A stretch of DNA of 64,000 nucleotides. It comes from a virus (taxonomy: Duplodnaviria; Caudoviricetes). Where the stretch lies: the IMG/VR virus record IMGVR_UViG_3300034061_004620. One strand, 5' to 3'. The translations under genes were made by a program, and so were the position numbers. Shown in pieces: positions 1 through 64,000 of the stretch. Positions within the stretch are counted from its first letter, which is position 1. Each line of letters begins with the position of its first letter. Below the pieces are notes generated by a model. It saw only the letters and a program-made list of their open reading frames with translations. It did no database searches and had not been told where the DNA came from.

Positions 1-2
1 AA

Positions 3-167
3 AACATTGAACCTAAAAAATTCATCATGTTTACTGACGGCATGCCGTATGATTCATGGGGCGATGAACAATACTGCGAAACAGTTTGGATCATCAAAGG
101 CAACCCTGGATGTGAACCACCGTGGGGTATTTGGGCACACTACGAAGAAGCTGCGAAAGGACGATAA
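3..167 (+). CDS. C-terminal fragment of a VWA-like domain protein (DUF2201-type putative metallopeptidase), 5'-truncated by the window edge; not in the ORF track
   Basis: Manual translation of frame 3: NIEPKKFIMFTDGMPYDSWGDEQYCETVWIIKGNPGCEPPWGIWAHYEEAAKGR*. The hhhTDG VWA-like motif and PWG...Y tail are typical. The TAA overlaps the next ATG (TAATG at 165-169). Confidence 0.6.
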   Translation, partial: NIEPKKFIMFTDGMPYDSWGDEQYCETVWIIKGNPGCEPPWGIWAHYEEAAKGR

Positions 168-433
168 TGAAACGAACATGGCGTTTTTTAAAATGGTTTG
201 CGAGCAAGTGCGGTTGGCCTGAGTTAGTTCTTTTTACAACATCATTTTGTTTTTTTGCAGGACTTACAGCCGGCGAAGGTCCTACCCGCGATACATTTTG
301 GACCATAGCTATAGGAGCAGTTGTAGGTGCCATGTTGATGTTCTTATGGTGGGGTGCAAAAAATACCTGGGCCGATTTTAAGAAGCACGACGAACAAGTG
401 TTTGACATTCTAAAGAAGGATGATATTAAGTGA
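167..433 (+). CDS. Small membrane protein with two hydrophobic segments
   Basis: Start moved from 122 to ATG 167 (TAATG coupling). MKRTWRFLKWF..., hydrophobic runs LVLFTTSFCFFAGL and FWTIAIGAVVGAMLMFLWW. Confidence 0.7.
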   Translation: MKRTWRFLKWFASKCGWPELVLFTTSFCFFAGLTAGEGPTRDTFWTIAIGAVVGAMLMFLWWGAKNTWADFKKHDEQVFDILKKDDIK

Positions 434-603
434 TAACCAAAGAATTTATTTTAGTTGCTATTGCTATTGCGATTGGTGTAGTTGTAGCTTTTGCAACTTA
501 TCCTGTTAAAGAGCGCACTATTGATTGTAGTATAGCAGAAATCAGTCCTGACTATACCAATGCAATGAAGGAAGCCTGTAGAAAGGAAAGGATGGCCCGA
601 TGA
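430..603 (+). CDS. 57-aa membrane-anchored hypothetical protein with a Cys pair; not in the ORF track
   Basis: GTG start overlaps the upstream TGA and its TGA overlaps the next ATG. MITKEFILVAIAIAIGVVVAFATYPVKERTIDCSIAEISPDYTNAMKEACRKERMAR. Confidence 0.7.
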   Translation: MITKEFILVAIAIAIGVVVAFATYPVKERTIDCSIAEISPDYTNAMKEACRKERMAR

Positions 604-818
604 TAGTAGAATTAAATGACGAAGCGGTAGACGGATTAATCAAAAGTCTGCTTATCCAAGACTACAAAGGTCTTTGTTCAGACATTGAGAATTTAGAATC
701 CGCAAAGGAACTGCGTGATTATCAACGGCAAGACCTTGAGCACAACTATCGATATCGTAATGCAATGGAAATATTAATGGAATATTATGTTGGTTTTGAT
801 TGGAAGAAAGAACTGTGA
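600..818 (+). CDS. Hypothetical protein (72 aa)
   Basis: ORF coupled by ATGA and GTGA overlaps on both sides. Confidence 0.7.
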   Translation: MIVELNDEAVDGLIKSLLIQDYKGLCSDIENLESAKELRDYQRQDLEHNYRYRNAMEILMEYYVGFDWKKEL

Positions 819-1207
819 AACACGTAGGTGTAGCTGTTGGCATGGATATGATTGAACGTATAGATCGTGTGCGCGAACTGGCCAACTTCTTTGGTTTTAG
901 ATTGGGCCGACGACCTCACTCAGGTTTTGGTGACAGTACCATAGATCCAATTGCTTTATATCCCAAAGACAATCAACTACCCGTATACAGTCGCGATGCT
1001 TGTTTGTTTACAGGTTCATTGAGTGATGTTGAAAACTTTTTAGATGGCATTCAATGGGCAAGAAAATACGATAATCTAATAGGTGCCATGAGTGACAAAC
1101 GTCGCGAACAGTTTGAAGCCAAAGAGGTTGCTCGTTTAGAACGAATTGTACATAATAAAGCCAAAGCTGAAACTTTTAAAACTCTCAAGAAAGATTTCGC
1201 CAACTAA
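815..1207 (+). CDS. Hypothetical protein (~130 aa)
   Basis: GTG at 815 overlaps the upstream TGA; its TAA overlaps the next ATG. Confidence 0.7.
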   Translation: MKHVGVAVGMDMIERIDRVRELANFFGFRLGRRPHSGFGDSTIDPIALYPKDNQLPVYSRDACLFTGSLSDVENFLDGIQWARKYDNLIGAMSDKRREQFEAKEVARLERIVHNKAKAETFKTLKKDFAN

Positions 1208-1797
1208 TGGGAGTCCGAAGTCAATATTATATTCTGAATCATATAGATTCTCTACAAGGTGCTATTGTAGAAATTGGATGTGGTCGAGGCGAAGGATCTA
1301 CAGATTTCTTTGCTGGACTTGTAGTGGGCTGTAAACAATTTAATCATTATGCTGTGGACTTTGATCCAGAAGCGTATGGAGTGGCTAAAAGATACGCCGA
1401 CGTTATATCAAACAGTCATGCTTATATGCTTACTGGCGAAGAATTTTTAAGTTCTGTATTTTCAACATTGAACGAAAAAATTTGTTATGCTTATCTTGAT
1501 AACTTCGATTACAATTACGATCCAAATAATCCTCCTTGGTGGGTTCAAGGACAGATACAGAGATATAAAGAATTCGACATTGATATGACCAATGAGAACA
1601 GCGAAAAAGCACATTTAACTCAGGCGCAGCTTATTGTACCTTATGCCGCAGACTGTTGTATAGTTCATCTTGATGACACATTTTTACAAAATGATAGGTG
1701 GCATGGTAAAGGCGCAACTGCGGTTCCTTGGTTAATTGACAATAATTGGAAAATAGTTTATAGTTATAGTAATACAGTAGCATTATCAAACTTTTAA
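1207..1797 (+). CDS. Class I SAM-dependent methyltransferase-like protein
   Basis: Motif I IVEIGCGRGEGS, acidic post-I AVDFD, YAYLDNFD, and a C-terminal HLDDT...GKG. Confidence 0.7.
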   Translation: MGVRSQYYILNHIDSLQGAIVEIGCGRGEGSTDFFAGLVVGCKQFNHYAVDFDPEAYGVAKRYADVISNSHAYMLTGEEFLSSVFSTLNEKICYAYLDNFDYNYDPNNPPWWVQGQIQRYKEFDIDMTNENSEKAHLTQAQLIVPYAADCCIVHLDDTFLQNDRWHGKGATAVPWLIDNNWKIVYSYSNTVALSNF

Positions 1798-1805
1798 GGC
1801 CCATA

Positions 1806-2093
1806 ATGGAACCAGTCAATCTTGAAGAAATCAAAGCCAGTAAAAAAGTAAAACAACTTATTGCTGAATTACAAGAACGATTGTTACTTACAGAAGATGT
1901 TCTTGAAGACATTACTCGTGCTGCCGAGATAGTAGAGGTAACCGGGCAACGAGAAATTCTAAGCACATGGATCGAACAATCCAACAAGTTCTTGCAAGAT
2001 CGTATTGTGCGCCCTGATAGTAGTATTAGTGCTGATCAACAAAAGATTCTTGTTGTAACCGACGAAACCGAGTCAAATAAAAATGTTACGTGA
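1806..2093 (+). CDS. Hypothetical protein with a helical/coiled-coil N-terminus
   Basis: 95-aa ORF in the co-oriented block. Confidence 0.65.
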   Translation: MEPVNLEEIKASKKVKQLIAELQERLLLTEDVLEDITRAAEIVEVTGQREILSTWIEQSNKFLQDRIVRPDSSISADQQKILVVTDETESNKNVT

Positions 2094-2373
2094 CGGCGAA
2101 GCCAATCCGTTAACTGTGCATGGACTTAGAGAGATGGATCGTTGCCCACCTCATTTTGTACAGGTCAAATTTGATCTAATGAGTTCATATAAACAAATAG
2201 CAGATTGGATTTGGGAGAATTTTGAAGGCCGTTTTTGGTTAGGTGATTTGTATTATCCAACCGAAAGCGGTTCTATTGTATTAAACGCTTGTGCTGCATT
2301 TGAACTACCCGGCGAAGCCAGTATGTTTAGCTTGTGCCTTGATCAAATCAATTCTCATAACTATTCAAAATAA
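2083..2373 (+). CDS. Hypothetical protein
   Basis: 96-aa ORF overlapping the upstream stop. Confidence 0.65.
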   Translation: MLRDGEANPLTVHGLREMDRCPPHFVQVKFDLMSSYKQIADWIWENFEGRFWLGDLYYPTESGSIVLNACAAFELPGEASMFSLCLDQINSHNYSK

Positions 2374-2398
2374 AAAATTCTATTGCTATCAATCAGAG

Positions 2399-2404
2399 TA
2401 AATA
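2399..2404 (+). promoter_or_regulatory. T4-type late promoter core TAAATA
   Basis: Intergenic TAAATA, then GGAGA SD-like sequence and ATG at 2429. Confidence 0.55.
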
Positions 2405-2428
2405 ACTATAGTTATTTACGGAGAAGCA

Positions 2429-2650
2429 ATGGAAACAGAACAACCTCAACCCCCAAGTTTAGCCTTATCTGATTTAGTTCTATTACTGAATCTAATTCGT
2501 GCGTCCGCCGAACGCGGTGCGATTAGACCAGAAGAAATGTCAGAAGTTGGCGCAGTTTATCAAAAACTAATCCAATTCTTAGAGGCAAGCGGAGCACTAA
2601 AATCAGCGCAGACAGTGTCTGACTCGCAGGATATTGCTGATTCAAATTAA
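2429..2650 (+). CDS. Small helical hypothetical protein
   Basis: SD GGAG upstream; LSDL...RGA...EMSEVG.VY.KL..FL pattern. Confidence 0.75.
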   Translation: METEQPQPPSLALSDLVLLLNLIRASAERGAIRPEEMSEVGAVYQKLIQFLEASGALKSAQTVSDSQDIADSN

Positions 2651-2653
2651 ATA
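2648..2653 (+). promoter_or_regulatory. TAAATA late promoter core followed by SD AAGGAG
   Basis: TAAATAAAGGAGATTCAAAATG upstream of 2667. Confidence 0.45.
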
Positions 2654-2666
2654 AAGGAGATTCAAA

Positions 2667-3365
2667 ATGTTAAAACACGTTGGCAAACACAACGACAAAC
2701 GATGTGTGATTGTTTTTAGAAAAATACCAGATTTAGAGCACATGGCATTGGTAGTTTACAGTGATCTACTGCCACGCATGGTTCACGATGAAATTATGCG
2801 GGCGGTGGAAAGTCCACAAGGACAAGCCGCAGTCGAAATTGCTGATGTGCTTTTTAGAACAGTAATGTCCGACGGAACCAACTGTTTGGAAAGTTTACAC
2901 AGAAACGGCCTAATGAAAAAAGTTCCTACCAATCAAGTATTGGTTACGCCAACAACAACAAGTAGTGTTCGTTTAGATGAACTAAATGATATCCTTGATG
3001 AAATGGCAAAAGGTCAAGAAGCATTAGAGAAGTTGCAAAATCTTGATGCCAATCGAGGAATGACCGGCAAGAAAAACAATACAGCAATGAACCAACCTCG
3101 ACGAGCAGAAATTCAAGAAATTGGTGAACGCCGTACTCGTGAAGCTCAAGGTAATACCAGCGCAGCCGACATGCTAACTGGTATGTTAAGCGACAGTGAT
3201 CTCGCTGCTCAAAGAGTTGAACAAGCTCAAAAAATGGAATCAACTGCACAACAATTATTAGCCGAGGCTGCACGTCTCAAAGCCGAAGCAGAAAGTTTAA
3301 ATCCAAGAGCCGAAGATGCCGGAACAAAAACCAAAAAAACCTCGAACAAAAAGCAAGCGGCTTAA
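2667..3365 (+). CDS. Hypothetical protein with a coiled-coil C-terminus
   Basis: Strong SD AAGGAG; 232-aa ORF. Confidence 0.8.
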   Translation: MLKHVGKHNDKRCVIVFRKIPDLEHMALVVYSDLLPRMVHDEIMRAVESPQGQAAVEIADVLFRTVMSDGTNCLESLHRNGLMKKVPTNQVLVTPTTTSSVRLDELNDILDEMAKGQEALEKLQNLDANRGMTGKKNNTAMNQPRRAEIQEIGERRTREAQGNTSAADMLTGMLSDSDLAAQRVEQAQKMESTAQQLLAEAARLKAEAESLNPRAEDAGTKTKKTSNKKQAA

Positions 3366-3657
3366 CTTAGACAGCAAAGCAAAATGGGAATCTATTTTAA
3401 AATCAGTAGAGAAAAAAGAAATTCCTATTGCTATGCTGGAAAGTATGAGCGTTAATTTAACTGACGGCACTGAAGTTAGTATCAATATTAAAGAATTACT
3501 GGATGAAGGTAATGATCCCAATGAACTTGAAAAATTGATTAAGAAAAAATTGAGCGCCTTAGATCATATAATAAGTGATATTGATTTTTATATAAGTGTC
3601 AAGGCAGTAGCTAAAGTAGTACAGCCGGCTACAGATAACATTCTAAAAAATTTATGA
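3316..3657 (+). CDS. Hypothetical protein
   Basis: 113-aa ORF; its stop overlaps the DHFR start (ATGA). Confidence 0.7.
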   Translation: MPEQKPKKPRTKSKRLNLDSKAKWESILKSVEKKEIPIAMLESMSVNLTDGTEVSINIKELLDEGNDPNELEKLIKKKLSALDHIISDIDFYISVKAVAKVVQPATDNILKNL

Positions 3658-4163
3658 TTTGTACAATATTTGCAACGGACCAAGTGGGCACATTTGGTAA
3701 CCGTGGCACGTTGCCATGGTCTGTTGATCCCGAAGACATGGCGTGGTTTCGAGAACACACTCAAAATCAAGTCGTGGTAATGGGCAGGCGTACTTGGGAT
3801 GATCCTAAAATGCGTAAACCATTGCCCGACCGTATAAACTGTGTAATTAGTAACAAGCCCATCGATGGATATCCGTCTGTTCGAAGATTATCCGGAGACT
3901 ATAAAAATCAAATACGCGATTTACAATCGTTGTTTCCTAAAAAGAACATTTTTATATTAGGTGGACCAGAAATAATAATGGATTGTAAAAATCTAATAGA
4001 CTATGCATATGTAACTCATAGAAAGGGTGCTGCTTTTTCTGATACCAGAATTGATATGCGAGCATTTATGATTGGTATGCGTATCACAAGTAGTAGACCA
4101 AGCGCAGATAAAATGTTAAACTTTAGTGTATACAAAAATGTAGACATTTTTAGACCTTTTTAA
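3654..4163 (+). CDS. folA: Dihydrofolate reductase
   Basis: FGNRGTLPW, EDMAWFREHT, VVVMGRRTW, KPLPDRINCVIS, IFILGG. Confidence 0.95.
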   Translation: MICTIFATDQVGTFGNRGTLPWSVDPEDMAWFREHTQNQVVVMGRRTWDDPKMRKPLPDRINCVISNKPIDGYPSVRRLSGDYKNQIRDLQSLFPKKNIFILGGPEIIMDCKNLIDYAYVTHRKGAAFSDTRIDMRAFMIGMRITSSRPSADKMLNFSVYKNVDIFRPF

Positions 4164-5081
4164 ATGGAAAAACAATACTTAGATGCATTGCGTGATGTTT
4201 TAGAAACAGGAACACGCAGAGACGATCGTACGAGCGTAGGCACCGTATCAAAATTTGGTATGCAGCAACGTTATGACTTATCAAAAGGATTCCCGGCAGT
4301 AACTACAAAGAAACTGGCCTGGAAAGCTGTTATTGGTGAGTTACTTTGGATGATAGAAGGCAGCGGTGACGAACGCAGACTTGCTGAGATAACACACGGT
4401 ACGAAAGATGGTGTTGTAACTATTTGGACGCCTAATGCACTGGCGCCTTATTGGAAGCCCAAAGCCAAATATGAAGGTGATTTGGGTCGTGTGTATGGTG
4501 TACAATGGCGTCGTTGGCGCAGTATTAAAGAACGAGAAGCAAATGGATCATTTACTGACAGCTTTGGCTCTACTTATCGAAGAGTAGGTAATGCAGTTGA
4601 AGTAAAAGAAATTGACCAACTCAAGAATTTGATTGAAGGTATACGGGCGGACCCACACGGACGCAGGCATATATTATCTGCATGGAATCCAGGCGAATTA
4701 GATGCCATGGCTCTGCCCCCGTGTCATTGCTTTGCACAGTTTTATGTAGCAGACGGACGGTTGTCATGTCAGATGTATCAGAGATCCTGCGATATGTTTT
4801 TAGGCGTTCCCTTTAACATCGCGAGCTATAGTCTACTCACACACATGATAGCACAGGTGTGTGATCTGCAAGTAGGTGAGTTCGTTCACGTACTCGGCGA
4901 TGCTCATGTATATCTGAATCATGTAGAGCAGGTAAAAGAACAATTGCAACGTGAACCATTACCTGCTCCAACTCTTTGGTTAAACCCTGCTATTAAAGAT
5001 ATAACTAAGTTTAGTATCGATGATATTCAATTACATGATTATCGTCACCATGATCCTATAAAGGCTACAATGGCAGTATGA
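4164..5081 (+). CDS. thyA: Thymidylate synthase (ThyA type)
   Basis: RDDRTSVGT, FPAVTTKK, DLGRVYGVQWR, ALPPCH (catalytic Cys), YQRSCDMFLGVPFNIASY, GDAHVYLNH. Confidence 0.98.
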   Translation: MEKQYLDALRDVLETGTRRDDRTSVGTVSKFGMQQRYDLSKGFPAVTTKKLAWKAVIGELLWMIEGSGDERRLAEITHGTKDGVVTIWTPNALAPYWKPKAKYEGDLGRVYGVQWRRWRSIKEREANGSFTDSFGSTYRRVGNAVEVKEIDQLKNLIEGIRADPHGRRHILSAWNPGELDAMALPPCHCFAQFYVADGRLSCQMYQRSCDMFLGVPFNIASYSLLTHMIAQVCDLQVGEFVHVLGDAHVYLNHVEQVKEQLQREPLPAPTLWLNPAIKDITKFSIDDIQLHDYRHHDPIKATMAV

Positions 5082-6592
5082 AAATATTACTTATCGGAAA
5101 CGAAACCAGAGATACAGACTTACGTGCAAGTATTTTAGCAAAAAACTTAAAGTATGAAAAAAATGGCCTATTAGCAATGCCATTACCTGACACAATTGAT
5201 GACGGCATTTATCACACGAGTGTAGTAGACATCCACCCTGGTGATCTAATTAAGGTTTCTAATAATTTTGATCGTATAATTTTGGCCGATCAAAACATTA
5301 AAAGTTACCCACATTATAAAACTTTTGTTACTACAGTGCGATTTTTTATAGACTTAGAAAATAATAAAACCAATGTTACATTTAAAGAAAATAAAAATGT
5401 ACAAAGTTATTTACAATGGAAAAAATTTTTAACGCATAACAAAAGTTTTTGTTTTTATCCTTTTCTTGCTTTAATTGACAACTGGCAGGATACTACAATT
5501 TGCCCAAAAAACTTTGTTCCTATTGATAAAATTGGCCACACGTCTGAATGGCAAACAAATAAAAAATATATAGAAATAAGAAACAACATGGCACAGGGAA
5601 TACAAATGCCAGAAAGATGTCATGACTGCTACGATAGAGAAAATGAAGGACAGGAAAGTACGCGACAATTTGAAACACTGGAATGGACTCAACGCTTAGG
5701 CCTAAATTCAGTAGATGATTTTTTTAAAATTACTAATCCAGTTTATTATGAAATTAGACCAAGTTCAACTTGTAATATAATGTGCAGAACATGCGACGAT
5801 TTTCATAGCACACTTATAGAAAAAGAATGGAAAAAGATTAACATACCTTTAGTTACAGAAAAGTTAGGAAATTACAGAAATACTTCTTTTGATATTATAA
5901 ATTTTGATACGTTGGAGAGAATTTATGTAGGCGGCGGAGAGCCAACAATAATGCCAGAATTTTATTCTTTTTTACAAAAGTGTATAGCACAAGGTAAGAC
6001 ATCATTCGAATTAAACATTGGCACAAATGGTATGTTTTTTTCAAAAAAATTAATTAGCCTATTGGATAATTTTACTGATGTTTGTTTTTCATTTAGTTAC
6101 GATGGTTATGGTAAAGTAAATGACTACATTAGATGGAAATCAGATTTTGATACAATTGTCCAAAATGGACGTATGCTTAGAGATAGAGGACACAAAATAG
6201 CATTACAAACTGTATTTTCTATGTACAGTATTACAAGAATACACGAGGTTTTTGAATTTTTTGATCAAGAATATTTAGGGAGCGGTCTATTAGTACAGGT
6301 AGCCGGTGGATTTGATAATATATTCATGCCGTATAATCACCCACGCCCTGATCTTGTAGTGCAGTCAATGATACAATGTCAAAAAACCAAAATATATTAC
6401 ATGAATGGTAGGTCAATAAAATCAATGGTTGATCTTTTACTTGATTACTACTCTAATCCCAATTACAAATGTGATCCGGTGATGTTAGAAAAATTTTACA
6501 GTATCAATGATAAACTTGATATTTCAAGAAAATCAAATCTAATAGATTATATACCCGAATTAGCCGAAGCAAGACACTTGTATAACTTATGA
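5078..6592 (+). CDS. Radical SAM protein with an N-terminal twitch-like Fe-S domain and an extra ~115-aa N-terminal domain
   Basis: FCFYPF...TICP...RCHDC, then CNIMCRTC (CxxxCxxC), GGGEP, IGTNG, SYDG. Confidence 0.9.
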   Translation: MKILLIGNETRDTDLRASILAKNLKYEKNGLLAMPLPDTIDDGIYHTSVVDIHPGDLIKVSNNFDRIILADQNIKSYPHYKTFVTTVRFFIDLENNKTNVTFKENKNVQSYLQWKKFLTHNKSFCFYPFLALIDNWQDTTICPKNFVPIDKIGHTSEWQTNKKYIEIRNNMAQGIQMPERCHDCYDRENEGQESTRQFETLEWTQRLGLNSVDDFFKITNPVYYEIRPSSTCNIMCRTCDDFHSTLIEKEWKKINIPLVTEKLGNYRNTSFDIINFDTLERIYVGGGEPTIMPEFYSFLQKCIAQGKTSFELNIGTNGMFFSKKLISLLDNFTDVCFSFSYDGYGKVNDYIRWKSDFDTIVQNGRMLRDRGHKIALQTVFSMYSITRIHEVFEFFDQEYLGSGLLVQVAGGFDNIFMPYNHPRPDLVVQSMIQCQKTKIYYMNGRSIKSMVDLLLDYYSNPNYKCDPVMLEKFYSINDKLDISRKSNLIDYIPELAEARHLYNL

Positions 6593-6816
6593 TTTTCCAT
6601 GAGTTCAACTTAGGTGATGTTGAAGATCCTGAAATATACGCTGCCACACCACTTTGTGATTGGCAAAACTCTGAACAGGGTAGGTGGATCATGCAACATT
6701 GCAGAGATCCAAAATACAAGGTATCTGTGGATCCATACAACTATGGTTATAAGGTCATTGTGTATGGAGATCTTACACCCGAAGCCGCAACCTATTTTAC
6801 CTTAAAGTATAAATGA
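6589..6816 (+). CDS. Small hypothetical protein
   Basis: ATGA-coupled on both sides; GDVEDPEIYAA motif. Confidence 0.75.
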   Translation: MIFHEFNLGDVEDPEIYAATPLCDWQNSEQGRWIMQHCRDPKYKVSVDPYNYGYKVIVYGDLTPEAATYFTLKYK

Positions 6817-7781
6817 AAACATTTATCACCGGCGGAGCTGGTTTTATTGGACACAATGTTATTAAACTCTTACGAGATAAGGGTGTAGATTGTTACAGCG
6901 TAGATTCAAGAACAGACTACGGCTTCATACCCAACGATGAACTTGATTACTTGATTAAAGGTAGAATCAATAGATCAGGCTTTGCACCTTTGTTTGTGGA
7001 CATCAGAAATACAGAAACAATTAAAAGTCATATTGGTATTTTTGATATTAAATGTATCGTACATCTTGCCAGTTTTCCAAGACAAAAGGTAGTACAACAA
7101 GATCCTGTAACTGCAAGCCAGGTCATGGTAACTGGATTGATAAACTTATTGGAAGCTGCTGTCACATATAAAGTTCGCAGATTTGTGTATATCAGTTCAA
7201 GCATGGTGTATGGCGACTTTGAATCTGGTATTACTGAAGATGCTGTTTGTCAACCACAAGGTCAGTACGGTATAATGAAGTACATGGGAGAAAAATTAGT
7301 CGAGGATTATTGTAAACGACACAACATAGAATATGTTATCATTCGTCCAAGTGCAGTATACGGCGAATGGGATGTTGATGATCGTGTTGTGAGTAAATTC
7401 GCATTAGCTGCACTCAGAAATCAAGAATTAGTTGTACGTGGTGCCAATGAAAGACTTGATTTTACTCATGTACATGATACTGCACAAGGCATTGTGGATG
7501 CTATTTTAAGCCCCAATGCTACTAATAAAATTTACAATATTACTCGTAGTAATCCTGACACAATAACATTAGCAGATGCTGCAAAACTAATAACCAATAT
7601 TGTTGGTAAAGGATCAATTAGAATTGCTGATAGAGATTTAAGTTTTCCCAGTCGTGGTAGATTAAGTATTCAACGAGCACAACAAGATTTTAATTTTACC
7701 CCGACAATTGATGTCAAAAAAGGATTTGAAAAATACATTGATTGGTTACAATCTTCTTCATATTGGCAACATAAGTTATGA
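6813..7781 (+). CDS. NAD-dependent NDP-sugar epimerase/dehydratase (extended SDR)
   Basis: TGGAGFIG, VHLAS, SSSMVYG, YGIMK (YxxxK), IRPSAVYG, DFTHVHD. Confidence 0.93.
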   Translation: MKTFITGGAGFIGHNVIKLLRDKGVDCYSVDSRTDYGFIPNDELDYLIKGRINRSGFAPLFVDIRNTETIKSHIGIFDIKCIVHLASFPRQKVVQQDPVTASQVMVTGLINLLEAAVTYKVRRFVYISSSMVYGDFESGITEDAVCQPQGQYGIMKYMGEKLVEDYCKRHNIEYVIIRPSAVYGEWDVDDRVVSKFALAALRNQELVVRGANERLDFTHVHDTAQGIVDAILSPNATNKIYNITRSNPDTITLADAAKLITNIVGKGSIRIADRDLSFPSRGRLSIQRAQQDFNFTPTIDVKKGFEKYIDWLQSSSYWQHKL

Positions 7782-8878
7782 ATACCATTCCGTTCTTTGG
7801 TATCAATAGACAGTACAAAAATCTACGAGAAGAAATTTTAGATATTACTGATAGAATATATTCCACAGGACGAGTTCTTGACGGCGAATACACAAAACAT
7901 TTTGAAGAAAAAATAGCACGCCGGTGCAATAGAGCTTATGCTGTAGCTGTCAATTCAGGTACACAGGCTTTGATATTTGCTCAATTGGCAGCAATGCATC
8001 AACCTCCTTATTCTGTTCTTATTCCTACCATAAGTTTTGCTGCAACGATCAATAGTGTATTAATGAACGGTTACACACCGGTATTTTGTGATATAGATTA
8101 CAAAGGATTAATGGATCTAAGTTCTTATCAATACAAACTTGACCGAAGTGTAGGTGCAGTAATGTATGTAAATTTGTTCGGAAATTGCATTGATTGGGAT
8201 CAATTTAGAATCCAAACTGAATTTTTTAATGATGGTTTACTTATTATCGAAGATGCTGCTCAAAGCTTTGGTGCTTGTTACAAAGACATACCCAGCGGCA
8301 AGATGGGTGACATTAGTGTATTAAGTTTTGATCCAACAAAGAATTTAAATAACTACGGATCGGGAGGCATGATACTCACTGACGATTTTAAAATTTACGA
8401 AAGAGTTATGTCTCTAAGAGACAACGGAAAACCTCTACACGATCAACCAGGTACTAATAGTAAAATGAACGAAGCTGATTGTGCCCAAATGTTAATTAAA
8501 CTTCAACATTTTGATGCATGGCAACGACGTAGAACAGAGATAGCTAACTATTACATAGACAATCTATATCAATACGTAGATGTACTTGTTCCTAACGAAC
8601 ATGTTACACATGCCTGGCACAAGTTTGTAATTAGGACACACGAAAGAACTGCATTGCAATCAAGACTGGCTCAAAACGGAATTGAAACTAAAATTCATTA
8701 TCAAGATGCCTTATACGATTTAGAAGTAGGCTTTCATTATGTAGATCACGTAGAAGATAGATTTACAGAAACAGCCTCGTTTACCAGAGAATGTCTTAGT
8801 TTGCCTATCTATCCAGAATTGTCAGACTGCGAAGTAGAAACCATTGTAGATTGCATCAAACATTATATAGATTCTTAA
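7778..8878 (+). CDS. DegT/DnrJ/EryC1/StrS family PLP-dependent sugar aminotransferase
   Basis: AVAVNSGTQAL, FAATINSV, IEDAAQSFG, SFDPTKNL (PLP lysine), LSLPIYPEL. Confidence 0.95.
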   Translation: MNTIPFFGINRQYKNLREEILDITDRIYSTGRVLDGEYTKHFEEKIARRCNRAYAVAVNSGTQALIFAQLAAMHQPPYSVLIPTISFAATINSVLMNGYTPVFCDIDYKGLMDLSSYQYKLDRSVGAVMYVNLFGNCIDWDQFRIQTEFFNDGLLIIEDAAQSFGACYKDIPSGKMGDISVLSFDPTKNLNNYGSGGMILTDDFKIYERVMSLRDNGKPLHDQPGTNSKMNEADCAQMLIKLQHFDAWQRRRTEIANYYIDNLYQYVDVLVPNEHVTHAWHKFVIRTHERTALQSRLAQNGIETKIHYQDALYDLEVGFHYVDHVEDRFTETASFTRECLSLPIYPELSDCEVETIVDCIKHYIDS

Positions 8879-10703
8879 ATCTTTGAGACAACCAAGGCCA
8901 ATCAAAACTTAACATTAGTTTATTATTGTTACCATTTACTTCATTGTAATAATTAATAGCGTCTTTCGCTCCACGTAAACACCACTCTGCGTTATCTCCA
9001 TTGGCTACGGTTAACCAAGTGTCTAATCTATGTTCTGTTTCAATGGTAGGACTTGTTTCCATGAACAATTTTAATTTTAAAACTTCTCTGAATGCTGTGC
9101 GCCAGGTCATCCAGGGATCGGCATTAAAATAGGCAATAGCACTGAGCTCAGGTATTACTGTGTGTTTTTGACTAAGTGTAAAATCTAATCCGGATTCTAA
9201 AGTTTCCAACACCAGTCTTTTATTATAAGCAATAACACCCATATGCCCGTATTCGAGTCCGTTTAAGCAATTACGACTATGGAATATATAATGTTTAGGT
9301 TCTTGCCAATAATCAGGTTGCCAACCAAAGTCAAAACTGCCCAACACTTCTAATTTTGCAAATACAGCGAAAAACCAGTCCGTGGTACTTGCCGAGGCGG
9401 CTGCATGATATGCAGCCGTTCGTCCGTTTACATTCTGTACTCTTTTTAAACGTTGTGTAGAATGTTTATGGTTCATGGTTACCAAAAGATGATCATACCA
9501 ACGTTCAGCATCAGGTTCACCGTTACTTATATAAACAATATCTAATTCTTTATCTGTATATGCATTTTCTTTACGTCGTAAAACGTATGGATAATCATAC
9601 AATTGTGTTTTAATATGCGCTTGAGCTTCTCTTGGTATTACACTTGTACTACCTGATATATTTAACGCTTCGGCAATACGATCCTTAGGGTGCCACATGC
9701 ACGGAGGAGTAAATACTGGATCAGTTGGAAGCGTATCTAATTTAAAAATAGCGTATGGAAAATTAAATTTGTACTCTTGTACAGTCGGAACTAAACTATC
9801 TTGCCGGTATTCTATTATTGGTACATCAATTGAAACAATTTGATCTGTGCAGTAATGAATCACATTAAACCAATCTAATAATTCTAATTCATACAATTGT
9901 GTTCGCAATGACGGCACATGAACATAAAAAGTATCGCCTCTTTTTTGAGGATACCATTTGTTACAAGATGTAGGAAACACATGTATCATTTCTCGTTGCT
10001 CGGGAGCAGGGTGCCAAGTAAAATCAAATTTTGAGTAATCGCAAAAGCTACTCGTAATCCAAACAAATTCTGTCGTGGCTAAATTTGCAATACGCTTGAA
10101 CACGTTTAAATGGCTATCAACATACCTGGTACTTTTTGCGTCAGGGTGTTGTTGTTGTATTCTGGCAAATTGTTCTGCACTTCCGTCGTTTAAGAAATCC
10201 ATATAAAAGATTCGTGTAGCACCATTACGTATGTGTTGTGCATTTACATATTTGATGCCAGCAGTACCTGGATATACAGGGCCTCCGTCCCGTTGCCACA
10301 ATGTGGGAAAATGGTATTCATAATCTTCTTCTAATTCGTCTGGATGCCAACTGTAATCAAATTTACTGTCGTCTATATTTGCAGGAACTATCCATTTTGC
10401 TTTCTCAACACAGCGTGTGACTTTTTGTTCTGTTCTAAAATGCCATTCTTTATTTTGCACGGTATCTTTATTAGCAAAGTAAGCACCTCCGGAACGTTGC
10501 CATTGTGTACCAAAACAATGCGTTTGATGGGCTTCCCAAGGAGCAGGACGCCAACTAAAATCAAAATTAGTGTAATCGTTACCGCCATAAATATACCAGT
10601 AATATCGAGTTCTACTTTTTTCCGCAGCATCCTCTAAACTACTTGCATATTTCTCAAATTCAAATTTATCGGGCTTAGAGCCGTAATAAAAAACATCAAA
10701 CAT
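8856..10703 (-). CDS. Multi-module glycosyltransferase-like protein (repeated degenerate GT-A-like units)
   Basis: Four FD(F/Y)xWxP motifs. The C-terminal unit aligns by eye with the 27904-28851 protein (DIVYISNGEP, AAYHAAA, NGLEYGHMGV, WRTAFRE). Confidence 0.6.
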   Translation of the reverse strand: MFDVFYYGSKPDKFEFEKYASSLEDAAEKSRTRYYWYIYGGNDYTNFDFSWRPAPWEAHQTHCFGTQWQRSGGAYFANKDTVQNKEWHFRTEQKVTRCVEKAKWIVPANIDDSKFDYSWHPDELEEDYEYHFPTLWQRDGGPVYPGTAGIKYVNAQHIRNGATRIFYMDFLNDGSAEQFARIQQQHPDAKSTRYVDSHLNVFKRIANLATTEFVWITSSFCDYSKFDFTWHPAPEQREMIHVFPTSCNKWYPQKRGDTFYVHVPSLRTQLYELELLDWFNVIHYCTDQIVSIDVPIIEYRQDSLVPTVQEYKFNFPYAIFKLDTLPTDPVFTPPCMWHPKDRIAEALNISGSTSVIPREAQAHIKTQLYDYPYVLRRKENAYTDKELDIVYISNGEPDAERWYDHLLVTMNHKHSTQRLKRVQNVNGRTAAYHAAASASTTDWFFAVFAKLEVLGSFDFGWQPDYWQEPKHYIFHSRNCLNGLEYGHMGVIAYNKRLVLETLESGLDFTLSQKHTVIPELSAIAYFNADPWMTWRTAFREVLKLKLFMETSPTIETEHRLDTWLTVANGDNAEWCLRGAKDAINYYNEVNGNNNKLMLSFDWPWLSQRFKNLYNV

Positions 10704-11826
10704 GTATAATATTCACAGTCATTACGAAAATATATTTTCTTATCTAAAAACATTGGTACCACAACCCAGACTCGTTCATCTGCATCCATTTGGATCAACT
10801 AAAATTGATAATGCCGAGTCAATTAATATTGGGGGATACGGCCCGCTATTTTTTTGTTACGATCAAGAACCAATTATACCAAATTTTAACAGAGAACTAT
10901 TTCAACATGTACGTAATTATAAAGATGATTCAGGTCAACCAAGATCAACTATAGTACTTAACACAGAAAAAAATAGTCAAACTAAAAATACATTCTTAGA
11001 AGAATTTAATTTTGCCGATTGTTATTATTTTTTCCATGCATTTGCCGCGGCAGATTGGTATAGAGGCTATCAATATTGTACAGATTTAATACCAATAGAA
11101 CAACGAAAAATAAAGAAAAAATACATTTCTTTTAATCGTATTACCGGCGGTGCAAGAATGTATCGAACTATTTTAGTATCTGAACTACAAAGGCATGACA
11201 TTTTAAAATTTGGTAATGTAAGCTTTAGTCATAATTGCCCTGAATATGGATCCTATAAAGATTTTTTAACAGACGAAAATTACGTATATCAATTTAATCC
11301 TGGTTATTTAGATGAGGTTAAAGGAATATTAGACAATATAAATTTTCCGTTACGTATTGATAACTTTGGCTTAGAAACAATTCCAAATAACAGTCAGACA
11401 CTAAGTTGTATTCCGGCCTGTATGGAAAGTTTTGTTTATTTGGTTACCGAGACTTGTTTTTTTGATAAAAAATTGCATCTAACTGAAAAAGTTTTTAAAC
11501 CAATAGTGAGTAAGCAACCGTTTTTGTTGTTAGGTTGTGCTAATAATCTACAGTATTTAAAAAGTTACGGATTTAAGACTTTTAACAGATGGTGGGATGA
11601 AAATTATGATGCTATCGAAGATCCATTGACTCGTTTAAAGGTAGTTGTAAATATTCTTAAGGGTATTTGTGAAAAATCAAACGATGAACTCGAACAGATG
11701 CTGTTAGATATGCAGGAAGTTCTTGAATATAATTACAACTGGTTTTACAGCAAAGAATTTTTAGATTTAGTATGGAATGAACTTACAACTAATCTTCAAG
11801 CGGCAATTGCACAATTAAAACGTTAG
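10702..11826 (+). CDS. Putative glycosyltransferase (GT10/GT-B-like C-terminal motif)
   Basis: LVTETCF...LTEKVFKPIVSKQPFLLLG...GFKTF...DENYD resembles the GT10 EN..ITEK..P..G motif. Paralog of 19219-20154. Confidence 0.55.
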   Translation: MYNIHSHYENIFSYLKTLVPQPRLVHLHPFGSTKIDNAESINIGGYGPLFFCYDQEPIIPNFNRELFQHVRNYKDDSGQPRSTIVLNTEKNSQTKNTFLEEFNFADCYYFFHAFAAADWYRGYQYCTDLIPIEQRKIKKKYISFNRITGGARMYRTILVSELQRHDILKFGNVSFSHNCPEYGSYKDFLTDENYVYQFNPGYLDEVKGILDNINFPLRIDNFGLETIPNNSQTLSCIPACMESFVYLVTETCFFDKKLHLTEKVFKPIVSKQPFLLLGCANNLQYLKSYGFKTFNRWWDENYDAIEDPLTRLKVVVNILKGICEKSNDELEQMLLDMQEVLEYNYNWFYSKEFLDLVWNELTTNLQAAIAQLKR

Positions 11827-12232
11827 ACTTTTTCAAAAAATCAATCCCGGCAGTGTCTCGATAACTTTGACTGTAATAGACATCGGTTATCCCGCTTTGA
11901 TAAATTAATTTAGCACATTCCAAACAGGGACTGTGAGTAACAAACAAACTGGCGCCTTCTCCGCTTTCATTTGATCGTGCCAGTTTTGCGATTGCATTGG
12001 TTTCGGCATGCAAGACTTCAGGCTTTGTCGTAAGTCCTACTATTTCTCCATTGGGCCACTTACATTCGTCTTCACAGTCGTTGTCCCATCCCGCTGGCAT
12101 ACCGTTATAGCCAATACTAATTATTCTATCGTGTTTGGCAATGATACAACCTACCTTCAATCTGCGAGCATGACTAAGAGCTGCAAAAGTCTGAGCAGTT
12201 TGCATAAACGCACGTTTAAATTTCTCTTTCAT
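11789..12232 (-). CDS. cd: dCMP deaminase
   Basis: IGYNGMP, HAETNAI (HxE), SPCLECAK (PCxxC). Confidence 0.95.
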   Translation of the reverse strand: MKEKFKRAFMQTAQTFAALSHARRLKVGCIIAKHDRIISIGYNGMPAGWDNDCEDECKWPNGEIVGLTTKPEVLHAETNAIAKLARSNESGEGASLFVTHSPCLECAKLIYQSGITDVYYSQSYRDTAGIDFLKKSNVLIVQLPLED

Positions 12233-12804
12233 TCCGCACCCATTTGCTTTCTAATAGCAGTGGCCGATATTGCCTGCGTGGCATCATCAAAGGTTTCTTG
12301 TTCAATCAAATAGCCAACATCGCGACCATATGTTATATTCACAATGTTAGGTACTACAATAATTTCGTACATACCTTTATATTCTGGATCTAAATCTGCA
12401 CGAATATAATTTTTAACTTGTTCAAGATCGAATGGATTACTATGATTCCAGCCTTGGCAATCTCTAATCATAATACATACTTGTCCAGTTTTCTTTATTG
12501 CACGGTCAAATAACGCACGATGCCCGGCGTGCCAAGGTTGCCAACGGCCTAACATTTGCACTGTGGGTTTACGCCAATCAAATATTGGCGTATTTGTTAT
12601 TTTAGCTGTATTGTTCATAATTGAGAGATATCCTTCACAATATACATTCCATTTTTCTATATTATTTTCTATAGTCACTTTATCTTTAACAGGCACCTGG
12701 ATATCTAAATGTTCAACCAAGTATTCAGTTTCATTTTCGAATACACGCCATACTTGGCCACTGTTGTTATGCTGATGATTAAATCTTATGTGATATTTGT
12801 TCAT
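12229..12804 (-). CDS. HxGH (cytidylyltransferase-like) nucleotidyltransferase fused to a ~70-aa N-terminal domain
   Basis: LGRWQPWHAGH; ISATAIR (SxTxIR-type C-terminal motif). Confidence 0.8.
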   Translation of the reverse strand: MNKYHIRFNHQHNNSGQVWRVFENETEYLVEHLDIQVPVKDKVTIENNIEKWNVYCEGYLSIMNNTAKITNTPIFDWRKPTVQMLGRWQPWHAGHRALFDRAIKKTGQVCIMIRDCQGWNHSNPFDLEQVKNYIRADLDPEYKGMYEIIVVPNIVNITYGRDVGYLIEQETFDDATQAISATAIRKQMGAE

Positions 12805-13198
12805 AGATAGTTTTTGCCCATTTACCTGCGTCTTGTTCAGTTACTCTGATATCATATTTGTCGGGAGCCACAAATATTTGATTTGTATCTTTGTATCTAC
12901 CTTCTGTAATTGTATCTACCCAAATTAAAAAATGTGGGTCGTATATATCTCGCATTTCTTTAAGCGGACATACAAAGTCAGCTATTATAAAATCACGATT
13001 AGATGTGTCTGCAATTTCTCGCATTCTTTTACTTTGTCGTAGTCTACCCGCTTCACTGAAATCCCAATCATTGAATTTCCTACGTATTTCATCAGCATTT
13101 AACCATAATGCATCAGGAGAAAAATAATTTAATAAATTTATAGCAAGGGTGGTTTTACCTGCGCCTGGCAGACCCATTATAAGTATACGTTTTGTCAT
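12779..13198 (-). CDS. Adenylylsulfate kinase (CysC)-like P-loop kinase
   Basis: GLPGAGKTT, WLNADEIR, DFSEAGR, IADFVCP parallel the CysC motifs LDGDxxR, GFSxxDR and ISP. Confidence 0.8.
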   Translation of the reverse strand: MTKRILIMGLPGAGKTTLAINLLNYFSPDALWLNADEIRRKFNDWDFSEAGRLRQSKRMREIADTSNRDFIIADFVCPLKEMRDIYDPHFLIWVDTITEGRYKDTNQIFVAPDKYDIRVTEQDAGKWAKTIYEQISHKI

Positions 13199-14676
13199 GA
13201 AAATACCTTCACGTTGTATTTACTTTCAAATCTATCCGCATCTACTCGATCGTTTACTATAGGCTCACCCTTAATATTTAAACTTGTATTAAGCAACATA
13301 GGGCAATCCGTTAAAACAAACCATTTTTCTAACAGTTCTCGGATTCCTGAACCATCTCGCGGTACCGTCTGTACTCGACTGGTCCCATCAACATGGCAGA
13401 TAGCAGGAAAACGGTTAGGAAACTTACAACGAGCGACTGACTGCATATAGCGACTATTAGTCCACCCAGGGCTGAAATCAAAGTACTGATCAGCCATCTC
13501 TTCCAATATGACCGGGGCGAAAGGTCTAAATTTTTGTCTTCTTTTGATTTCATTTACTCTATCCTTTATGTTGGGTCCTCTTGGATCTGCTAATAAACTT
13601 CTATTCCCCAAAGCACGTGGACCAAACTCAGCACGACCATTAGCAACACCACAAATACCGTCAGATAGTAAACTATCAAGTATGGATGTAACGGGATATG
13701 CGCCCGGAATATTGTGACCAAGATAAGCATTGACCCAATTAACACGCCGCCCATATTTAAGTGCGGCAGCACCAAGGCTGCTACCAGCATCACCAGGATT
13801 AGGCATAATCCAAATGTTTTCAAAATACTCTCCAAGATTTCTATTAGCCAAACAGTTTAATGCAACGCCGCCCATGTACACGAGATTAGTACTCCAGTTA
13901 AAATCTCTTGCGCGACGCATTACATTATAAATTAAATTTTCTACAGTCTTTTGTGCAGCAGCAGCTATATCAGCATCGTGTATATCTTGCATAAATGTGC
14001 GGTCTGCCCCGGCATGTAAATTGTGCTTAAACGTCACATTCCATTCGTTATTGATTAATGCATCTTGCATAGATGCAGCATGTCCTGTTCTTCCGTACGC
14101 TGACATTCCCATTAGAATATATTCGTCTTCGTTGGGCTTAAGACCAACTCTTTGTGTCATGGCAGAATAAAACAAGCCAATACTGTGAGGATATTGTTGC
14201 GACCATAATTTTTTATATTGTGCATAACCACGTCTATCATATTCTGCACCATATATACTGATAGTATCCCATTCTCCTATAGCATCAATAACAACCACTG
14301 TGGCACGATCATACGTACTGGTTTGAAATCCGGCTGCTGCATGACTGAGATGATGATTATGAGAACTATAACTGGGAATGTGTGCCCATCCTCCAAACTG
14401 TTCTGTTAAGATTTTCTTGGTAGATAGTTGATTCCACTCTATCCCTTCGCCGCTATATAACCTACGTAATTGCTTCTTCCATGGAGATTCATAATATGCA
14501 ACATGATGAATAGGAAAGTAGTCCATCACATCATCCATTAATGTGCGACAGATGTTTGAGTCGTTCTTCGACTTGCTATAGCGTTCGCTATGAGCAGCAA
14601 ATAGTATATCGCCTTGTGTATTAATTACACTAACTGCGGCGTCATGAAAGCCAGCTGATATTCCTAATATATTCAT
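13195..14676 (-). CDS. Carbamoyltransferase (NodU/CmcH/TobZ family)
   Basis: Start refined to MNILGISAGFHDAA. ERYSKSK, HHLSHAA, DAIGE, EYILMGMSAYG, GGVALNC, PGDAG, EFGPRALGNRS, RPFAP, HVDGTSRVQ, LNTSLN. Confidence 0.96.
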   Translation of the reverse strand: MNILGISAGFHDAAVSVINTQGDILFAAHSERYSKSKNDSNICRTLMDDVMDYFPIHHVAYYESPWKKQLRRLYSGEGIEWNQLSTKKILTEQFGGWAHIPSYSSHNHHLSHAAAGFQTSTYDRATVVVIDAIGEWDTISIYGAEYDRRGYAQYKKLWSQQYPHSIGLFYSAMTQRVGLKPNEDEYILMGMSAYGRTGHAASMQDALINNEWNVTFKHNLHAGADRTFMQDIHDADIAAAAQKTVENLIYNVMRRARDFNWSTNLVYMGGVALNCLANRNLGEYFENIWIMPNPGDAGSSLGAAALKYGRRVNWVNAYLGHNIPGAYPVTSILDSLLSDGICGVANGRAEFGPRALGNRSLLADPRGPNIKDRVNEIKRRQKFRPFAPVILEEMADQYFDFSPGWTNSRYMQSVARCKFPNRFPAICHVDGTSRVQTVPRDGSGIRELLEKWFVLTDCPMLLNTSLNIKGEPIVNDRVDADRFESKYNVKVFS

Positions 14677-15295
14677 TGATATGTTCTGCTGTTTGTTGAT
14701 GACCAAGTTCTAATGGATGCCCTCTTGGACCCTTAAGACAATCGCCCATCCAATCCACCATTGCTTCATCGGGCCATCCTATAAAATACTGTGTATCAAT
14801 TTGTTTAATTAAATCATTGTTGCGTTCGTCGGTTCGTCTTAGGTCTTGATGATTTCCAAATACATCAAACATCAAATAAGGTTTGTTATTAAGTTTTAAA
14901 TATGATTGTACAAGTACAATGTTTAACAAGTATTGTCTATATAGATAATCATCATTATGGTGTCTACTATAATAATCAGTTACATTTGCTCGCCATGGAT
15001 ATTGATGTTTAAATGGTACATTAATTCTCCCGGGCCATGTATCAAATATATCATATTCGTCGGCTATTTCAATTCTATCAAAATGACTCCATGCTACAAT
15101 AACTGCATCAAAGTTATTTGATTCTTCTACGACTGTTCTAACCATGTGCGTATTGCCACGTCCTGGTTTACCTAAGTTAGTAAGTGTAGAATCAAGTGCA
15201 GCAGCTACTAATGCCGGCCATGCTGTATCCGCTGGGTTATCTAATTCGTCACCGTAGGTGAAACTATCGCCTACAGTTAATAATCTTTTTTTCAT
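14642..15295 (-). CDS. SGNH/GDSL-like hydrolase or acyltransferase
   Basis: VGDSFTYG (block I), NLGKPGRGN (block II), GHPLELGH (block V His). Confidence 0.75.
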   Translation of the reverse strand: MKKRLLTVGDSFTYGDELDNPADTAWPALVAAALDSTLTNLGKPGRGNTHMVRTVVEESNNFDAVIVAWSHFDRIEIADEYDIFDTWPGRINVPFKHQYPWRANVTDYYSRHHNDDYLYRQYLLNIVLVQSYLKLNNKPYLMFDVFGNHQDLRRTDERNNDLIKQIDTQYFIGWPDEAMVDWMGDCLKGPRGHPLELGHQQTAEHINEYIRNISWLS

Positions 15296-15393
15296 TTATA
15301 GATAAATGGATCTCGTTTACGTAATTCACGTAATTTTCTTCGATAACGTATTTCTAATACAATTCTATTCCAAATGTTTTTTAACCATGTCAT
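15292..15393 (-). CDS. 33-aa basic peptide; not in the ORF track
   Basis: MTWLKNIWNRIVLEIRYRRKLRELRKRDPFIYK*. It fills the gap between the two SGNH genes and its TGA overlaps the next ATG. Confidence 0.75.
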   Translation of the reverse strand: MTWLKNIWNRIVLEIRYRRKLRELRKRDPFIYK

Positions 15394-16162
15394 TGAATTT
15401 CTCCTTGAGTAAATCTGCTGCGTCTATATGTGCTTGTTCAAGAGGGTGAGTTGTTCCTATTGGGTATTTGTTTTCAAGTGCCCATTGATAAAATCCTCTT
15501 GGAGTCTGTGTTTCATTGGGGTTAATTCCAGCCGGAAACCAAAACCAAGATTCTTGATCTTGAATTATTTGTCTATAAAGGCTTTGAATTGTTTCGCTAC
15601 TGTTTTTAACTGTTACACTATGTAAGAAATTATTATCTGCACACGTAAACAGATATCTCACACCATTCGTTTTTAGATAATTTTGAAGGTAAACAATTTC
15701 CTTTAAAGTCGAGTATACTTCCCAGTATTCCCCTGCTCCTACATGCTTGAAAAATAACGACGCAAACGTATAAATGCCGGAAAGTTTAGCACGATTAAGA
15801 GTGTCATGATGATCTTTTAGTATCTGAGCATCTTGGTTCACAAATTTTTTTTCAACCGACTGTTTATCCTCTATAGTCCACGGAGTTATAGAATACCAAT
15901 CTCTTGTAATCTGTCCGGTATCGTATGTGAATTTAAATTCATACCTGCCAGGAAATGTCCAACAAACAAAAACAAATAGTTCCTTGCCTAAATGTTTTTC
16001 AACAGCGTCAATAGTTCTTCTGGCGATGCCATCATTCCCAATTCCTGGCCACGCTATGCATTCATAATGATACTGGTCACTTAATAAAGCTGCAAAAGTG
16101 TTTTTTTGAGACTGTAATTCACTTCCGTAAATAAAGCTATCACCGGCTGCTACTATAATCAT
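15365..16162 (-). CDS. SGNH/GDSL-like hydrolase or acyltransferase (paralog of 14642-15295)
   Basis: AGDSFIYG, AWPGIGN, THPLEQAH. Confidence 0.7.
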   Translation of the reverse strand: MIIVAAGDSFIYGSELQSQKNTFAALLSDQYHYECIAWPGIGNDGIARRTIDAVEKHLGKELFVFVCWTFPGRYEFKFTYDTGQITRDWYSITPWTIEDKQSVEKKFVNQDAQILKDHHDTLNRAKLSGIYTFASLFFKHVGAGEYWEVYSTLKEIVYLQNYLKTNGVRYLFTCADNNFLHSVTVKNSSETIQSLYRQIIQDQESWFWFPAGINPNETQTPRGFYQWALENKYPIGTTHPLEQAHIDAADLLKEKFNDMVKKHLE

Positions 16163-17294
16163 ATCCTGGCTTCATCATATCAATTTGCATTTGTTTGTAA
16201 TTGTAATCACTCCAACAATAATCATAGGTATTTGAAATACCATTAACTTCAATTTTGTAAATGTCTAAATGATTACTTAATATTTGTTGCACGGTAGCTT
16301 CATGTAATGTTCCAAAACCTGTGCTAAGATTAACCTGTCCTACAGGTAGGTATCCTAAACTTAAATTTGGATCATTAATTTCTTTGTTATTTGTTTGTAA
16401 CCAAGCATAAAAATCATTCATTTGTTTGTTGTGCCATTCATGGGCGCCGTTATACACAACACTTTTCCCCCATTCAACATCAAATTCTCCACTAAAATAT
16501 TTTAGTTCTGTTATAGCTTCACACACAGTATCAGTCAACTGCGGTGCACATTCATCTCTAAATACTTCAAATAATGTTTTACCAATTTGTGTCCAATGCA
16601 TATATACTCCGCCAAATACACGGTCGTACCCATTGGTAATAAAACCTTGCTTATGTTCATTGGTTAGTGTATAACGTTCGGCGTGTAAAAAAGTGGTGAT
16701 TTGACTTGGACGTATCCACTCCGCAGCAGTTGCTTGTTTACGTTGACTAAGACAGAGATTCTCAATTTCATGGCATAAATTGTTTAGTTGTCGTATAGCA
16801 TATTTTGTGGTATAATCAGCATACTTGTAATAAGAACTTAAATTTTCAACTGTTCCTTGCAATATTTCAAAATAATTATGAAGTCTATTCATGACCTCGT
16901 GTTTTATGCTCAAACCTAAATTAGATTCATCCCATCCAATTGGATATTCGTCGCCGAATCTAATTGAATCAGGAACATAAAAATCGTCAATGACAAAAGG
17001 TTGTAATCCCATGGTTTCCCAAACTTTTGTTCTGTTAAACACGTTGATCCGATATACCGCATCATTTAACTCTTTACACAAATAATTTAAATTTCTGGGA
17101 GTATGGGGGAATCCCATAAAACAAAAATTTTTTTCAATTAAACGCTTTTGCACAAGTTCTTTTTGCAAAGCTTGTGCCCAATCTTGTGCTAACTGGGTAT
17201 CGTTTAGTTCTATATCGTAATCAATTTGATCGCTTTTTATTAAAGGATTACGTAAAACTACTTTAACCGATTGAATTCCACCACTCATAAACAT
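16140..17294 (-). CDS. Hypothetical protein (384 aa), function unrecognised
   Basis: Long ORF coupled within the minus-strand operon; no motif recognised. Confidence 0.8.
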   Translation of the reverse strand: MFMSGGIQSVKVVLRNPLIKSDQIDYDIELNDTQLAQDWAQALQKELVQKRLIEKNFCFMGFPHTPRNLNYLCKELNDAVYRINVFNRTKVWETMGLQPFVIDDFYVPDSIRFGDEYPIGWDESNLGLSIKHEVMNRLHNYFEILQGTVENLSSYYKYADYTTKYAIRQLNNLCHEIENLCLSQRKQATAAEWIRPSQITTFLHAERYTLTNEHKQGFITNGYDRVFGGVYMHWTQIGKTLFEVFRDECAPQLTDTVCEAITELKYFSGEFDVEWGKSVVYNGAHEWHNKQMNDFYAWLQTNNKEINDPNLSLGYLPVGQVNLSTGFGTLHEATVQQILSNHLDIYKIEVNGISNTYDYCWSDYNYKQMQIDMMKPGYDYSSSR

Positions 17295-18558
17295 CCGCTC
17301 TCTTTGAAAGTATTTCGTCCATAGTTGTAGACTGTGTACGAATAGACTCTAATTGTAACACACGAGCTTTACCTTTTGCAACTCCTTTGAGATAAGCATC
17401 TAATCCATATTGTTCCAAAAAGGTAGGGCGTGTTTTTAACTGAACTAAGATATCCTTTAATGGTCCGGCTACTCCGGCGTTTAATATTTCATCTACCCAG
17501 GCATCTAAAATTGATCTTGGTAGGGATAAAGGCGACATAACTATGTCTGGTGTAAAACTAAAGACAACCTTAGCAAGGATGTCAACGCCCAAATCTTTAG
17601 CTAACTGCTGTATATTTAATACCTCAAACATACCAGGTAAGGTAAGTGTGAAGTCTAATCTCATTTGTCTCCGGTGTTTAGCGATTGCAACTCCTGCCTT
17701 AAAGTTTTCAAGCCATGCTTGATAATCGAGGCCTGTTCTGATATATTCTCCAATCGCTCCTGTGCCGTCGATGCTGGCACAAATTTGCCAATCACGTAAA
17801 TAAGCGAGTACATCTTTATAAAGATTACAACCTCTATAACTAACGCGGCTAAGATTAGTATTGTATCGAGCATAAACACGTGGTCCGTCTCCCAGTTCTA
17901 TAATACGCTGCATGTACCGCCAATGTTGTTCGTACATTAACGGTTCTCCCCCCACCCAATAAACTTCTTCTACACGGTGGTCCTCAACTGCTGCTGCAAA
18001 CTCGGCTTCAACTTGATTAGTCTGGAAATGTTCAATTTGTTTTTTGATTTCAGGGTTCATCCAATTGTTTTTTGGATTGGACCAATCGATCATATCATGT
18101 TGTCTTTGTTCGCTTTCCCACGAACTTGACAACATGTCGCCACACATACGGCATTTAAAGTTACAAAGATTACTAAATCTGTAATCCCAACTAACAGGTT
18201 GCATGGTTGTATAACCTGTTTCGTCGGTACTTTCAAGCACTTGCAAATACTTATGTTGGAATAAATTGTTGAAATAACTACGGTAAACGTCAGTGTTAAG
18301 CAATTTATTATTACACACTTCGCACTCAGGTAATGTTTCTCCGGCCATCATACGGCGACGTACACTACGCATATGATCACTGTTCCAATGCTGTTCAAGT
18401 GTTATAGGAATATAACTACCTGTCCCGGCATTGCTGTCAATATACTGCTGAAAATTGGTTGCGGATTCGCGGCTTGCACAACAAAGTCTTCTTTCAGTTT
18501 GTGGACTTAGATATGTGTGAGTCCACGGTGCCATACATAGTGTGCTTGGTTTATTCAT
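17263..18558 (-). CDS. Radical SAM protein with N-terminal twitch domain
   Basis: LCMAPW...RLCC...ECEVC; CNFKCRMC; VGGEP; YNTN; ASIDG. Confidence 0.93.
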   Translation of the reverse strand: MNKPSTLCMAPWTHTYLSPQTERRLCCASRESATNFQQYIDSNAGTGSYIPITLEQHWNSDHMRSVRRRMMAGETLPECEVCNNKLLNTDVYRSYFNNLFQHKYLQVLESTDETGYTTMQPVSWDYRFSNLCNFKCRMCGDMLSSSWESEQRQHDMIDWSNPKNNWMNPEIKKQIEHFQTNQVEAEFAAAVEDHRVEEVYWVGGEPLMYEQHWRYMQRIIELGDGPRVYARYNTNLSRVSYRGCNLYKDVLAYLRDWQICASIDGTGAIGEYIRTGLDYQAWLENFKAGVAIAKHRRQMRLDFTLTLPGMFEVLNIQQLAKDLGVDILAKVVFSFTPDIVMSPLSLPRSILDAWVDEILNAGVAGPLKDILVQLKTRPTFLEQYGLDAYLKGVAKGKARVLQLESIRTQSTTMDEILSKRADVYEWWNSIG

Positions 18559-19222
18559 TCAAATATTTTTCCATTGCTGTAAAAATTTCTTCTTTAGAGT
18601 AACACCATGGCTCAATTGATTGGTTAATTGTTTCTTTTTCGTTAAGAGTTAAATGTGGAAAAAAGTTGTTAACTATTTCCCTATTTGAAATTGGTTCAGA
18701 AATCAAATTTCTCTCAGTAACATCTGATGTAATAGAAAAATTAATATCTTCAGCAAGGTTCTCAAGATTGTACCATTGTATTCTTGCGTTTAAATTAATT
18801 TGATCCAAATACTGACTATATTTTAAGTCATATAAAACATTTTTTGTGATAGTAGAATGAATTAAAGAACTTAATCGTAAAATATTTGTTTTGAAGATGC
18901 CACTTAACTTTTGCTCTAACCACAATCTATTACTACCGTATGGTAAATGTGGTCTTAGTACACTATCTATTGTTCCTATTATTACTAATCTTTTAATTTT
19001 TGTTTGACTGATATTACTATATAACCAACGCACATTATCATAATCATTTTTAGCATCTGTGTTTGCTTTAATTCTATTTCCGCTTGGTGCAGCCAAATAT
19101 ACTATATCAAATTCATAATTATTGATACTTGTAATATTTGAAGAATTGAATTCATGTGTGGGGTTAACAATCTTATTAAGATAGTTTCCTATTAGACCAT
19201 TTGAGCCAACAACCGCTATCAT
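18551..19222 (-). CDS. Short NAD(P)-binding SDR-like NDP-sugar enzyme (atypical)
   Basis: VVGSNGLIG (GxxGxxG), VYLAAP, PYGSNR (YxxxR variant of YxxxK). Confidence 0.7.
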   Translation of the reverse strand: MIAVVGSNGLIGNYLNKIVNPTHEFNSSNITSINNYEFDIVYLAAPSGNRIKANTDAKNDYDNVRWLYSNISQTKIKRLVIIGTIDSVLRPHLPYGSNRLWLEQKLSGIFKTNILRLSSLIHSTITKNVLYDLKYSQYLDQINLNARIQWYNLENLAEDINFSITSDVTERNLISEPISNREIVNNFFPHLTLNEKETINQSIEPWCYSKEEIFTAMEKYLNE

Positions 19223-20154
19223 TCTAAATAATTTAAAATCTCGTCAATAATTTCTGATTTAATTTTTTGCTTAACCAGATCCTTATCAAAAAAACGAGCA
19301 TGATTATAAGCAAGTTTTTGTTTGGTTAAAGTATCTTCAAATATGTAATTTTTGTTTTCAAATTCATTGGTAAGTCTGGTAATTTCCGAAACTATCTTGT
19401 CCAATCTTAAATTTTCATTTTCTATTAGATCGTATGATTCATCTATTAGGTGGTCAAAGGTTTCGAAGCCCTGCTCATGCAAGTACTTTAGAGTATCTTT
19501 AGATCCCCAAACTATAAAAGGATGTTGATATGCAATTGGTTTGAATATTTTTTCAGATATAAATGGAGGCGATGTGACAAAGGTTTCGACTACTACACTG
19601 AATTCAGTGGCATCGTACCAATTTGGATTAAAATATCTTTGCCAATCTCCGTTAGCATAATCTACATCATCTTTTATTTTGATGCCGTTTTGAACATAAC
19701 TGTACATTGCATTTTTTAAGGAATTCTGCAACCTAAGGTATATTTGATCTCTATGACTACGTTTTAAATGCATTAACATCAGGAATGCCTTGGCATGGTT
19801 TCTATTGGGTACGTATTTGTGATATTTCAAATGCCTATACCAAAGACTTTCATTGTACCATATCCAGTTTTTATTTCTAACCGATAGTCTGTCTGTGACC
19901 TCGCTTGTTTTTGAAATGTCATTATCCCAAAAACAATCTACTACTAATTTATATCCTTTATTGACATAAGGCACATACCATGTAGCGTTAGTATTAAAAA
20001 AATCTGTTACACAAACAGTGTCACTTGGAGAATGGTTTACAGTTTCGTGCTCGTAAATTATGTTACAATAATCACTAATTATGTCTACAAACCAGTCAGA
20101 GCAAAAACTGTTAAGATCATTATTTGAAACTAACAAATTAATTTTGTTTGTCAT
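19219..20154 (-). CDS. Putative glycosyltransferase (GT10/GT-B-like), paralog of 10702-11826
   Basis: FSVVVET...ISEKIFKPIAYQHPFIVWG...GFETF...DESYD. Start refined to MTNKINLL. Confidence 0.55.
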   Translation of the reverse strand: MTNKINLLVSNNDLNSFCSDWFVDIISDYCNIIYEHETVNHSPSDTVCVTDFFNTNATWYVPYVNKGYKLVVDCFWDNDISKTSEVTDRLSVRNKNWIWYNESLWYRHLKYHKYVPNRNHAKAFLMLMHLKRSHRDQIYLRLQNSLKNAMYSYVQNGIKIKDDVDYANGDWQRYFNPNWYDATEFSVVVETFVTSPPFISEKIFKPIAYQHPFIVWGSKDTLKYLHEQGFETFDHLIDESYDLIENENLRLDKIVSEITRLTNEFENKNYIFEDTLTKQKLAYNHARFFDKDLVKQKIKSEIIDEILNYLE

Positions 20155-21358
20155 ATCCCATTGCCTTTGCAATCTCTTGATGAGTGTTGTAAAATGATTG
20201 TTGCCTATATGTATCAGTCTGCTTCATCTTGAATAAAAATTCTTCGCCATCTGATCCGTTACCCTGTTCGATAAATCGTATAATACGTAAAATTTCTGCA
20301 CGATGCTTGGGATTGATAAATGTGCCGGTACGCAATTTTTCTATAACAACTTCTTTGGCGATTGGGGTAAGACTATCAATACACATATGTTTTGGATCAT
20401 GTAACATGTTAAAATAATGATCGTTGAACTTTTGAGTATTCACCCAATTACACAAGTCTTCTAAATAGAAAACATTCTGTATATTGATTGTCATACATAC
20501 TTGTGTGGTAATCTTGTTCGGAAATTGATCGCGTAACTCATGAAATTTCTGAATATTTGTTACAACTTCATTCCAATAAGCACCATACCGTTCATATTCG
20601 AATCTTTCTCCGATATTGTCGATGCTAAATGCAATGTCTACACGTTTGAAGTGGCTCCACAGTTCGTGTGCATTGGGCCACTGTGTTCCATTTGTATTAT
20701 AATGGATATCAATATTTTTGGCATAACCTTGATCCACTGCGTATTGCAACAGATCAAAATGCTCTTGAATCATAAATGGTTCACCACCAGTGAATTCAAA
20801 ATATTTAATATTAGGAAGTAATTGACGCAAATTATCCCAAAAAGTTTGAGTCTTTCTTGGCCATGCTCCTTTTTGTAAAAATTTATATGCTAAATGTTCT
20901 TTTTTATTTGTTAATTCCGGAATATAATTAATCTCTTCTTGTGCCCATTTACTACTGGACCAAGACCCACATATTCTGCATTTAAGATTACATATATTAC
21001 CTAACTTTAAATCTACAAACCAAAGTTGATCAGGTGTATCATTTTCATAATCTACTTTGTCTGCTAATTCTTTTAATCGTATTTTGCTATATATACGTTT
21101 GCTTGCACGACCGGCATCTTCCTCCTGCCAGCAACGATTGCACGTTTCTGGTTTTTCTCCTGCGCGAAATCGTTGCCGCAAATTCTGCATGTAAGAACTA
21201 TTATAAATAGTTTCTAAATTTGTTTGATTTAAATCGTATTTGACTCCATTGTTGTCGCAGATTTCTTCTATCGCCAAACAACAGGGTCTGGCAGTCCCAA
21301 TTGGACTTGTCTCTATACTAATCCACGGCAACATACAAATTGTTTTAGGTAAAGTCAT
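20138..21358 (-). CDS. Radical SAM protein with N-terminal twitch domain
   Basis: ICMLPW...RPCC...TCNRC; CNLKCRIC; TGGEP; YNTNG; FSID. Confidence 0.93.
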   Translation of the reverse strand: MTLPKTICMLPWISIETSPIGTARPCCLAIEEICDNNGVKYDLNQTNLETIYNSSYMQNLRQRFRAGEKPETCNRCWQEEDAGRASKRIYSKIRLKELADKVDYENDTPDQLWFVDLKLGNICNLKCRICGSWSSSKWAQEEINYIPELTNKKEHLAYKFLQKGAWPRKTQTFWDNLRQLLPNIKYFEFTGGEPFMIQEHFDLLQYAVDQGYAKNIDIHYNTNGTQWPNAHELWSHFKRVDIAFSIDNIGERFEYERYGAYWNEVVTNIQKFHELRDQFPNKITTQVCMTINIQNVFYLEDLCNWVNTQKFNDHYFNMLHDPKHMCIDSLTPIAKEVVIEKLRTGTFINPKHRAEILRIIRFIEQGNGSDGEEFLFKMKQTDTYRQQSFYNTHQEIAKAMGYDKQN

Positions 21359-22674
21359 TTAATTGTAATCAATTCAGGAAATGTGTTCCAAAAATTTTCA
21401 TTTCTTACGTCATCCAGTTTTTTCACTTCTTCTCTGAATCTATCAAGTAATTTGCTTTGGTTGTTTGCACGTAAAAAATTAAGTGCGCTCTTAAATCCAT
21501 TTGTGGCTCTTTGTAATTTATCTTGTGGCTCGAGCCATGCTATATGTTCTTCATAGGCCGGAATAACAACATTTTTTTTAAAATCTTCAGGCAATATATC
21601 AATACGATACCAGTCTGGACTTTGGCAAATATTTACATTAAAATCTTTTGCATCGATAAGACCCATTTGTACCCATTCTTTATGAAACGCCAATACATGC
21701 AATACATTCATAGCACTAATTGTTGCACTGATATAAAAATCTACATGAGGAACTTCTTGCATCATTCTATAGCGATTTTGTTCAACTTGTGTCCAATTGG
21801 TACCTTTCCGCATTAGTTCGGCACGAGCACCACTTGCATCAAGACTCGCTCCTACACTGACATTTGTAAAATTCTTCCAATAGTCAAATACATGTTTATC
21901 TTTAAATCTTAGTTCGCTAAAATTAGTATTGTATTGAATCCTAATATCTGTTTTTTTATGTTCGATCAATTTCTCTAACATGAAGTAATGTTCCTTCATT
22001 ATTAGAGGTTCGCCGCCGGCGAAATAAACTTGCTCAAGGTATGGAATATGTGGGAGCATTTGTTCAAGCATGGCATCTTCATCGCCGGCGGTATATTCAA
22101 CTCGCGCCATGTCTCTGCCAAGCACGTCGGGTTTACGATTATAAAGTTTGACATGATCATTGTACCAGTTGCTACTAAATATTGGACCGCAACTGCGGCA
22201 ACTAAAATTACATAGATTGCTAAATCTAACATCCCAATATCTTAGATTAAATTTAGGATTAGTTCCGTCTTCTAATGTAGCATCAACTTCTGCCACGTGA
22301 TGACCATAATTTCTATTTGCATCATGTCTCATACTGAAAAAACCGTTATCCTCTTGTTCGTAACATTTTGTGCATTCTTTACATGGCCGATCTTCGAGCA
22401 TGTTTTTACGCATTGTACGATAAGCGTCTTGATTCCAAACCTGCTCCATTGTATGTTTACGAAGGTCTCCCACAGGATGCCAATAATCAGCTAAACAGCA
22501 AGGATAAGCACGACCATCAGGAAAAGCATGCATGTGAACCCATGGCATCATACAAAACGTTTTACTCTCGGTTAATTTACTCCATTGATCCGGAGACAGT
22601 TTGTCTTTTTCAATGAAATAAGGAGCTCTTTCGTTATATACATACCCTTTATTGTAAAATGCTTTTACAGTCAT
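21355..22674 (-). CDS. Radical SAM protein with N-terminal twitch domain
   Basis: FCMMPW...DGRAYPCC...ECTKC; CNFSCRSC; AGGEP; YNTN; ASLD. Confidence 0.93.
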   Translation of the reverse strand: MTVKAFYNKGYVYNERAPYFIEKDKLSPDQWSKLTESKTFCMMPWVHMHAFPDGRAYPCCLADYWHPVGDLRKHTMEQVWNQDAYRTMRKNMLEDRPCKECTKCYEQEDNGFFSMRHDANRNYGHHVAEVDATLEDGTNPKFNLRYWDVRFSNLCNFSCRSCGPIFSSNWYNDHVKLYNRKPDVLGRDMARVEYTAGDEDAMLEQMLPHIPYLEQVYFAGGEPLIMKEHYFMLEKLIEHKKTDIRIQYNTNFSELRFKDKHVFDYWKNFTNVSVGASLDASGARAELMRKGTNWTQVEQNRYRMMQEVPHVDFYISATISAMNVLHVLAFHKEWVQMGLIDAKDFNVNICQSPDWYRIDILPEDFKKNVVIPAYEEHIAWLEPQDKLQRATNGFKSALNFLRANNQSKLLDRFREEVKKLDDVRNENFWNTFPELITIK

Positions 22675-24026
22675 AAACTATTGTACCAATCTGATAAATC
22701 TTGAAAAGTTGACACAAAATCCTTGTCTCTACGGATATCATATTGGGAATAAAATTTTTTAAAATCTTTTTGTAAAATTTCTTGTTCGGCTGCACCCAAA
22801 TGCGGAGTTTTTACTACGTCTAAATAATCTATTAGTCTTTGTAACTGATTTAATTCCATTTCGTGAATTAATTCATTTTTTTGATTTTGCATCATCCAAT
22901 CTTGCAATTTATTTTTATATTTTGTTCTGAGTTCATCTGGTAAAACCAATGGACTCTGAAAACTGGGGAATCTTAATATATTTAATGTGAAAAATGGATA
23001 ATTTTTTCCATAACACATTTTCCACTGAACAATTTGATCTAAAAAATCAGTCAAACTTTCTAAACTTAGAGCATTTATTGTACACATAATGTGTAAGCCA
23101 CGTAACTTGTAGTTGGCAAAATTATCACATATCAGATCTATACTATTAATCCAATCGTTCCAAACCAATCCGTCTCTAATATACTCTGCATGAGCTCCGA
23201 CACTTTCATTACTTGTGTATAAGTCAATGGGTGCGTCCACACTTTGAAATAAACGATCGATATCAACTTGTGTTCCTAAATTAGAATTAATCGCAAGTCG
23301 TGTTTGCGATCGTCCTTTGTTGGCCTTAAACCAATCAAGTAATTGCCAGGTGTATCCTGACATTAGAGGCTCTCCACCGGTAATCCTTAATTCTGTTAGG
23401 GTTTTATGGAGGTCTGATTCCCACCATTGGAAGAAGGCATCGATGTAGGGGTTATTTTCACCAAATTTAAAAAGCTGCGAACTGTCATGGCTATGAGTAA
23501 AATGGTTCCTGCCGTCAGACACCAGATCCATGTAGGGTCCGTTATTATTGATGTCTTTAACCCAAGTACTGCTGAATGCAGGATTGCAATAAGAGCAAGC
23601 AAACTGACAAGTACGATCAAAACTGATTTCAAGAGTGCGAAGATTGACATCTTCTGTAAAATTTGATTTGAATGCATTATCTAAATCCTCATCTGTAAAC
23701 AACACAGTTTTGTACACACGATCGCTTATGTTATCACGACCGATGTCCTCAATTTTCCAACAATATTCACAACCGGCCGGCCTTTCGCCTTGTTGCATCT
23801 GACGGCGTTCTTCTTTTTTCTTTGCAGTATTGTGTAATGTCCGTGGATTAATTTTGGCTTCTTCTATATCAACTTTGTGTGGCAATGGGTGATGACAACT
23901 TGTAGTCATACCTGACCCTAACCAAATAGTGGCATTATACCATTTTGCGCCGCAGAATGATTCAGACTTGATATCAATTACTCTGCGTCTATATTCTAAA
24001 TCTGTTTCGTTATTAATTTTGGGCAT
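22671..24026 (-). CDS. Radical SAM protein with N-terminal twitch-like domain (SCHHP variant)
   Basis: FCGAKW...TSCHHP...GCEYCW; CQFACSYC; TGGEP; INSN. Confidence 0.92.
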   Translation of the reverse strand: MPKINNETDLEYRRRVIDIKSESFCGAKWYNATIWLGSGMTTSCHHPLPHKVDIEEAKINPRTLHNTAKKKEERRQMQQGERPAGCEYCWKIEDIGRDNISDRVYKTVLFTDEDLDNAFKSNFTEDVNLRTLEISFDRTCQFACSYCNPAFSSTWVKDINNNGPYMDLVSDGRNHFTHSHDSSQLFKFGENNPYIDAFFQWWESDLHKTLTELRITGGEPLMSGYTWQLLDWFKANKGRSQTRLAINSNLGTQVDIDRLFQSVDAPIDLYTSNESVGAHAEYIRDGLVWNDWINSIDLICDNFANYKLRGLHIMCTINALSLESLTDFLDQIVQWKMCYGKNYPFFTLNILRFPSFQSPLVLPDELRTKYKNKLQDWMMQNQKNELIHEMELNQLQRLIDYLDVVKTPHLGAAEQEILQKDFKKFYSQYDIRRDKDFVSTFQDLSDWYNSL

Positions 24027-25395
24027 GATATCGGCATTCTTCCCAAAATTCTTTCATTTCCGGGAATGTATTTAAAAAGTTTGTATCTCTTCGTTTGTCG
24101 TGCTCGTTAAAGAATCTAAAAAAATCAGCACGTTGCATTATAACATATTCTTGATCTAATTTGCTACCTTCTTGCATCCAATCTACCACTCGTTGCATTC
24201 TTTGCACTTCGTAATCTTTAAATCCTTGAAATGGTTTATCTTCAGTTTCTAAATTGGCCTGCATCCAATTGACCACATCTTGTAATCGTTTTGCATATAC
24301 AGGTGGTAATATCTGTAAGCTTTGCCAGGTAGGTTGTCTGAGTATGGGTGTATCAAACCAAACTCGTTGATATGTTGTACTGTGTAACCTTCGTAAAGCA
24401 AGAACAGTTTCTAATTGTCTTTTTAAACCTAACACACTTAGATTATTCATAGTAATAATGAATGTTAGACTGTTACGATAAGGAATGTGTCTTAAGAAAT
24501 AATCAACTCTTGCTAAAACTCTTTTATATTCCATTCCATGTCTGATATATTCGGCATGTTCGGCTATTCCGGTATCCAAACTTACATACTGCATGAAATG
24601 TTCAATATTTGTGTTACATAATTGGCTTACATAGCCAAAGTATTGTTCCCATAACTTTTCATCTACACTAAAGTTACTGGTCACATCAATATGCAAATCA
24701 GGTTTAGGAAAGGCCAACACATAGTCAAACACTCGATATGTATTACGATCCATTAGGGGTTCGCCGCCGGTCATTCTAAAATGTTTTAGTCGTGGATATA
24801 AACTGGGCCACCACTCCCAGAATGCATCAACATAAGGGTTATCTTCTCGAACAGGAATAGGTCGTCGGCGACCGGTAAAATGGGAAACATCATTATGAGT
24901 AGTGCTGGTGGGATATCCTCCATAACGTCTAATTTCATCATCCCAGCTACTACTAAACTGAGGACTACAATAGGAACACTTGAGATTGCAAGCATGATTA
25001 AAATTGACTTCCACATAGGAAGGAATAGCATCTTCATCGCCTGATGAGTTCGTGATGGTTTCAAAATGCTCACTTGCCCACGGTTCACCTGATCGGTAAT
25101 GTCTATCACTTAAATTCCCCAAATCTTCTTGTGTCCAACAATAACTGCATTCCTGTGGACGTTCGTTGCGTAGCATAATTTTACGCTGTTCTTTTTTGTA
25201 TGGTGTGTTATGTAACGCACCGGGATTGTCTTTTAATAGTGTGGCGTCTATTTCATGTAATGGTGGATGATAGCAACTGTTTGTTAGACCTGTGGGTAAG
25301 TGTAGACTTACTTGTTGCCATTTAGCAAGGCAAAGACTATTACCAAGTCTGTCTTTCATATTTTCAGCAAGATTTAAAAAATCACTTTTAACCAT
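24013..25395 (-). CDS. Radical SAM protein with N-terminal twitch-like domain (SCYHP variant)
   Basis: LCLAKW...NSCYHP...ECSYCW; CNLKCSYC; TGGEP; VTSN; VSLD. Confidence 0.92.
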   Translation of the reverse strand: MVKSDFLNLAENMKDRLGNSLCLAKWQQVSLHLPTGLTNSCYHPPLHEIDATLLKDNPGALHNTPYKKEQRKIMLRNERPQECSYCWTQEDLGNLSDRHYRSGEPWASEHFETITNSSGDEDAIPSYVEVNFNHACNLKCSYCSPQFSSSWDDEIRRYGGYPTSTTHNDVSHFTGRRRPIPVREDNPYVDAFWEWWPSLYPRLKHFRMTGGEPLMDRNTYRVFDYVLAFPKPDLHIDVTSNFSVDEKLWEQYFGYVSQLCNTNIEHFMQYVSLDTGIAEHAEYIRHGMEYKRVLARVDYFLRHIPYRNSLTFIITMNNLSVLGLKRQLETVLALRRLHSTTYQRVWFDTPILRQPTWQSLQILPPVYAKRLQDVVNWMQANLETEDKPFQGFKDYEVQRMQRVVDWMQEGSKLDQEYVIMQRADFFRFFNEHDKRRDTNFLNTFPEMKEFWEECRYHAQN

Positions 25396-25837
25396 GTTGC
25401 CATTCTAAACGATTAACATCAAATTGATTCCCTAACTCTAACATATATCCTAATGGCGAAGACCCAGTTAGATGCATAGTAATACAACCGTTAAATCCCC
25501 AATAATTTTCATGTGTAATGGTTTTATTTCCTTCCCGCTGACAATAAAATAATTTGTCAATCATATCAATATGAATTGCAAATCCATTAATTAAAATTCC
25601 CACGATTTCTACGGCTTTATCAGCAACAACCTTACCTTTATGAAAAACTGTATCACCATTGTTTTTATTAGAAGAATAAATGGTAATTACTGAAGGCCAA
25701 TTTACTGTAAAACTTATTTGCCTATGATCGTTATCAAAACTATCCTCTTCAAAGACCAATATATCTTTATCATAGATTTTAAGAGCCATTGATCCGTTAT
25801 TATTTTTTATCTTGGTTAAAAATGTTATATTAACCAT
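25388..25837 (-). CDS. Hypothetical protein (beta-rich)
   Basis: 149-aa ORF coupled between two radical SAM genes. Confidence 0.7.
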   Translation of the reverse strand: MVNITFLTKIKNNNGSMALKIYDKDILVFEEDSFDNDHRQISFTVNWPSVITIYSSNKNNGDTVFHKGKVVADKAVEIVGILINGFAIHIDMIDKLFYCQREGNKTITHENYWGFNGCITMHLTGSSPLGYMLELGNQFDVNRLEWQHG

Positions 25838-27245
25838 ATTGTGTTATTTCCTGCTGAGTAGATTTAAAAGTTAGACCGTCGCCTGCACCATGTGAAAAAT
25901 TTAATTGTGAAAGAATAGTTGTTAATGACTTGTGATAATTTAATCTATCTTGTGTAGATACGTTATTAACGTTTGAAATCCAGTAAGTTGGAATTTCACC
26001 TTGTGTTATATTATAATCTTTTTTCTTTCTATCTAATTCGGTGTTTGGCAAAATTGAAGCGAGACTGAATACTACATTCTTTACAGGAAATCGAGCATAC
26101 TGTTTTCTATCTATAAACCATTTTTTTGTGAATTCAAAATCTTCTTTTGTTTCTGTTGGATATCCAACAATTAACAATAGGTTTAAAGGTATTGAAAATT
26201 CTTTAGCCATTTCTAAATGATAATCAATGTCATCGTTAGTGAAGTTTTTTCCTAAATTTATTCTAACTTTTTCTATGACGCTTTCTATTCCTAACAATAG
26301 ACTCCCATTGCTTTCTTTAATTTTTTGCCATAATGTTCTTGGATGTTGATTTTGACCTCTAACTATAAAATAACCGTCCCATGAGATTACATTTGTAGCT
26401 TTGGAATTGTATTCACAAATATAATCTAACAGTTTATTAAACTCTTTCATATTTCCGTTAGTAAGACTATTATAAAAGAAAAAATTTGAAATTTTATATT
26501 TTTCAATTTGGTGCAACATTTCGGAAAAAATATTACTTGCAGATCGATATTGGTATTTTTTCCAATGTTCGATAATATCACAAAATTCGCATGCCCTCAC
26601 ACAGCCTCTACTATCACAAATTGGGATTCCACATTCTTTATATTGTTGAAAATTATAATTATCAAAATTAGGAAATGGAAGATTGTTTAAATCAGTTATT
26701 TGTTGCCAATTTGCAGAGTTAATTCCCGGAAACGACATATTATTCTTCAAATATTGAACTAAACTATATTCCCCATCACCATTTATATAATCATCAATTA
26801 AATTTCTTTCCTTTAGTAGCTCTGCATAACCAATACTTGATTCTGCAATGAAATTTTTAATACCACTGCCCCCAATAATAATTTTTACATTTGGCGCACG
26901 AAATCTAAGATGATAGCATAACCAGATTGTAAAAAATTGATTATCCTGACATAATAAAGATAATGCAATAATTTTTGGGTTAAATGAAATTATCCTATTT
27001 GTACAAAATTCAATAAAAGATTCAATTGCTGCATAATTTTCGCTTGGAATTTCTTGAAATAATAAAAAGTTTTCTAATATTTTCGTGTCTTTACTGTGTC
27101 TAATATACAAATTCGCTTCATTATTAAGATCTATTGCTACAGCAGAAAAACCAGCCGCAATAACCGATGATTTTAAAACTGCCGGTGCTAACACCGGCCT
27201 GGAACTAAAAGTTCCGGCGGTTGAACATATCAAGACGTCAATCAT
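25830..27245 (-). CDS. B12-binding-type (class B-like) radical SAM protein
   Basis: N-terminal Rossmann-like region (IDLN, IALSL, KIIIGG, GDGE), LPFPNF, SRGCVRACEFC, GIES, IVGYPTET. Confidence 0.88.
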   Translation of the reverse strand: MIDVLICSTAGTFSSRPVLAPAVLKSSVIAAGFSAVAIDLNNEANLYIRHSKDTKILENFLLFQEIPSENYAAIESFIEFCTNRIISFNPKIIALSLLCQDNQFFTIWLCYHLRFRAPNVKIIIGGSGIKNFIAESSIGYAELLKERNLIDDYINGDGEYSLVQYLKNNMSFPGINSANWQQITDLNNLPFPNFDNYNFQQYKECGIPICDSRGCVRACEFCDIIEHWKKYQYRSASNIFSEMLHQIEKYKISNFFFYNSLTNGNMKEFNKLLDYICEYNSKATNVISWDGYFIVRGQNQHPRTLWQKIKESNGSLLLGIESVIEKVRINLGKNFTNDDIDYHLEMAKEFSIPLNLLLIVGYPTETKEDFEFTKKWFIDRKQYARFPVKNVVFSLASILPNTELDRKKKDYNITQGEIPTYWISNVNNVSTQDRLNYHKSLTTILSQLNFSHGAGDGLTFKSTQQEITQYG

Positions 27246-27868
27246 ACTATAAAAAAAATTAGAAATTGCTTCACTAATCCAAATTTAGCAAAGTTATTAC
27301 TTATATGCCATTGATTGCGGTCCCATACTAAAATATCTCCTAATGTATGCCGATAGTCAATGTCAATTGGCAATTTTTTTATCAAGGAAAAATTTTTATC
27401 ATGATCAAAATCAGTAAGAACTAAATTATTTTCATCCGTAGAGTTCTGCACCATTTGCTCGTAACTTGGATTAAAATCAGACCATACCTTAAAGGTAATT
27501 GTACGAAAATTGTCCCCTTCAACTAACGGAATCAGAACTGCTTTGTTATGCCTTATAGTTTTTGATCCAAAGCTCATACAATCGGGATAAAGATCTTGTT
27601 GCTTACGACTGTCTACATGTAAAATATAAGGTTTTTTACTTGATTTATATGATCCGGTATCAAATTCGTGATCATTTCCAATTATTTCATTTAATATTGG
27701 ATTCATTGTTTTGTAAATAAAATTTTCTGGTATATGGTATTCAAGATTTTTATTTACAATTCCCACTTCTGCGTGTTGTTCAGGTTGGTTTTTGTAAAAT
27801 TCTTTTATTGACTCTATTGTCTTTAGCTCAAGTATATTTTTGTAAACTTTACTTTTATGATTGTTCAT
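27242..27868 (-). CDS. Probable 2OG-Fe(II) dioxygenase-like protein
   Basis: ILHVDS (HxD), LIPL, GDILVWDRNQWH (distal His), KQFLIF. Start refined to ATG 27868 behind AGGA. Confidence 0.55.
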   Translation of the reverse strand: MNNHKSKVYKNILELKTIESIKEFYKNQPEQHAEVGIVNKNLEYHIPENFIYKTMNPILNEIIGNDHEFDTGSYKSSKKPYILHVDSRKQQDLYPDCMSFGSKTIRHNKAVLIPLVEGDNFRTITFKVWSDFNPSYEQMVQNSTDENNLVLTDFDHDKNFSLIKKLPIDIDYRHTLGDILVWDRNQWHISNNFAKFGLVKQFLIFFIV

Positions 27869-27903
27869 TATAATCCTATTTTGGTTATATTTTTTAGAAA
27901 ATA

Positions 27904-28851
27904 TTACCAACCTTCTATTCTACGTATGACATCAATTTCTGTCATCATTATTTCACTATTACGCTGCCCAATACTGTAGTGATGTTTAAAAAATTCACTT
28001 TGCTTGGGTGTGTAAGTTACTATAGGTAAACCCAATCTGTTTGTCAATGCACTTTCTATTCTTTCGCATCCTTCCTGGGGATCTTCAGTGCTAAAACTGG
28101 TCCATAGTTTTTCAAGCATATCAAAGTCCTGTACATGATGATGATCCCATCCTTCAAGCATAATCATGTATGTGCCTAATCTTGCTCCATACATTGCCCA
28201 GTAACCATTTTCAACGTCTGCACCCACTGAGTGCCAAATACATAAATGATCATAGTTTCTTTTATTCACCCCATCTTCAAATTCTTGTAAAGTGGGCTTG
28301 TGTCCTCTGTTAAGACACATCTTTACACCTTCACGGAATCCGGCTCGCCATGCTTGTTTGGCACTGCCATTGGGATATGTTGTCGAATAACAATTATGCA
28401 TAGCCACATACTTTGGGTCAAAACAAAATTCAACAGCAGTTTCTTCATCGCCCAGGCTGGCCTCATGAGTACGCATACGATTTACAAAGTCCTTGGTCCA
28501 ACAACTAACACCACCGTTGCCATACCTTAACCCATTTATAACATTACGTGCTTTCCATCTAAAAACGTGGTCATGATTCCGTTCATCCAGCGATAATTGT
28601 AAGTTAAAAAATTCTGGATCCGGAATATTGTCTCCATCAACGAGAACAAAACGGTCTGTGTCTGACGCAGCGGCGGCTGCTTTATGCGCTGCATCAGACC
28701 CTTTAACTCCATCAACTCTCTTTGCCCATGGCACCATGTTTTGAATTTGGATCCAAAATTCTTCTTTTTTAGGTTCATCATAGGTTAAGAAAATACAATC
28801 TAAATCTGCTATGTCAACAATTTTAGCCGCTGTAGAATTCTGTGCTGTCAT
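27904..28851 (-). CDS. GT-A fold glycosyltransferase-like protein
   Basis: LDCIFLTYDEP, GVKGSDAAH, FVLVDGDN (DxD), NGLRYGNGGV, WRAGFRE. Confidence 0.65.
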   Translation of the reverse strand: MTAQNSTAAKIVDIADLDCIFLTYDEPKKEEFWIQIQNMVPWAKRVDGVKGSDAAHKAAAAASDTDRFVLVDGDNIPDPEFFNLQLSLDERNHDHVFRWKARNVINGLRYGNGGVSCWTKDFVNRMRTHEASLGDEETAVEFCFDPKYVAMHNCYSTTYPNGSAKQAWRAGFREGVKMCLNRGHKPTLQEFEDGVNKRNYDHLCIWHSVGADVENGYWAMYGARLGTYMIMLEGWDHHHVQDFDMLEKLWTSFSTEDPQEGCERIESALTNRLGLPIVTYTPKQSEFFKHHYSIGQRNSEIMMTEIDVIRRIEGW

Positions 28852-29170
28852 ATGTTTCTTTTTCTTCTAAAAGTAATGCCGCATGATTTTTTACTACTTG
28901 ATAACCGCTTGTGCTTGGATGTAACTGAACTCTATATCCAGGATCGTGTACAATTTTTCTCAGTTTACCATTTATTACTCGATCATATCTAAAATAATTG
29001 TCGTAAGTTTCTTTATCAACTACAATATAATTAGAATTGACAGGATGATCAATCATTGTACAACTCACAATAGATCCTTTACTGTCGTAGTGTATTCTAT
29101 ATTCTATTTTTTGTTGTGGAATATCACGAATCAAGCCAATGGCTGCAATCAACTCAGGAGGTATGTTCAT
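28823..29170 (-). CDS. Hypothetical protein
   Basis: 115-aa ORF directly after a TAAATA element. Confidence 0.7.
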   Translation of the reverse strand: MNIPPELIAAIGLIRDIPQQKIEYRIHYDSKGSIVSCTMIDHPVNSNYIVVDKETYDNYFRYDRVINGKLRKIVHDPGYRVQLHPSTSGYQVVKNHAALLLEEKETYDSTEFYSG

Positions 29171-29987
29171 ATCTATTTATTATGCTGTCAGTTGGCCAAT
29201 GTTTTACATGGTAGTGTACAGGATTATATTGATTGAGATTATTAATCCTTACAATTGGCGGATCTACTTCACATACAACCAATTCGTTCCAATCAACCTG
29301 TCCGGGCCAATTTTGTACATGAGTTTTCATATGTACAAAATTAAAAAAATCTAAACTGGGAACGGTGCAATTTTCTACCCCCGTTATTTTTGCTGCCAGT
29401 GCATAGATTACATCAGTGCTGGGACGATCTTCTCTGCAGTTTTTTAACACATTATCTTTTAAATAATCATAATGCTGATAAAGTTTTTTAGCTGTGTTAA
29501 AAAAAAGTGCGGCTTCTTGTGAGTATCTGTAGTACATCATACCATTATAGATATTTGGCAAATCATTATCAGACCAAAATTTTCTATATTCCGTGTCAAC
29601 AACAACTGTGTCCTCAATATTACGACAATTTGTACTTAAAACAATATTACGCAATCTGAGTGCATGCCACCAGTGTTCAATATTTCGAGTGATAATAAGA
29701 TCTGATTCAAGTTTGATTGTTTCCTTAAATGGAGTAAGCCAAAATAAATCTGGTTCTACTTCCATCGGCCATTCGCTATCTCTACCTTCCACTACATAAT
29801 CAAATACTTTTTCAATTTTAGAGGTTACATTTTTCTTGGTCTTAAAATCAACCACTACAGCCGTTTTGGCATTAGGCATAGTCGTCTTGATACTCATTGC
29901 CTGTAGATAAGCCAATTCTAAATAATCTACTTTATTTGAACTGTAGGCTAAAGTTAAAAATCCTTGTTGTTCTTTGTGATTAAACAT
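29154..29987 (-). CDS. GT8-like nucleotide-diphospho-sugar transferase (degenerate ESD in place of DxD)
   Basis: GFLTLA, DYLELAY, TPFKETIKLESDL, YNGMMYYR, STDVIYA, HMK. Confidence 0.6.
   Translation of the reverse strand: MFNHKEQQGFLTLAYSSNKVDYLELAYLQAMSIKTTMPNAKTAVVVDFKTKKNVTSKIEKVFDYVVEGRDSEWPMEVEPDLFWLTPFKETIKLESDLIITRNIEHWWHALRLRNIVLSTNCRNIEDTVVVDTEYRKFWSDNDLPNIYNGMMYYRYSQEAALFFNTAKKLYQHYDYLKDNVLKNCREDRPSTDVIYALAAKITGVENCTVPSLDFFNFVHMKTHVQNWPGQVDWNELVVCEVDPPIVRINNLNQYNPVHYHVKHWPTDSIINRYEHTS
29174..29180 (-). promoter_or_regulatory. Late promoter core ATAAATA, 3 nt before an ATG
   Basis: The minus strand reads ATAAATA GAT ATG. Confidence 0.5.
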
Positions 29988-30813
29988 TATTAATCAGTTG
30001 TAAATAATTTTCAGTTAACAAATATTGCTTGTGCATTACGTGTATATTATGTTTCGGAATCATGTAAGCTTTGTCGGGAGTTCGTATTATTAACATGTTA
30101 TCCTTTATGTTTATTGCAGTGATTTCTTCGGATATAGTAAGCATGTGCCACGGAATGAGATTTCGTTTGTCAATACTATACCCATTAAGTATAATATTTG
30201 CCATTGCAAATGCAAAGTCGTTTCTGTATTGTGCGCCATCAACATTAAATAAACTTCTATAATAGCCCCAGTTTCTTTGTATACGCCCAACCAGATTAAA
30301 AAATAGTTTGCTTTTGGGTGTCTTTCTAAATAAAACTACTGTAGCCCAAACATACGGTAGTCCAATATTTCCCATTCGCGCAGGCATTGAATGTTTAAAA
30401 TCGTTACTCTTGCCCTGTATCAAATAATCATACGTCTGATCAAATAGTTTTAGCAATGAGGTATCTAATACCACATAATCTGTATCAATCATGAGAGTAT
30501 TATCATAAGGCGTATGTTGATAAACACTATGCCTATGAAAATTTTTCCATTGCACCTGTTTTTTTGTAACAACATCTGTGCGTTGATTCTGCCCGGTATA
30601 ATCCAATCGTATCACATGATCGTAATTAAACTTTGGAGAAGAAGTTTTATCTGTTATTAAAGTCACAGGTAACTTTAATAATTTAGAAACAAGTAACGCA
30701 CATCTATCTGCTATAGCAACGTAATCAACTGAATCCGTATTAAAAGCAAATAACACAACGCCTTTAGATTCTTCGCTGTTTCTTGAGATATTCATGTTGT
30801 TGATGCCACTCAT
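29980..30813 (-). CDS. GT8-like nucleotide-diphospho-sugar transferase
   Basis: GVVLFAFN, TPYDNTLMIDTDY (DxD), WATVVLF, RNDFAF, HVMHK. Paralog of 29154-29987. Confidence 0.65.
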   Translation of the reverse strand: MSGINNMNISRNSEESKGVVLFAFNTDSVDYVAIADRCALLVSKLLKLPVTLITDKTSSPKFNYDHVIRLDYTGQNQRTDVVTKKQVQWKNFHRHSVYQHTPYDNTLMIDTDYVVLDTSLLKLFDQTYDYLIQGKSNDFKHSMPARMGNIGLPYVWATVVLFRKTPKSKLFFNLVGRIQRNWGYYRSLFNVDGAQYRNDFAFAMANIILNGYSIDKRNLIPWHMLTISEEITAINIKDNMLIIRTPDKAYMIPKHNIHVMHKQYLLTENYLQLINNV

Positions 30814-31078
30814 TCATGACCGTTTGATAATGTTGTTGTGCAGTTACTAAAAAAACTTGTCTGTCAATTTTGATAGGATTTTCATAAACATCTTCCAAGT
30901 ATAATTCATCAACAGGCCAAGTTTTAACAAAAGCTAATAATTCTGGTGTAATTTTAAATAATCCACCATTATGCGTCATGTGTAGGTCAGTTTGAATCTT
31001 TTCTCGAAGAGTTCTTTTATTGGCCTGATAGTCGGTTGCCTGCTTAATTTCGGCGACTAAGTCATCTAATTCGTTCAT
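30764..31078 (-). CDS. Small protein, possibly tail-fibre-assembly related
   Basis: 104 aa, NGGLFKITPELL..., position next to the fibre genes. Confidence 0.5.
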   Translation of the reverse strand: MNELDDLVAEIKQATDYQANKRTLREKIQTDLHMTHNGGLFKITPELLAFVKTWPVDELYLEDVYENPIKIDRQVFLVTAQQHYQTVMNEWHQQHEYLKKQRRI

Positions 31079-31080
31079 AG

Positions 31081-31123
31081 TAAAAAGAGAAATGGGTAGA
31101 TGTTTATTTTACATTCTACCCAT
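31081..31123 (-). terminator. Rho-independent terminator-like hairpin
   Basis: Inverted repeat ATGGGTAGA(TGT) 31092-31103 / (ACA)TTCTACCCAT 31111-31123, followed on the minus strand by TTCTCTTTTT. Confidence 0.7.
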
Positions 31124-31149
31124 AATAAAGTCAAATAATTAGTTGCTAA

Positions 31150-32082
31150 TTATCCGAGAGTTACTGTACCCCAGGAATTGGTCAAATTTGTTGTTTCTGG
31201 ATATATTATATCAATTCTATTAGGAATGGTAATATTAATAGTATCGTTATATCCACCGTCCAAAGTTGATTGAGCTGCTGATGTAAGCGTTATCACAAAG
31301 GTTATAATTGTTCCATTATCAGAATTGGCACCTTGGACGCCATTTGATCGAGCAACGATTGTGACGGTGTCACTTGGGTACGCAGTATACGGACTGGAAC
31401 TCGCTGTCAAACTCACAATAGTTTGATTAAGTGTGGTCAAATCATAATATCCAATAGACGTGTCATTGGTGTTTTGTGTCTGACCTGATCCTGTTCGCCC
31501 ACCATTGGTTAGAGATCTGAATGCAGTTACACCTCCAGCGGCAGTAGCCATGGTAATTAAGCCAGCGCCGCGCCCTGTTGCTCCAGTATTTGTACCAGCA
31601 CCAATAATTAAATTTAATTGACCGCCACTGTTAAAAAAATACCTTGCGGCATCTCCTGAAGAAAAAGTAGCTGTACGTGTAATTGTTAGTGTTTGTGCTG
31701 CTGCGCCTGTTACATTAAGAACTGAATTAGTAGTTGTTCCGGTAGTAGTTGTACCTTGTGTAGCAAAATTTAGTCTGTTTGTGTAACTGGTATTAATATT
31801 TGTAGCAAGTGTAGACAGATGATTTATTCTATCTCCGGAGACAACGGCAGAAATACCAGAACCTGATCCGCTTTGATGTGTTAATGCACTGTTCAAAGTA
31901 TTAATCAAGCTTGCCCATTGCGTAGCTGTTACAGTATTTCCAGCCGCTACAGCAGATATCGCAGTCTGGCCATAACCAGCATTACCTGAACCAGTAGACC
32001 AAACGGTGTTAAGTTGGTTTGACCCGTTTATAAAGTTGTTATAGTCTGCTGCTTCAATCAGACCTGACTGTGCGTATGCCAT
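31150..32082 (-). CDS. Virion structural or tail fibre-associated protein (T/G/N/A-rich)
   Basis: MAYAQSGLIEAADYN N-terminus, beta-rich T/G/S composition, SD AGGAA. Confidence 0.7.
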   Translation of the reverse strand: MAYAQSGLIEAADYNNFINGSNQLNTVWSTGSGNAGYGQTAISAVAAGNTVTATQWASLINTLNSALTHQSGSGSGISAVVSGDRINHLSTLATNINTSYTNRLNFATQGTTTTGTTTNSVLNVTGAAAQTLTITRTATFSSGDAARYFFNSGGQLNLIIGAGTNTGATGRGAGLITMATAAGGVTAFRSLTNGGRTGSGQTQNTNDTSIGYYDLTTLNQTIVSLTASSSPYTAYPSDTVTIVARSNGVQGANSDNGTIITFVITLTSAAQSTLDGGYNDTINITIPNRIDIIYPETTNLTNSWGTVTLG

Positions 32083-32095
32083 GTTTTAATTCCTA

Positions 32096-33745
32096 TTAAC
32101 TATTTAACTTAACGATAGCCTCAATAGTTCCTTCGGCTGCATCAAATTTATCTTCTAAACTCCTGCCAATTACGTTAAATGCTGAAATTTCATTCTTTGC
32201 ACCAGCACGAGCTAATCCGTTTCCTGCCGCAACCAGTCTGTCACCTTTTTTAACTTTTCCAATTACACGCACAGGCACTCTGCCATTTACTGCTACTGGA
32301 GGATGACTGATATCATCTCCAGCTGCACCATTCATTAGATAAGCTGCTCTTGTGCTAATAACACCAAACACGTCTTCACTTAATTCTTCGTCTGCTGCTG
32401 TAATTTCTTTAACACCGCCAAGTGCAACTACAGTCCCGGCTGGATAAGGTTGGTCACTGCTGAATCTTTCTGCTAAGTCAGCGTATTTAGCTTGCACCGA
32501 AACTCCATAGAAAGTATTAAACCACATACCAGTACTTCCAAGATTTACTGTGGTATTGGATGTAGGTAAAATTGTGTCTGAAACATAAACTGTAGCAAGA
32601 TTAGCTCTGGTAGTGTTAACATTAGCAGCAAAAACATTACCAATCAAACTTGATTGTAAGAAAATGTTGCTCCATCTGTTGGTTGTATTACCAAGCGTGT
32701 AAAAAACATTCGAAGTAGGATTGATATTGGCTGCAAACGTACTTGTACCAACACCACCGCCCAGGATAGTATCAACATAATCCTTGGTAGTTAAAGTAAA
32801 ACCGTTTGACGATGCTGTAGGGCTGGCTGTGGCTTCTGGCAAACCTGATATAGCATTGCCTTTAAGAAAGTTTGTTTGTGCTCCTGCTTTTTTTATACTT
32901 AAATGAAAATCTTTGTTATTAGTTACATTCCTAAGTGTAACTTCACCACTTGTAACCAAGGCTTCAAAATCACTTGCAACACCAACCTTAATTCCGGTGT
33001 CATTGGTAACTGTCAAGGCGCCATTCAACGTACCGCTGACGTCGTTTCTTAAAAACGAACTACCTGGCACACTTGGGAATCCAACACTAACATAAAGGTT
33101 ATTGGCCACGTCTGCAGTGCCCTGGAACGCTTGGTTGGTAATATTAGTTGCCAAATTTAGTCCGGTCTTGACAGTTGCAAATCCGGTCACTGCTGTAGAA
33201 AAAGTTGGCTCTTTGCTCCAAATACCTACCAAAATGTTATCAATATAAAATTTTAATACTACATAGGTAGCAGATGGGCTGGTTGCAACAATAGTGTCTG
33301 GCACTGCACCAGTATTACCAGTTGCGCTGGTAGTTAAAGGACCTACTGCGGTCCATGTGGTTCCGTTGTAAACTTTTAACTGTACATTAGAGGTATCCCA
33401 CCATTGTTCGCCCACAATTGGATTGTTAGGCTGACTTGACCCGGAAGTCATTGTTGCCATAGTTTTCCATGCACTTGCTGCTGTACCTTTAGTAGCTGAT
33501 GTGTTTACTTTCAAATACTTACCGGCAGTATCCCACCATAGTTGTCCTGGCAACGGCGCAGTTGGAGCTGCACCATTTGCAAAGTTTTCAACTAAACGAA
33601 TCATGTTTTCGTTTAGGAAAGTACCATATCCTGGGTAATTTTTACCAACAAGGGTTAAACTTGAGCTAACTTGATCAATGGTGCCATCAGGTAGTCCTCC
33701 TGTAATTAATTGCCCACCATTTGATAATGTAATATTGTATGCCAT
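32096..33745 (-). CDS. Tail fibre-like protein with a C-terminal intramolecular chaperone / autoproteolytic (peptidase G2-like) domain
   Basis: N-terminus SLTLVGKNY..YG...NEN...LVENFA...GQLWWD. C-terminus YADLAERF...GTVV..GG...GVIS...GRVPVRV.G.VKKGD.LV. Confidence 0.75.
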   Translation of the reverse strand: MAYNITLSNGGQLITGGLPDGTIDQVSSSLTLVGKNYPGYGTFLNENMIRLVENFANGAAPTAPLPGQLWWDTAGKYLKVNTSATKGTAASAWKTMATMTSGSSQPNNPIVGEQWWDTSNVQLKVYNGTTWTAVGPLTTSATGNTGAVPDTIVATSPSATYVVLKFYIDNILVGIWSKEPTFSTAVTGFATVKTGLNLATNITNQAFQGTADVANNLYVSVGFPSVPGSSFLRNDVSGTLNGALTVTNDTGIKVGVASDFEALVTSGEVTLRNVTNNKDFHLSIKKAGAQTNFLKGNAISGLPEATASPTASSNGFTLTTKDYVDTILGGGVGTSTFAANINPTSNVFYTLGNTTNRWSNIFLQSSLIGNVFAANVNTTRANLATVYVSDTILPTSNTTVNLGSTGMWFNTFYGVSVQAKYADLAERFSSDQPYPAGTVVALGGVKEITAADEELSEDVFGVISTRAAYLMNGAAGDDISHPPVAVNGRVPVRVIGKVKKGDRLVAAGNGLARAGAKNEISAFNVIGRSLEDKFDAAEGTIEAIVKLNS

Positions 33746-33766
33746 TTAAGTATTCTCCGACTCTGT

Positions 33767-33773
33767 TATTTAT
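33767..33773 (-). promoter_or_regulatory. Late promoter core ATAAATA with downstream SD GGAGA
   Basis: Intergenic ATAAATAACAGAGTCGGAGAATACTTAAATG. Confidence 0.65.
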
Positions 33774-33780
33774 GACGTTT

Positions 33781-34185
33781 TTATAAGCGAAATTCTTGTT
33801 CTAATGTGTCCAGCATAGTGAAGATACCCTCAATTGCAGACGCTTTATCGTTATTCTTCAAGGATACAACTATACCCTTGACAAAATCATTGTAGTTTTT
33901 GACCCAAAAAGATCGATCGTAAACAAATTTAGCATGCTTAACTAATTTTTCCGATCTTACGTAGTATTCTATGATCTTTTCTTCACGCGAATCCGACCTT
34001 AGATTTTGCAGCAGAAGCACATCGTTATCATCATGTGGATCATCATTTAGTAAAATACTGTTGTAAATCAAACAGTTGTCAATTCTGCTCAACATGGTTG
34101 TCCTGCAATGATCACTATCTCCGTTTGCGTCACAAACCGGACAAGATTCTCTGTTACGTAGATATTCTTCTAAACTTATTCCCAT
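33781..34185 (-). CDS. Hypothetical protein with a CxxC motif and a CFI-box-like domain
   Basis: SCPVC...DHC, then CLIY...DDNDVLLLQNLR...IIEYY...LVK. Confidence 0.6.
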   Translation of the reverse strand: MGISLEEYLRNRESCPVCDANGDSDHCRTTMLSRIDNCLIYNSILLNDDPHDDNDVLLLQNLRSDSREEKIIEYYVRSEKLVKHAKFVYDRSFWVKNYNDFVKGIVVSLKNNDKASAIEGIFTMLDTLEQEFRL

Positions 34186-34188
34186 TTT

Positions 34189-37100
34189 TTATTTTCCCAA
34201 AAGTTTTCCAACTTTTCTAACAATTTTGTCTACAGTAGATATACCAGTTACTGCACCTAACAGCACTGTGGTAGTACCCCAAATCAATGCTGTTTTTGCC
34301 CACATAGGAAGTTGTTTGCCTCGTCCAAATTTTGAAATAGTTCTGCAGAGTGGTAATCCTATGTTCATTACAAATCTTCCGGCTGGATTTGATTTTGTAT
34401 AGCCGTCGGCATTCATCCTGTAGGCCATTTCTTCGGCCCATGGTCGAGCTATTACATCTAAATAATGTGCAACAATTTTTGTTTGTAAGTCTTTGCGTTT
34501 CTGTTCGTCCCTTATCCAAGGAAACACTATTTTTCTAAAGGTTGAGCTGCCACCACCTTCTAATAAATCAACAACTGGACCTGCCCAACGCAAATATCCA
34601 TTGTAGGCATCAGGATCTTGGTCCCGTAACATTATACCGAACGCTTGATCGGCTTTGTTCATGGCATGGTCAAAATATCCCAATTCTGCCAACTTTTGAC
34701 AAATGATCTTACATCCGCCGCCACCAGAGCCGCCAGGACCTGGAGGTAATCCGGTTCTTTGTAATTTACCGTAATTGCCAAATTCTTGTTGAAATCTCAA
34801 GGTGGTAAGATTGCCAGCAGAATTGGTAGTTCTCCATTGACCGTTAATTTTAACAAAAATTTCATCAACATATCTCCAATCACCTGCCACTTTGACTGCT
34901 GCTTCGCTTATTGACCGCCAATTTCCATTAACTTTTATTGTAGACAGTCCAGTAGGATAGATTTCAAGCGCCACAGCACCATTTGCACCTTCGCTACCTT
35001 GTTTACCACCTTTGGCAAAAGGTGATGCATAATATCTTAAGTTACTACCTGGGGGATCTGTTCCTACATTATCACGGGTGTCCCAATAAACCTTGTCAGC
35101 TGAATCACTTATACTTACAGCAAAACCTTTGTTTAGAGGCGAATTATATAAATTAAATTTAATTTGTTTTACACCTTTTCCAAAGTTTAAACTGATAGGT
35201 GTAGGAGTAGCTGTGCTATTTTGTGTTACTGTTGTTATTAGAACATCGTCAATGTAAACTTCTAAGGTGCCGGTTGCAGCCGCTCGTAGTTTGTATTCTC
35301 CAGAATACACTGTTTCGAATTGTCTTGTAACAGTTCCTGCACCTTGTCCCGCATCAGTAAACCACATGCCGTAGTCATTGAGAAATCGACTCCAACTTGC
35401 ATTGCTAACCGGAGATAGTTCGCCATCTGACCCTACTCGTTGATCCTGTCTCCATCTGACAAGCACTGCACCAGCTGTCCCTTCGCCACCAATTGAAGAT
35501 TGTAATTGTTGTGGCCTGGTTTGATCATCGGGATTGGCTGCAAACACGTTAGGTTTAGCTGCGCCGGCACCTGCACTTCCGCATCCTAAACTTGATCCTC
35601 TGTTGGTCTGAGTAACTGCATTTTGTCCCAGTGTCTGTCCGGCACCAGGGCCTCCACCAGCAGTGCCTGTTGTATTTGTTGATGTTGGTGTTGCTCCTGA
35701 AGCGCCAGTACTTGATGATCCTCCGGATCCTAATAAAGTTGTTACAGTCCCGCCTAATCCACTATGTGTAATATTGCCCGCTTGACCGCCTTGTAATTTT
35801 AACAGATATGTGTCTGTTACTGTATCTCTAATAGAGGTAAAGCCGCCCGCAACAGCCGGTATAAGAGTCAAATTAGCATCAGTAATAGTTCCTGCTGTGT
35901 ATGGCGTTAACTGTGTAACACCTCCTTGTCCACCAGCACCAATGCAAATTTCATAAAGTCTACCAGGTACTACAGAAATGGTTCTATTAGTTGCAATTGC
36001 TCCTTGCCCACCACCAGCACCTCCTTGTGTTAAATTTCCGCTTCCGCCGCCTCCTCCGCCGCCGGTTGCAGAAACTAAAGTGATTGAGGTTACACCACTT
36101 GGTGCAACAAAGCTTACATTACCGGCGGTATGTTTAAACAATTGATTAAATGGGTAGTTACCTCCCGATTGCCCACCAAAAGTGCTGGAATCACCTCCGC
36201 GAACAGTTCCGCCTGCGCCGCCGCCCCAGCCACCGCCGCCTCCACCACCGCCGCCTCCGTCTCCGGTTACACCTTGTCCGCGCTGACCTGCTGTGATATT
36301 ATAATTTGGATGATTTGAATTATCTACATTTTGTAATTCTAAGGCGGAGACCCCAGCATAAATCTGTGCAATATCTGGATATGCTGTCGCTCCGTTTCTG
36401 ATTTTGTACAAAGTTGCATTGTTACCATCATTTCCTGCGCCGCCGCCGCCGGCTCCACCGCCGGCGACTGCAACCACATTACCATTGACTATAATCAGCG
36501 AAGCTCCGCCTCCGCCTCCGCCTCCACCCGATGATCCGCCTGGGCCTGCAGGGTGTCCGTCGGCGCCACTGAAACTTGGAAAGCCAGGCAAATTTAACCT
36601 ACTTGCACCTCCAATACCGCCGGCAGCACTTCCTGCACTGCTACTACCTCCAGTTCCGCCATCGCCTACTACTACTTCGATCTGATCCCCGACCTTGACA
36701 CTGAATTGTGTTTTGTGAAATTGACCAGGGGCTCCAAGGCCGCCAAGACTGCCTGCATCGTTACCGCCACCACCACCGCCAGCACCCCAGAGGTAGGCCA
36801 CTATATCGGCATTGATAGGAGATGTAAGACTGTATCTACCGCAGGTTTGTGTGTATTCTGATACCACTGCTGTGCTTCTTGTATCCCAAACAACATTACT
36901 TTCTGCATCAGTTATATTCATAGCAAAGCCAGCTGGTCCACCGGCTTGTGCTACCTCCATCCTAATTTGATTTATACCTTGAGCTAAAGTTATTTTTGTA
37001 GGTACCGGAAGCGTTGCAAAATTTGTGGTCACATGACCCCAGTAACCCCAATAATAACCACCATAACCGTACCAGGGCCAATACCAGCCGCCATACCATC

Positions 37101-37512
37101 CATTATAGTATGGACCCACTGCACCAAAACCATCAGTCCAGCCATTTGGATAGTAAGTTCCGTTATAATAATTTCGATTATAGTAAGGACCGTACCACCC
37201 ACCCCACCACCACCAATGATGGTATTCCAAAGTTTGCGTAGTACCGCCTACTTTGAGATCGTTAATAAAAACTTCACCTAAATTATCTGCACTTGAATTT
37301 ACAAAGTAATCGCCTGTGTAGGGAGCGTCAAAAATTCTATATATTGTAAATTTTTGCCTTGTTCCGGAGGTAGTTGGCCAAACTGCATATTGATTAAGAA
37401 ATGTATTCCATCTTGAATCAGTTCTTGGATACAGGACAGCTGGACTTTGCACTGGATTCCCGCTGGGTCCAGAAATTCCAAATATATTTACAATTGGTTG
37501 TCTTTCTGCCAT
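34189..37512 (-). CDS. Glycine-rich tail fibre / adhesin with a duplicated beta-sandwich domain, a W/Y/G insertion and a C-terminal CKIIC domain
   Basis: Poly-Gly GGGGG/GAGG tracts, two W..FLN.Y..W...WDTR domains, KVNGNWR/KVAGDWR/KINGQWR triplet, hydrophobic plus basic C-terminus. Confidence 0.75.
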   Translation of the reverse strand: MAERQPIVNIFGISGPSGNPVQSPAVLYPRTDSRWNTFLNQYAVWPTTSGTRQKFTIYRIFDAPYTGDYFVNSSADNLGEVFINDLKVGGTTQTLEYHHWWWWGGWYGPYYNRNYYNGTYYPNGWTDGFGAVGPYYNGWYGGWYWPWYGYGGYYWGYWGHVTTNFATLPVPTKITLAQGINQIRMEVAQAGGPAGFAMNITDAESNVVWDTRSTAVVSEYTQTCGRYSLTSPINADIVAYLWGAGGGGGGNDAGSLGGLGAPGQFHKTQFSVKVGDQIEVVVGDGGTGGSSSAGSAAGGIGGASRLNLPGFPSFSGADGHPAGPGGSSGGGGGGGGASLIIVNGNVVAVAGGGAGGGGAGNDGNNATLYKIRNGATAYPDIAQIYAGVSALELQNVDNSNHPNYNITAGQRGQGVTGDGGGGGGGGGGWGGGAGGTVRGGDSSTFGGQSGGNYPFNQLFKHTAGNVSFVAPSGVTSITLVSATGGGGGGGSGNLTQGGAGGGQGAIATNRTISVVPGRLYEICIGAGGQGGVTQLTPYTAGTITDANLTLIPAVAGGFTSIRDTVTDTYLLKLQGGQAGNITHSGLGGTVTTLLGSGGSSSTGASGATPTSTNTTGTAGGGPGAGQTLGQNAVTQTNRGSSLGCGSAGAGAAKPNVFAANPDDQTRPQQLQSSIGGEGTAGAVLVRWRQDQRVGSDGELSPVSNASWSRFLNDYGMWFTDAGQGAGTVTRQFETVYSGEYKLRAAATGTLEVYIDDVLITTVTQNSTATPTPISLNFGKGVKQIKFNLYNSPLNKGFAVSISDSADKVYWDTRDNVGTDPPGSNLRYYASPFAKGGKQGSEGANGAVALEIYPTGLSTIKVNGNWRSISEAAVKVAGDWRYVDEIFVKINGQWRTTNSAGNLTTLRFQQEFGNYGKLQRTGLPPGPGGSGGGGCKIICQKLAELGYFDHAMNKADQAFGIMLRDQDPDAYNGYLRWAGPVVDLLEGGGSSTFRKIVFPWIRDEQKRKDLQTKIVAHYLDVIARPWAEEMAYRMNADGYTKSNPAGRFVMNIGLPLCRTISKFGRGKQLPMWAKTALIWGTTTVLLGAVTGISTVDKIVRKVGKLLGK

Positions 37513-37514
37513 AA

Positions 37515-38624
37515 TTAGGTATACTTAAACCAGATATCTCCGTCATTACCAAGTGTGTTGACTGGATCAGCGGTACTAACAAATTTTCTACTTCCGTCCC
37601 AGAACACTGATCTGGTCATAACATATTGTGTAGTGGCAACTTGAGTGTTGTTTGCCCCAAATGTAGGAGTAGGAGCGACTACATTTCCTGTGAATGTTGG
37701 GCTGTCTTTGTCGGCTTTAAGATTTATATTTGCCACTAATGCAGCGGATTGAGCCAAGTTGACTGAATTGATTTTGTCATTTAATGAAATTATATTAGCA
37801 TTGGCTGATGATACGTTTGCATTTAGCACTGTCACATTTGCCAACATGGCATTTTCTACTGCCACTGTTTGTGCCTGAGCGGCTGCAATATTTCCAGCAA
37901 GTGTGTCAACATTTCCTGTAATTGCAACATATGTGTCAAGATTTATTTGATCTACTCTATTGTTAGTTGCCCTTAGAGATATTTGCACATTTGCCGCGGT
38001 TAAATTTGCTCGAAGTTGATTTTCTTCGCTAATTCTTTGCACCAAATTGGCATTAATGACCGCTACATTCGATGATATAGCAGAAGTCGCGTAAAATCGT
38101 AAATTTTGTATTTCGCTATCTACATAAACTTTTGTAGGAATTCCAAAATTACTTGTTGCATTAGCCAACACTGTAATTAAACCACTACTGCCATTGATGT
38201 TTAATACATTTGTACTAACACCGTTTACGTTGGCAAATAAGCTTATGTTACCATTGTTGTACTGATTGTTTATAACTACATTACCAGTTAAATCTTTTAT
38301 CTGAAAATCGTTTGGCCCTATATTGAGATTGCCTGTTAGATCTACATTGCCTACTATTTCGCTGCCAACTGTGATCCATTGGTCCCCAGTATATACTTTA
38401 ATATTGTTTACATTAGTATCATACCATAACTGACCTGTAGTGGGAAACGGTGGACTGTTGTCAAAAGCAAAATTTTCTAACAAGCGTACAAAGTTTTCGT
38501 TGGTTTGGTCGCCGTAATTTTGCACTAATCTTCCGAACAGGGTCAAGCTTGTGCTGGTAGTATCTTTGGTTCCATCTAATACAACAATAGTTGTACCATC
38601 TGTTTTTGTTACAAAATATGACAT
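37515..38624 (-). CDS. Tail fibre-like virion protein (N-terminal domain paralogous to 32096-33745)
   Basis: SLTLFGR...YG...NENFVRLLENFA...GQLWYD; Asn/Ala coiled coil; SPTFTG...TQVATTQYV fibre repeat; GNDGDIWFKY C-terminus. Confidence 0.75.
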   Translation of the reverse strand: MSYFVTKTDGTTIVVLDGTKDTTSTSLTLFGRLVQNYGDQTNENFVRLLENFAFDNSPPFPTTGQLWYDTNVNNIKVYTGDQWITVGSEIVGNVDLTGNLNIGPNDFQIKDLTGNVVINNQYNNGNISLFANVNGVSTNVLNINGSSGLITVLANATSNFGIPTKVYVDSEIQNLRFYATSAISSNVAVINANLVQRISEENQLRANLTAANVQISLRATNNRVDQINLDTYVAITGNVDTLAGNIAAAQAQTVAVENAMLANVTVLNANVSSANANIISLNDKINSVNLAQSAALVANINLKADKDSPTFTGNVVAPTPTFGANNTQVATTQYVMTRSVFWDGSRKFVSTADPVNTLGNDGDIWFKYT

Positions 38625-38628
38625 AGTG

Positions 38629-39303
38629 TTATCCTAAACTACTTAAATTGGTTAAAGTTTGAATTCTAACAGTGTAATCAATCTGTATTAATCTATTTAG
38701 ACTTTTTTGTACAGGATGGAAAACCACGTGTGTTAACAATTTGCCTGTTGTGGTCAAACCAGAGGTCCCATCCAGGCTGCGTGCTTTCAATCCTAACTCA
38801 TCAAATGTATAAGTATCATCTAATCGTGTAGAATTGTCAAATGCGCTTTGTCCTGTAGGTTCTCCATAGTCCAACAAACAACTAATTACTAAATCAGAAT
38901 AAATTCTTCCAGGTACATGACGCACTTCAATTTTGTTTCGTGTTGGATCTGTATTAAGTGCGCTGGTATTGTCTACAATTTTTGCAAAGGTAGGATTGTA
39001 CAAATTACTATTGCTGGTATTAACATTTGATGGCAAATAGTTGATTACTCCAGTAGGATCAATGCTGGTACCACCATTACCAAAATGCATTTCATAGATA
39101 TAACTTTGCCCTTTGTTTGCAAGAGTATAAGCTATTGCTTCGCTTATGTTTTCGTAATGAATAGCGTTACGTTTGTTTACATATACTTCGCCAGATTCTG
39201 GATCAAAAATTTTGATGTGCCCTTGCACATGCACTCCATTTGTTTCGTCAGGTTTTTTATTGGTTTCCATAAATTCATTCTCAGTAACGTCTGTGTTATC
39301 CAT
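38629..39303 (-). CDS. Putative baseplate/tail structural protein
   Basis: GHIKIFD...NAIH...FGNGG...FDELGL...THVVFHPVQK...IDYTVRI. Start refined to ATG 39303 behind TAAATA. Confidence 0.65.
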   Translation of the reverse strand: MDNTDVTENEFMETNKKPDETNGVHVQGHIKIFDPESGEVYVNKRNAIHYENISEAIAYTLANKGQSYIYEMHFGNGGTSIDPTGVINYLPSNVNTSNSNLYNPTFAKIVDNTSALNTDPTRNKIEVRHVPGRIYSDLVISCLLDYGEPTGQSAFDNSTRLDDTYTFDELGLKARSLDGTSGLTTTGKLLTHVVFHPVQKSLNRLIQIDYTVRIQTLTNLSSLG

Positions 39304-39308
39304 TTTAG

Positions 39309-39314
39309 TATTTA
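39309..39314 (-). promoter_or_regulatory. Late promoter core TAAATA, 5 nt before an ATG
   Basis: The minus strand reads CTAAATA CTAAA ATG. Confidence 0.55.
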
Positions 39315-39326
39315 GCTGTGGTATTA

Positions 39327-42300
39327 TCATGGTGTATAACTTGGTTCCTCTCTAATAAACTGAGCAGCGAGCGCGGTGCTGCCCTCTAATCCCACTCCAG
39401 TGTTAAGTGGTATCCATAGATTGCTTTGAGTAATTGTTTCATTTACCAAAGTAACATTACCATTTGCATCTACCTGCCCTAAGATTTCCATGGCTCTAAC
39501 ATTGGCTACAGTGCCAAGATACGTGTTGTTTAACTGATTAAAAATAGTTAGCACATTTGAGCCAATAGTTAAATTACCCGTCACAAAATGCACTGCAACT
39601 GTGTTTGAAGAAACCACATTGCCGAGCAATCTTACATTGGCTGTGTTACCAGATTGTACAAGATAATTTCCAATATTTGCTGTGATTGGGCTACCTAATG
39701 TGATTCTCCAGGTCACGTTGGCTGTGGTATTGTAATTGCCAGTAACAGTGGCAAATTTTGGCGCCGAATCTGGTAACACTTGTACCAAGCTTGTGTCAAC
39801 AACTTTAGAGTTAGCTAAGTGCAAAGTTGCTGCACCTGTGCCATCAACTCCTCTACGCAGTTGAGAAAGAGTGTTTACAAAAACCTGTCTCACACTGCTG
39901 TTACTGATATATGACGTAGAGTTGGCATATACATTACCTAACACCAAATATGTGTTGCTGTTGTAAGCAATTAAACTGTCAATGCTGTAGAATGTGTTAG
40001 CAGTCCAAGAACTGGCTGCTGCTATTTTTGCACTATCATACTTTTGATAGTAATGGATCAATTCACCGTTAATAAATATTTCGCCTGGTATCCCTGAAGC
40101 TGCTCCAGGATCTGGCAGTACCGTTACATCGCCTACAAAAATATCATGATCAGCTACTCCCAAATTCGCGCTCAACATCGTGGTAGCATTGGCGCTGATT
40201 CTATAAAATTCAATGTTACCGCGCATGGGTTTGAATTCTCTAAATCCGTATGTAGCTGTGTTGGAGCTATTGTTAGTAAATGTTCTTATTTCTAATGCAT
40301 CATATATTCGTCCAGGAATCAATTCTTCTGGTGCGTGACTGTGATAGCCATCAACGTAGCTTCCGCCCACGATATTGATATCTTCAGGTCTGGTACCAAG
40401 CGCAGTGTCTTTGTAAAAACTTGCAATATTGGAATCTAATAGATTGTCAATAGTAAGATTGGTTATCTTGACATTGGCTGTGCCTCCTGTGATAATTTCT
40501 GATATACCAGCTGTACCAGCCACACCGTTGATTTGTATTGTGTTCGCCGACACTGTAAATCCTGTTACACTGTGTATGATTTGAATAACATTGGCATCAG
40601 CATAGTCATGTAAAATAAATGCGTTTGCAGTAGTGTTTGACTGTGTAATGTAGTCGCCTGCCTGAACATTCGTTACATTTGAACTTAATGTAATGGTGTA
40701 TATGGTTTCGATTGGAGGACCCGATAACATCATTTCTGTGTGATCAACACTAATAACCTTGAAATCGGCGTCGTTTTTAAAGTCAAAGTTGTATTGCCCT
40801 CTTATACGAATTGTATCATCTAATTCAAATCCGTTTTCAAGAAAATCTACGGCTTGTATATTGGCGCTGGTAATTTTCATTCCGGTATAATTAAATCCAA
40901 TAATGTTACTTGTGAAAGTAAAACTATTAGCATCAAATCTTTTTCCTTGAATTTCGTTGCCCGGAAATCCTACACCGAACATCAACTGTTCCAAGTCTTT
41001 ACCTGGTCTTCCAACTTCCGGGAAATAGTAGGCTGATATTCTATCAGCCGCATTTAATAATATATTTCCACTATCTACTTTGTTATATCTTGTAAAATCA
41101 AAAATTGATTGTGAACTTATATTAGCATTAGTTGCAAGGTATGCTTCATTGTTGTAATAAATGAGATTTCCACTGGTAATATAGACATTAGAGTCAATGG
41201 GAATAATACCATCAGAATTAAAATTGTACTGTCTAATTTCGTCTGTGCCGGAGTCTGACACATAAATTTTTGTACCATCATAACTTACAAACATGCCTGT
41301 AGGGGTGTTTGTTTCAAGGTTAAAACTGTTAGTAAATACGGCAGTTGAAACGTCCCAATTGGTGGTTAGATTGTATTCATTTATACTATCACTTTGTTGT
41401 CCAATAACATATAGTCGTGAACCATCTGTTTTAAATCTAATGGCAGTTGGAAAATTATCCTTTGGCGCTATTGACAATGATTTACCAGAATAGTTGGCAG
41501 TGGATATTTCCCACGGTACTGTCATTGTGTATTGATATACTGTATCATTTAGTGTGCCTAAAATATACAAATTCAGTCCATCTTGACTTAATTCTATTGC
41601 ACGAGGGCTTGATTCTTCACTGCTTATATCCAATGAAGACACAACCGATGCGGTATTAACCATCCAGGATGTGGCCAAACGATACTGATAAATTGAGTCA
41701 GTGTTTGTACCAATGGTGAACATTTCTGTTCCGTCATCCTTTATGAATAAGCCTTGTACATTTGTATCTTGTGGAGCTAAATTGGCTGCGCCAATATTTG
41801 CTGCTGTAGAAACATCCCATGGGATGTTTAAACTGTATTGATAAATCCTATCTGTACTATTTCCAACGATGTACATAGCTGTGCCGTCGCCTTTAAAAAA
41901 TACTTCAGTCACATCGTTGTCTTGTGAGGTTATCACGGTAGATTCTACATAACGTAATCTATCTAAATTCCATGCATTTGCTTTGTTACCATCAACCACT
42001 ATAGTTGATTGATATGCAGTATTGGGTTGCCATTCAACTATGTTACTTGAATAAGCTATCCTATCAAATTTTAAACTTGTTGAGATTCCGCGTACGGTAT
42101 TATAACTGCCGTCCTGATTATATTCATTATGCAGTAAAGGATATGCTGTGGCGCCTTCACCGACACCATTGATAAAAACTGTAGGTATGCTGGTGTACCC
42201 CGATCCAGAATTCGTGACAAAGATTCCTGTTAGTTGACCTGTAGTTGAATTTATAGTGGTAATAGCAGCAGCACCTGTTCCGCCGCCGCCAACTATTTCA

Positions 42301-45300
42301 ACATTAGGTGGTAGAATATAATTCTGCCCAACATTGCCTAATAGATACCCAGATACTTTGAATTTATAATTTTCTGCGTAAGTGTTATAAATTGGAACAC
42401 TTTCAAATAGGGCTGCATCTGACGATTTGGTCACGTCCGGCGATCTAAAAGTTTCCTCCGATTTAAAATATCTTGCTGGCAAATCAAAGTCCGCCCAATT
42501 ACCAGTGACCTCATCTATTTTACTGTACTGAGGAACAAATTCCTTAATAATTGTTCTATAAGGTTTAACTTCTTTAATATAATCCTCGTAAAAACTTTGA
42601 TTGTCTCTTATATAATTAGGTAGTTGTTCCAAGGTACGTAAACTGTGATATACATCAATGAAACTGCTTTTAAAAATCCAGTCTGGATTTTTTTGTTCTC
42701 CAATTATAAAGTTAACTATCGAGAAAAACAAAGTATTGAATTCTATAGCCAAACTATTGATAAGAATTTCTTTGTACACACTGTCAAAAATTTGTCCAAC
42801 TTCTTTGGCCGCCACTGGATCAAAATCAACTATATCAAACACCGTTGAATCAAATCCTGCTCCATATTTTATTTCATACAGAGTGTCTTTGAATTGTACT
42901 GATGCATTTTGCGCTGCAATCAAAGTCAAACTCAAATCGGCTTCTACATTAAAGATTAACCAATTGCCTATTCCATCATCTAAAATTTTTACATAATCAT
43001 TTGGTATTAAATTTAGCGACAAAATCTGACCATAAGTGTCAACTACGTATTTTATTTCTTTACCGGTTTCGTATTGTTCGCTGTACCAATCTATTTTGCT
43101 CCACCATATAGATGTTTTATAACTCTGAATAATGTCTAACTCGAACTTTTTTGTGTTGCCGTTAAACTTGTAAAGTGTCCATCTTCCATCAAATCTGGCA
43201 TCATTCCTAATTAAAATTGTGTATCCGTCTGCAAATGCATCAACATCTAAATATTCAATTTCAGTAAACGAGCCGGCTTCGGCATCATATCCTGAAGGGA
43301 CAACATCTTCGGAATATAAAGTAGCCGGGTTTGAAATTAATAAAACAGGATTTTTTTCAAAAATTCTATTCAACTGCAAAACAAAATTCTTTAATGCTGA
43401 TAATCTGTTTACAAAGATTCCCTGTCTTGGCCTTATTAATAAACCAATACTGTTCTCAAGAGGCAGTTTTGGGTCAGGTACAATTTTACCTGAATCATCA
43501 AAACCCACAAGACTATCTTTCATTTTGTTAAGAATACGTGCAGGTATTTTTTCGTTTGGATTTCCTTGCTGTATCAATTGATATTCGTTATGTATAAGAT
43601 TTGTATTCCTTGAAACAGCGGTGTCAACATGTAATACCACGTCGTTAGCTATTAAATTATTAGAAATATTGTACAAGGCCAAGCTATTCTGCGACAACGC
43701 AGCCATGTATGGAATATTTTGATCTTTTGGATTACTAATATATTTTTCCAAAGATTGAATACTTAGAGATCTCTTAGATTGTAATACATCTACAGAAGTT
43801 TTATTTCCCACCCAATAGTAATACTTTTGTGATATGATTCCAGTTGACGGATCTACTATAGTTACGCTTGTATAAGCCGAATTGTCTGGATACTTAGGGA
43901 TACCGTCTTGTCCAGAATTAGTATACTGACTTGGTAGGAAATTGCTTTCTACCCATTCGTAAATTTTGACTTGACTACCAGGAAAAAGAGATCCCCAATT
44001 TTTTTCTCTATACTGCAATGGGCCTTGCTCATATTCGATAAAACTTGACTGACTGGTGTCAAACCATGTCTTCCCAACGTGACGCGACGACCAATAAAAA
44101 TTACTATTTTGAATTTGATTGGTTCCTTGTGCCACGTTATACGCAGCAGGATCAAATTCTTCTTTGTAGTCCAATTCTTGGTCTACTATTCCTAACAATT
44201 TTCCTTTGGCTGGATCGTAAATATCGAAGAATGAAATAATTTGTTGCTGTTTTTTATTATAGATAAAAGCAGAATTGATTGTGGCCGGGTCAACTTGTTT
44301 TTCCTTGTATCTTATTAAATCCCAACCGCCTGTGTTGTTTTCGTTATAGTAAGCATAGATACTTCCTCCACCAGATACAATATTATAGTCGTTGGTAACG
44401 CCGGCTACAAGTGTGCCATTGTAGATACTGGTACTGGCACCAAAATTAAATCCGGTATCTAAGTCGGGTCCTACAAGTTTTTGAGTATAGGCAAAAATTG
44501 CTGGATTGTCTTGCGATTCAAAAGGATTTTCCATCAAATCATATATGTAGACTGCCCCTGAATCTTTGGCTAATGCAACAAAGGTTGTGCTATTACTATC
44601 AAATGTTGTTAATGTGAACGAAGTGTCAAATGTGGTTGGCACAGAAATGTCGGCACCGTCGCTGGTCACCGCCAACATTCCCGACACTTGTGACAAAGCT
44701 AATGCTGTACCAAATCTTTCTCCGTTCAAATTTGGATGCTTAATTGTTTGAGCAGCGGTATAAATTTCTATGCCTAAATCGTATATAACAGTTCCTACAC
44801 CCATCTTTATGTCAAGTTTATTGTTAGCTACTGCACTATCACTTGTGATTTTTATTTTATTGTTGAAATTTTCAGCTTGTACGCCTGGAATACTGGCTGC
44901 ATTAATAAGCGATATTACACTTGCTAAAGTTGTTCCGGCCACTGTAAGTGTTCGGTCATTGATAACAAAAGTATCACCGGGCACTACAGTAGGATTTTCA
45001 ATTGTTCCTGTCACAATCCCATAAACTCTACCGTTGTTTACATAACGAGTAACCAATCCTTCACTGTAATGCTGTTCGGCATAGTAAGGACTTGCTACAT
45101 AAACATTGCACCCGGTGTTGCATACTGCCACCGCACTACCAAATTTTTGTCCTATGATGCCACTTATTGACGGGTACAAATCTTGGGTAGGTTGAAAATT
45201 ATTTGTTTCGACTCTTATTTTTTGGCCTATCACAGGTGTAGCAAATGGAGGAAACTGTATAGCACTGCTGCCAATCAAATAGTAATCAGTTCCTTGTACT

Positions 45301-48300
45301 AATTCTTGATTATTAAATGTAACTCTAAAAACATCCGCAACTGGCTGCGGCAAATTGAAAGTTCCAGAAACTCCGTCGGTGGTAAATTCTGCTATTGTTC
45401 TATGATAAACATTTACTTTACCGTTGTTGTCAATATCAAAATTCGTATCCAAGTTTGATCCTACTACTATCACAGACCCGTCCTTGTTGGTCACAACAGA
45501 CGTACCAAAGTTAGCGCCTGGAGTTGAGCCCGATATAGTGCCTATCAATTTATAAAACTTTGATCTTCTAATTAAATCAATGCGTTCAAAATTTACTGGG
45601 GCAGCAACGAAACTAATGTTGTCTACTGGTCCATTATTTGATACAGTTATTGTTAAATTGTTTGCAGGTGCAGAGCCACCAAGGCTACTACCCAATATTG
45701 TTAATGTATCGCCATTGGCGTAACCAGATCCGCCGTTGATTCTTGATACTGAATAGGCGCCAGAATTGCTATTAATAACAGTAAATGTGGCGCCAGATCC
45801 TGTACCACCTGTAGCTGCTAAGTTATTGTAAGTTAGTGTTCCGGCACCAGTAGCACCGGTACCTACGGTTGTAAAGTCTATAACGGCATTGGCAGCGGTT
45901 GTTAAAGTATAGTCCACTGTAGGAATATATTCAGCCGATCGCAGTGTAGCAAAAACTACAACATCACTCCTGCTATCTACTGCTGAGGTGAGAGTAAAAT
46001 CTGTAGCACTACCAGTGCCTACTATGCTTTGAGCACCTTCTGTTCTTGTTACGAGTGCATAACAAAGCACTTTATCTGCCCCAGGAGAACCAATGTACAT
46101 ATAACTGCCGTCGTGACTCATTGCAATTGCACTGCCAAAATAATCTGTAGCTACACCTGTGTCGTCGGTAATAATCTGAATTAAAACTCCATTGTCATAC
46201 ATGTACACGTAGCCTGTTCCAGACTGACTATCTGGAGCTCCTACAGCAAAGTATCCATTGCCATTGGCAACCACTTTGCCGTAGCTATCTAATCCTGTGC
46301 TGTTGCCCCAGAAAAATGAACTTGGTGCCCATGAGTTATTACCGGCACGAACAAAAATAGCTGCTCTGCCTGTTCCTGAGTTTGGGGCACCAGCATACAA
46401 AAGTGTTCCTGTGCTTGGATCCAGACTTACTGCCTGTCCAAAATTATCATTACCGCTCATCTTACTTGGATCTAATTCTACTTTGTTGATAAACTTCCAA
46501 GGACTTGTTTTGTTATATACTCCCCAATTTTGTTCGGCGTCTAAGTTGTTAACCCATATTTTATCGTTTTCTACCCAACCCTGAACTGGTCTCACAGACT
46601 CAACATCGCTGGGTACATTTATTTTAGTTGAAGTAAGTTGAAATAATATTCCCGAACCCCCTACTGCTTGTTCGTCTTTTATTTTTTGTAAATTTTGATA
46701 CATGGTAATAGTAAATCTATTTGTATCTACTACGCTAATAACTTTGTAAACTCCATCATACCTCGAATCAAAATTCTTAATTACGATCAGATCAGATTCT
46801 GACAAGCCATGATCTCTATCAAAATAAACTTCTACAGTATCATCAATAATATATCTCAATGCAAATAGCGATCCTTCGATTAAACTGGCTCTATACACGT
46901 TCCAATTTTTTGTAAAGTCTCTTGCTACCCAAATCTTGTATCCTATACCAATGTTATTAACAATGGTTGTTAAAGTTTCATAATCTTCTATGTCAAAGAT
47001 AGTGGCATCAATATCGTCAAGATTTACGAATCCTGCCACCGGTAAAGACTTATAGACCTTGGGTTGACTATTGGTTTCTGCTGCAAAAAGTTTGGCCGCG
47101 TATTCGCCAGCAGACTTAAAAATATCACTTTGATCAAATGCAACGACGTCTGGTTCTTTGACAACTGTGTCATCTACAAATTGTAAAGCAGTAGGGTTAC
47201 TACTAAATGCAGATTCATTTAATTCAATTTCTATAAATTTATTAACGTCAGTAGCACCATATTCGCCTATCCTTACTGCCCAGTTTTCATAAAAATTAAC
47301 TTGAGTTTCAAGATTGTTAAAGTTAGCGCCTTTTAGAGCATTTATAGCATTTACTGTACCTTTTTGCTTTATCAACCCTTGGTAAAATTTACTCTGTGTG
47401 GTTGCGTCAATACCAAGATTATTAAAGTATTGTCTATTTCTAAATCCAATTAATCCATTGCTGAATAATTGAGAATCCTCGGCAATTGGTTGGTTATCTA
47501 TGTCGTAAAAATTCACCCCTTGCTGAGCATTTGTTGCAAAATTGTTGATAACTCCAGATCTTAATTCTGATGATGATATCAATTTCCATAAGTTGGTTTG
47601 GAATTGGTCTGAAGCAGTAACATTTTGTGTGGCTGTGTAAAATCTAAATTTGTATTTGACTATAGACCCTTTTAAATAATCCTGCCCAGGTAACCATTCA
47701 TCCACTTTATCGCTGCTGTAGATAAAACCTGGCAATTCTAAACTGCCGTTCCACCCACTGGTTTTTGCGCCTACCAACTTCAATCTATATTGTCTATTAC
47801 CCAGTTCTGGTACGTATAGAATATCATTGAAAACCGTGATATTGTCTAAAATTAAAAGATGTTCAAATTGAACCAAATTTAATTCAGCGAAGCCGATAGT
47901 TTGATTTGCATTTGATTTAAATGTAAATGTGTTGCTACTTCTATAAGCAGTAAAATTATTTTTGATGATTGGTTTGAAATTGACGTCTAACACCCTACTC
48001 GAATAAGGAGTATTTTTAATCTCGTCCACAACCGACGATTCGTCAAAAACTTTCAGTTCAGTGCTTACCGGACTCAACACAATTATATTACCCGATTTCC
48101 ATCCTTGTGTGCTCCAGTGTAAAAACTCTTTAGCACTTAAAATCCAGTCTTTTTGTTCTTTTAAGTCATTGTCTCTATCAACAAAAATAAATCCTTGAGC
48201 CAACAAATATCTTTGGTAACTTACTAAAAAATCAACAACTTGTTGCCGTGAATTAAATTCAAAACCATACGGCACAGTGTACTTGGCATTTTTAAAATCT

Positions 48301-51300
48301 TTATAGATGATGCCGCGTTCTTTCCCAGCTGTGATACTATATGCATTATTATTCACTTGGCTCGGAATAATAAAAAAATAAGGATTTGTTAAATCAAAAC
48401 CACTTACTGTATACCCGCCTGGACTTTTTTCTACAATAACTGCACTGTAGGTAATTTTATTAACCGGACTTCCTTTGTAAAGCTCTATTCTATAATTTTC
48501 CTCCGGTACAACCACACTGTCGTTAATGCTGCTGGGACTGCTTTGTTCAGCCAATAATTCAATAAATCGTTTGTCGGTGTATCCGGCCATTTTGTATGCC
48601 AGCTGTACGTCAAGCTCACTTAAATTTTCTTTAATTTGTGCAGCAGCATCTCCTATGCCCAAATTTTTAACGTAATCTCTTATCCAGTTTAAGTAACCGG
48701 CATTGCGTTCAATAGTGCCGTTGTTATCATAGCCTTGAATCAAGAGTGCAGTAGGAGTAATGTGTTGCCCTGTGGCTGAAATTTCAAATTGACCAGTGAT
48801 TGGATTTCTAATATAATTTTGAGTATTTGCCAACAAAGAAAAATACTTTGCTGGCTTGGCCAATGCCAATGCCATTTGTATAGCGTAAGGGAATTCACTG
48901 CTTCTACGCCATGCAGCTTCAACAGGACCAATATCCCCAACAGCGTAGCTGGTATTTGCTTTTGTGCTATCAAAATCGGCTATTAAACCAAATTGTTGCC
49001 CAGTTACCGTGTTGTAACCTCCTATTTCTGTAGGTGGTCGCAAATTACCATTTTCGTCTACTGGTATCATAAACGACAAATTAGGACGTTGATATCTTGA
49101 ATCAAATCCAATTCTTGGACCATCATGAATGTAACCTAAACTAAGGTCGCTCCATAAAATACTATTTCCTCCAGTGTATGGAGCAGGGCCATATCTATCT
49201 TCCCAGTAGCTTGGCTTTTCGCTGAATCCCAACATTTCCCACGGGTGTGTATGCGGTCTATCAGTATCGTAAAAATATTTGAAGATACTACGCCACGACC
49301 CAGGCGAGCTTTCGCCATTAACTGCATCAATAAATTTTTTATAATTCCACGTGAAAGGATCGGATGCCACAAAATAATCATTAGTGGTATAATCAACCCT
49401 ATTAGTGCCAATCCAAGATAAAAATCCTTGACTTAGAATTTGATTAAATTCTCCAAGCGAATAATCAGTTACTCTAAACTTACCCGGCAAATAGTCGTAC
49501 AAATTAAAAATATTTGTATCATAGACTACCTTGATATTGTTGTAGATACGACGTTCTAATTCTAAGATAAGTTGGTCTCTAAAATCACCAAAAGCAGGCA
49601 TGATACTGCCGTCATGTCCTTGAATAACGTCAATTGGTTGTCTATAAGTGTCGTCGGTATAAATTTCAGGATAGTATTTGGGATACATGCCCATCTTAGT
49701 CGGAGTCTCGGGCACAAAACAACCATCGGTATTATTGTATTCAACAATATCGATTCTGTCTCCGTACAATAAACCAAAACTTTCTGTTATTTCTACTGCC
49801 GGTCGATCTTGTCTCAAGAAATAATCTCTATCTTTGATTAGAAGAGTTTTTTGCTCAATATTGTTTATAGTTCTTGTTAAATAAACTAACACAGATTTGT
49901 TACTAATAACTGTGTCAACAAAAATTTTGTTAATTTCATAGGTCTTAATATCAGGATCTAACACAGTGTACGTAGGAATAATAACTCGTTCATTAGGTCC
50001 ATATGGCAGCATGTCGCTATAAAACCACGGAAAACTATCATTTTTAACTGCGTTTATAGTCAACATTATTTGATCAACACTACCAGGAATATCATCTCTA
50101 TCTAATTCTAAATTGCCTGCTAATTCAATGAATTTAATTTTAAATTTTGAATATTCTCTATTGGCCAACTTAATGGAATCAACGAAATTCATTGTTGGGT
50201 GATTAAGAAATAGTCCAGCATATACCACCGGCGCACTATGCTGTAATACACTACCTCCTTGATTTACATATTGAATATCTCTTAAATTACTATTACCAGG
50301 CACTGATCCTTGAACATTTAGACTGTTGTTTTTTAACGTGATTAAATGGTTTCGTAATTGCCCTAATGTTAATGTAGTTAAATTACTATTCAATCCGTTT
50401 ACGTCAAGATTGAGTGGTACTTCGTAGTAAGCTTTATTTGATGTAAAATTTTTGTTGAAGATACTAATGAAAATAATATCGTCTTTTTTAATTAAATCAG
50501 GACTTACCAAAATTGCATACTGATCCACTACCTTAGTTAAAACAAAACTACCTATGTTTAAAATTTGATTATTGACAGTAATTTTGATGTTCGGATTAAT
50601 TACGCTGCTATCGGGCGGATTGTCGATTGGAAACAAATTGGTCTCACCATCATACGTAAATTGATAGTTTTGGTATTGTTTAGAAAAATCTCTATTGATT
50701 GTCCAGATATTCTGTCGCTGATTTATTTCTGAACTTAGATTTTTTTGTAAATACCCAGAATTAACTTCAATTGTTTCAACTGCCCCGTTGGCCAACAGAT
50801 AGGTAAATGTGTCCGAATCAAAATTATTGTCAAATTGAATATCACCTTGACTTACAAAGTTTTTATAACTTAACGGAAATCCTATCACAGGATCAGCGGA
50901 TCCTGTACCTTTTTGGTACGAAAATATTTTTGTGCCTTTGAACGTTGTTCCTGAATAAGTTAAGTTATCCCCAAAACTTATTCCGTTGTCATTGATAATG
51001 TCAAATAATGGTTCCTGGCTGTATTCTGTTTTGGTTTGTGACGCAGTCCACAAAGATCCATTGTAGTGCCATTGTTTGCCCCCGTTGGTTCCAGATAATA
51101 CCACTACAGTGTTTCTTTCTACAATGTTGGTATCATCAGTTTCCTGTATATAAGCTTTATAAATCACAGAAGGTGGGAATTCCGTGGTCGCTTCAATTGT
51201 GAAATTATAAATTTTATTACGCACATCATTGTTGATATCATTGCTAAAGATCACTCTATCGCCATGTGTAAGAGTCAAGTTACCTATCGTTAGTGTAGTC

Positions 51301-53519
51301 TCATCTACACAAATTACTCCTTGTACTTGTGTAAATGCATTTTGTATAGTGGTGTCTAAGATATCAACAGGTTGTTTTGCTTCTGCACCAAAATTGAATA
51401 ATTGCAAACTGTCATTGAATTCAATAATAGGCCTGCTTGCTCTTGAATTTTGATTGTAAATTGCAATACGGCCGTTATACTCTGCCGTTTTTTCAATCAC
51501 ATCCATGTGGAACCATCTATTGGCTCGACTCCATGGATTTCTATCAAGACTTGAACGCTTTATTGTGATGTAGTCTGGTAAAACTGGTTGTAGATATGCA
51601 TTTAATAATGCTTCGCTTCCGGAACCGCCTTCCAGTTTAACTGGGTTTTGTGGTAAAATAGAATAAGTGCCTCTATCTTTGATAAAGAAATCTTTTATTG
51701 GGCCAGATGTGGGAGGGGCTATAGTTACAGTTGGAGGGGATGTGTAGTTGAGGCCTGCAGCATCAATTATAATATTTGTAACAACTCCATTGCTTATAAC
51801 TGCATGAGCAAATGCACTGGGATTTCCTGTTGGGGCCGAATCAATAGTTACTGCAGGTGCTGATAGATATCCTGATCCACCATTTACAATTGTTATGTTG
51901 TTTACTACCCCGGTTGTTGAATTTATCGAGGCAATAGCTGTGGCAGTGTCTAAAACTATGTCTTTCACAACCACAGTTGCATCCGCAGTACCTGTTCCTC
52001 CAGTAAAATTTAATCTATCTCCAATGACATAATCTTGACCTGCTTCGAGCACAGTACTGCTGTTAATTGATTCAATTGATACCAAGTCAGATTCTGGTAT
52101 CAGCACTATAGCAGATCCTACACCTTCTACGTAGTAATTAGTATTCTGCCATTGAGCCAATGCACTGCTATCAAACTTGACTTTTAAACCGTTGGTGAAT
52201 GTTATACCGTTTGGACTTTTATACTCAGTTCTTCCTATTATATCAACCAGTGGATCAATCACACTGTCTGTAGGTGCTACTAAGTTAATAAGGCCACTTG
52301 CATCATCATTTTCGCCACTCTGATAAAATAAAAAATCTTGGGGAGCAGTGATAAACGGCACCAACGTCAACAAATTCAATCTACTATAAAATTCTCTACC
52401 TGCGTAAGTTTGACCACCCTTGATTTTGACTTTGTGCTCGTTTGCAACTTGCAATTTAGGAAACAACACAATGCGTTCTACGTTGTCTTGATCTCTTTCA
52501 ATTTTAATTGTGAAGATGCCTGTTCTTTGCGAAAAAGGTATCAACTTGTTTTCATCAAAATATACTATACCATCTTCTATTCTTGCACTATCGTTCCAAA
52601 AAGTATCATCGATGTACTCTACATTAGTGAACACCACCGAGGCATTATCAAGATATCGAACTGGTCCGTCAATTCCTCCCAAGCTGGAAATTAATTCTTC
52701 TGGATTGGCACCTAACAGTTGGTGAAAACCAAGCGTGGTGGCATAATCAACTGTGTCAACTAATGGCATTGATGTCCACTGACTTTGCGCCGACGATGAA
52801 GGTACTGTGAATCTTATTGTACCTACATCTGCTCCGTTATTGGTAACACCTAACACTTGTCTGGTTGTTAAGTTCAGAAAACTCGGATCTAACCCGTTCG
52901 CACCAGGTCTGCTCTGAATAAAAAATTCATTTCCTGGTTCATTTATTACAAAGTCATATGTACCGCCTCGTGCCAATGTCAAAGTTGGATTGGGAGTTTC
53001 GCCGTACTCGCTAAATTTATAGATACCTTGAACACTGTCATACGTTACAGTAAACGATTGCTGTAGTTTTACTCCATTTGCAGTGACAGTTACAGGATCT
53101 GGACCGTTTGGTAGCCAATAATATTGACTAAAATTAACAAATTTGTCAAGATCAATTTTAGGATCATACGTGTAATATTCATTATCAAACAGTCTATTAT
53201 GATTGTCTACCAACCCTCCATGATACCTCAACTTGTTGATTAAATCAATATAAGTAGTAGCAAATTCAATTTCGCCGGTGACACTATTCTTGATAATTAG
53301 AGAAGGTTCCAGCTGATAGTTTTGTCTTTCTTTGTTGTTTTCTAAAATATAACTGTCATTAATTTTATACGATGGAGCCAGTTTTCTACCAATATAGCCA
53401 TTAATTTTTTTCAGCGAGGGTTCATTTACCAACTGGTCCAGCGTGGCATTAAGAAATTTTTTATTTGTTTCAGTCTGAAAAATTTCAGGTAAAAATTGAT
53501 GTGTTTTAATAACAGCCAT
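39327..53519 (-). CDS. Giant (4730 aa) virion structural protein, probably a baseplate wedge subunit with adhesin modules
   Basis: Uninterrupted 14.2-kb ORF immediately downstream of the gp6-like gene. Contains FG-GAP-like repeats, a second propeller repeat and NGGSGY...PxVxI repeats. Confidence 0.8.
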   Translation of the reverse strand: MAVIKTHQFLPEIFQTETNKKFLNATLDQLVNEPSLKKINGYIGRKLAPSYKINDSYILENNKERQNYQLEPSLIIKNSVTGEIEFATTYIDLINKLRYHGGLVDNHNRLFDNEYYTYDPKIDLDKFVNFSQYYWLPNGPDPVTVTANGVKLQQSFTVTYDSVQGIYKFSEYGETPNPTLTLARGGTYDFVINEPGNEFFIQSRPGANGLDPSFLNLTTRQVLGVTNNGADVGTIRFTVPSSSAQSQWTSMPLVDTVDYATTLGFHQLLGANPEELISSLGGIDGPVRYLDNASVVFTNVEYIDDTFWNDSARIEDGIVYFDENKLIPFSQRTGIFTIKIERDQDNVERIVLFPKLQVANEHKVKIKGGQTYAGREFYSRLNLLTLVPFITAPQDFLFYQSGENDDASGLINLVAPTDSVIDPLVDIIGRTEYKSPNGITFTNGLKVKFDSSALAQWQNTNYYVEGVGSAIVLIPESDLVSIESINSSTVLEAGQDYVIGDRLNFTGGTGTADATVVVKDIVLDTATAIASINSTTGVVNNITIVNGGSGYLSAPAVTIDSAPTGNPSAFAHAVISNGVVTNIIIDAAGLNYTSPPTVTIAPPTSGPIKDFFIKDRGTYSILPQNPVKLEGGSGSEALLNAYLQPVLPDYITIKRSSLDRNPWSRANRWFHMDVIEKTAEYNGRIAIYNQNSRASRPIIEFNDSLQLFNFGAEAKQPVDILDTTIQNAFTQVQGVICVDETTLTIGNLTLTHGDRVIFSNDINNDVRNKIYNFTIEATTEFPPSVIYKAYIQETDDTNIVERNTVVVLSGTNGGKQWHYNGSLWTASQTKTEYSQEPLFDIINDNGISFGDNLTYSGTTFKGTKIFSYQKGTGSADPVIGFPLSYKNFVSQGDIQFDNNFDSDTFTYLLANGAVETIEVNSGYLQKNLSSEINQRQNIWTINRDFSKQYQNYQFTYDGETNLFPIDNPPDSSVINPNIKITVNNQILNIGSFVLTKVVDQYAILVSPDLIKKDDIIFISIFNKNFTSNKAYYEVPLNLDVNGLNSNLTTLTLGQLRNHLITLKNNSLNVQGSVPGNSNLRDIQYVNQGGSVLQHSAPVVYAGLFLNHPTMNFVDSIKLANREYSKFKIKFIELAGNLELDRDDIPGSVDQIMLTINAVKNDSFPWFYSDMLPYGPNERVIIPTYTVLDPDIKTYEINKIFVDTVISNKSVLVYLTRTINNIEQKTLLIKDRDYFLRQDRPAVEITESFGLLYGDRIDIVEYNNTDGCFVPETPTKMGMYPKYYPEIYTDDTYRQPIDVIQGHDGSIMPAFGDFRDQLILELERRIYNNIKVVYDTNIFNLYDYLPGKFRVTDYSLGEFNQILSQGFLSWIGTNRVDYTTNDYFVASDPFTWNYKKFIDAVNGESSPGSWRSIFKYFYDTDRPHTHPWEMLGFSEKPSYWEDRYGPAPYTGGNSILWSDLSLGYIHDGPRIGFDSRYQRPNLSFMIPVDENGNLRPPTEIGGYNTVTGQQFGLIADFDSTKANTSYAVGDIGPVEAAWRRSSEFPYAIQMALALAKPAKYFSLLANTQNYIRNPITGQFEISATGQHITPTALLIQGYDNNGTIERNAGYLNWIRDYVKNLGIGDAAAQIKENLSELDVQLAYKMAGYTDKRFIELLAEQSSPSSINDSVVVPEENYRIELYKGSPVNKITYSAVIVEKSPGGYTVSGFDLTNPYFFIIPSQVNNNAYSITAGKERGIIYKDFKNAKYTVPYGFEFNSRQQVVDFLVSYQRYLLAQGFIFVDRDNDLKEQKDWILSAKEFLHWSTQGWKSGNIIVLSPVSTELKVFDESSVVDEIKNTPYSSRVLDVNFKPIIKNNFTAYRSSNTFTFKSNANQTIGFAELNLVQFEHLLILDNITVFNDILYVPELGNRQYRLKLVGAKTSGWNGSLELPGFIYSSDKVDEWLPGQDYLKGSIVKYKFRFYTATQNVTASDQFQTNLWKLISSSELRSGVINNFATNAQQGVNFYDIDNQPIAEDSQLFSNGLIGFRNRQYFNNLGIDATTQSKFYQGLIKQKGTVNAINALKGANFNNLETQVNFYENWAVRIGEYGATDVNKFIEIELNESAFSSNPTALQFVDDTVVKEPDVVAFDQSDIFKSAGEYAAKLFAAETNSQPKVYKSLPVAGFVNLDDIDATIFDIEDYETLTTIVNNIGIGYKIWVARDFTKNWNVYRASLIEGSLFALRYIIDDTVEVYFDRDHGLSESDLIVIKNFDSRYDGVYKVISVVDTNRFTITMYQNLQKIKDEQAVGGSGILFQLTSTKINVPSDVESVRPVQGWVENDKIWVNNLDAEQNWGVYNKTSPWKFINKVELDPSKMSGNDNFGQAVSLDPSTGTLLYAGAPNSGTGRAAIFVRAGNNSWAPSSFFWGNSTGLDSYGKVVANGNGYFAVGAPDSQSGTGYVYMYDNGVLIQIITDDTGVATDYFGSAIAMSHDGSYMYIGSPGADKVLCYALVTRTEGAQSIVGTGSATDFTLTSAVDSRSDVVVFATLRSAEYIPTVDYTLTTAANAVIDFTTVGTGATGAGTLTYNNLAATGGTGSGATFTVINSNSGAYSVSRINGGSGYANGDTLTILGSSLGGSAPANNLTITVSNNGPVDNISFVAAPVNFERIDLIRRSKFYKLIGTISGSTPGANFGTSVVTNKDGSVIVVGSNLDTNFDIDNNGKVNVYHRTIAEFTTDGVSGTFNLPQPVADVFRVTFNNQELVQGTDYYLIGSSAIQFPPFATPVIGQKIRVETNNFQPTQDLYPSISGIIGQKFGSAVAVCNTGCNVYVASPYYAEQHYSEGLVTRYVNNGRVYGIVTGTIENPTVVPGDTFVINDRTLTVAGTTLASVISLINAASIPGVQAENFNNKIKITSDSAVANNKLDIKMGVGTVIYDLGIEIYTAAQTIKHPNLNGERFGTALALSQVSGMLAVTSDGADISVPTTFDTSFTLTTFDSNSTTFVALAKDSGAVYIYDLMENPFESQDNPAIFAYTQKLVGPDLDTGFNFGASTSIYNGTLVAGVTNDYNIVSGGGSIYAYYNENNTGGWDLIRYKEKQVDPATINSAFIYNKKQQQIISFFDIYDPAKGKLLGIVDQELDYKEEFDPAAYNVAQGTNQIQNSNFYWSSRHVGKTWFDTSQSSFIEYEQGPLQYREKNWGSLFPGSQVKIYEWVESNFLPSQYTNSGQDGIPKYPDNSAYTSVTIVDPSTGIISQKYYYWVGNKTSVDVLQSKRSLSIQSLEKYISNPKDQNIPYMAALSQNSLALYNISNNLIANDVVLHVDTAVSRNTNLIHNEYQLIQQGNPNEKIPARILNKMKDSLVGFDDSGKIVPDPKLPLENSIGLLIRPRQGIFVNRLSALKNFVLQLNRIFEKNPVLLISNPATLYSEDVVPSGYDAEAGSFTEIEYLDVDAFADGYTILIRNDARFDGRWTLYKFNGNTKKFELDIIQSYKTSIWWSKIDWYSEQYETGKEIKYVVDTYGQILSLNLIPNDYVKILDDGIGNWLIFNVEADLSLTLIAAQNASVQFKDTLYEIKYGAGFDSTVFDIVDFDPVAAKEVGQIFDSVYKEILINSLAIEFNTLFFSIVNFIIGEQKNPDWIFKSSFIDVYHSLRTLEQLPNYIRDNQSFYEDYIKEVKPYRTIIKEFVPQYSKIDEVTGNWADFDLPARYFKSEETFRSPDVTKSSDAALFESVPIYNTYAENYKFKVSGYLLGNVGQNYILPPNVEIVGGGGTGAAAITTINSTTGQLTGIFVTNSGSGYTSIPTVFINGVGEGATAYPLLHNEYNQDGSYNTVRGISTSLKFDRIAYSSNIVEWQPNTAYQSTIVVDGNKANAWNLDRLRYVESTVITSQDNDVTEVFFKGDGTAMYIVGNSTDRIYQYSLNIPWDVSTAANIGAANLAPQDTNVQGLFIKDDGTEMFTIGTNTDSIYQYRLATSWMVNTASVVSSLDISSEESSPRAIELSQDGLNLYILGTLNDTVYQYTMTVPWEISTANYSGKSLSIAPKDNFPTAIRFKTDGSRLYVIGQQSDSINEYNLTTNWDVSTAVFTNSFNLETNTPTGMFVSYDGTKIYVSDSGTDEIRQYNFNSDGIIPIDSNVYITSGNLIYYNNEAYLATNANISSQSIFDFTRYNKVDSGNILLNAADRISAYYFPEVGRPGKDLEQLMFGVGFPGNEIQGKRFDANSFTFTSNIIGFNYTGMKITSANIQAVDFLENGFELDDTIRIRGQYNFDFKNDADFKVISVDHTEMMLSGPPIETIYTITLSSNVTNVQAGDYITQSNTTANAFILHDYADANVIQIIHSVTGFTVSANTIQINGVAGTAGISEIITGGTANVKITNLTIDNLLDSNIASFYKDTALGTRPEDINIVGGSYVDGYHSHAPEELIPGRIYDALEIRTFTNNSSNTATYGFREFKPMRGNIEFYRISANATTMLSANLGVADHDIFVGDVTVLPDPGAASGIPGEIFINGELIHYYQKYDSAKIAAASSWTANTFYSIDSLIAYNSNTYLVLGNVYANSTSYISNSSVRQVFVNTLSQLRRGVDGTGAATLHLANSKVVDTSLVQVLPDSAPKFATVTGNYNTTANVTWRITLGSPITANIGNYLVQSGNTANVRLLGNVVSSNTVAVHFVTGNLTIGSNVLTIFNQLNNTYLGTVANVRAMEILGQVDANGNVTLVNETITQSNLWIPLNTGVGLEGSTALAAQFIREEPSYTP
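41210..41915 (-). repeat. Five tandem protein-level beta-propeller-type repeats within the giant protein
   Basis: FFKGDGTAMYIVG..TDRIYQY..PWDVSTA / FIKDDGTEMFTIG..TDSIYQY..SWMVNTA / LSQDGLNLYILG..NDTVYQY..PWEISTA / FKTDGSRLYVIG..SDSINEY..NWDVSTA / VSYDGTKIYVSD..TDEIRQY. Coordinates approximate. Confidence 0.85.
44380..46460 (-). repeat. Seven FG-GAP/integrin-alpha-like blade repeats within the giant protein, interrupted by inserted domains
   Basis: FGQAVSL, YGKVVA, FGSAIAMS, FGTSVVT, FGSAVAV, FGTALALS, FGASTSI, each typically followed by ..GAP/GSP/ASP and G...hh. Coordinates approximate. Confidence 0.75.
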
Positions 53520-53530
53520 TCTTGTTCCTA

Positions 53531-56500
53531 TTAGATGTTAATTTGTCCTGCTGTAATTGCACTAATAATTTGTACATTGTCAACGGTCGCTGCACTTACC
53601 AAAATTTCATTTGGCTCGGCATTTATCTGATACAATGATCCAAATCCACTTAGCTGAGCTGCTGGTACTATTATTACACTGCTAACATTAGGACTTAATG
53701 CTGTGTGTAAATATGCACTTAATTCACTGAAATAAAATGTTTCGCCAAAATCCCAATTGGCAATATCAAAATAAGTGTTAATTGCTGCTATCACCTGACT
53801 TTTAATATCGTTATCACTTAAATTAACATTTGGATTTTTAATTACCTTGAAGGTGGCACGCAAAGAATCAATAGCCTTGTTTCCAAAAAGTGGTTTGAAC
53901 ACAGCAGGATTGTAGATAATGCTGTCACTTATGGTTTTTAAATTTTCAATTGAGCCAAATTCTGTTTGTAGCTCTACACTGGTTGGCGGAACAGGTTCTT
54001 GCAATCTATTGCTGGTATCAGTAATAAATGCATAGTACTGATCACTGTAAGTTCTTGTTAGAATGTAAAAATCTATTAGATTGTTGGGACTTGGATCTAT
54101 TCTGCGATTGTTAGGCGCATTATGCGTGTACTGGAACATAATATCCTGTCTACCTATTCTGGCTATATAGTTTGTAATTAACGTGACCGATGAGCCAGTT
54201 GACTCATAAAATTTGTCTTCGCTGGTGGCATAAAAAACAGTATCAACAGGATACAATGTAATATTTGTGAGTATAGTTGATTCATCTGGATATATAGACA
54301 CAATCAAATTTTGATCAACCGGATCATACTTGGCAAAATTGAACTCGTCGATGGTTTCAACAAAAAATACGTACTTGTGTTCAGGATTGGTTTCTGGATC
54401 TACCAAGATGTCAAACAAATCAGGATTATCAGGCACCTCGTCTAAATTATCATCAGGAAAAGTAATTAAAATTTTTCTATTATCTTCAAATCCATCAACT
54501 TCTACAACACGGTCGGCCACACGATATGTTTGACTATAATACAAACTGTTTGCAGAATCTGGTAAGGTATTTGTACGTAGTACTTTTATTTCATCTAATT
54601 TTGTAGTTGCTGTTCTACTGTCATAAACCTTGACATCAGGATCGTAGTAAAATCTTGTTTCACGTTCGCTTTGGAAAAAGTAATTTAAACCACGACTTGT
54701 GACCGAGTATGCTTGATTCACAAAAACAAATTTTAAATACCAACTGTTGTCCAATCCCAGACCCGAAGTGTTACCAGTATTGGTCAAATCAAATTCGCCT
54801 GTTCCTATGTTTGCCTCATCAATCGTGGTCCAAATTTTGTTTGTGATATCGTATCTCAACGCAAAGGTTTTATAACTTAACACGTTGTTGATAATTTCTG
54901 TTATTAAAGATGATGGCCAGGCATTTGCAAATACCGGAATCACTTGACTTATTTCTGCCCCAGTTGGCACTACAACACTAAGTGTTGCGTTGCCTATACC
55001 CGGAGTTGGATAAGATATAACGCTTGCCCATAATTCAGTACGTTGAAATTCTGTTTCGGGAGTTCCTGTTTGCAATTGATTTTGAGCATCAAAATACTTG
55101 CCAGTTGGAGCAAGAAATTTGATTAAAGCTCCTTGAGTAATGTAAATGTAACTGGATGCATTAAAGGTACCAATACTACGTCCGCCACTGTTCAAAGATT
55201 GTGTCCAAGTGCCAGTAGGTGTATATCTGGTGGCTGTTTTATAGTACAAATGCTTGGTAGACAAGCGAGAGATAAGAGGGGTAATTACATTTCTTACAAT
55301 AAAGTTTACTTCACTGCTGCTGGTAAATTGAAAGGTTTCAATTTCAACTGTGGGCTCTGAGTAAATTATTCCGTCCTGTGCAAATATATTTGTGCTCGAA
55401 TATTTGCCGGTGGCATCTACCACGTCAAGATATCTGCTTACTCCAGAGCTTGATCGATTGACTGCTTTAACTTTTAAAATATTGCCAAAAGTGGTAAAGG
55501 GAAGGGTATTATAATCTTCCCCGGTGACCATTCTGTTTTGGGTGTAGTATTGTTGTGGCGCTTTGATGCGTATGTCCTCGAGAGTCTCTCTGGCCGACGC
55601 ATTTGTCACTGTATACTCTAAACTTGCACGCACTGAAAAAGTTTCTGCTCTGCCGGTTCTTCCACGGTAAGGAATAGTGATTGTGACTGCACTCATTTCT
55701 TCCGGAGTAATTTTGTAAGTTTGATTGTTGCTTACCCGATAATAAATTCTAAAGTTTCCAATTGGTATATTGGTAAATGCACCATCGCCGAATACCAAGT
55801 CAACTTGATCATTGGCTCTGGTGCTTATGCTGTAGAGATTTCTATCTTCTGTATTGTTGTAAATCACATTAATGCCGTTCACAGCAGGCACTTGAGTCCA
55901 TAACGTGGTTGGTGTGCCAGCAGCATTCAGCGAGTACAGCCAAACGTCTGAGTTGTTAATGTTGTCAAAATTAATATTAACTATACGATTGGGTAAACTT
56001 TCAGTAATAGAGAAATCAAGGCTTCTCAGGTCTCCTTGTTTAAAATAAAAAAAGTATCCGGTATTGTTTGACCCATTGCCTTGATTATCGTTTTTATATA
56101 AAAAATTAAAAACACCGCTTGGTGCTGGGGGTTTCTCGTATATGTAAGCATAATTTGCGGATGTTGGACTTACTATTTCAAATGGATAGGTTACTCCTGC
56201 AATACTTGCCGAGTAGGGTTGTACTGGTATGACTCCATTCAACAAATCTATAGAATACTCGTCGGTTTTTACTCCACTTAGCGTTTTGGTCGCACCAGGT
56301 TTTCCAATTGCTTGAGTGCCCACAAGCACAGCGTTAAGAATTGCTGTAAACTGCTCTAACCAATTTTCGTTGGTATTGTCATTCCAGTTAACTATCAAGT
56401 TACTTAAATTTGTTCCAGTGCTGTCATAGATGATTTCAGATGTACTGACATTTTGAAATTTTAAAAAACCTGCTGCAGGTATGCTACGTTTGGGATTATA

Positions 56501-56815
56501 ACTTATCAGCTTGGCTAATTTTAAAATACTGTCGCGACGTTCTGCAGTGTCAAGAAAGTTTTCTCTGGCATTTAAATCTGTTCTAAATGCCAAACTTTGA
56601 CCCAGAAATGCTATGAGATCTATTAAGGCAATGTATTCAGAACTTTCAGTAAAATCATTGAAATCTTCAGGATAATATGTACGCAAATATTCGATCATTG
56701 ACTTGCGTAAGGTTTCAAAGTCAAAGCTTTGGAAATCAGCTTCTCTGAAAGTTTGATAGATTTTAGTCCAATCTTGTTGAACTAATAAACTGGTTTGTCT
56801 TGTGGTAATTGCCAT
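53531..56815 (-). CDS. gp6: Baseplate wedge subunit, T4 gp6-like
   Basis: DFQSFDFETLRKSMIEYL...NDF.ESSE...LIDLIAF...ENFLDTAERRDSILKLAKLISYNP; ETLEDIR..APQ.Y.TQNRMVT.EDY. Confidence 0.88.
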   Translation of the reverse strand: MAITTRQTSLLVQQDWTKIYQTFREADFQSFDFETLRKSMIEYLRTYYPEDFNDFTESSEYIALIDLIAFLGQSLAFRTDLNARENFLDTAERRDSILKLAKLISYNPKRSIPAAGFLKFQNVSTSEIIYDSTGTNLSNLIVNWNDNTNENWLEQFTAILNAVLVGTQAIGKPGATKTLSGVKTDEYSIDLLNGVIPVQPYSASIAGVTYPFEIVSPTSANYAYIYEKPPAPSGVFNFLYKNDNQGNGSNNTGYFFYFKQGDLRSLDFSITESLPNRIVNINFDNINNSDVWLYSLNAAGTPTTLWTQVPAVNGINVIYNNTEDRNLYSISTRANDQVDLVFGDGAFTNIPIGNFRIYYRVSNNQTYKITPEEMSAVTITIPYRGRTGRAETFSVRASLEYTVTNASARETLEDIRIKAPQQYYTQNRMVTGEDYNTLPFTTFGNILKVKAVNRSSSGVSRYLDVVDATGKYSSTNIFAQDGIIYSEPTVEIETFQFTSSSEVNFIVRNVITPLISRLSTKHLYYKTATRYTPTGTWTQSLNSGGRSIGTFNASSYIYITQGALIKFLAPTGKYFDAQNQLQTGTPETEFQRTELWASVISYPTPGIGNATLSVVVPTGAEISQVIPVFANAWPSSLITEIINNVLSYKTFALRYDITNKIWTTIDEANIGTGEFDLTNTGNTSGLGLDNSWYLKFVFVNQAYSVTSRGLNYFFQSERETRFYYDPDVKVYDSRTATTKLDEIKVLRTNTLPDSANSLYYSQTYRVADRVVEVDGFEDNRKILITFPDDNLDEVPDNPDLFDILVDPETNPEHKYVFFVETIDEFNFAKYDPVDQNLIVSIYPDESTILTNITLYPVDTVFYATSEDKFYESTGSSVTLITNYIARIGRQDIMFQYTHNAPNNRRIDPSPNNLIDFYILTRTYSDQYYAFITDTSNRLQEPVPPTSVELQTEFGSIENLKTISDSIIYNPAVFKPLFGNKAIDSLRATFKVIKNPNVNLSDNDIKSQVIAAINTYFDIANWDFGETFYFSELSAYLHTALSPNVSSVIIVPAAQLSGFGSLYQINAEPNEILVSAATVDNVQIISAITAGQINI

Positions 56816-56835
56816 ATCTTATACCTATTATTCAA

Positions 56836-56842
56836 TATTTAT
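56836..56842 (-). promoter_or_regulatory. Late promoter core ATAAATA
   Basis: Intergenic ATAAATATTGAATAATAGGTAT...ATG upstream of the gp6-like gene. Confidence 0.65.
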
Positions 56843-56863
56843 GGCAATTAAAATATGGTATTT

Positions 56864-57244
56864 TTATGACGCAAGTAGTGTATTGGAATCTGAATTGAAT
56901 TCTAACTTTAACTGTTCGCTGTAATTGCCTGGCAAAAATGTTAAATCAATTTGTATTTGTAAACCATGCTCAAATTCGTTAATTAACACGTTATCCACTG
57001 CCAGTCGTGGATCGTACCCCACAATCCTTTTTACATCTTCAACAATAGTTGACTGAACGTCGGCAGTAAGAGGTTCAAACAACATGTTCCAAATTATGCT
57101 GCCAAAATCTGGATTCATGAGCTTTTGACCTTTGCGAATGCCAAAATGATTTATCAAATCTTGTTTGACCAATTCAGCATCAACAATGCGGAATTTTTTT
57201 ATGTTGTTTATAGTGCTGAAGCCTTTGTATCGTGTGTTAGCCAT
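56864..57244 (-). CDS. gp25: Baseplate wedge / sheath initiator, T4 gp25-like
   Basis: DLINHF.IRKGQKLMNPDFGS.IW.MLFEP...I...DPRL. Confidence 0.9.
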   Translation of the reverse strand: MANTRYKGFSTINNIKKFRIVDAELVKQDLINHFGIRKGQKLMNPDFGSIIWNMLFEPLTADVQSTIVEDVKRIVGYDPRLAVDNVLINEFEHGLQIQIDLTFLPGNYSEQLKLEFNSDSNTLLAS

Positions 57245-57249
57245 ATTAG

Positions 57250-57255
57250 TATTTA
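57250..57255 (-). promoter_or_regulatory. Late promoter core TAAATA, 5 nt before an ATG
   Basis: The minus strand reads GTAAATA CTAAT ATG. Confidence 0.6.
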
Positions 57256-57261
57256 CTCTCG

Positions 57262-58551
57262 TTATGGAAGTGATTCTGTGGAAACATCTGCGTTAAGATT
57301 CTGAATAGCAAATTTGCCTGCTTGATAAAACAAAGCACCCGGACGTCCTTGGCTGTCTTTTTCTTTGCCTTTTTGACGCCACTCTTTTGCCTTGGCAGCT
57401 GGCAGCGAGTTGGCATAATCATCGCCGGTAGCTTTCAATTTGCTTACATCAACTTTGGCTGCGGCTTTCTTAAATTGTGCTGCAGACCCTTGCAGTGCAG
57501 GATCAAGCGCAGTTTGTACACTTTGTGCAGTGGCAGTAGCAGTGCCAGTAATATTAGGTATTCCGGATAGTGCCTGTGTGTCAACTGCAACCCCACTACT
57601 GGAAACACTAACAGTGGGCAAAGCCGACTGCAAGTTTTGTGCTATAGACGAAACTCCACTTTGAGCAAGTTGCGAAGCTGCCTGTAGTGGCGCTGCTGCG
57701 GTGCTCAACAGTCCGCCCAGGTCACTGGCCAGCCCTGATGCAGCTGATACTAAACTACTTGTGTCAGTACTCATCAATCCTGTTATAGACGATAATCCTT
57801 GTTGTAAAGTAGGATTGGCGTCTTGAAATTGATAAGACACAGCCAGCATACCTGCTACTACTTCTTTTGTGTCATAATCTTTGATTGCCCCCGATTTTAT
57901 ACCAGCGGTGTATTGTGCTAACAAAAATTTTTCCATGATGCGGTCTTGCACGTTCACATCAAAAATAAATTCTACTTCCGTGTTTACTCCGTCTTTGCCT
58001 GTATATGCAGCACCATTTGCAAATTTGTATCCGTAATTGATCAGAGTTTTGTTGTGTACTGCATATCTACCAATTCTGGGTGGCACATTGTATGTGCTAT
58101 CATTGTTGGTCTCCATAAAAGCAATCTGTACCATTAAAGCCTTGACATCGCTTTCCCGTAATGTGGGAATATCTTTTTTTACTTTAGGTGTTGGTGCTCC
58201 AATTGGTGCAGCAGGATCATCGAGCAGACTTCTGGGAGCGCCTTGGCCAAATGCTTGTTTTCTGGCTTCTTCAATTCCAACATTATTAGATTGGCTTTTG
58301 GCCTGTTGTCCAGGTGCGGCACTGGGTGTACCAAGATTGGCAGTAATAGAGCCCACAGCATTGTTGATATTTGCCTGTACACCCGGAGGTAGATTGTTGG
58401 TCAATGTTAAAACTGTAGAAGCATTAACACCGCCTGACTCAAATGCACTAAACATGGCCGATGCTGTGCTTGCTCCTGCTTGTACTTGTGCAGTTGCCTG
58501 TGGATTATTTTGTACAATTTGATTGACCAATTGTGTTACATTAATAGCCAT
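57262..58551 (-). CDS. Tail/baseplate protein with a lysozyme-like central domain flanked by Ala/Ser/Gln-rich segments
   Basis: Start refined to MAINVTQ. IAFMETNN..YN...IGRY resembles the lysozyme-superfamily E...Y...G.YQ motif. Confidence 0.5.
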   Translation of the reverse strand: MAINVTQLVNQIVQNNPQATAQVQAGASTASAMFSAFESGGVNASTVLTLTNNLPPGVQANINNAVGSITANLGTPSAAPGQQAKSQSNNVGIEEARKQAFGQGAPRSLLDDPAAPIGAPTPKVKKDIPTLRESDVKALMVQIAFMETNNDSTYNVPPRIGRYAVHNKTLINYGYKFANGAAYTGKDGVNTEVEFIFDVNVQDRIMEKFLLAQYTAGIKSGAIKDYDTKEVVAGMLAVSYQFQDANPTLQQGLSSITGLMSTDTSSLVSAASGLASDLGGLLSTAAAPLQAASQLAQSGVSSIAQNLQSALPTVSVSSSGVAVDTQALSGIPNITGTATATAQSVQTALDPALQGSAAQFKKAAAKVDVSKLKATGDDYANSLPAAKAKEWRQKGKEKDSQGRPGALFYQAGKFAIQNLNADVSTESLP

Positions 58552-58552
58552 A

Positions 58553-60229
58553 TTATTCGTCCTGATTTTGATTGGGTTCGGCCAAGCCACTGCTGAGTTT
58601 TTTCTTGCCAGTTTGCCTTGACCAAGGTTCGTGTGTGGGCGTAAACGGAGCAATGCTGGCCAATCCGCTTTGTGGATCTAATTCCCAACGTTTGGTGTCT
58701 GGATTGAATCTAACATTATCTTGTTGATACAACTGCATGGCCGGATTGATCAATGGTTCTACTGGTGTAGGAGGGATCTTGGGATTTTCTGGCACTTTAC
58801 CATCGGTGTTGACATACACTTGTGCACCACCTTTAAACCATAGTTCTCCTGAAGTAACTTTCCATCCACTGGTTACACCCGAACTGGCATTGGTATTTGA
58901 GCTTATTATAAACTCGCTCTGTGAATTAAAAGTTACATTGCCTTGTGATCTAACATTGGTCCAACGAGACGATGTTATCATGGTATCTTGTGTTTTGATA
59001 TTGAAAAGACCTGCAGTTTCTATGCTGGCATTTAATGCTCTAATATCTATACTGCCGCCGCTGCGTAAACCAACCACACCTGCGTTGATATTGTATAAAT
59101 CCTTGGCAGTGATAAGCTGCAAAGCAGTTTGCGATTCAATTGACGCACCTGCATACATTTTTATTGTGGATCCGGCATTAATGTTAACATTACCATCAGC
59201 ATGAAAATTCAAATCCATCTCAGATCGGAGATTTAAACTATCGCCACTGTAGATATTAATACTGCCCTTAGGCGTAAACTCCAACCAGGCAGTGCCTTTG
59301 TTGTTGATTATATATAAAACTTCGTTGGTATCATTGAACAATATCTGATGCCCGCCAGCTGATCTCAATCTTACAAGCTGGCTGTCTCCGTATAAGTCGC
59401 CATCATCCATTACAAAAGTATGTCCGCCTCGACGTTCTGTTGGACGCCAATCTTGTATCTGTTCACCTTGATTGCCCAATTTAAGAGCATCATCTAACGA
59501 TTCTCTGTCGGGATATTTGTCAGTTATATCTGGAAATCCACGGCCAGGCGTGCTGAAGCCAAACACTCTACTGGGCGATTCTCTGGTGCTTGAACTGGTA
59601 ATTGTTCCTCGATCGGGATCAGTTTCCAAGCCTTGTTGGATAACAATATTTGATTGGTAAGTGTGTAAAACTCTATCCAATTCAAGATAATTTCGTGAAG
59701 TATTTCGGTCTTCACTTTCTAAATTTACCTCACTGGCTGGCAAGAACACATCGTCGGCTGGTATATCTCGGTCGGCACCAAAAGTTGTGTCGAGTGTGAT
59801 AAAAGTAGTGCCTGATGGTCTTGCTATTCCCGGTACCATGTGCGTGGATTCTACATTTTGAACACAAGCGAACCAAAATCCTCTACTGATATCTCCATTT
59901 ACAAAAGTAACCAACACTTGGTTTTCTAAGTCAGGCGGCACTGCCCAAAACCCATATGTTTGAGATTCGGTTCCAAAAGAATTAGGATCATCTACTCCGG
60001 GTTTGCCTACAGTGCTTCCAAAAAACGGACTTGCATAGCTAACAGTAATGTATGGCCCTGTTTCATCGCCTTGTAATTCAGATATCCAGACATCCAATCT
60101 GCCCAGGCGAGTGGGATCAACATTATTTTTGACTATGCCAATATATGGGCCGGGATCAATTTTAATCCCGGGAGTTGCATCCTTGTCGTAATTGGGATTG
60201 ACTTTGTTTGGTTTAATTGAATCTGACAT
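58553..60229 (-). CDS. gp5: Baseplate central spike, T4 gp5/VgrG-like (OB fold plus beta-helix repeats)
   Basis: GIVKNNVDPTRLGRL.VW...ASPFFG...YGFW..PPD..NQVLV.F..GD...FW; GHTFVMDDG; RLRSAGGHQI; GxxNI-type repeats. Confidence 0.85.
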   Translation of the reverse strand: MSDSIKPNKVNPNYDKDATPGIKIDPGPYIGIVKNNVDPTRLGRLDVWISELQGDETGPYITVSYASPFFGSTVGKPGVDDPNSFGTESQTYGFWAVPPDLENQVLVTFVNGDISRGFWFACVQNVESTHMVPGIARPSGTTFITLDTTFGADRDIPADDVFLPASEVNLESEDRNTSRNYLELDRVLHTYQSNIVIQQGLETDPDRGTITSSSTRESPSRVFGFSTPGRGFPDITDKYPDRESLDDALKLGNQGEQIQDWRPTERRGGHTFVMDDGDLYGDSQLVRLRSAGGHQILFNDTNEVLYIINNKGTAWLEFTPKGSINIYSGDSLNLRSEMDLNFHADGNVNINAGSTIKMYAGASIESQTALQLITAKDLYNINAGVVGLRSGGSIDIRALNASIETAGLFNIKTQDTMITSSRWTNVRSQGNVTFNSQSEFIISSNTNASSGVTSGWKVTSGELWFKGGAQVYVNTDGKVPENPKIPPTPVEPLINPAMQLYQQDNVRFNPDTKRWELDPQSGLASIAPFTPTHEPWSRQTGKKKLSSGLAEPNQNQDE

Positions 60230-60230
60230 T

Positions 60231-63200
60231 TTATGCTATACCTGTTTTTTTGACTGTTTCTATTCGTGCAGTTTGTGCCTGGAAGAATTCTGTAGTTTCC
60301 TTTTGTAGCCTTGATAACTGGGTTAATAGTTTTAGTTTATCTAAGCCTGTATCGCTACCAACTTCTGTGTTTGTTTTAAAAGTTTTTGTTGCCAATTGAA
60401 CTATTTGATCAGCTTGTGCTTTCAAGGTTGCCTGAAACTCTTGCCTTAAAGCAATTACCTTCTCGGCTTTTTCTTCTACACTCAGCGTGTTATCATTTCT
60501 TATTCTGGTGATTTCAGCGTTAAACACCGGAATTTGAGCAGCGCGATCTCTCACTAAATCGTTATATTCGGCTTGAAATTCATCAAGGGCCAATCTTGGA
60601 TCTGGAGGCGCCTTTTCTTGGGGCGCTATAGCCGGTGCATCATTGGCATTGCTGGGTGCTGCTGCGGTTGGTTGCGGAGATGTGGCCACTGTGCCTGCGC
60701 CTGCTTGTGTTGCTATTGGATTAGTTGCAGGTTGTGCTGCGGCATTTTTCAAGTCAGCCAACTGAGTTGAATTTACCCCGGTGCTATCAACCAATTGATT
60801 TTGTTGTGACGCTGCTGCTGGAGTTGGTGTAGTGGTCTCGGTGGCGGCCACAGTGGCCTGCAGTTCAACCTTGGGCGAAAGTCGTGGTGTATCGTCGTAG
60901 AACAAATCGTTTGGCATTTTTACAAGATCAAGTGTTTGTTCAAATTTTCCGCGATTGAAATCGCTTTTTACCTTGAGCACTTTGTAAACACCACTGAATG
61001 TGGAATCAGTCATTTTACCGTTGCTTAATTTTATTTGCTTGTTTGTAATACCAGTTGTGTCATCAATGTCCACTGCACTTTTGACCAAAAGTTGAACAAA
61101 AACCTGTTCTTGATCAAAAATAATTTGTCCTGTGTCTGGATTGATTGGCACCGTTTCGCTGTTGTTTTCGCCCGATGATTTACTGATAATGGTATTTTGA
61201 TAATCTGGACTCATGGGATTATAGTAAATGTCATCCTGTTTGATGAATGCCGGATCACCGATGATTCTTAACTGCACATTCAACATATCCCCGCCCGGGC
61301 GGGTGTAAATGCTGTCGGCAATATCAGCCACCGCACTGGAATCCGGTTTTGCAGTTCTGTTCATTTGTCCTGCACCTTTGGCATTTACACCCACCGGTTT
61401 ATATGTGGTGGGCAAATCCAAGTTACGTTTAGGGTTGGAATTTTTAGGGTCTACATCTCTTTGTACATTATCCTCGTTTTCCAACGGGTTACTATAGCTT
61501 GCTGCTGTGGCTGTTTTGCTGTCTTGATAGGCAGTGATTGCAGTGAAATACAAACTATCAAAATCAATTTCAATGCTCACTATGTCTTGATTCAATCCTG
61601 TGTAAAGATAATTGTATGCTCTTACAATTTTACTTTTGTTGATTCGTGTTTTAGCAAAATCAGGATGATATGCATTTGCTGTTCGATAAGGCACAATTGA
61701 ATATACTGCGGTTTTACTATAGGCATTGGCACTATCATCAAATCCATTCATGTATATTTGTGGTACAATTTTGTACCAGTCTAAAAATTTGTATTTGTTT
61801 AGCTCTGCTTCGGCTTCGCGTAATTCTCTGAGACGCTGTTCTTTATCTGCAGTATTTTGATTGGGATCATTAAGTAAATCACTTCGGTTGGCAATGATTT
61901 CTCTATTTCGTGCTATGGCTTCTTTGGCATCTTTCACTTGATCGGTAATGTATGCACTGCTTTGCATTATTCTATCAATCAGTTGCACAATGTTTATTCC
62001 AGGATTAATATTAAAACCTTGTTTAGTTTTGCCTTCGGGTAATTTTGCTGTGGCAGTAGTTTTGAAGGCTTGACCAGGTTCGGTCATTGGCATAGTGCGA
62101 GCTTCAGCAAATTTTTCATCAACTATTTTGCTTTTTTGTATTCGTGGGTCTGCAATATTGAAAGCAATCAAAGCTGGTGGTAATTTAAATGTTTTTCCCG
62201 AGCCTGACACCCCACGCATGAACGTGTTAAAGCCTGCTGGATAACTTTTTGTTGTATAGGTATATGTTGCCCTTAATCGATTGCGTTCTTCGGTAAGTTC
62301 TGCTGCTGTTGGTTTAGTACCAGAATTTTTTTCGGTTTGTTCTGCTGCCCATTTACTTAGTTCGCTTTCTACTCGTTCTTCGTTTTGGGCCACTTCAGAT
62401 GAGAAAATTTTAGCTATTTCGTTGTTGCTGTCAAAAAATTCTCCAACAGTTCCTGCTTGTACACTCAATGCAACCGGTAAGGAAGCTATAGAATCCGAAA
62501 AAGCAGTATGGTTGTAAGGTACAGCTCTGCATCTATATTCCGTGCCTCCGGTTCCGGGCTTGATTTTCATTTCTATAATTTTTATGGCCACACGTTTTCT
62601 ATCTATTCTAATAGAATTGTTTCGTGACTCAGTCACATTTGATAAAAAATCTACTTCAAGTAGATACGGTTGATCTATGTAATTGGGGCAATTGACCGGA
62701 GGCATCATACACGCACTTTGCAATCTATCTAACAGTGTCATGCCATAAGGTTCTACTATGTTGAATGTAATTTCAATAGCATTACTGGCCTTGGTTTTGG
62801 AGTTTAATCCTACCACCGTGGTCATGCTGAGATTTTCAATAAAAAAATCTTCCATGAAATCTGGATGTCTACCTGTGCGTTTGGCTTTTGCCACATCCTT
62901 GAGCGGCTGTTCTTCAGCAAAGCCACCACCGCTGCTGATAAGAGCAAATTTTGGTTCAAAACTTTTTGGACGTTCTATCATTTCTGTGTAGTCCATGGCT
63001 GACAGGAGGTACAATGTGATCCTGTAGGTACTACTGGTGTAATCATGCAGTGCATTCTTTTTGGCTTTGGCCAATTTGAGTGACAATTCTTTTTGTTTGT
63101 CACTGTCTGACTTGCCAGTATCAACTGGTTTACTGCTGCTTGTGGTTCCAATTATGCTGTCTTGTTTGCGTTTTTCTAAATTTTTTCCTGCTTCAACCGA

Positions 63201-63998
63201 GTTGCTTTCGCTGCCTGCTGCCGCGGGAAATGCATTTGGCGGTAATTCATCGGCATTAGCTGCTCTATTTTCGTTATTTCGAATTCTATCTGCTTCCGCT
63301 GTGCTTACAGTAGCAGCAGGTACAATCAATGGGTTGGGATCAGTAGTGGTAGTTGGTTGGTTGTTACCGGCACCCACTTGCGGGGTGAGATTTTCATTTT
63401 TTAACTTGTCTTCGGCTGTTTGTCCGTCGGCTTGATTTTTCGCAGCTTGATTGTCAGTTTGTGCACCGTCGTTGGGTACTTGAGTGCTGCTGGTATTCGG
63501 CCGTATTGTTATTTCTTCGTATTGATTTTGTGGCGGCGGGCCAAGGGCATCACGGTTGGTGGTGACATTGAAATTTTTGCCTTCGGCTTCGGCTGCACGT
63601 AATGCTTTGTTTTTTTCTCTAAAATTTGCGTTCTCTAAGCCAAGAGATCTTAGATATTCGTTTTTGGCGTCTTGAGTTGCTTTGTCGTCGGCTTTGTAGG
63701 CTTGACTGTTCTTGTCGGTCCAGGCCGACATCTCGGCAGTCATTCGTGTTTCACGTGAGCCGCCGCCGGTAACAGTGGTTGTAACTTCGCCTCTTGTGGC
63801 AGCAGGGCCGGTAGTTTCAGCTTTGTCTTCTTCGTCGCTCCAACCTTTTTTAGCTGCGGCCTTTTCGTCTTCTCTCTTTTTTCGTAATCGCTCTAAGTTT
63901 TTCTCGCGGTCAACTCTGATTTCTTCGTCACGGCGTGCTCGTCGTTCTTCTGCTTCTTGTGTTCGTCTTTGATCTTCTGCTAATCTTGCTTCTTCTTC
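60231..63998 (-). CDS. Baseplate hub / tail protein (gp27-like), 5'-truncated by the window edge
   Basis: The frame stays open beyond ATG 63743 to the window end (EEEARLAEDQRRT...). NALHDY.SSTY..TLY, EPYG.TLLDRL, PYLLEVDF, LRIIGDP.FI, SGVYKV..V.SDF..GKFEQTL. Confidence 0.65.
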   Translation of the reverse strand, partial: EEEARLAEDQRRTQEAEERRARRDEEIRVDREKNLERLRKKREDEKAAAKKGWSDEEDKAETTGPAATRGEVTTTVTGGGSRETRMTAEMSAWTDKNSQAYKADDKATQDAKNEYLRSLGLENANFREKNKALRAAEAEGKNFNVTTNRDALGPPPQNQYEEITIRPNTSSTQVPNDGAQTDNQAAKNQADGQTAEDKLKNENLTPQVGAGNNQPTTTTDPNPLIVPAATVSTAEADRIRNNENRAANADELPPNAFPAAAGSESNSVEAGKNLEKRKQDSIIGTTSSSKPVDTGKSDSDKQKELSLKLAKAKKNALHDYTSSTYRITLYLLSAMDYTEMIERPKSFEPKFALISSGGGFAEEQPLKDVAKAKRTGRHPDFMEDFFIENLSMTTVVGLNSKTKASNAIEITFNIVEPYGMTLLDRLQSACMMPPVNCPNYIDQPYLLEVDFLSNVTESRNNSIRIDRKRVAIKIIEMKIKPGTGGTEYRCRAVPYNHTAFSDSIASLPVALSVQAGTVGEFFDSNNEIAKIFSSEVAQNEERVESELSKWAAEQTEKNSGTKPTAAELTEERNRLRATYTYTTKSYPAGFNTFMRGVSGSGKTFKLPPALIAFNIADPRIQKSKIVDEKFAEARTMPMTEPGQAFKTTATAKLPEGKTKQGFNINPGINIVQLIDRIMQSSAYITDQVKDAKEAIARNREIIANRSDLLNDPNQNTADKEQRLRELREAEAELNKYKFLDWYKIVPQIYMNGFDDSANAYSKTAVYSIVPYRTANAYHPDFAKTRINKSKIVRAYNYLYTGLNQDIVSIEIDFDSLYFTAITAYQDSKTATAASYSNPLENEDNVQRDVDPKNSNPKRNLDLPTTYKPVGVNAKGAGQMNRTAKPDSSAVADIADSIYTRPGGDMLNVQLRIIGDPAFIKQDDIYYNPMSPDYQNTIISKSSGENNSETVPINPDTGQIIFDQEQVFVQLLVKSAVDIDDTTGITNKQIKLSNGKMTDSTFSGVYKVLKVKSDFNRGKFEQTLDLVKMPNDLFYDDTPRLSPKVELQATVAATETTTPTPAAASQQNQLVDSTGVNSTQLADLKNAAAQPATNPIATQAGAGTVATSPQPTAAAPSNANDAPAIAPQEKAPPDPRLALDEFQAEYNDLVRDRAAQIPVFNAEITRIRNDNTLSVEEKAEKVIALRQEFQATLKAQADQIVQLATKTFKTNTEVGSDTGLDKLKLLTQLSRLQKETTEFFQAQTARIETVKKTGIA

Positions 63999-64000
63999 CT

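Follow-up and report, generated by a model that had tools for sequence, protein, structure and literature searches.

A 64,000-nucleotide stretch of the caudoviricete record IMGVR_UViG_3300034061_004620 (hereafter the window) carries, just behind the tail-fibre genes of a widespread, uncultured freshwater jumbo phage, about 26 kb of genes for soluble sugar-transferring enzymes and seven radical SAM enzymes. What would such an enzyme set make, and what would its product decorate? A first-pass annotation had placed a radical SAM/glycan tailoring cluster of about 30 tightly overlapping genes at 5078-30813, and had inferred a cytoplasmic pathway attaching a heavily decorated sugar to virion proteins, or alternatively to phage DNA or a small molecule. 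Genes are named here by their lower coordinate.

Gene content of the cluster

We, first, investigated whether the cluster is real and intact. Between 5078 and 31078 lie 29 intact genes, and the observation made in the first-pass annotation is confirmed. The operon, however, starts at 31078, with the gene 30764, and not at 30813. Its core is a gapless 19.3-kb minus-strand operon (31078 to 11789) in which every junction overlaps. The features are collected in Table 1.

All seven radical SAM enzymes (5078, 17263, 20138, 21355, 22671, 24013 and 25830) have the CxxxCxxC motif. Six of them exceed the 170-bit cut-off of the NCBIfam family NF033640 (N_Twi_rSAM, twitch domain-containing radical SAM protein), with scores of 207-398 bits, and share a four-Cys N-terminal block, CxxxCxxC, GGEP and a C-terminal R...F..T(F)P(E) tail. 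We found no functional annotation or paper on this family, so membership gives no function. In the window it forms a conserved five-gene array plus a sixth copy that carries an extra N-terminal domain. The seventh enzyme, 25830, is B12-class-like, its best NCBIfam hits being B12 radical SAM methylases, all below their cut-offs. The closest solved relatives of the radical SAM core act on nucleotides or nucleoside sugars (viperin, 3e-7, MoaA and BlsE), while the twitch part weakly matches BtrN (E 0.0075).

The SDR 6813 (Epimerase, 1.5e-41), the DegT aminotransferase 7778 (1.5e-77) and both Pfam domains of the carbamoyltransferase 13195 pass curated thresholds. The dCMP deaminase, ThyA and DHFR are ordinary nucleotide-metabolism genes. 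The second SDR (18551) and the 2OG oxygenase (27242) rest on motifs only.

Six glycosyltransferase-like proteins form three paralogous pairs. None of them passes a Pfam threshold, and each assignment rests on profile or fold evidence. The proteins 29154 and 29980 are paralogs (hhalign 98.7%), and the 29154 family weakly matches glycogenin/GT8 (E 0.003). The proteins 19219 and 10702 are paralogs (99.7%) with a GT10-like TEK...KPI motif, for which the Atlas gives only a GT10 lead at 0.79. The third pair consists of 27904, with a predicted GT-A fold and a DGD motif, and the C-terminal domain of 8856, which is homologous to it (99.2%). The best PDB match of the 27904 model is A64R, the capsid glycosyltransferase of chlorella virus PBCV-1, though this match is weak (E 1.1e-3, TM 0.23-0.32); all 50 rows from VIA-align are GT-A enzymes or sugar-nucleotidyltransferases (Z 6-8). 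The glycosyltransferase families look virus-specific in the Atlas.

No protein has a convincing membrane span, and no export machinery, lipid-carrier, flippase, polymerase or initiating phosphoglycosyltransferase gene is present.

Table 1. Features of the cluster and of its upstream border in the window.
Coordinates	Strand	Feature	Supporting data
31150..33774	-	Adjacent structural genes: tail fibre 32096-33745 (Peptidase_G2 intramolecular-chaperone domain), Thr/Ser/Gly-rich fibre-like protein 31150-32082, late-like motif CATAAATA at 33767-33774	Immediately upstream of the operon in 38-48 loci
31106..31134	-	Sigma70-type promoter (TTGACT-17-TAAAAT) of the enzyme operon	See text
31082..31121	-	Hairpin plus U-tract, an intrinsic terminator for the upstream fibre transcript, with the -10 box in its loop	-13.9 kcal/mol, z -4.7
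30764..31078	-	First gene of the operon, conserved 104-aa protein of unknown role	Alignment; homologs in 48 loci
29154..30813	-	Two paralogous GT8-like (glycogenin-like) glycosyltransferase candidates, 29980-30813 and 29154-29987	See text
28823..29170	-	Conserved 115-aa Tyr-rich protein, function unknown	Alignment
27904..28851	-	Most conserved glycosyltransferase candidate, GT-A fold (from a model) with DGD motif	Alignment with 75% mean column identity
25388..27910	-	Low-GC (29%) island without a close counterpart in the fetched loci: unknown 149-aa protein, B12-class radical SAM (25830-27245), HxD...H protein (27242-27910)	2OG-oxygenase reading from the motif only
20138..25395	-	Four tandem N-terminal-twitch radical SAM genes: 24013, 22671, 21355 and 20138	NF033640, 283-398 bits; 59-93% identity to orthologs
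18551..20172	-	Variable pair: GT10-like protein (19219-20172) and short SDR-like Rossmann protein (18551-19222)	Present in only some relatives
17263..18558	-	Fifth conserved N-terminal-twitch radical SAM	NF033640, 279 bits
16140..17294	-	Conserved 384-aa protein of no known family, predicted cyclophilin-like barrel with a helical insert	Model pLDDT 85.8; no Foldseek match in the PDB; cyclophilins score Z 7-8.7; homologs in 64 loci
14642..16162	-	Two SGNH-type proteins (15365-16162 and 14642-15295) flanking a conserved 33-aa basic mini-ORF (15292-15393)	14642 hits DUF6071 and weakly GDSL; 15365 has the GDS...G..N...H blocks
13195..14706	-	NodU/TobZ-type carbamoyltransferase	Carbam_trans_N 5.6e-36, Carbam_trans_C 6.8e-47, both above Pfam cut-offs
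12229..13198	-	P-loop kinase (12779-13198, weakly APS-kinase-like) and HIGH-motif nucleotidyltransferase (12229-12804, NMNAT-like)	12229 has the GRWQPWHAGH and ISATKIR motifs; the pair also sits beside a distant array (locus L077)
11789..12232	-	dCMP deaminase, last gene of the operon	
8856..11826	.	Divergent pair: 615-aa protein whose C-terminal domain resembles 27904 (8856-10703, minus strand) and GT10-like paralog (10702-11826, plus strand)	See text
5078..8878	+	Accessory module: sixth N-terminal-twitch radical SAM with a 120-aa N-terminal extension, 75-aa ORF, SDR resembling a 4,6-dehydratase or epimerase, DegT aminotransferase	SDR and DegT homologs in only a few of the fetched loci

Conservation of the operon and of its radical SAM family

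We then asked whether these genes stay together in other phages. The core operon is kept in the same order in about 69 IMG/VR contigs. Its radical SAMs (60-78% identity) are better conserved than the baseplate wedge (50-53%). Compared with five large relatives, the radical SAMs are 59-80% and 27904 is 66-71% identical, whereas the baseplate wedge is 50-53% identical in four of the five. The B12 radical SAM, on the contrary, has no close homolog in any fetched locus, with only weak (about 25%) matches, in seven loci.

In a distant phage group (about 41% identity), arrays of the same radical SAM family sit among GT7 genes (two copies, one fused to a lectin-like domain), a GT10-like gene, a DegT fusion, a methyltransferase and a UDP-sugar dehydrogenase, so glycan chemistry is well supported. 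Against this, relatives carry 9-14 hits to the family, and many of them lie beside replication and repair genes, not sugar genes. Moreover, a Bacteriovoracaceae MAG has arrays of the family, and none of the ten flanking ORFs scanned was a glycosyltransferase.

Radical modification of proteins or peptides was considered here, with the twitch radical SAMs working like RiPP maturases that cross-link, epimerise or oxidise residues of virion proteins, the aromatic-rich fibre loop being one candidate target, and with the sugar enzymes as a separate module. SPASM/twitch enzymes are mostly peptide maturases, weak hits to YhhB, DynA and SkfB were obtained, 16140 has a predicted cyclophilin-like barrel, and the family is expanded in each genome. 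However, no RRE/PqqD-like recognition domain was detected in these proteins, no precursor-like peptide with a conserved core was found, and the arrays are embedded among sugar genes in two distant phage groups. We consider this the least likely of the readings.

Promoter and terminator ahead of the operon

The first-pass annotation had invoked a late-promoter motif in favour of a virion acceptor, an argument that is not supported. The late-like motif CATAAATA occurs on the minus strand only ahead of the fibre gene 32096 and the baseplate wedge, and no late-type motif precedes the operon. The operon has instead its own conserved sigma70-type promoter, nested inside the terminator that ends the fibre transcript. 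A comparable promoter lies in 27 of 39 distinct upstream regions in relatives, against 1.1% of random windows. A hairpin is present in 36 of 39 relatives, and in 21 the -10 box lies inside it. On this sequence evidence the operon is not co-transcribed with the fibre genes, and it ends in an early-type nucleotide gene, which counts against a virion acceptor.

The promoter type suggests expression before virion assembly and fits with host-envelope remodelling, in which the soluble GT8-like, GT10-like and GT-A enzymes and the decorating enzymes would modify host lipid A-core or carrier-linked surface glycans at the cytoplasmic face of the membrane, host export machinery then carrying the products outward. 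The result would block superinfection or stop progeny from being lost on cell debris, and no phage export genes would be needed. GT8 is the classical family of LPS core transferases, and published readings of sugar clusters in jumbo phages and pelagimyophages favour host-surface modification (PMC7824862; PMC7029224). Nevertheless, the core enzymes are conserved more strongly than the baseplate wedge across phages that probably infect different hosts, while surface-serotype genes normally vary. The glycosyltransferase families appear virus-specific rather than recently taken from hosts, and there is no initiating phosphoglycosyltransferase and no membrane protein. This reading is possible but unlikely.

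Early expression would also fit with DNA or nucleotide hypermodification, the radical SAMs and transferases building a glycan or other adduct on phage DNA or its precursors as a protection from host nucleases. The neighbouring genes are nucleotide-metabolism genes (cd, td, frd, a kinase and a nucleotidyltransferase), the nearest solved relatives of the radical SAM core act on nucleotides, and scattered copies of the family lie beside replication genes. However, ThyA passes the equivalog cut-offs for a true thymidylate synthase, and five large relatives that carry the operon have exactly one ThyA-family gene and no TGT/DpdA. So the operon does not depend on the known hydroxymethyl-pyrimidine or deazaguanine routes, and the usual routes to glycosylated DNA are not evident. 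The phage DNA glycan hypermodification clusters (Pyle et al. 2024, cited in PMC12619734) likewise contain several glycosyltransferases related to LPS and teichoic-acid enzymes, but they depend on 5-hydroxymethylcytosine, made either by a methyltransferase plus a TET-like oxygenase or by a hydroxymethylase. We regard this explanation as unlikely.

Comparison with aminoglycoside and deoxysugar tailoring

The parallel with aminoglycoside tailoring drawn in the first-pass annotation is a resemblance only. The enzyme classes match those of BtrN, TobZ, GenK/GenD1 and DesI/DesII, namely a twitch radical SAM, a Kae1/YrdC-type carbamoyltransferase, a B12 radical SAM, and a DegT aminotransferase next to a radical SAM. 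However, the twitch domain is N-terminal rather than C-terminal, the similarities are at superfamily level, and the DegT, SDR and B12 genes are not part of the conserved core. No inosose-synthase-like hit appeared among the scanned ORFs.

A diffusible glycosylated, carbamoylated secondary metabolite, resembling an aminoglycoside or a nucleoside antibiotic and used against competitors or to manipulate the host, was considered on this basis. The enzyme classes parallel BtrN, TobZ, GenK and BlsE, all the enzymes are soluble, and the plus-strand set of radical SAM, SDR and DegT recalls the DesI/DesII logic, DesI being a sub-threshold hit. On the other hand, no cyclitol synthase or other scaffold-forming enzyme was found among the scanned ORFs, there is no exporter and no self-resistance gene, and SDR and DegT homologs are found near the operon in few relatives. 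Moreover, six transferase-like proteins fit an oligosaccharide better than a small aglycone. This possibility is also unlikely.

A probable cytoplasmic glycan-tailoring system

The interpretation of the first-pass annotation is partly supported. A multi-step, cytoplasmic pathway for building and tailoring a glycan, without export machinery, is supported by the gene content, by the conserved order in about 69 contigs and by the recurrence of this radical SAM family among other sugar genes in distant phages. The virion acceptor remains plausible, as an inference. The analysis itself establishes the gene content, the intact motifs, the conservation, the operon architecture and the repeated association with sugar genes, whereas every reaction, the timing of expression and the acceptor are inferred.

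Radical SAM cassettes and GT8 glycosyltransferases have been recorded beside the tail-fibre genes, in the host-recognition cluster of pelagimyophages, which are aquatic T4-like myophages (PMC7029224). That paper only noted the genes and favoured LPS modification, and the lineage described here is a jumbo phage of about 340-370 kb with a fixed core operon and its own promoter. Virus-encoded soluble glycosyltransferases glycosylate structural proteins in the cytoplasm in mycobacteriophages (Freeman et al. 2023, cited in PMC12619734) and, for the capsid, in PBCV-1 (A64R). Those systems use one to a few transferases and are not known to use radical SAM enzymes, and no glycosylated virion protein is known for the present lineage.

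Our tentative explanation is that the phage encodes a cytoplasmic system that builds and tailors a glycan, most likely a heavily edited sugar decoration. In this view, the radical SAMs would act on nucleotide sugars or on the growing glycan, for example by oxidation, epimerisation, deoxygenation or decarboxylation, the glycosyltransferase-like proteins would assemble the chain, and the carbamoyltransferase and SGNH proteins would add or trim carbamoyl and acyl groups. As all the proteins are soluble and no lipid-carrier, flippase or polymerase gene is present, the acceptor is most likely soluble and not a lipid. A virion protein, such as the adjacent Thr/Ser-rich fibre-like protein 31150, is the acceptor we tentatively prefer; physical adjacency to fibre genes is weak evidence for it. 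The sigma70-type promoter would be insulated from late fibre transcription by the terminator that contains it, so the enzymes are probably made before the structural proteins.

In the same view, a conserved core, comprising five N-terminal-twitch radical SAM enzymes, the unknown protein 16140, the GT-A enzyme 27904, the carbamoyltransferase, the SGNH proteins, and the kinase and nucleotidyltransferase, would make a product whose central structure is fixed across the phage lineage, while variable accessory genes, i.e. the GT8-like and GT10-like paralogs, SDR plus DegT, and the island with the B12 radical SAM and the HxD...H protein, would diversify its periphery.

Genomic context of the cluster

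We, first, examined the setting of the window, which comes from an uncultured T4-like jumbo myophage. The minus strand, from about 63.7 kb down to 31 kb, encodes baseplate hub and wedge proteins, a 4,730-aa giant protein and tail fibres, and the baseplate wedge is about 36% identical to those of Atu_ph07, GAP32 and related jumbo phages. A megablast search of the cluster against 50,697 phage records found no match at the DNA level. Near-identical DNA is, however, present in lake and freshwater metagenomes from at least 16 studies, and 20 runs hold at least 65% of its sampled words. Among cultured phages, only Vibrio phages K566 and K567 and Ralstonia phage RsoM2USA carry distant homologs of the radical SAM, and their neighbouring genes are unannotated.

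Coordinates of the features of the window and of related records (genes and proteins are designated in the text by their first coordinate)
Coordinates	Strand	Feature
5078-31078		Region containing 29 intact genes
31078-11789		Operon in which every gene junction overlaps, ending with dCMP deaminase
6589-6816	+	75-aa ORF with no family hit, filling the only apparent gap in the plus-strand module, between the radical SAM 5078 and the SDR
8856-10703	-	615-aa protein with three copies of an FDF.W.P-type motif
12229-13198	-	Kinase and nucleotidyltransferase pair
15292-15393	-	Conserved 33-aa mini-ORF, translationally coupled between the two SGNH genes
25388-27910		2.5-kb island of 29% GC with a B12-class radical SAM, an HxD...H protein and an unknown 149-aa protein
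31080-31134	-	Sigma70-type promoter with its -10 box in the loop of a predicted intrinsic terminator
33767-33774	-	CATAAATA, candidate late-promoter core
39327-53519	-	Single 4,730-aa open reading frame between the baseplate wedge and the fibre genes
56836-56843	-	CATAAATA, candidate late-promoter core
L023:5430-6320		Related locus with an in-frame stop codon in a homolog of the window's glycosyltransferase-like proteins
C47: 61.8-64.5 kb and 89-95 kb		Two arrays of N-terminal-twitch radical SAM genes in a Bacteriovoracaceae MAG (L082 and G001 contig C47)

Radical SAM enzymes and other predicted enzymes

The cluster of radical SAM and sugar-tailoring genes beside the tail fibre genes that the first-pass annotation had observed was confirmed. 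All seven radical SAM proteins have the CxxxCxxC motif and the six twitch-type proteins have an invariant GGEP. Pfam Radical_SAM is above its cut-off for five of them, below it for 24013 and absent for 22671. The six twitch-type proteins exceed the curated 170-bit cut-off of NCBIfam NF033640 (N_Twi_rSAM, "twitch domain-containing radical SAM protein") with scores of 207, 279, 348, 398, 283 and 307 bits. Pfam places a SPASM-type match N-terminal to the core domain in three of them, and all share a conserved Cys-rich N-terminal block. The seventh protein, 25830, resembles B12-dependent radical SAM methylases but stays below every cut-off, with a B12-binding domain at E 0.0081 and, as best NCBIfam hits, a RiPP C-methyltransferase at 1.2e-15 and PhpK at 3.2e-15, both far below their cut-offs. 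This gene lies in the 29% GC island, which has no close counterpart in the 79 related loci and looks like a recent insertion into the conserved operon.

The SDR 6813, the DegT aminotransferase 7778 and the carbamoyltransferase 13195 pass Pfam thresholds. For 13195, Carbam_trans_N and Carbam_trans_C score 125 and 160 bits against cut-offs of 24 and 27, as in the NodU/CmcH/TobZ O-carbamoyltransferases, while the NodU equivalog is not reached (133 against 1000 bits). The protein 14642 hits DUF6071 and, below threshold, Lipase_GDSL_2, and 15365 shows the SGNH blocks in its family alignment. The mini-ORF lying between these two genes (MTWLKNIW...RKLRELRKRDPFIYK) encodes a peptide with a near-identical counterpart in at least one related locus, and its basic KL..LRK.DPF segment resembles the N-terminal motif of capsule polymerases. 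The nucleotidyltransferase 12229 carries the HxGH-type motif (GRWQPWHAGH) and an ISATKIR motif and is closest to NMN adenylyltransferases, and the kinase 12779 is a short P-loop protein with weak similarity to APS kinase. This pair could be a NadR-like NAD salvage module rather than a sugar-activating pair, and it also sits next to a distant radical SAM array, in the related locus L077.

The second SDR (18551; GxxGxxG, Y-x3-R) and the 2OG oxygenase (27242; HxD...H) of the first-pass annotation rest on motifs only. Single-sequence PDB searches supported neither assignment, and hhalign of the 18551 family against the SDR 6813 gave only 20% probability, although the catalytic regions aligned in register. 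The conserved protein 16140 returned no PDB sequence hit and no Foldseek match in the PDB, but only uncharacterised AlphaFold clusters and middling cyclophilin-like scores, so that no function was assigned to it. No protein has a convincing membrane span, which confirms, as had been annotated, that no flippase, polymerase or ABC exporter is present.

Glycosyltransferase-like proteins

None of the six glycosyltransferase-like proteins reaches a Pfam threshold, and they were then tested with family alignments built from related contigs, which showed that they fall into three paralogous pairs. The proteins 29154 and 29980 are related (hhalign 98.7%). The profile of the 29154 family weakly matches glycogenin, a GT8 enzyme, at E 0.003 over about 110 residues, with an ExD or DxD-like motif present, while 29980 is linked to GT8 only through its paralogy. 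In the same way, 19219 and 10702 are related (99.7%) and share a C-terminal TEK...KPI...PF...G...GF.TF...DESYD motif like that of GT10-type enzymes, in which the nucleotide-sugar-binding motif is E-x-T...TEK..KP. For this pair the Atlas gives only a GT10 lead at 0.79-0.80, and no PDB sequence hit was found.

The protein 27904 has 75% mean column identity and an invariant DGD (D72-G-D74). Its model (pLDDT 71.7) has a predicted GT-A fold, and the best PDB match is A64R, the PBCV-1 enzyme that glycosylates the capsid protein, although this match is weak (E 1.1e-3). All fifty rows of the VIA-align fold comparison are GT-A enzymes or sugar-nucleotidyltransferases, with Z 6-8 over residues 10-174. 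A nucleotidyltransferase activity is not excluded. The C-terminal domain of 8856 is homologous to 27904 (99.2%) but lacks the DGD at the aligned position. The repeated motif of 8856 suggests three degenerate tandem domains, of which only the last was shown to be homologous to 27904. PDB profile searches with 27904, 29980, 10702 and 8856 gave nothing usable. In the related loci L023, L047 and L048, single in-frame stop codons (TAA, TAA and TAG) interrupt otherwise well-aligned homologs of 27904 and 29980, which could be assembly errors, pseudogenes or recoding.

Conservation of the operon

A scan of IMG/VR with 21355 returned 79 loci, of which about 69 keep the same gene order, i.e. fibre 32096, 31150, 30764, 29980, 29154, 28823, 27904, then five radical SAMs with 19219 and 18551 present in some, followed by 16140, 15365, 14642, 13195, 12779, 12229 and 11789. 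In five large relatives (221-374 kb, three of them at least 97% complete), the radical SAMs are 59-80% and 27904 is 66-71% identical to those of the window, compared to only 50-53% for the baseplate wedge in four of the five and 61-76% for ThyA. The core is therefore under stronger constraint than this structural gene. In contrast, the GT8-like proteins, 28823, the SGNH proteins and 31150 are much more variable, and SDR and DegT homologs appear near the operon in only a few loci.

Association with sugar genes

One protein search returned more than 7,000 homologs of 21355. A distant phage group (about 41% identity, loci L070-L078) has arrays of eight or nine radical SAM genes, most of them matching the NF033640 family. 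These arrays sit among two GT7 genes, one fused to a lectin-like domain, a GT10-like gene, a DegT fusion, a SAM methyltransferase and a UDP-glucose/GDP-mannose dehydrogenase. The association with sugar genes thus holds in a second, distant phage group with a different set of partners. The closest solved relatives of the radical SAM core are viperin, MoaA and the cytosylglucuronate decarboxylase BlsE, which act on nucleotides or nucleoside sugars, and the twitch part weakly matches BtrN. In addition, the plus-strand trio of radical SAM, SDR and DegT recalls the DesI/DesII pairing in deoxysugar synthesis, DesI being a sub-threshold hit.

Nevertheless, other observations go against a simple picture. 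In the genomes G002-G006 (the records behind the related loci L010, L012, L040, L048 and L022), each related jumbo phage has 9-14 hits to the N-terminal-twitch family, of which five to seven are in the main array and the rest are scattered beside DNA polymerase B, a DnaB-like helicase, UvdE, nucleases, GroEL and an FAD oxidoreductase. The copies scattered through a relative's genome, examined for neighbouring sugar or structural genes, sit beside replication, repair and chaperone genes, which did not help to decide the substrate. In the Bacteriovoracaceae MAG, on a contig that may be cellular or viral, the second of the two arrays is flanked by a PrkA kinase, a pseudouridine synthase and a methyltransferase, and none of the ten ORFs scanned was a glycosyltransferase.

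A role as RiPP maturases was also considered for the radical SAM enzymes. No PqqD or RRE hit was obtained in any scanned protein, although the absence of a hit is weak evidence, and the only small conserved ORFs, of 33 aa and 75 aa, do not look like precursors.

Transcription of the operon

The first-pass annotation had invoked a late-promoter motif. The T4-type late promoter TATAAATA is depleted, occurring once in the window against 9 expected, inside a gene and on the wrong strand. The variant CATAAATA, with 3 sites in the window against 7.5 expected, occurs on the minus strand only upstream of the fibre gene 32096 and of the baseplate wedge, and is a candidate late-promoter core for this lineage.

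Between 31150 and 30764 lies a hairpin (-13.9 kcal/mol, z -4.7) followed by a U-tract, and overlapping it is a sigma70-type promoter, TTGACT-17-TAAAAT. In relatives, 27 of 39 distinct upstream regions carry such a promoter, against 1.1% of random windows, 36 carry a stable hairpin and in 21 the -10 box lies inside it. We infer that late fibre transcripts terminate at this point, while operon transcripts would start inside the hairpin, lack its 5' arm, and so read on. The operon is therefore a separately promoted unit, probably early or middle, which removes one argument for a virion acceptor but does not exclude one.

Candidate acceptors of the proposed glycan

The interpretation of the first-pass annotation was partly supported, as the sugar chemistry is backed by the associated genes whereas the late-promoter argument is not. 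The gene content, the conserved order, the identity values and the promoter and hairpin sequences are results of the analysis, while the reactions catalysed, the start and stop of transcription, its timing and the acceptor are inferred from them. Four candidate acceptors remain.

The known routes to glycosylated or deazaguanine DNA are unlikely partners for this operon. ThyA of the window passes the thymidylate synthase equivalog cut-offs, and the five relatives have one ThyA-family gene each and no TGT/DpdA hit. A 7-deazaguanine cluster reported elsewhere in this genome is therefore not a constant companion of the operon. A Tet_JBP search for a TET-like oxygenase found nothing, but its control gave no signal anywhere either.

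A host-envelope role is possible, as GT8-type enzymes can act at the cytoplasmic face and rely on host export, but it fits poorly with the very high conservation and with transferase families that look virus-specific. A small-molecule product lacks a scaffold synthase and an exporter: no cyclitol synthase (2-deoxy-scyllo-inosose synthase or inositol-phosphate synthase), as expected of an aminoglycoside/aminocyclitol biosynthetic cluster, was found in the Pfam or NCBIfam scans of the ORFs of 80 aa or more.

A virion protein remains our preferred acceptor, although this is held only tentatively, as is the full explanation to which it belongs. The enzymes are predicted to be soluble, the operon follows the fibre genes, including the Thr/Ser/Gly-rich protein 31150 (28% Ser plus Thr), and cytoplasmic glycosylation of structural proteins has precedents in PBCV-1 and in mycobacteriophages.

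A more speculative and rather unlikely hypothesis is that the five conserved N-terminal-twitch radical SAM enzymes, together with the protein 16140 of unknown family, carry out a fixed series of radical edits, which could be C-C or C-O cross-links, epimerisations, deoxygenations or decarboxylations, on a sugar chain covalently attached to a virion fibre or capsid protein. The result would be a non-canonical glycan coat that is a core trait of a globally distributed freshwater jumbo-phage lineage, and this would give the first function for family NF033640 and the first radical-SAM-edited protein glycan.

Comparison with known systems and significance

Virus-encoded glycan clusters are known, and radical SAM cassettes beside pelagimyophage fibre genes have been noted without any function being assigned (PMC7029224). 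Literature searches for a function of N-terminal-twitch radical SAM enzymes, and for jumbo-phage systems combining radical SAM enzymes and glycosyltransferases, found no characterisation, and no experimental work on NF033640 was found. Nothing was seen that ties the "moraphage" lineage (PMC12619734) to this phage, and that paper does not mention radical SAMs. The present analysis adds the promoter-in-terminator architecture and its frequency in relatives, the ranking of conservation against the baseplate wedge, the three transferase paralog pairs, the checks on known DNA-modification routes and the low-GC B12 radical SAM island.

Virus-encoded glycosylation is known, but only with a handful of ordinary transferases. 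Here, a lineage found in lake metagenomes keeps five or more radical SAM enzymes of a family with no known function, in one operon with six transferase-like proteins, and conserved more tightly than the baseplate. The promoter nested inside a terminator is also a compact, testable way of separating two transcription programmes. Identifying the product would assign chemistry to a large orphan enzyme family, would show whether tailed phages wear chemically edited glycan coats, and would supply new radical carbohydrate chemistry for enzymology.

Follow-up and report, generated by a model that had tools for sequence, protein, structure and literature searches.

What would a bacteriophage do with a row of radical SAM enzymes that all belong to one family, and upon which substrate would these enzymes act? 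The question is raised by an abundant, uncultured lake phage (Duplodnaviria; Caudoviricetes; IMG/VR virus record IMGVR_UViG_3300034061_004620), of which a stretch of 64,000 nucleotides, analyzed as a whole and referred to here as the window, carries six intact N_Twi radical SAM open reading frames. The original prediction had taken these for six paralogs, an array of five plus an outlying sixth, performing sequential, position-specific radical chemistry such as sugar oxidation/epimerization or side-chain cross-linking. Family membership was assessed with NCBIfam model NF033640 (N_Twi_rSAM; 398 positions, curated cut-off of 170 bits), and all six of the open reading frames proved to be genuine members scoring above it:

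17263..18558, minus strand: rS1, N_Twi, core orthogroup 1 (NF033640, 279.3 bits)
20138..21358, minus strand: rS2, N_Twi, core orthogroup 2 (NF033640, 348.3 bits)
21355..22674, minus strand: rS3, N_Twi, core orthogroup 3 (NF033640, 397.9 bits)
22671..24026, minus strand: rS4, N_Twi, core orthogroup 4, SCH subtype (NF033640, 282.9 bits)
24013..25395, minus strand: rS5, N_Twi, core orthogroup 5, SCY subtype (NF033640, 306.7 bits)
5078..6592, plus strand: rS6, accessory N_Twi radical SAM enzyme (NF033640, 206.6 bits, residues 121-497)

The matches cover the model nearly from end to end in every case (positions 1-2 to 386-398), and, as none of the 14 control genomes yielded anything above the cut-off, six full-length matches to one curated model are not a product of chance. 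The N-terminal-twitch family referred to in the original prediction does exist, being an uncharacterized NCBIfam family catalogued without an assigned reaction for any of its members, and no characterized radical SAM family, named beforehand as the refuting case, fits any of the six, as their next-best NCBIfam models all fall far below their own cut-offs.

All six share one architecture (a four-Cys twitch at the N-terminus, then the CxxxCxxC core with GGEP, and a helical domain at the C-terminus), and across their alignment the N-terminal Cys, CxxC, CxxxCxxC and GGEP are invariant. The motif as it was first written down is nearly right: the Cys module, the CxxC and the core stand, whereas the (P/K)W after the first N-terminal Cys is seen in five proteins and replaced by YPF in rS6, and at the second ligand region three proteins have CC, the other three showing SCH, SCY and ICP, respectively. 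A larger alignment of 46 sequences retains invariant C41, C59/C60, C101 and C104 ahead of C155, C159 and C162, the auxiliary module thus comprising 4-5 conserved Cys, and rS6 differs in having a 120-residue N-terminal extension, with its CxxxCxxC located at residue 232 and GGEP present. The claimed N-terminal position of a twitch-like four-Cys module is borne out both by Pfam, which places SPASM ahead of Radical_SAM in three of the six (residues 8-83, 8-77 and 41-104), and by profile positions 4-75 aligning to residues 164-238 of BtrN (PDB 4M7T; E 1.5e-7), Cys on Cys; judged by this alignment, the module and the twitch domain at the C-terminus of BtrN are homologs. Each of the six is predicted to bind a [4Fe-4S] cluster in its core via CxxxCxxC, and the four Cys ligands of the N-terminal twitch should hold a second one.

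BtrN is the 2-deoxy-scyllo-inosamine dehydrogenase of butirosin biosynthesis, which acts on an aminocyclitol sugar with a DegT-type aminotransferase, and a DegT gene is likewise found near rS6. Being BtrN-type twitch dehydrogenases is, however, ruled out for these proteins by their inverted domain order (the twitch follows the core in BtrN and precedes it in N_Twi proteins, which also add a C-terminal helical domain of ~75 residues) and by the BtrN core scoring -2.9 bits against the profile. The best VIA-align neighbor of the rS3 AF2 model (pLDDT 93.4) is BlsE, a cytosylglucuronate decarboxylase whose substrate is a nucleoside-linked sugar acid (PDB 7VOB; Z 12.6, rmsd 3.3, 217 residues), but the identity is just 14%, NCBIfam rSAM_BlsE reaches 16 bits versus a cut-off of 400, and the lead over the peptide-modifying CteB, SkfB and anSME and the nucleotide-binding viperin and MoaA amounts to at most about one Z unit. 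By sequence, the radical SAM core is nearest to that of viperin, which binds CTP; the viperin family (NF038283) was nevertheless rejected, with 18-28 bits versus a cut-off of 180 and a similarity limited to the shared core. Nor do the six resemble SPASM-domain RiPP maturases (sactipeptide, ranthipeptide and cyclophane types) in Cys pattern or score, having 4-5 N-terminal Cys in place of a seven-Cys C-terminal SPASM with two auxiliary clusters and reaching 15-42 bits with the NCBIfam models of such maturases, versus cut-offs of 300-850.

Is the array, then, a recent local expansion, as the wording “six paralogs” might suggest? The phylogeny indicates otherwise. The five array proteins share 20-31% pairwise identity, and the order rS5-rS4-rS3-rS2-rS1 recurs in ~70 viral contigs (55-97% identity per gene), with each related viral locus of at least 20 kb holding 5-7 N_Twi copies. 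The full-length orthologs (58-70 per group) all keep CxxxCxxC and GGEP and, in nearly all cases, the N-terminal Cys as well, the motifs of rS1 being kept in 63 out of 63. Each of rS1-rS5 forms its own ortholog clade, and for each clade a sister gene is present in a chromosomal Bacteriovoracaceae array of eight genes: the rS1 clade unites the phage orthologs with a Bacteriovoracaceae sister (support 100), as does that of rS2 (support 99), the rS4 clade holds a gene of Ralstonia phage RsoM2USA and two Bacteriovoracaceae genes (support 100), and the rS5 clade has Bdellovibrionota sisters (support 96). By this tree, rS1-rS5 are old, non-redundant orthogroups inherited as a block, and five such conserved orthogroups make sequential, position-specific action a reasonable inference. 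The chromosomal array adjoins rplU, rpmA and obg and includes a Sel1-like gene; no recognizable sugar gene was found within 10 kb of it.

The sixth gene does not belong to any such expansion either. Among four related near-complete genomes, just one (G004) has an ortholog (41% identity), which there overlaps with a gene for a UDP-Glc/GDP-Man dehydrogenase; the rS6 orthologs of the two phages are coupled to differing NDP-sugar enzymes. In the window, rS6 directly follows dihydrofolate reductase and thymidylate synthase genes and is itself followed by:

6589..6816, plus strand: 75-residue ORF between rS6 and the SDR gene, overlapping both; a gene in the JGI record, with no Pfam family
6813..7781, plus strand: NAD-dependent sugar epimerase/dehydratase, SDR (Pfam Epimerase 1.5e-41, GDP_Man_Dehyd 1.8e-31)
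7778..8878, plus strand: DegT/DnrJ/EryC1-type sugar aminotransferase (Pfam PF01041, 1.5e-77)

The array itself lies within a string of 20 consecutive genes (31078 to 13195), all overlapping, in which the genes for two GT8-like transferases and a GT2-like one are followed by the radical SAM genes and these, in turn, by the genes for two SGNH-like proteins and for a carbamoyltransferase. Although the “array of five” is correct as to the number of genes, two non-radical-SAM genes intervene (18551-19222 and 19219-20172), and the radical SAM inventory of six N_Twi genes needs a seventh gene, of the B12-binding class, to be added (25830-27245). Listed from the tail-fiber genes downward, the other genes of the region are:

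31150..33745, minus strand: tail-fiber genes, upstream of the block (Pfam and PHROG)
29154-29987 and 29980-30813, minus strand: two paralogous GT8-like (glycogenin-like) glycosyltransferases (joint profile versus glycogenin-1)
27904..28851, minus strand: GT2-like glycosyltransferase, highly conserved (matching viral “Glycosyltransferase 2-like” clusters at an Atlas score of 0.99)
27242..27910, minus strand: 222-residue ORF of the gene string, variable slot
25830..27245, minus strand: accessory B12-binding-class radical SAM enzyme (Pfam Radical_SAM 6.2e-11)
25388..25837, minus strand: 149-residue ORF of the gene string, variable slot
19219..20172, minus strand: variably present protein (28 orthologs)
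18551..19222, minus strand: small Rossmann-like protein, variably present (invariant GxxGxxG: G6, G9, G12; 13 related loci)
16140..17294, minus strand: conserved protein coupled to rS1 (63 orthologs)
15365..16162, minus strand: SGNH-like protein, by motif only (invariant G7-D8-S9 in 10 orthologs)
15292..15393, minus strand: 33-residue ORF, basic in its middle and ending in an invariant DPFIYK, conserved in related loci
14642..15295, minus strand: SGNH/GDSL-like protein, DUF6071 (Pfam DUF6071 5.3e-09)
13195..14706, minus strand: NodU/CmcH-type carbamoyltransferase (Pfam Carbam_trans_C 6.8e-47, Carbam_trans_N 5.6e-36)
12779..13198, minus strand: APS-kinase-like P-loop kinase (Pfam APS_kinase 3.5e-07, 30.8 bits versus 21.1)
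12229..12804, minus strand: cytidylyltransferase-like nucleotidyltransferase, weakly assigned (Pfam CTP_transf_like, with an E of 0.0017 and under the gathering score)

The fiber genes encode a Ser/Thr/Gly-rich protein of 310 residues and a 549-residue fiber with an intramolecular chaperone domain (Pfam Peptidase_G2 IMC domain, 1e-06; PHROG tail fiber protein, 3.8e-08), and they precede the block in related loci, too, where the order of the GT8-like and GT2-like genes after the fiber genes is conserved. One of the fiber proteins contains a Trp/Tyr/Gly-rich loop in which YYN is repeated. Both transferase assignments are ones of weak homology: the joint GT8-like profile matches positions 7-117 of glycogenin-1 with an E of 1.9e-5 (with Atlas scores of 0.95-0.97 to clusters of GT8 enzymes and of nucleotide-diphospho-sugar transferases), and the GT2-like protein, with an invariant DGD and a mean column identity of 77%, reaches E 0.0078 to Pfam Glyco_tranf_2_3, below the cut-off. 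The carbamoyltransferase shows 58-95% identity across related loci, in which the nucleotidyltransferase-like gene is kept as well, and the DUF6071 protein also resembles Lipase_GDSL_2 (1.5e-4, below the gathering score).

Several other products are less readily placed. The B12-binding-class enzyme, encoded in few related loci, is probably a methyltransferase, its NCBIfam class B methyltransferase matches being weak and all far below the cut-offs. Searches of Pfam, PHROG and PDB returned no match for either 15365..16162 or 19219..20172, and the small Rossmann-like protein matched only NAD epimerases in PDB, all non-significantly. The AF2 model of the protein coupled to rS1 (pLDDT 77) has no fold match in PDB and resembles only clusters of uncharacterized proteins in AlphaFold DB (TM 0.62-0.66). 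The 149-residue ORF has no family match and no homolog in related loci; the 222-residue ORF has no Pfam match even at E 1, and a possible HxD...H pattern was seen in it by eye. The 33-residue ORF occurs in 62 related loci (mean identity 80%), always just upstream of the SGNH or the carbamoyltransferase gene, and its HMM picks up an equivalently placed ORF of 36 residues in RsoM2USA (E 2.4e-5), which makes it probably an accessory of the carbamoyltransferase module. That phage has a whole sub-module in common with ours (rS4-like, SGNH-like, small ORF, GDSL and carbamoyltransferase), with the homolog of the 15365..16162 protein following the rS4-like gene.

A fixed, ancient set in a sugar-handling operon behind tail-fiber genes most likely points to the editing of a sugar coat, and on balance we consider the array to be, probably, a set of enzymes that tailor a glycan in several radical steps, possibly one on the fibers. 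Family membership, motif integrity, conservation of the set, operon structure and association with glycosyltransferases were all observed, and from them we infer a carbohydrate substrate, the type of reaction and the acceptor. Sugar chemistry, as originally proposed, fits the gene neighborhood and the bacterial contexts by way of association only. In four bacterial protein clusters from four sources (68-79% identity), a complete N_Twi enzyme is joined to a GT2 glycosyltransferase domain (NF033640 360-375 bits), one of these fusions adjoining polysaccharide-export and PEP-CTERM genes; N_Twi arrays lie among GT2, GT4, GT9, GT1 and YdjC in Acidobacteriota, among GT2, DegT, epimerase and UbiA in Saprospiraceae, and with UDP-Glc dehydrogenase, epimerase, carbamoyltransferase and a UbiA-GT4-GT1 fusion in Bacteroidota. 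A sugar-type gene was present in only 16 of the 48 bacterial loci of at least 15 kb, a count from a seed search that stands without a control set. Mechanistically, each of rS1-rS5 would generate a 5'-deoxyadenosyl radical and abstract hydrogen at a position or residue of its own in a carbohydrate, be it an NDP-sugar or an already assembled glycan, with the twitch cluster, by analogy with BtrN, taking up an electron from the substrate radical. The resulting keto, epimerized, dehydrated or C-C linked sugars might be processed further by the aminotransferase, Rossmann proteins, SGNH-like proteins and carbamoyltransferase and transferred by the adjacent GT8-like and GT2-like enzymes, most likely, as gene adjacency would suggest, to a phage-made protein such as the tail fibers just upstream.

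The alternative that fares best, though we hold it to be unlikely, is that the enzymes modify a protein or peptide, cross-linking or epimerizing residues of the fibers or of a small precursor in the manner of SPASM/twitch maturases. The maturation of peptides or proteins is indeed what most of the characterized SPASM/twitch relatives carry out, the structural scores of CteB, SkfB, anSME and SuiB are level with that of the best match, and the rS6 core is weakly similar to the cyclophane-forming maturases YhhB and DynA, although far below the cut-offs. The block directly follows fiber genes, one of them encoding the YYN-containing loop, fusions of N_Twi enzymes with protein-binding TPR or Sel1 repeats exist, and the Sel1-like gene of the Bacteriovoracaceae array fits in as well. 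Pfam, however, detects no RRE/PqqD peptide-recognition domain in the radical SAM proteins, which also depart from the seven-Cys SPASM pattern. The sole conserved small ORF, 15292-15393, might have served as a substrate, yet it contains no Cys, tracks the carbamoyltransferase and not the radical SAM genes, and is absent from the Bacteriovoracaceae array; a substrate protein may be encoded elsewhere. Lastly, the GT2-N_Twi fusions and the glycosyltransferase-rich bacterial contexts point to glycans instead.

Considerably less probable is a role in base or DNA-sugar hypermodification, with nucleotides or DNA as the substrate: the genes for dihydrofolate reductase and thymidylate synthase that directly precede rS6, a dCMP deaminase gene within the block and the proximity of the core to CTP-binding viperin would speak for it, but the viperin-family scores are as low as given above, the neighbors of rS6 vary between phages with both sets being NDP-sugar enzymes, glycogenin-like transferases are coupled to the conserved array, which lies behind fiber genes, and the bacterial members reside in exopolysaccharide-type loci. 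Equally improbable seems the tailoring of a polyprenyl-linked glycolipid or another host-envelope lipid, by which the surface of the infected cell would be remodeled (e.g., excluding other phages), since, despite N_Twi genes co-occurring with UbiA prenyltransferase and PhyH-type dioxygenases in 12 of the 48 bacterial loci, GDGT-MAS being among the structural neighbors and the GT2, DegT and SDR combination resembling Arn-type lipid-linked aminosugar pathways, neither a UbiA homolog nor a membrane protein was recognized in the phage block and the phage transferases resemble soluble GT-A enzymes.

Clusters of radical SAM genes in large myovirus-type genomes have been remarked upon as unusual before: a multi-radical-SAM module in Campylobacter phage CP220/CPt10 (PMC2853527), 12 radical SAM genes in a T4-like marine viral genome (PMC5332604) and eight in a structural cluster of Aeromonas phage 332-Vera (PMC12390700). 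The CP220 module is of a different family, as nothing in CP220 exceeds the NF033640 cut-off (best, 31 bits). Mycobacteriophages carry glycosyltransferases beside structural genes that, according to Freeman et al. 2023 as cited in PMC12619734, have been proposed or shown to decorate virion proteins. The placement of glycosyltransferase genes next to structural genes is similar here, where it is known from the genes. To our knowledge, virion glycosylation in mycobacteriophages involves no radical SAM enzymes, carbamoyltransferase or SGNH proteins.

What the locus adds to NF033640 is context, with five of its genes forming a fixed set within an operon of a phage. A bolder and rather doubtful possibility is that the five-enzyme N_Twi set constitutes a self-contained radical “glycan-editing” machine performing several chemically distinct C-H functionalizations of sugars (e.g., post-assembly epimerization, oxidation or C-C bond formation), one that jumbo phages would have in common with predatory Bdellovibrio-like bacteria and with which they would furnish their fibers with a non-canonical, carbamoylated coat of sugars. 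Should this be true, radical SAM carbohydrate enzymology would gain a new branch, and virions would be seen to be decorated in a new way.

Open reading frames are present at all six positions at which the original prediction placed radical SAM genes with an N-terminal twitch domain (rS1 to rS5 in an array, and rS6 apart from it), and the six products score 207-398 bits against the NCBIfam model NF033640 (twitch domain-containing radical SAM protein, N_Twi_rSAM), above the curated cut-off of 170 bits and over nearly all of the 398 model positions. The NCBIfam family named in the original prediction therefore exists, and none of the six belongs to a characterised radical SAM family instead, every score against the other NCBIfam radical SAM models lying far under the respective model's own cut-off; judged by these profile matches, they are ordinary members of a catalogued family. 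The unusual domain order is likewise real, because Pfam places a SPASM-type iron-sulfur domain ahead of the Radical_SAM domain in three of the six, because CxxxCxxC and GGEP are preceded in their alignment by a first Cys that never varies, another Cys region (CC in three proteins, SCH or SCY in two, ICP in the sixth) and a CxxC, and because positions 1-75 of a profile built from 46 relatives align, Cys on Cys, to residues 164-238 of BtrN (E 1.5e-7), which constitute the textbook C-terminal twitch domain. As for the "array of five", the five genes are there, but two unrelated genes break the run, which itself forms part of a string of twenty consecutive, mutually overlapping minus-strand genes leading from 31078 down to 13195.

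Genes of the string in transcription order
Gene 1 (-): 104-residue ORF
Genes 2-3 (-): two paralogous GT8-like proteins, whose joint profile matches glycogenin (GT8) at E 1.9e-5
Gene 4 (-): small ORF
Gene 5 (-): GT2-like protein, highly conserved
Genes 6-8 (-), variable slot: ORF without assignment, B12 radical SAM gene, second ORF without assignment
Genes 9-12 (-): rS5 (24013-25395), rS4 (22671-24026), rS3 (21355-22674), rS2 (20138-21358)
Genes 13-14 (-): two variably present genes
Gene 15 (-): rS1 (17263-18558)
Gene 16, 16140-17294 (-): conserved protein u384
Gene 17 (-): SGNH-like protein
Gene 18, 15292-15393 (-): 33-residue ORF
Gene 19 (-): DUF6071/GDSL protein
Gene 20 (-): NodU/CmcH-type carbamoyltransferase

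Yet another radical SAM gene, the seventh, is located at 25830-27245 (-), between the GT2-like gene and rS5; it belongs to the B12-binding class and probably encodes a methyltransferase, and similar genes are also found in a second group of viral contigs. Two tail-fibre genes (31150-32082 and 32096-33745) lie directly upstream of the string, and the fibre region also holds a single 4,730-residue ORF (39327-53519, -). A tail-fibre-like protein with glycine-rich domains (34189-37512, -) has a loop at residues ~97-160 in which Trp, Tyr, Gly, Asn and Pro are almost the only residues and YYN appears three times. Downstream of the carbamoyltransferase, at 12229-13198 (-), coupled APS-kinase-like P-loop and nucleotidyltransferase-like (cytidylyltransferase-like) genes may represent an activation pair (sulfate or nucleotidyl) serving the same product. 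On the opposite strand, the genes coupled to rS6 (5078-6592) encode an SDR epimerase/dehydratase and a DegT aminotransferase. The corresponding locus of a related jumbo phage (L169, positions 271000-289070 of genome G004) encodes a CHASE2-sensor adenylate/guanylate cyclase and an amidinotransferase/ADI-fold protein (3992-6022 and 11303-12319 of the locus), the latter downstream of the rS6 orthologue and reminiscent of the glycine amidinotransferase that CP220 is reported to encode next to its radical SAM module.

The view of the six as a local paralogous expansion did not hold, as they share only 20-31% pairwise identity and fall into separate clades, five of them forming one old, conserved set. 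Scanning viral contigs with the 21355 protein as the query yielded 79 loci, about 70 of which keep the order rS5-rS4-rS3-rS2-rS1 with 55-97% per-gene identity to the window counterparts, and loci of at least 20 kb each contain 5-7 copies, any surplus consisting of divergent paralogues that have been inserted; the cluster motifs are kept in all full-length orthologues. In a FastTree phylogeny of 135 family members, which has some long branches and unsure deep nodes, each window gene belongs to its own well-supported clade of phage orthologues, and the sister to each of those clades is one of eight genes arrayed on a Bacteriovoracaceae contig. On this evidence, rS1 to rS5 are old, non-redundant orthogroups travelling as one set. 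The bacterial counterpart of this set is chromosomal (UBA6144 contig L162, 6055-18051, eight N_Twi genes beside rplU, rpmA and obg); a secreted Sel1-like protein is encoded inside it. The sixth gene, rS6, is an accessory one, with an orthologue in only one of the four related near-complete genomes and no relatives found in viral contigs by the pattern scan.

At E <= 1e-30, a library-wide profile search for NF033640 retrieved 5,886 proteins, each representing one 50%-identity cluster. The family occurs mainly in abundant uncultured phages of lakes and the sea, with 6-13 copies per genome. There are 6-13 genes in each of the four related near-complete genomes (289-374 kb), 6-10 in the second group of viral contigs, two (and three more just below the cut-off) in Vibrio phage K566, two in Ralstonia phage RsoM2USA, and none in any of the 14 control genomes. 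Lake and freshwater metagenomes from 16 studies contain near-identical DNA; a near-identity search of the phage collection gave no match, and no RNA run was among the public ones listed. The full phage block, with its gene order and fibre genes, is also seen in two contigs of "Haliscomenobacter" MAGs (L084 and L085, 183 and 148 kb) and one of a "Polynucleobacter" MAG (L082), all of which resemble contigs of jumbo phages that were binned with bacterial genomes, and the Polynucleobacter binning may hint at the host. Multi-radical-SAM modules in phages have already been remarked on (PMC2853527, PMC5332604, PMC12390700); that of Campylobacter phage CP220 gave no NF033640 match over the cut-off and is of a different family.

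The unannotated 33-residue ORF, basic in its middle and ending in an invariant DPFIYK, is found in 62 related loci (mean identity of 80%) and also in the second group of viral contigs, always just upstream of the SGNH or carbamoyltransferase gene. In RsoM2USA its HMM retrieves an ORF of 36 residues from the equivalent position (E 2.4e-5), and it is absent from the Bacteriovoracaceae array; given these matches and its place beside the carbamoyltransferase, it is taken to be accessory to the carbamoyltransferase module rather than the radical SAM substrate. Small proteins resembling DUF5989 or SxtJ/SxtK are companions of carbamoyltransferases in bacteria, and both ends of the ORF resemble a DUF5989 mini-protein beside the carbamoyltransferase of a Bacteroidota locus. 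This likeness does not reach statistical significance, and assignment to Pfam DUF5989 itself failed (no Pfam match; the HMM reaches DUF5989 at E 4-9 only); what is suggestive is only that both have the ends M-x-(W/F)-L-K-x-I-W and PFIY and lie beside a carbamoyltransferase.

Several neighbours resisted assignment. The 384-residue u384, always found after rS1, had no match from PHROGs, Pfam, PDB profiles, Atlas or Foldseek against PDB, and its predicted fold returned only unnamed bacterial proteins from the AlphaFold DB clusters. Three candidate identities were rejected: a GT10-like "TEK" transferase for u317 (19219-20172, -; Pfam support in 0 of 12 orthologues, none in PDB), an SDR for u223 (18551-19222, -; non-significant PDB matches only) and a 2OG oxygenase for u222 (27242-27910, -; no Pfam match). 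The T4 late-promoter core TATAAATA occurs once in the window versus ~9 times expected from shuffles and therefore cannot serve to time expression; this T4-related phage either avoids it or uses another late promoter. Sigma-70 and terminator scans of the window did not exceed shuffled controls.

With no paper on N_Twi_rSAM function found by family name, no solved structure matching over the full length, and the nearest solved neighbours of the confident rS3 AlphaFold model (pLDDT 93.4) tied and non-discriminating in VIA-align (BlsE at Z 12.6, then CteB, SkfB, anSME, viperin and MoaA; Foldseek against PDB gave only generic radical SAM matches, TM 0.30-0.37), the substrate has to be approached through gene context. 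The best-supported reading, towards which we lean slightly, is that of a multi-step radical tailoring set for a carbohydrate. BtrN, the closest solved relative of the twitch domain, oxidises an aminocyclitol sugar, which was counted in its favour. Bacterial relatives (Acidobacteriota, Saprospiraceae, other Bacteroidota) sit amid glycosyltransferases and NDP-sugar enzymes; in a seed search having no control set, 16 of the 48 bacterial loci had sugar-type genes nearby, and 12 had a recurrent pairing of UbiA with PhyH. In four clusters from four sources (68-79% mutual identity), an entire N_Twi enzyme (NF033640, 360-375 bits) is joined to a GT2 domain resembling TuaG/EpsD, and one of these adjoins polysaccharide-export and PEP-CTERM genes; a further GT2-radical SAM fusion, of an Acidobacteriota locus, was discarded, having a C-terminal-SPASM, MoaA-like core instead. 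In another phage, the gene overlapping the rS6 orthologue encodes a UDP-glucose/GDP-mannose dehydrogenase and stands where the SDR and DegT genes are found here, and RsoM2USA, an unrelated jumbo phage, also has an rS4-like/SGNH-like/small ORF/GDSL/carbamoyltransferase sub-module.

Counting against a carbohydrate, no sugar gene lies near the Bacteriovoracaceae array, and fusions of N_Twi enzymes to TPR or Sel1 repeats exist, repeats whose usual role is to bind proteins. Under the carbohydrate reading, the neighbouring enzymes would aminate, acyl-edit and carbamoylate the products, and GT-A enzymes would move the tailored sugar to an acceptor, maybe tail fibres. Among the rivals, modification of a protein or peptide is rather unlikely; tailoring of a lipid-linked glycan of the host envelope is quite improbable, and modification of a nucleotide or DNA we doubt just as strongly.

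Phages with this family give up at least 8 kb of a tightly packed genome to it and bear a heavy iron-sulfur demand, so the product must matter for infection. This analysis contributes the GT2-N_Twi fusions, the finding that all five orthogroups pair one-to-one with sister genes of a bacterial array, and the tie of the 33-residue ORF to the carbamoyltransferase. The locus is a defined, compact gene set for expression and, were the substrate a glycan, it would represent the first viral pathway in which several radical SAM enzymes tailor a glycan and a source of new C-H functionalising enzymes.

Follow-up and report, generated by a model that had tools for sequence, protein, structure and literature searches.

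A Trp/Tyr/Gly-rich insertion in a PA14-like domain of a freshwater jumbo-phage fibre-like protein: a putative glycan-contact loop

The N-terminal domain of a fibre-like protein encoded by an uncultured freshwater jumbo T4-like phage carries a 64-residue insertion dominated by Tyr, Gly and Trp. The reading we favour, with a probability of about 45%, is that of an expanded aromatic glycan-contact loop with putative binding function on a PA14 lectin module of the Ca2+-dependent type.

The insertion belongs to P0002, a modular protein of 1107 amino acids encoded on the minus strand at positions 34189..37512 of the window, i.e. of the whole 64-kb stretch of DNA analysed. The open reading frame was taken from the ORF list and its translation, and syntenic orthologs exist in two related loci, L001 and L005. 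The window is part of a phage genome of about 352 kb. The gene sits in a baseplate/fibre module, its neighbours encoding a baseplate wedge protein and fibre-like proteins. P0002 gave no match to a fibre family in PHROG or Pfam, and in PHROG no match at all; it is the gene context that suggests its identity as a tail fibre and, likewise, its location in the virion. The N-terminal peptide (residues 1-29, 37426..37512, pLDDT 44-46) is near-invariant among the orthologs in our alignment A1 (PIVNIFGISGPSGNPVQSPA) and is possibly a docking segment. It is followed by a first PA14-like copy, which is interrupted by the loop and consists of an N-terminal half (residues 30-96, 37225..37425, pLDDT 89-96) and a C-terminal half (residues 161-215, 36868..37032, pLDDT 92-98). 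Two glycine-rich blocks (residues 233-461 and 462-687, 35452..36816), the second of which represents the sole Pfam match of the protein (Gly_rich_2, PF21722, E 3.5e-09), separate it from a second PA14-like copy (residues 693-813, 35074..35436). Relatives also match ALK_LTK_GRD. After a Gly linker the protein ends in a helical domain (residues 936-1107, 34192..34707), which according to hydropathy contains a hydrophobic segment (1076-1094) and has a basic tail. This domain is 52% identical to a protein of the cyanomyovirus Synechococcus phage SynMITS9220M01 (tblastn), whose gene is flanked by genes annotated as 'fiber protein' and 'tail fiber'.

The loop comprises residues 97-160, and translation of the minus strand at 37033-37224 yields exactly the 64 residues quoted in the first-pass annotation; the plus strand contains only a P/I/T-rich shadow frame at these positions. 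It is composed of 17 Y, 16 G, 12 W, 5 N, 4 P, 3 H, 2 T and a single R, D, F, A and V each. K, L, I, E, Q, S, C and M are absent, and two motifs occur twice, GPYYN at loop positions 12 and 37 and GGWY at positions 8 and 45, and the composition reported earlier from the sequence was exact. Segments of 64 residues from all ORFs of at least 100 amino acids in the window (n=19,298) contain on average 4.06 Trp and Tyr residues (SD 2.46). The loop contains 29, compared to 12 in the highest-scoring segment elsewhere in these ORFs, and its richness in these residues is far beyond chance. The identical protein was found on 6 contigs, and the DNA was detected in 20 lake or freshwater metagenome runs belonging to 16 studies, the loop sequence being identical across several lakes and years. 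In four runs not flagged as source, contigs span the loop without indels and with two changes only (37042 and 37117), both at the third codon position and read as synonymous. Because four independent lake metagenomes reproduce the loop without indels and 21 orthologs have a similar loop, an assembly artefact, for which read mapping had been proposed as a check, is excluded.

A comparison of the two PA14-like copies by BLASTP matched residues 21-93 to 693-764 (E 1e-10) and residues 161-212 to 762-813 (E 2e-9). Since the flanks of the loop in copy 1 thus align to adjoining segments of copy 2, residues 94-160 or so are without counterpart there, and the projected loop length of copy 2 is 0. With phmmer, run exhaustively against 1.84 billion representatives, only 56 relatives were obtained. 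In all of about 75 domain instances the insertion site holds 0-6 residues, except for the N-terminal copy of one orthologous group, in which the loop comprises 28-64 residues; the loop of the window is the longest. The loop is therefore a true insertion into a duplicated beta-sandwich domain, as had been claimed from the two copies, and it occurs in one lineage only. When the loop served as query for a word-indexed search among proteins of at least 608 amino acids, P0002 itself was the only protein returned, and an Atlas feature search gave no usable match.

The domain receiving the insertion belongs to the PA14 superfamily by profile and by its fold, a ten-stranded beta-sandwich as in solved PA14 domains. 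A profile built from an alignment of 73 family domains (A2) matched the PA14 domain of RsgI3 (1.4e-10), 6qdi (1.1e-9) and the PA14 domains of Lap/RTX adhesins (about 1e-4), and more weakly anthrax PA (1e-3) and MpPA14 (2e-3). Distant relatives (P0021-P0023) match Pfam PA14 (PF07691) at about 1e-25, and the N-terminal domain of P0002 itself gave no Pfam match at E<=1, below any PA14 threshold. In the AF2 model the core of copy 1 is predicted with a pLDDT above 90. Its best structural match by VIA-align was the distal tail protein of phage Chi (8vjh_B, Z 11.1, 130 residues aligned), followed by a Pleurotus lectin (Z 9.6), and the Z values for PA14 domains were moderate (RsgI 7.9, KmBgl 7.4, Cea1A 7.3, Lap 6.7, MpPA14 6.4, Flo5A 6.3). 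Foldseek against PDB reached E values of only about 1e-2. Matches in BFVD (E 2e-9 to 1e-4) were cyanophage 'PA14 domain', virion, structural or tail proteins.

Furthermore, copy 1 carries residues resembling the Ca2+ site of PA14 lectins. D76-N77 (37282-37287), the equivalent of the DcisD/DcisN motif, aligns with the DD pair on the corresponding strand of RsgI3 PA14; the Asp is present in 67 of the 73 A2 rows, and position 77 is N or D in 66. The loop equivalent to CBL2 (residues 189-195, 36928-36948) starts with Q189 at the position of the Ca2+-ligand Asn/Gln, which is N in 66 rows of A2 and Q in two. The counterpart of Q189 in the aligned RsgI3 segment is the terminal Q, corresponding to Q130 of the published protein, and both DcisN and Gln variants of RsgI PA14 bind Ca2+ (PMC6852018). 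Copy 2 has T-G in place of D-N, as have all three copy-2 rows. By alignment, the Ca2+/sugar signature is kept in copy 1 only within P0002, which resembles the situation in Clostridium thermocellum RsgI3 with its tandem PA14 copies and a Ca2+ motif kept in one of them (PMC6852018). CBL2 reads AQAGGPAG or AQARGSAG in sub-lineages with long loops and SN.GDVAG or ANQHDVCG in those with short loops, and this variation in step with loop length speaks in favour of a glycan contact.

According to the AF2 model, strand 67-76 terminates at D76; from there strand 78-83 leads away and strand 86-94 leads back, and beyond the loop a hairpin of residues 172-176 and 179-188 runs up to CBL2. Because of this strand topology around D76 and CBL2, both ends of the loop are predicted to lie at the sugar-binding pole, the site of the Trp-bearing L3 in PA14 adhesins of yeast; this assignment was made by strand counting and not from coordinates. 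AlphaFold assigns no secondary structure to the loop, with pLDDT values of 39-51 in the protein of the window and 26-29 in a short-loop ortholog; it may be flexible.

The suggested comparison with orthologous fibres showed that the loop is kept in all 21 other orthologs. Together with P0002 these 22 proteins contain 16 distinct loops of 28-64 residues, in most cases 28-31. The pooled loop residues (n=553) include 177 G, 154 W, 117 Y and 43 H, and K, L, M and C never occur. The N-terminal flank (residues 97-108, 37189..37224, YHHWWWWGGWYG) follows the motif [HR]H[HY]WWWWGGW[WY]G in 21 of 22 orthologs, the most divergent one, P0019, having HWYWWWWWGYYG; the C-terminal flank (residues 147-160, 37033..37074, WYGYGGYYWGYWGH) follows W[YN]GY[GN]G[YW]WG..G[HY]. 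The conserved parts include HHWWWWGGW and WYGYGGYWG. Gly codons of the N-terminal flank, as well as Tyr and Gly codons of the C-terminal flank, differ synonymously between the window, L001 and L005. The middle (residues 109-146, 37075..37188) comprises 38 residues in the window compared to none or 2-20 in other orthologs. Between the window and its nearest relative, L006, 16 of 29 aligned positions of the middle are identical (55%, with 10 gaps), compared to 87% in the rest of the protein. Nevertheless, the middle keeps its composition despite the hypervariable sequence and length. Judged from these sequence comparisons and from the two synonymous population SNPs, the flanks and the composition of the loop are under selection. 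An 18-nt direct repeat with 75 nt spacing in the middle encodes the two GPYYN motifs, and short 9-12-nt tandem repeats also occur in the tract. We also considered the loop as the target of a diversity-generating retroelement. A blastn-short search of the loop DNA against the 64-kb window gave only chance matches of 11-15 nt, and with no near-identical template repeat within the window we rejected this candidate.

Conserved flanks around a hypervariable middle form the pattern of a specificity loop, as known from the gp38 adhesins of T-even phages, in which conserved Gly motifs frame short hypervariable receptor-contact segments evolving by indels and substitutions (PMC12032242). P0002 shares with gp38 the Gly-containing flanks and, in Gly_rich_2, a polyglycine-type module. 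The two proteins are, however, not related in sequence, and gp38 displays four-residue turns on a polyglycine-II sandwich instead of one long aromatic loop on a PA14 sandwich.

As an expanded glycan-contact loop, the tract would represent an extreme expansion of one PA14 surface loop at the N-terminus of a fibre-like virion protein. The L3 position, which holds a single sugar-stacking Trp in yeast, would be occupied by 28-64 residues, about 80% of them Trp, Tyr or Gly. The Ca2+ site would grip the hydroxyls of one sugar, and the flexible, Gly-spaced aromatic brush could in addition contact an extended polysaccharide of the host, such as O-antigen, capsule, EPS or S-layer glycan, by CH-pi and pi-stacking at many points along its length, thereby raising avidity and shaping specificity. 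The conserved Trp/Gly flanks may serve as a stem, and the middle, changing by indels and substitution, may tune reach and specificity. Of the sticky, self-associating or glycan-stacking adhesin loop proposed in the first-pass annotation, adhesion or glycan stacking is the most plausible part because the host domain has a PA14-type lectin fold with a Ca2+/sugar signature. The proposed likeness to mussel foot proteins is compositional only. The N-terminus of a phage fibre is usually virion-proximal and docks to the virion. A loop in the N-terminal domain would accordingly lie near the baseplate and not at the distal tip, which counts against a glycan contact. The strong conservation of the flanks, which could equally reflect a structural function or contacts between proteins, is a further point against this reading, as are the low pLDDT of the loop and the failure of the domain to reach a Pfam PA14 threshold.

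Self-association or packing of the loop, be it by homotypic sticking of fibre subunits or fibres, by coacervate-like cohesion or on the adjacent polyglycine-rich block or a baseplate partner, is a clearly less probable explanation. It would account for flanks that are almost invariant in 22 orthologs, as expected for an interface, and for the position of the loop in the N-terminal domain, adjoining an invariant peptide at the N-terminus which is disordered by itself. The low pLDDT of the monomer also fits a segment ordered only in a complex, and the Trp/Tyr aromatic bands of Flo11 drive homophilic adhesion (PMC6308950). A middle varying in sequence and in length (2-38 residues) would, however, be unusual for a fixed interface, and domain copy 2 as well as all other family members manage without a loop. 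Somewhat more doubtful is that the uncharged, Trp/Tyr-rich loop partitions into the interface of the host outer membrane or the LPS core and so anchors the fibre or baseplate to the cell, in the manner of antimicrobial peptides rich in Trp and of membrane-proximal regions in viruses. The Wimley-White interfacial free energy summed over the 64 residues is -32.2 kcal/mol, the best 19-residue window of the protein (-15.3) falls in the loop, one Arg and one Asp are found there with no Lys or Glu, and the C-terminus of P0002 combines a hydrophobic segment and a basic tail. On the other hand, membrane-active Trp-rich peptides are normally cationic and the loop is neutral, and its embedding in a lectin domain with a sugar-binding signature suggests glycan rather than lipid as first contact.

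Even less probable is a near-neutral low-complexity expansion, in which slippage or duplication enlarged an aromatic loop by about 35 functionless residues. The 28-31 residues that suffice in most orthologs, the 18-nt and 9-12-nt repeats in the tract and the lack of a structure predicted by AlphaFold would all agree with it. But drift should erode the composition, and the expanded part is strictly W/Y/G/N/P in two independently diverged long forms (window and L006). In addition, the loop SNPs seen are synonymous and the same sequence recurs in several lakes and years. Very improbable is a role of the loop as a post-translational substrate, in which radical SAM enzymes of the phage, along with supposed 2OG enzymes, would cross-link, methylate or hydroxylate its Trp and Tyr residues. 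This link was tempting: radical SAM enzymes that modify peptides are known to act on Trp and Tyr, the same contig carries, 7-32 kb away, six genes for NF033640 radical SAM proteins and one of the B12 type, and in L001 and L005 the array of twitch radical SAM genes shows synteny with the fibre. This synteny within one phage lineage is, however, not independent evidence. The NF033640 enzymes, N-terminal-twitch proteins encoded 7-20 kb from the loop gene, are surrounded by genes for thymidylate synthase, DHFR, dCMP deaminase, a sugar aminotransferase, an epimerase and a carbamoyltransferase, a context that suggests nucleotide or sugar chemistry. Peptide maturases (YhhB, DynA, StsB, WgkB) were matched only far below the cut-offs (e.g. 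41.8 bits vs 445), a leader peptide or recognition element was not evident, and none of the ORFs tested, including 27242-27910, matched a 2OG-oxygenase family. The B12-radical-SAM cassette (25388-27910) is absent from L001 and L005, the fibres of which keep the loop. Since no peptide-modifying radical SAM or 2OG enzyme dedicated to the loop was found to be genetically linked to it, we rejected it as a RiPP-like substrate, and the connection to neighbouring radical SAM and 2OG enzymes drawn from the sequence is corrected here as unsupported.

Mfp-3S consists mostly of Gly, Tyr, Trp and Asn with few charges, and it is in composition only that the loop resembles this and other Gly/Tyr/Trp-rich cohesive proteins. 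Mussel foot proteins are secreted as free polypeptides, and their Tyr is modified to DOPA. The loop, in contrast, has no evident homology to them, is tethered at both ends in a folded phage domain and has no modification enzyme linked to it. With the aromatic bands of Flo11, which drive adhesion as well as self-association, it shares the aromatic residues (PMC6308950). Phage tail PA14-like modules, such as Chi 8vjh_B and the virion proteins of T4-like cyanophages, provide the best fold match and the same type of fibre/baseplate neighbourhood, but none of the approximately 75 related instances outside this orthologous group contains an aromatic insertion.

PA14 lectin modules occur widely as adhesion domains, their sugar specificity being determined in part by a short L3 with a single aromatic residue. 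The domain of P0002 shares with the DcisD-N lectins compared here (yeast Epa1/Flo1/Flo5 A-domains, clostridial RsgI PA14 dyads, Marinomonas MpPA14 and Lap/RTX adhesin PA14) the beta-sandwich (Z 6.3-7.9), a similarity in profile searches (best E 1.4e-10), an Asp-Asn pair on strand DD and an Asn or Gln at the CBL2 position. The predicted place of the loop also corresponds to that of L3 in Epa1 and Flo1, which lies between CBL1 and CBL2 and contacts the sugar by a Trp or Lys (PMC6308950). Unlike these lectins, the domain of P0002 is below Pfam PA14 detection, is carried by a phage fibre-like protein and has an almost pure W/Y/G loop of 28-64 residues instead of a short L3 with one Trp. In this abundant lake-phage lineage (20 runs, 16 studies), L3 thus appears to be replaced by a sequence with conserved anchors and a fast-evolving centre. 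If it is a glycan-contact element, it would be a natural experiment in minimal-alphabet molecular recognition and would mark a host-specificity site in an uncultured jumbo-phage group, and tagging the domain could provide a bait for the host. A self-association or membrane element would represent an unusual mode of fibre anchoring. More speculatively, and at odds of roughly the same low order as self-association, the loop could be an intrinsically flexible 'all-paratope' Trp/Tyr/Gly brush on a lectin scaffold that grips diverse polysaccharides or surfaces by massed aromatic stacking, which would make it a new kind of natural binding element. With its conserved stems, WWWWGGW and WYGYGGYWG, the loop might adopt an aromatic-zipper structure of a new type that is beyond current predictors.

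Translation of 37033-37224 on the minus strand returns a tract of 64 amino acids rich in tryptophan, tyrosine and glycine, which forms residues 97-160 of a fibre-like protein of 1107 aa encoded at 34189-37512 (minus strand). Coordinates, composition and repeated words reported in the first-pass annotation were all reproduced exactly: 17 Y, 16 G, 12 W, 5 N and 4 P, no K, L, I, E, Q, S, C or M, and two occurrences each of GPYYN and GGWY. The plus strand holds only a Pro/Ile/Thr-rich shadow frame here, which accounts for two spurious plus-strand ORFs at 37014-37281. With 29 residues the W+Y content of the loop compares with a maximum of 12 in any other 64-aa window of all ORFs of at least 100 aa (19,298 overlapping windows, mean 4.06, sd 2.46). 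The two GPYYN words correspond to an 18-nt repeat spaced by 75 nt. Together with short tandem repeats of 9-12 nt this hints at growth of the loop DNA via duplication or slippage. No second copy of the loop DNA was found inside the 64-kb window, and therefore a DGR template is not evident.

An assembly artefact, considered in the first-pass annotation, is excluded by multiple contigs and independent runs, which identify the loop as real DNA. The identical protein is recorded on 6 contigs, the longest of 352 kb, and the 701 bases around the loop (36800-37500) recur in 20 runs, drawn from 16 studies, at 71-100% of the sampled words; nearly all are lake or freshwater metagenomes from 2019-2025. 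This recurrence indicates a widespread freshwater jumbo phage. No RNA run was among them, which carries no information about expression. Contigs of four runs not flagged as a possible source cross the loop without indels, one of them covering 37038-37376 without any difference. Only two changes were detected within the loop, at 37042 and 37117; both affect the third codon position and are synonymous (codons read by eye).

The loop is a true insertion, as had been proposed from the second copy of its host domain in the same protein. BLASTP of the N-terminal 232 residues (containing copy 1) against residues 690-840 (containing copy 2) aligned 21-93 with 693-764 (E 1e-10) and 161-212 with 762-813 (E 2e-9), leaving copy-1 residues from about 94 to 160 without counterpart. 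Searched exhaustively with phmmer, 1.84 billion cluster representatives yielded only 56 relatives at E<=1e-3, nearly all aligning in two stretches, one on each side of the loop. Projection of both half-domains onto every retrieved protein gave a length of 0-6 residues for the insertion site in about 75 domain instances, the sole exception being the N-terminal copy of one orthologous group. Judged from these alignments, the loop is confined to one lineage and is without counterpart among the roughly 75 instances of its domain's relatives. A word-indexed search with the loop alone, covering proteins of at least 608 aa, returned only the protein itself (5 candidates shared words), and a feature search of the ESM Atlas gave no usable match.

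Within the orthologous group the loop is present but variable in length and sequence. The 22 orthologs, including five extra IMG/VR loci, contain 16 distinct loops of 28-64 residues, that of the window being the longest. The N-flank [HR]H[HY]WWWWGGW[WY]G is nearly invariant, with the most divergent ortholog (P0019) as only exception, and so is the C-flank W[YN]GY[GN]G[YW]WG..G[HY]. Codons for Gly and Tyr in the flanks differ synonymously among the window and the two syntenic loci L001 and L005, indicating that the constraint acts at protein level. The middle of the loop is hypervariable: compared with L006, the nearest relative, only 16 of 29 aligned residues are identical with 10 additional gaps, whereas the remainder of the protein is 87% identical. 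Despite this the composition is preserved; the distinct loops together (553 residues) comprise G 177, W 154, Y 117, H 43, N 20, R 13 and P 11, and no loop contains K, L, M or C.

Pfam detected only Gly_rich_2 (residues 462-687) in the whole protein and gave no match for the isolated N-domain even at E<=1. Pfam PA14 is matched (about 1e-25) by more distant relatives in which the domain occurs as many as five times. A profile of 73 family domains retrieved the solved PA14 domains of RsgI3 (1.4e-10), 6qdi (1.1e-9), a Pleurotus lectin (5e-6), Lap/RTX PA14 (about 1e-4), anthrax protective antigen (1e-3) and MpPA14 (2e-3). The AlphaFold core was confident (pLDDT 89-98, residues 30-95 and 165-215), and its best matches in BFVD (E 2e-9 to 1e-4) were proteins labelled 'PA14 domain-containing' together with tail or virion proteins, T4-like cyanophages being the main source. 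Foldseek against the PDB gave weak E-values (about 1e-2), because the disordered loop and the termini lower the scores; the fold was therefore assigned by VIA-align and the profile search. VIA-align Z was 11.1 for the distal tail protein of phage Chi, 9.6 for the Pleurotus lectin, about 9 for rhamnosidase N-domains and 6.3-7.9 for six PA14 domains. By profile and predicted fold, the scaffold thus qualifies as a diverged lectin module of PA14 type, such as phage tail proteins commonly carry; in itself it is of a known kind.

In an alignment of the 73 family domains D76 is found in 67 rows, N or D at position 77 in 66 and N at 189 likewise in 66; Q replaces this N in the window's protein and in P0019. 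The profile alignment places D76-N77 on the DD pair of RsgI3, and position 189 falls on the Gln that ends the aligned part of RsgI3. Via a 17-residue offset in numbering, this Gln is Q130, the calcium ligand in binding-site loop CBL2 of RsgI3 (PMC6852018). That study reports a functional DcisN variant, and a copy with N-G replacing D-D that bound neither calcium nor ligand (PMC6852018). Copy 2 (residues 693-813, 35074-35436, minus strand) has T-G in place of the D-N motif in all 3 fibres examined, a situation recalling the C. thermocellum RsgI3 PA14 dyad, in which the second module is inactive. Since D-N is kept in copy 1, the loop sits on the copy that, from its residues, looks competent for Ca2+/sugar binding.

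According to DSSP of the model, D76 is the last residue of strand 67-76; strand 78-83 then runs away and 86-94 returns. Beyond the loop, strands 172-176 and 179-188 pair in a tight hairpin that ends at the CBL2 equivalent (189-195; 36928-36948, minus strand). From the strand parity of the model we infer that both loop stems would emerge at the calcium-site pole. In yeast PA14 adhesins L3, the loop between CBL1 and CBL2, touches the sugar directly through Trp (Epa1) or Lys (Flo1) (PMC6308950). The loop responsible for specificity in RsgI and Epa domains is CBL2 (PMC6852018, PMC6308950), and its equivalent here varies by sub-lineage in parallel with the loop form. Long-loop forms read AQAGGPAG (window) or AQARGSAG (L006), with Q where the family has the near-invariant N189; short-loop orthologs read SN.GDVAG or ANQHDVCG.

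AlphaFold predicted no secondary structure for the 64-residue loop (pLDDT 39-51) or for the commonest form of 29 residues in ortholog P0007 (loop pLDDT 26-29). The loop may lack a fixed structure, may become ordered only upon complex formation, or may exceed what the predictor can handle. A conserved beta-hairpin stem or 'Trp-zipper' found no support in the P0007 model. The best-supported reading, to which we give a probability of roughly 0.45 from sequence and model, is an enlarged L3-type contact loop that touches glycan. The predicted Ca2+ site would hold a sugar while the aromatic brush, its rings spaced by Gly, would stack against an extended glycan of the host; conserved stems would keep the brush in place, and the variable centre would tune specificity. 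We found nothing specific in the literature on Trp/Tyr/Gly-rich phage receptor loops or on PA14 in phage fibres. The loop represents a striking, clearly selected compositional extreme at a predicted functional position in an abundant uncultured phage lineage. Its invariant flanks and its N-terminal location speak for a role in protein-protein contact or self-association, which we regard as unlikely although worth keeping in mind. The Wimley-White sum of -32 kcal/mol would suit an anchor at the membrane interface, which we consider more doubtful, and we give still less weight to the extra residues being a near-neutral low-complexity expansion.

The least probable reading is that the loop is a radical SAM substrate. 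The first-pass annotation had suggested modification by neighbouring radical SAM and 2OG enzymes; nothing ties such enzymes to the loop. The radical SAM genes are real, but none of the ORFs tested matched a 2OG oxygenase family. Five tandem NF033640 N-terminal-twitch paralogs lie at 17263-25395 and a sixth 'N_Twi_rSAM' copy with its twitch/SPASM module at the N-terminus at 5078-6592 (E 1e-61 to 1e-119 for the six copies), and a B12-binding radical SAM is encoded at 25830-27245. Matches to peptide maturases remained far under their cut-offs. Neighbours of the array are thymidylate synthase, DHFR, dCMP deaminase, a DegT aminotransferase (7778-8878), an epimerase/dehydratase (6813-7781) and a carbamoyltransferase (13195-14706), a setting that points to modification of DNA or sugars rather than to peptide chemistry. 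Furthermore, the cassette 25388-27910 (a 222-aa ORF, the B12 radical SAM and a 149-aa ORF) is missing at the syntenic loci of two orthologs keeping the loop (L001 18585-20905, L005 18546-20869), where a 315-aa gene directly abuts the first twitch radical SAM. For the 222-aa ORF, Pfam, NCBIfam and PHROG gave no match, leaving its '2OG-like' label unconfirmed. The loop-less relatives P0023 and P0024 have no radical SAM within 10 kb, which is uninformative since both come from other phage lineages. The L006 contig carries two B12-type radical SAM genes with 30% identity to that of the window, about 30 kb from the fibre gene, so that no clear pattern emerges. The DHFR, thymidylate synthase and dCMP deaminase genes (3654-5081, 11789-12232) flank the sugar-nucleotide genes, those of the epimerase, the aminotransferase and the carbamoyltransferase.

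The phage (GC of the window 37.5%) is of the jumbo T4-like type, its baseplate wedge protein sharing about 36% identity with the counterparts in Atu_ph07, SCTP-2 and GAP32. Megablast and tblastn against isolated phages gave no DNA match, and only the C-terminal domain of the fibre-like protein was matched, in one cyanophage: its last 170 residues share 52% identity with the end of a hypothetical protein of Synechococcus phage SynMITS9220M01, whose gene sits between two fibre genes. This helical domain (residues 936-1107; 34192-34707, minus strand) begins with CKIIC after a Gly linker and includes a hydrophobic stretch (1076-1094) and a basic tail. A 'pair of CFI-box-like domains' formed with the downstream 134-aa ORF found no confirmation, BLASTP showing no similarity (E 3.7). 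Upstream of the gene are a 4730-aa ORF of the baseplate module (39327-53519, minus strand; faint FG-GAP/WD40-like matches), a phrog_11259 protein and a fibre-like 369-aa protein (37515-38624). The 134-aa ORF downstream is followed by a 549-aa protein (32096-33745, minus strand) with tail-fibre PHROG matches and a Peptidase_G2 intramolecular-chaperone autoproteolysis domain (E 1e-06), by its domains likely a self-cleaving fibre or spike. From this gene context, 'fibre-like virion protein' is a reasonable though tentative inference for the loop-bearing product. The ortholog loci retain the 4730-aa ORF (4698 aa in L005; >3776 aa in L001, where the locus end truncates it), and the 549-aa and 369-aa proteins have an N-terminal phrog_15511/14394 module in common.
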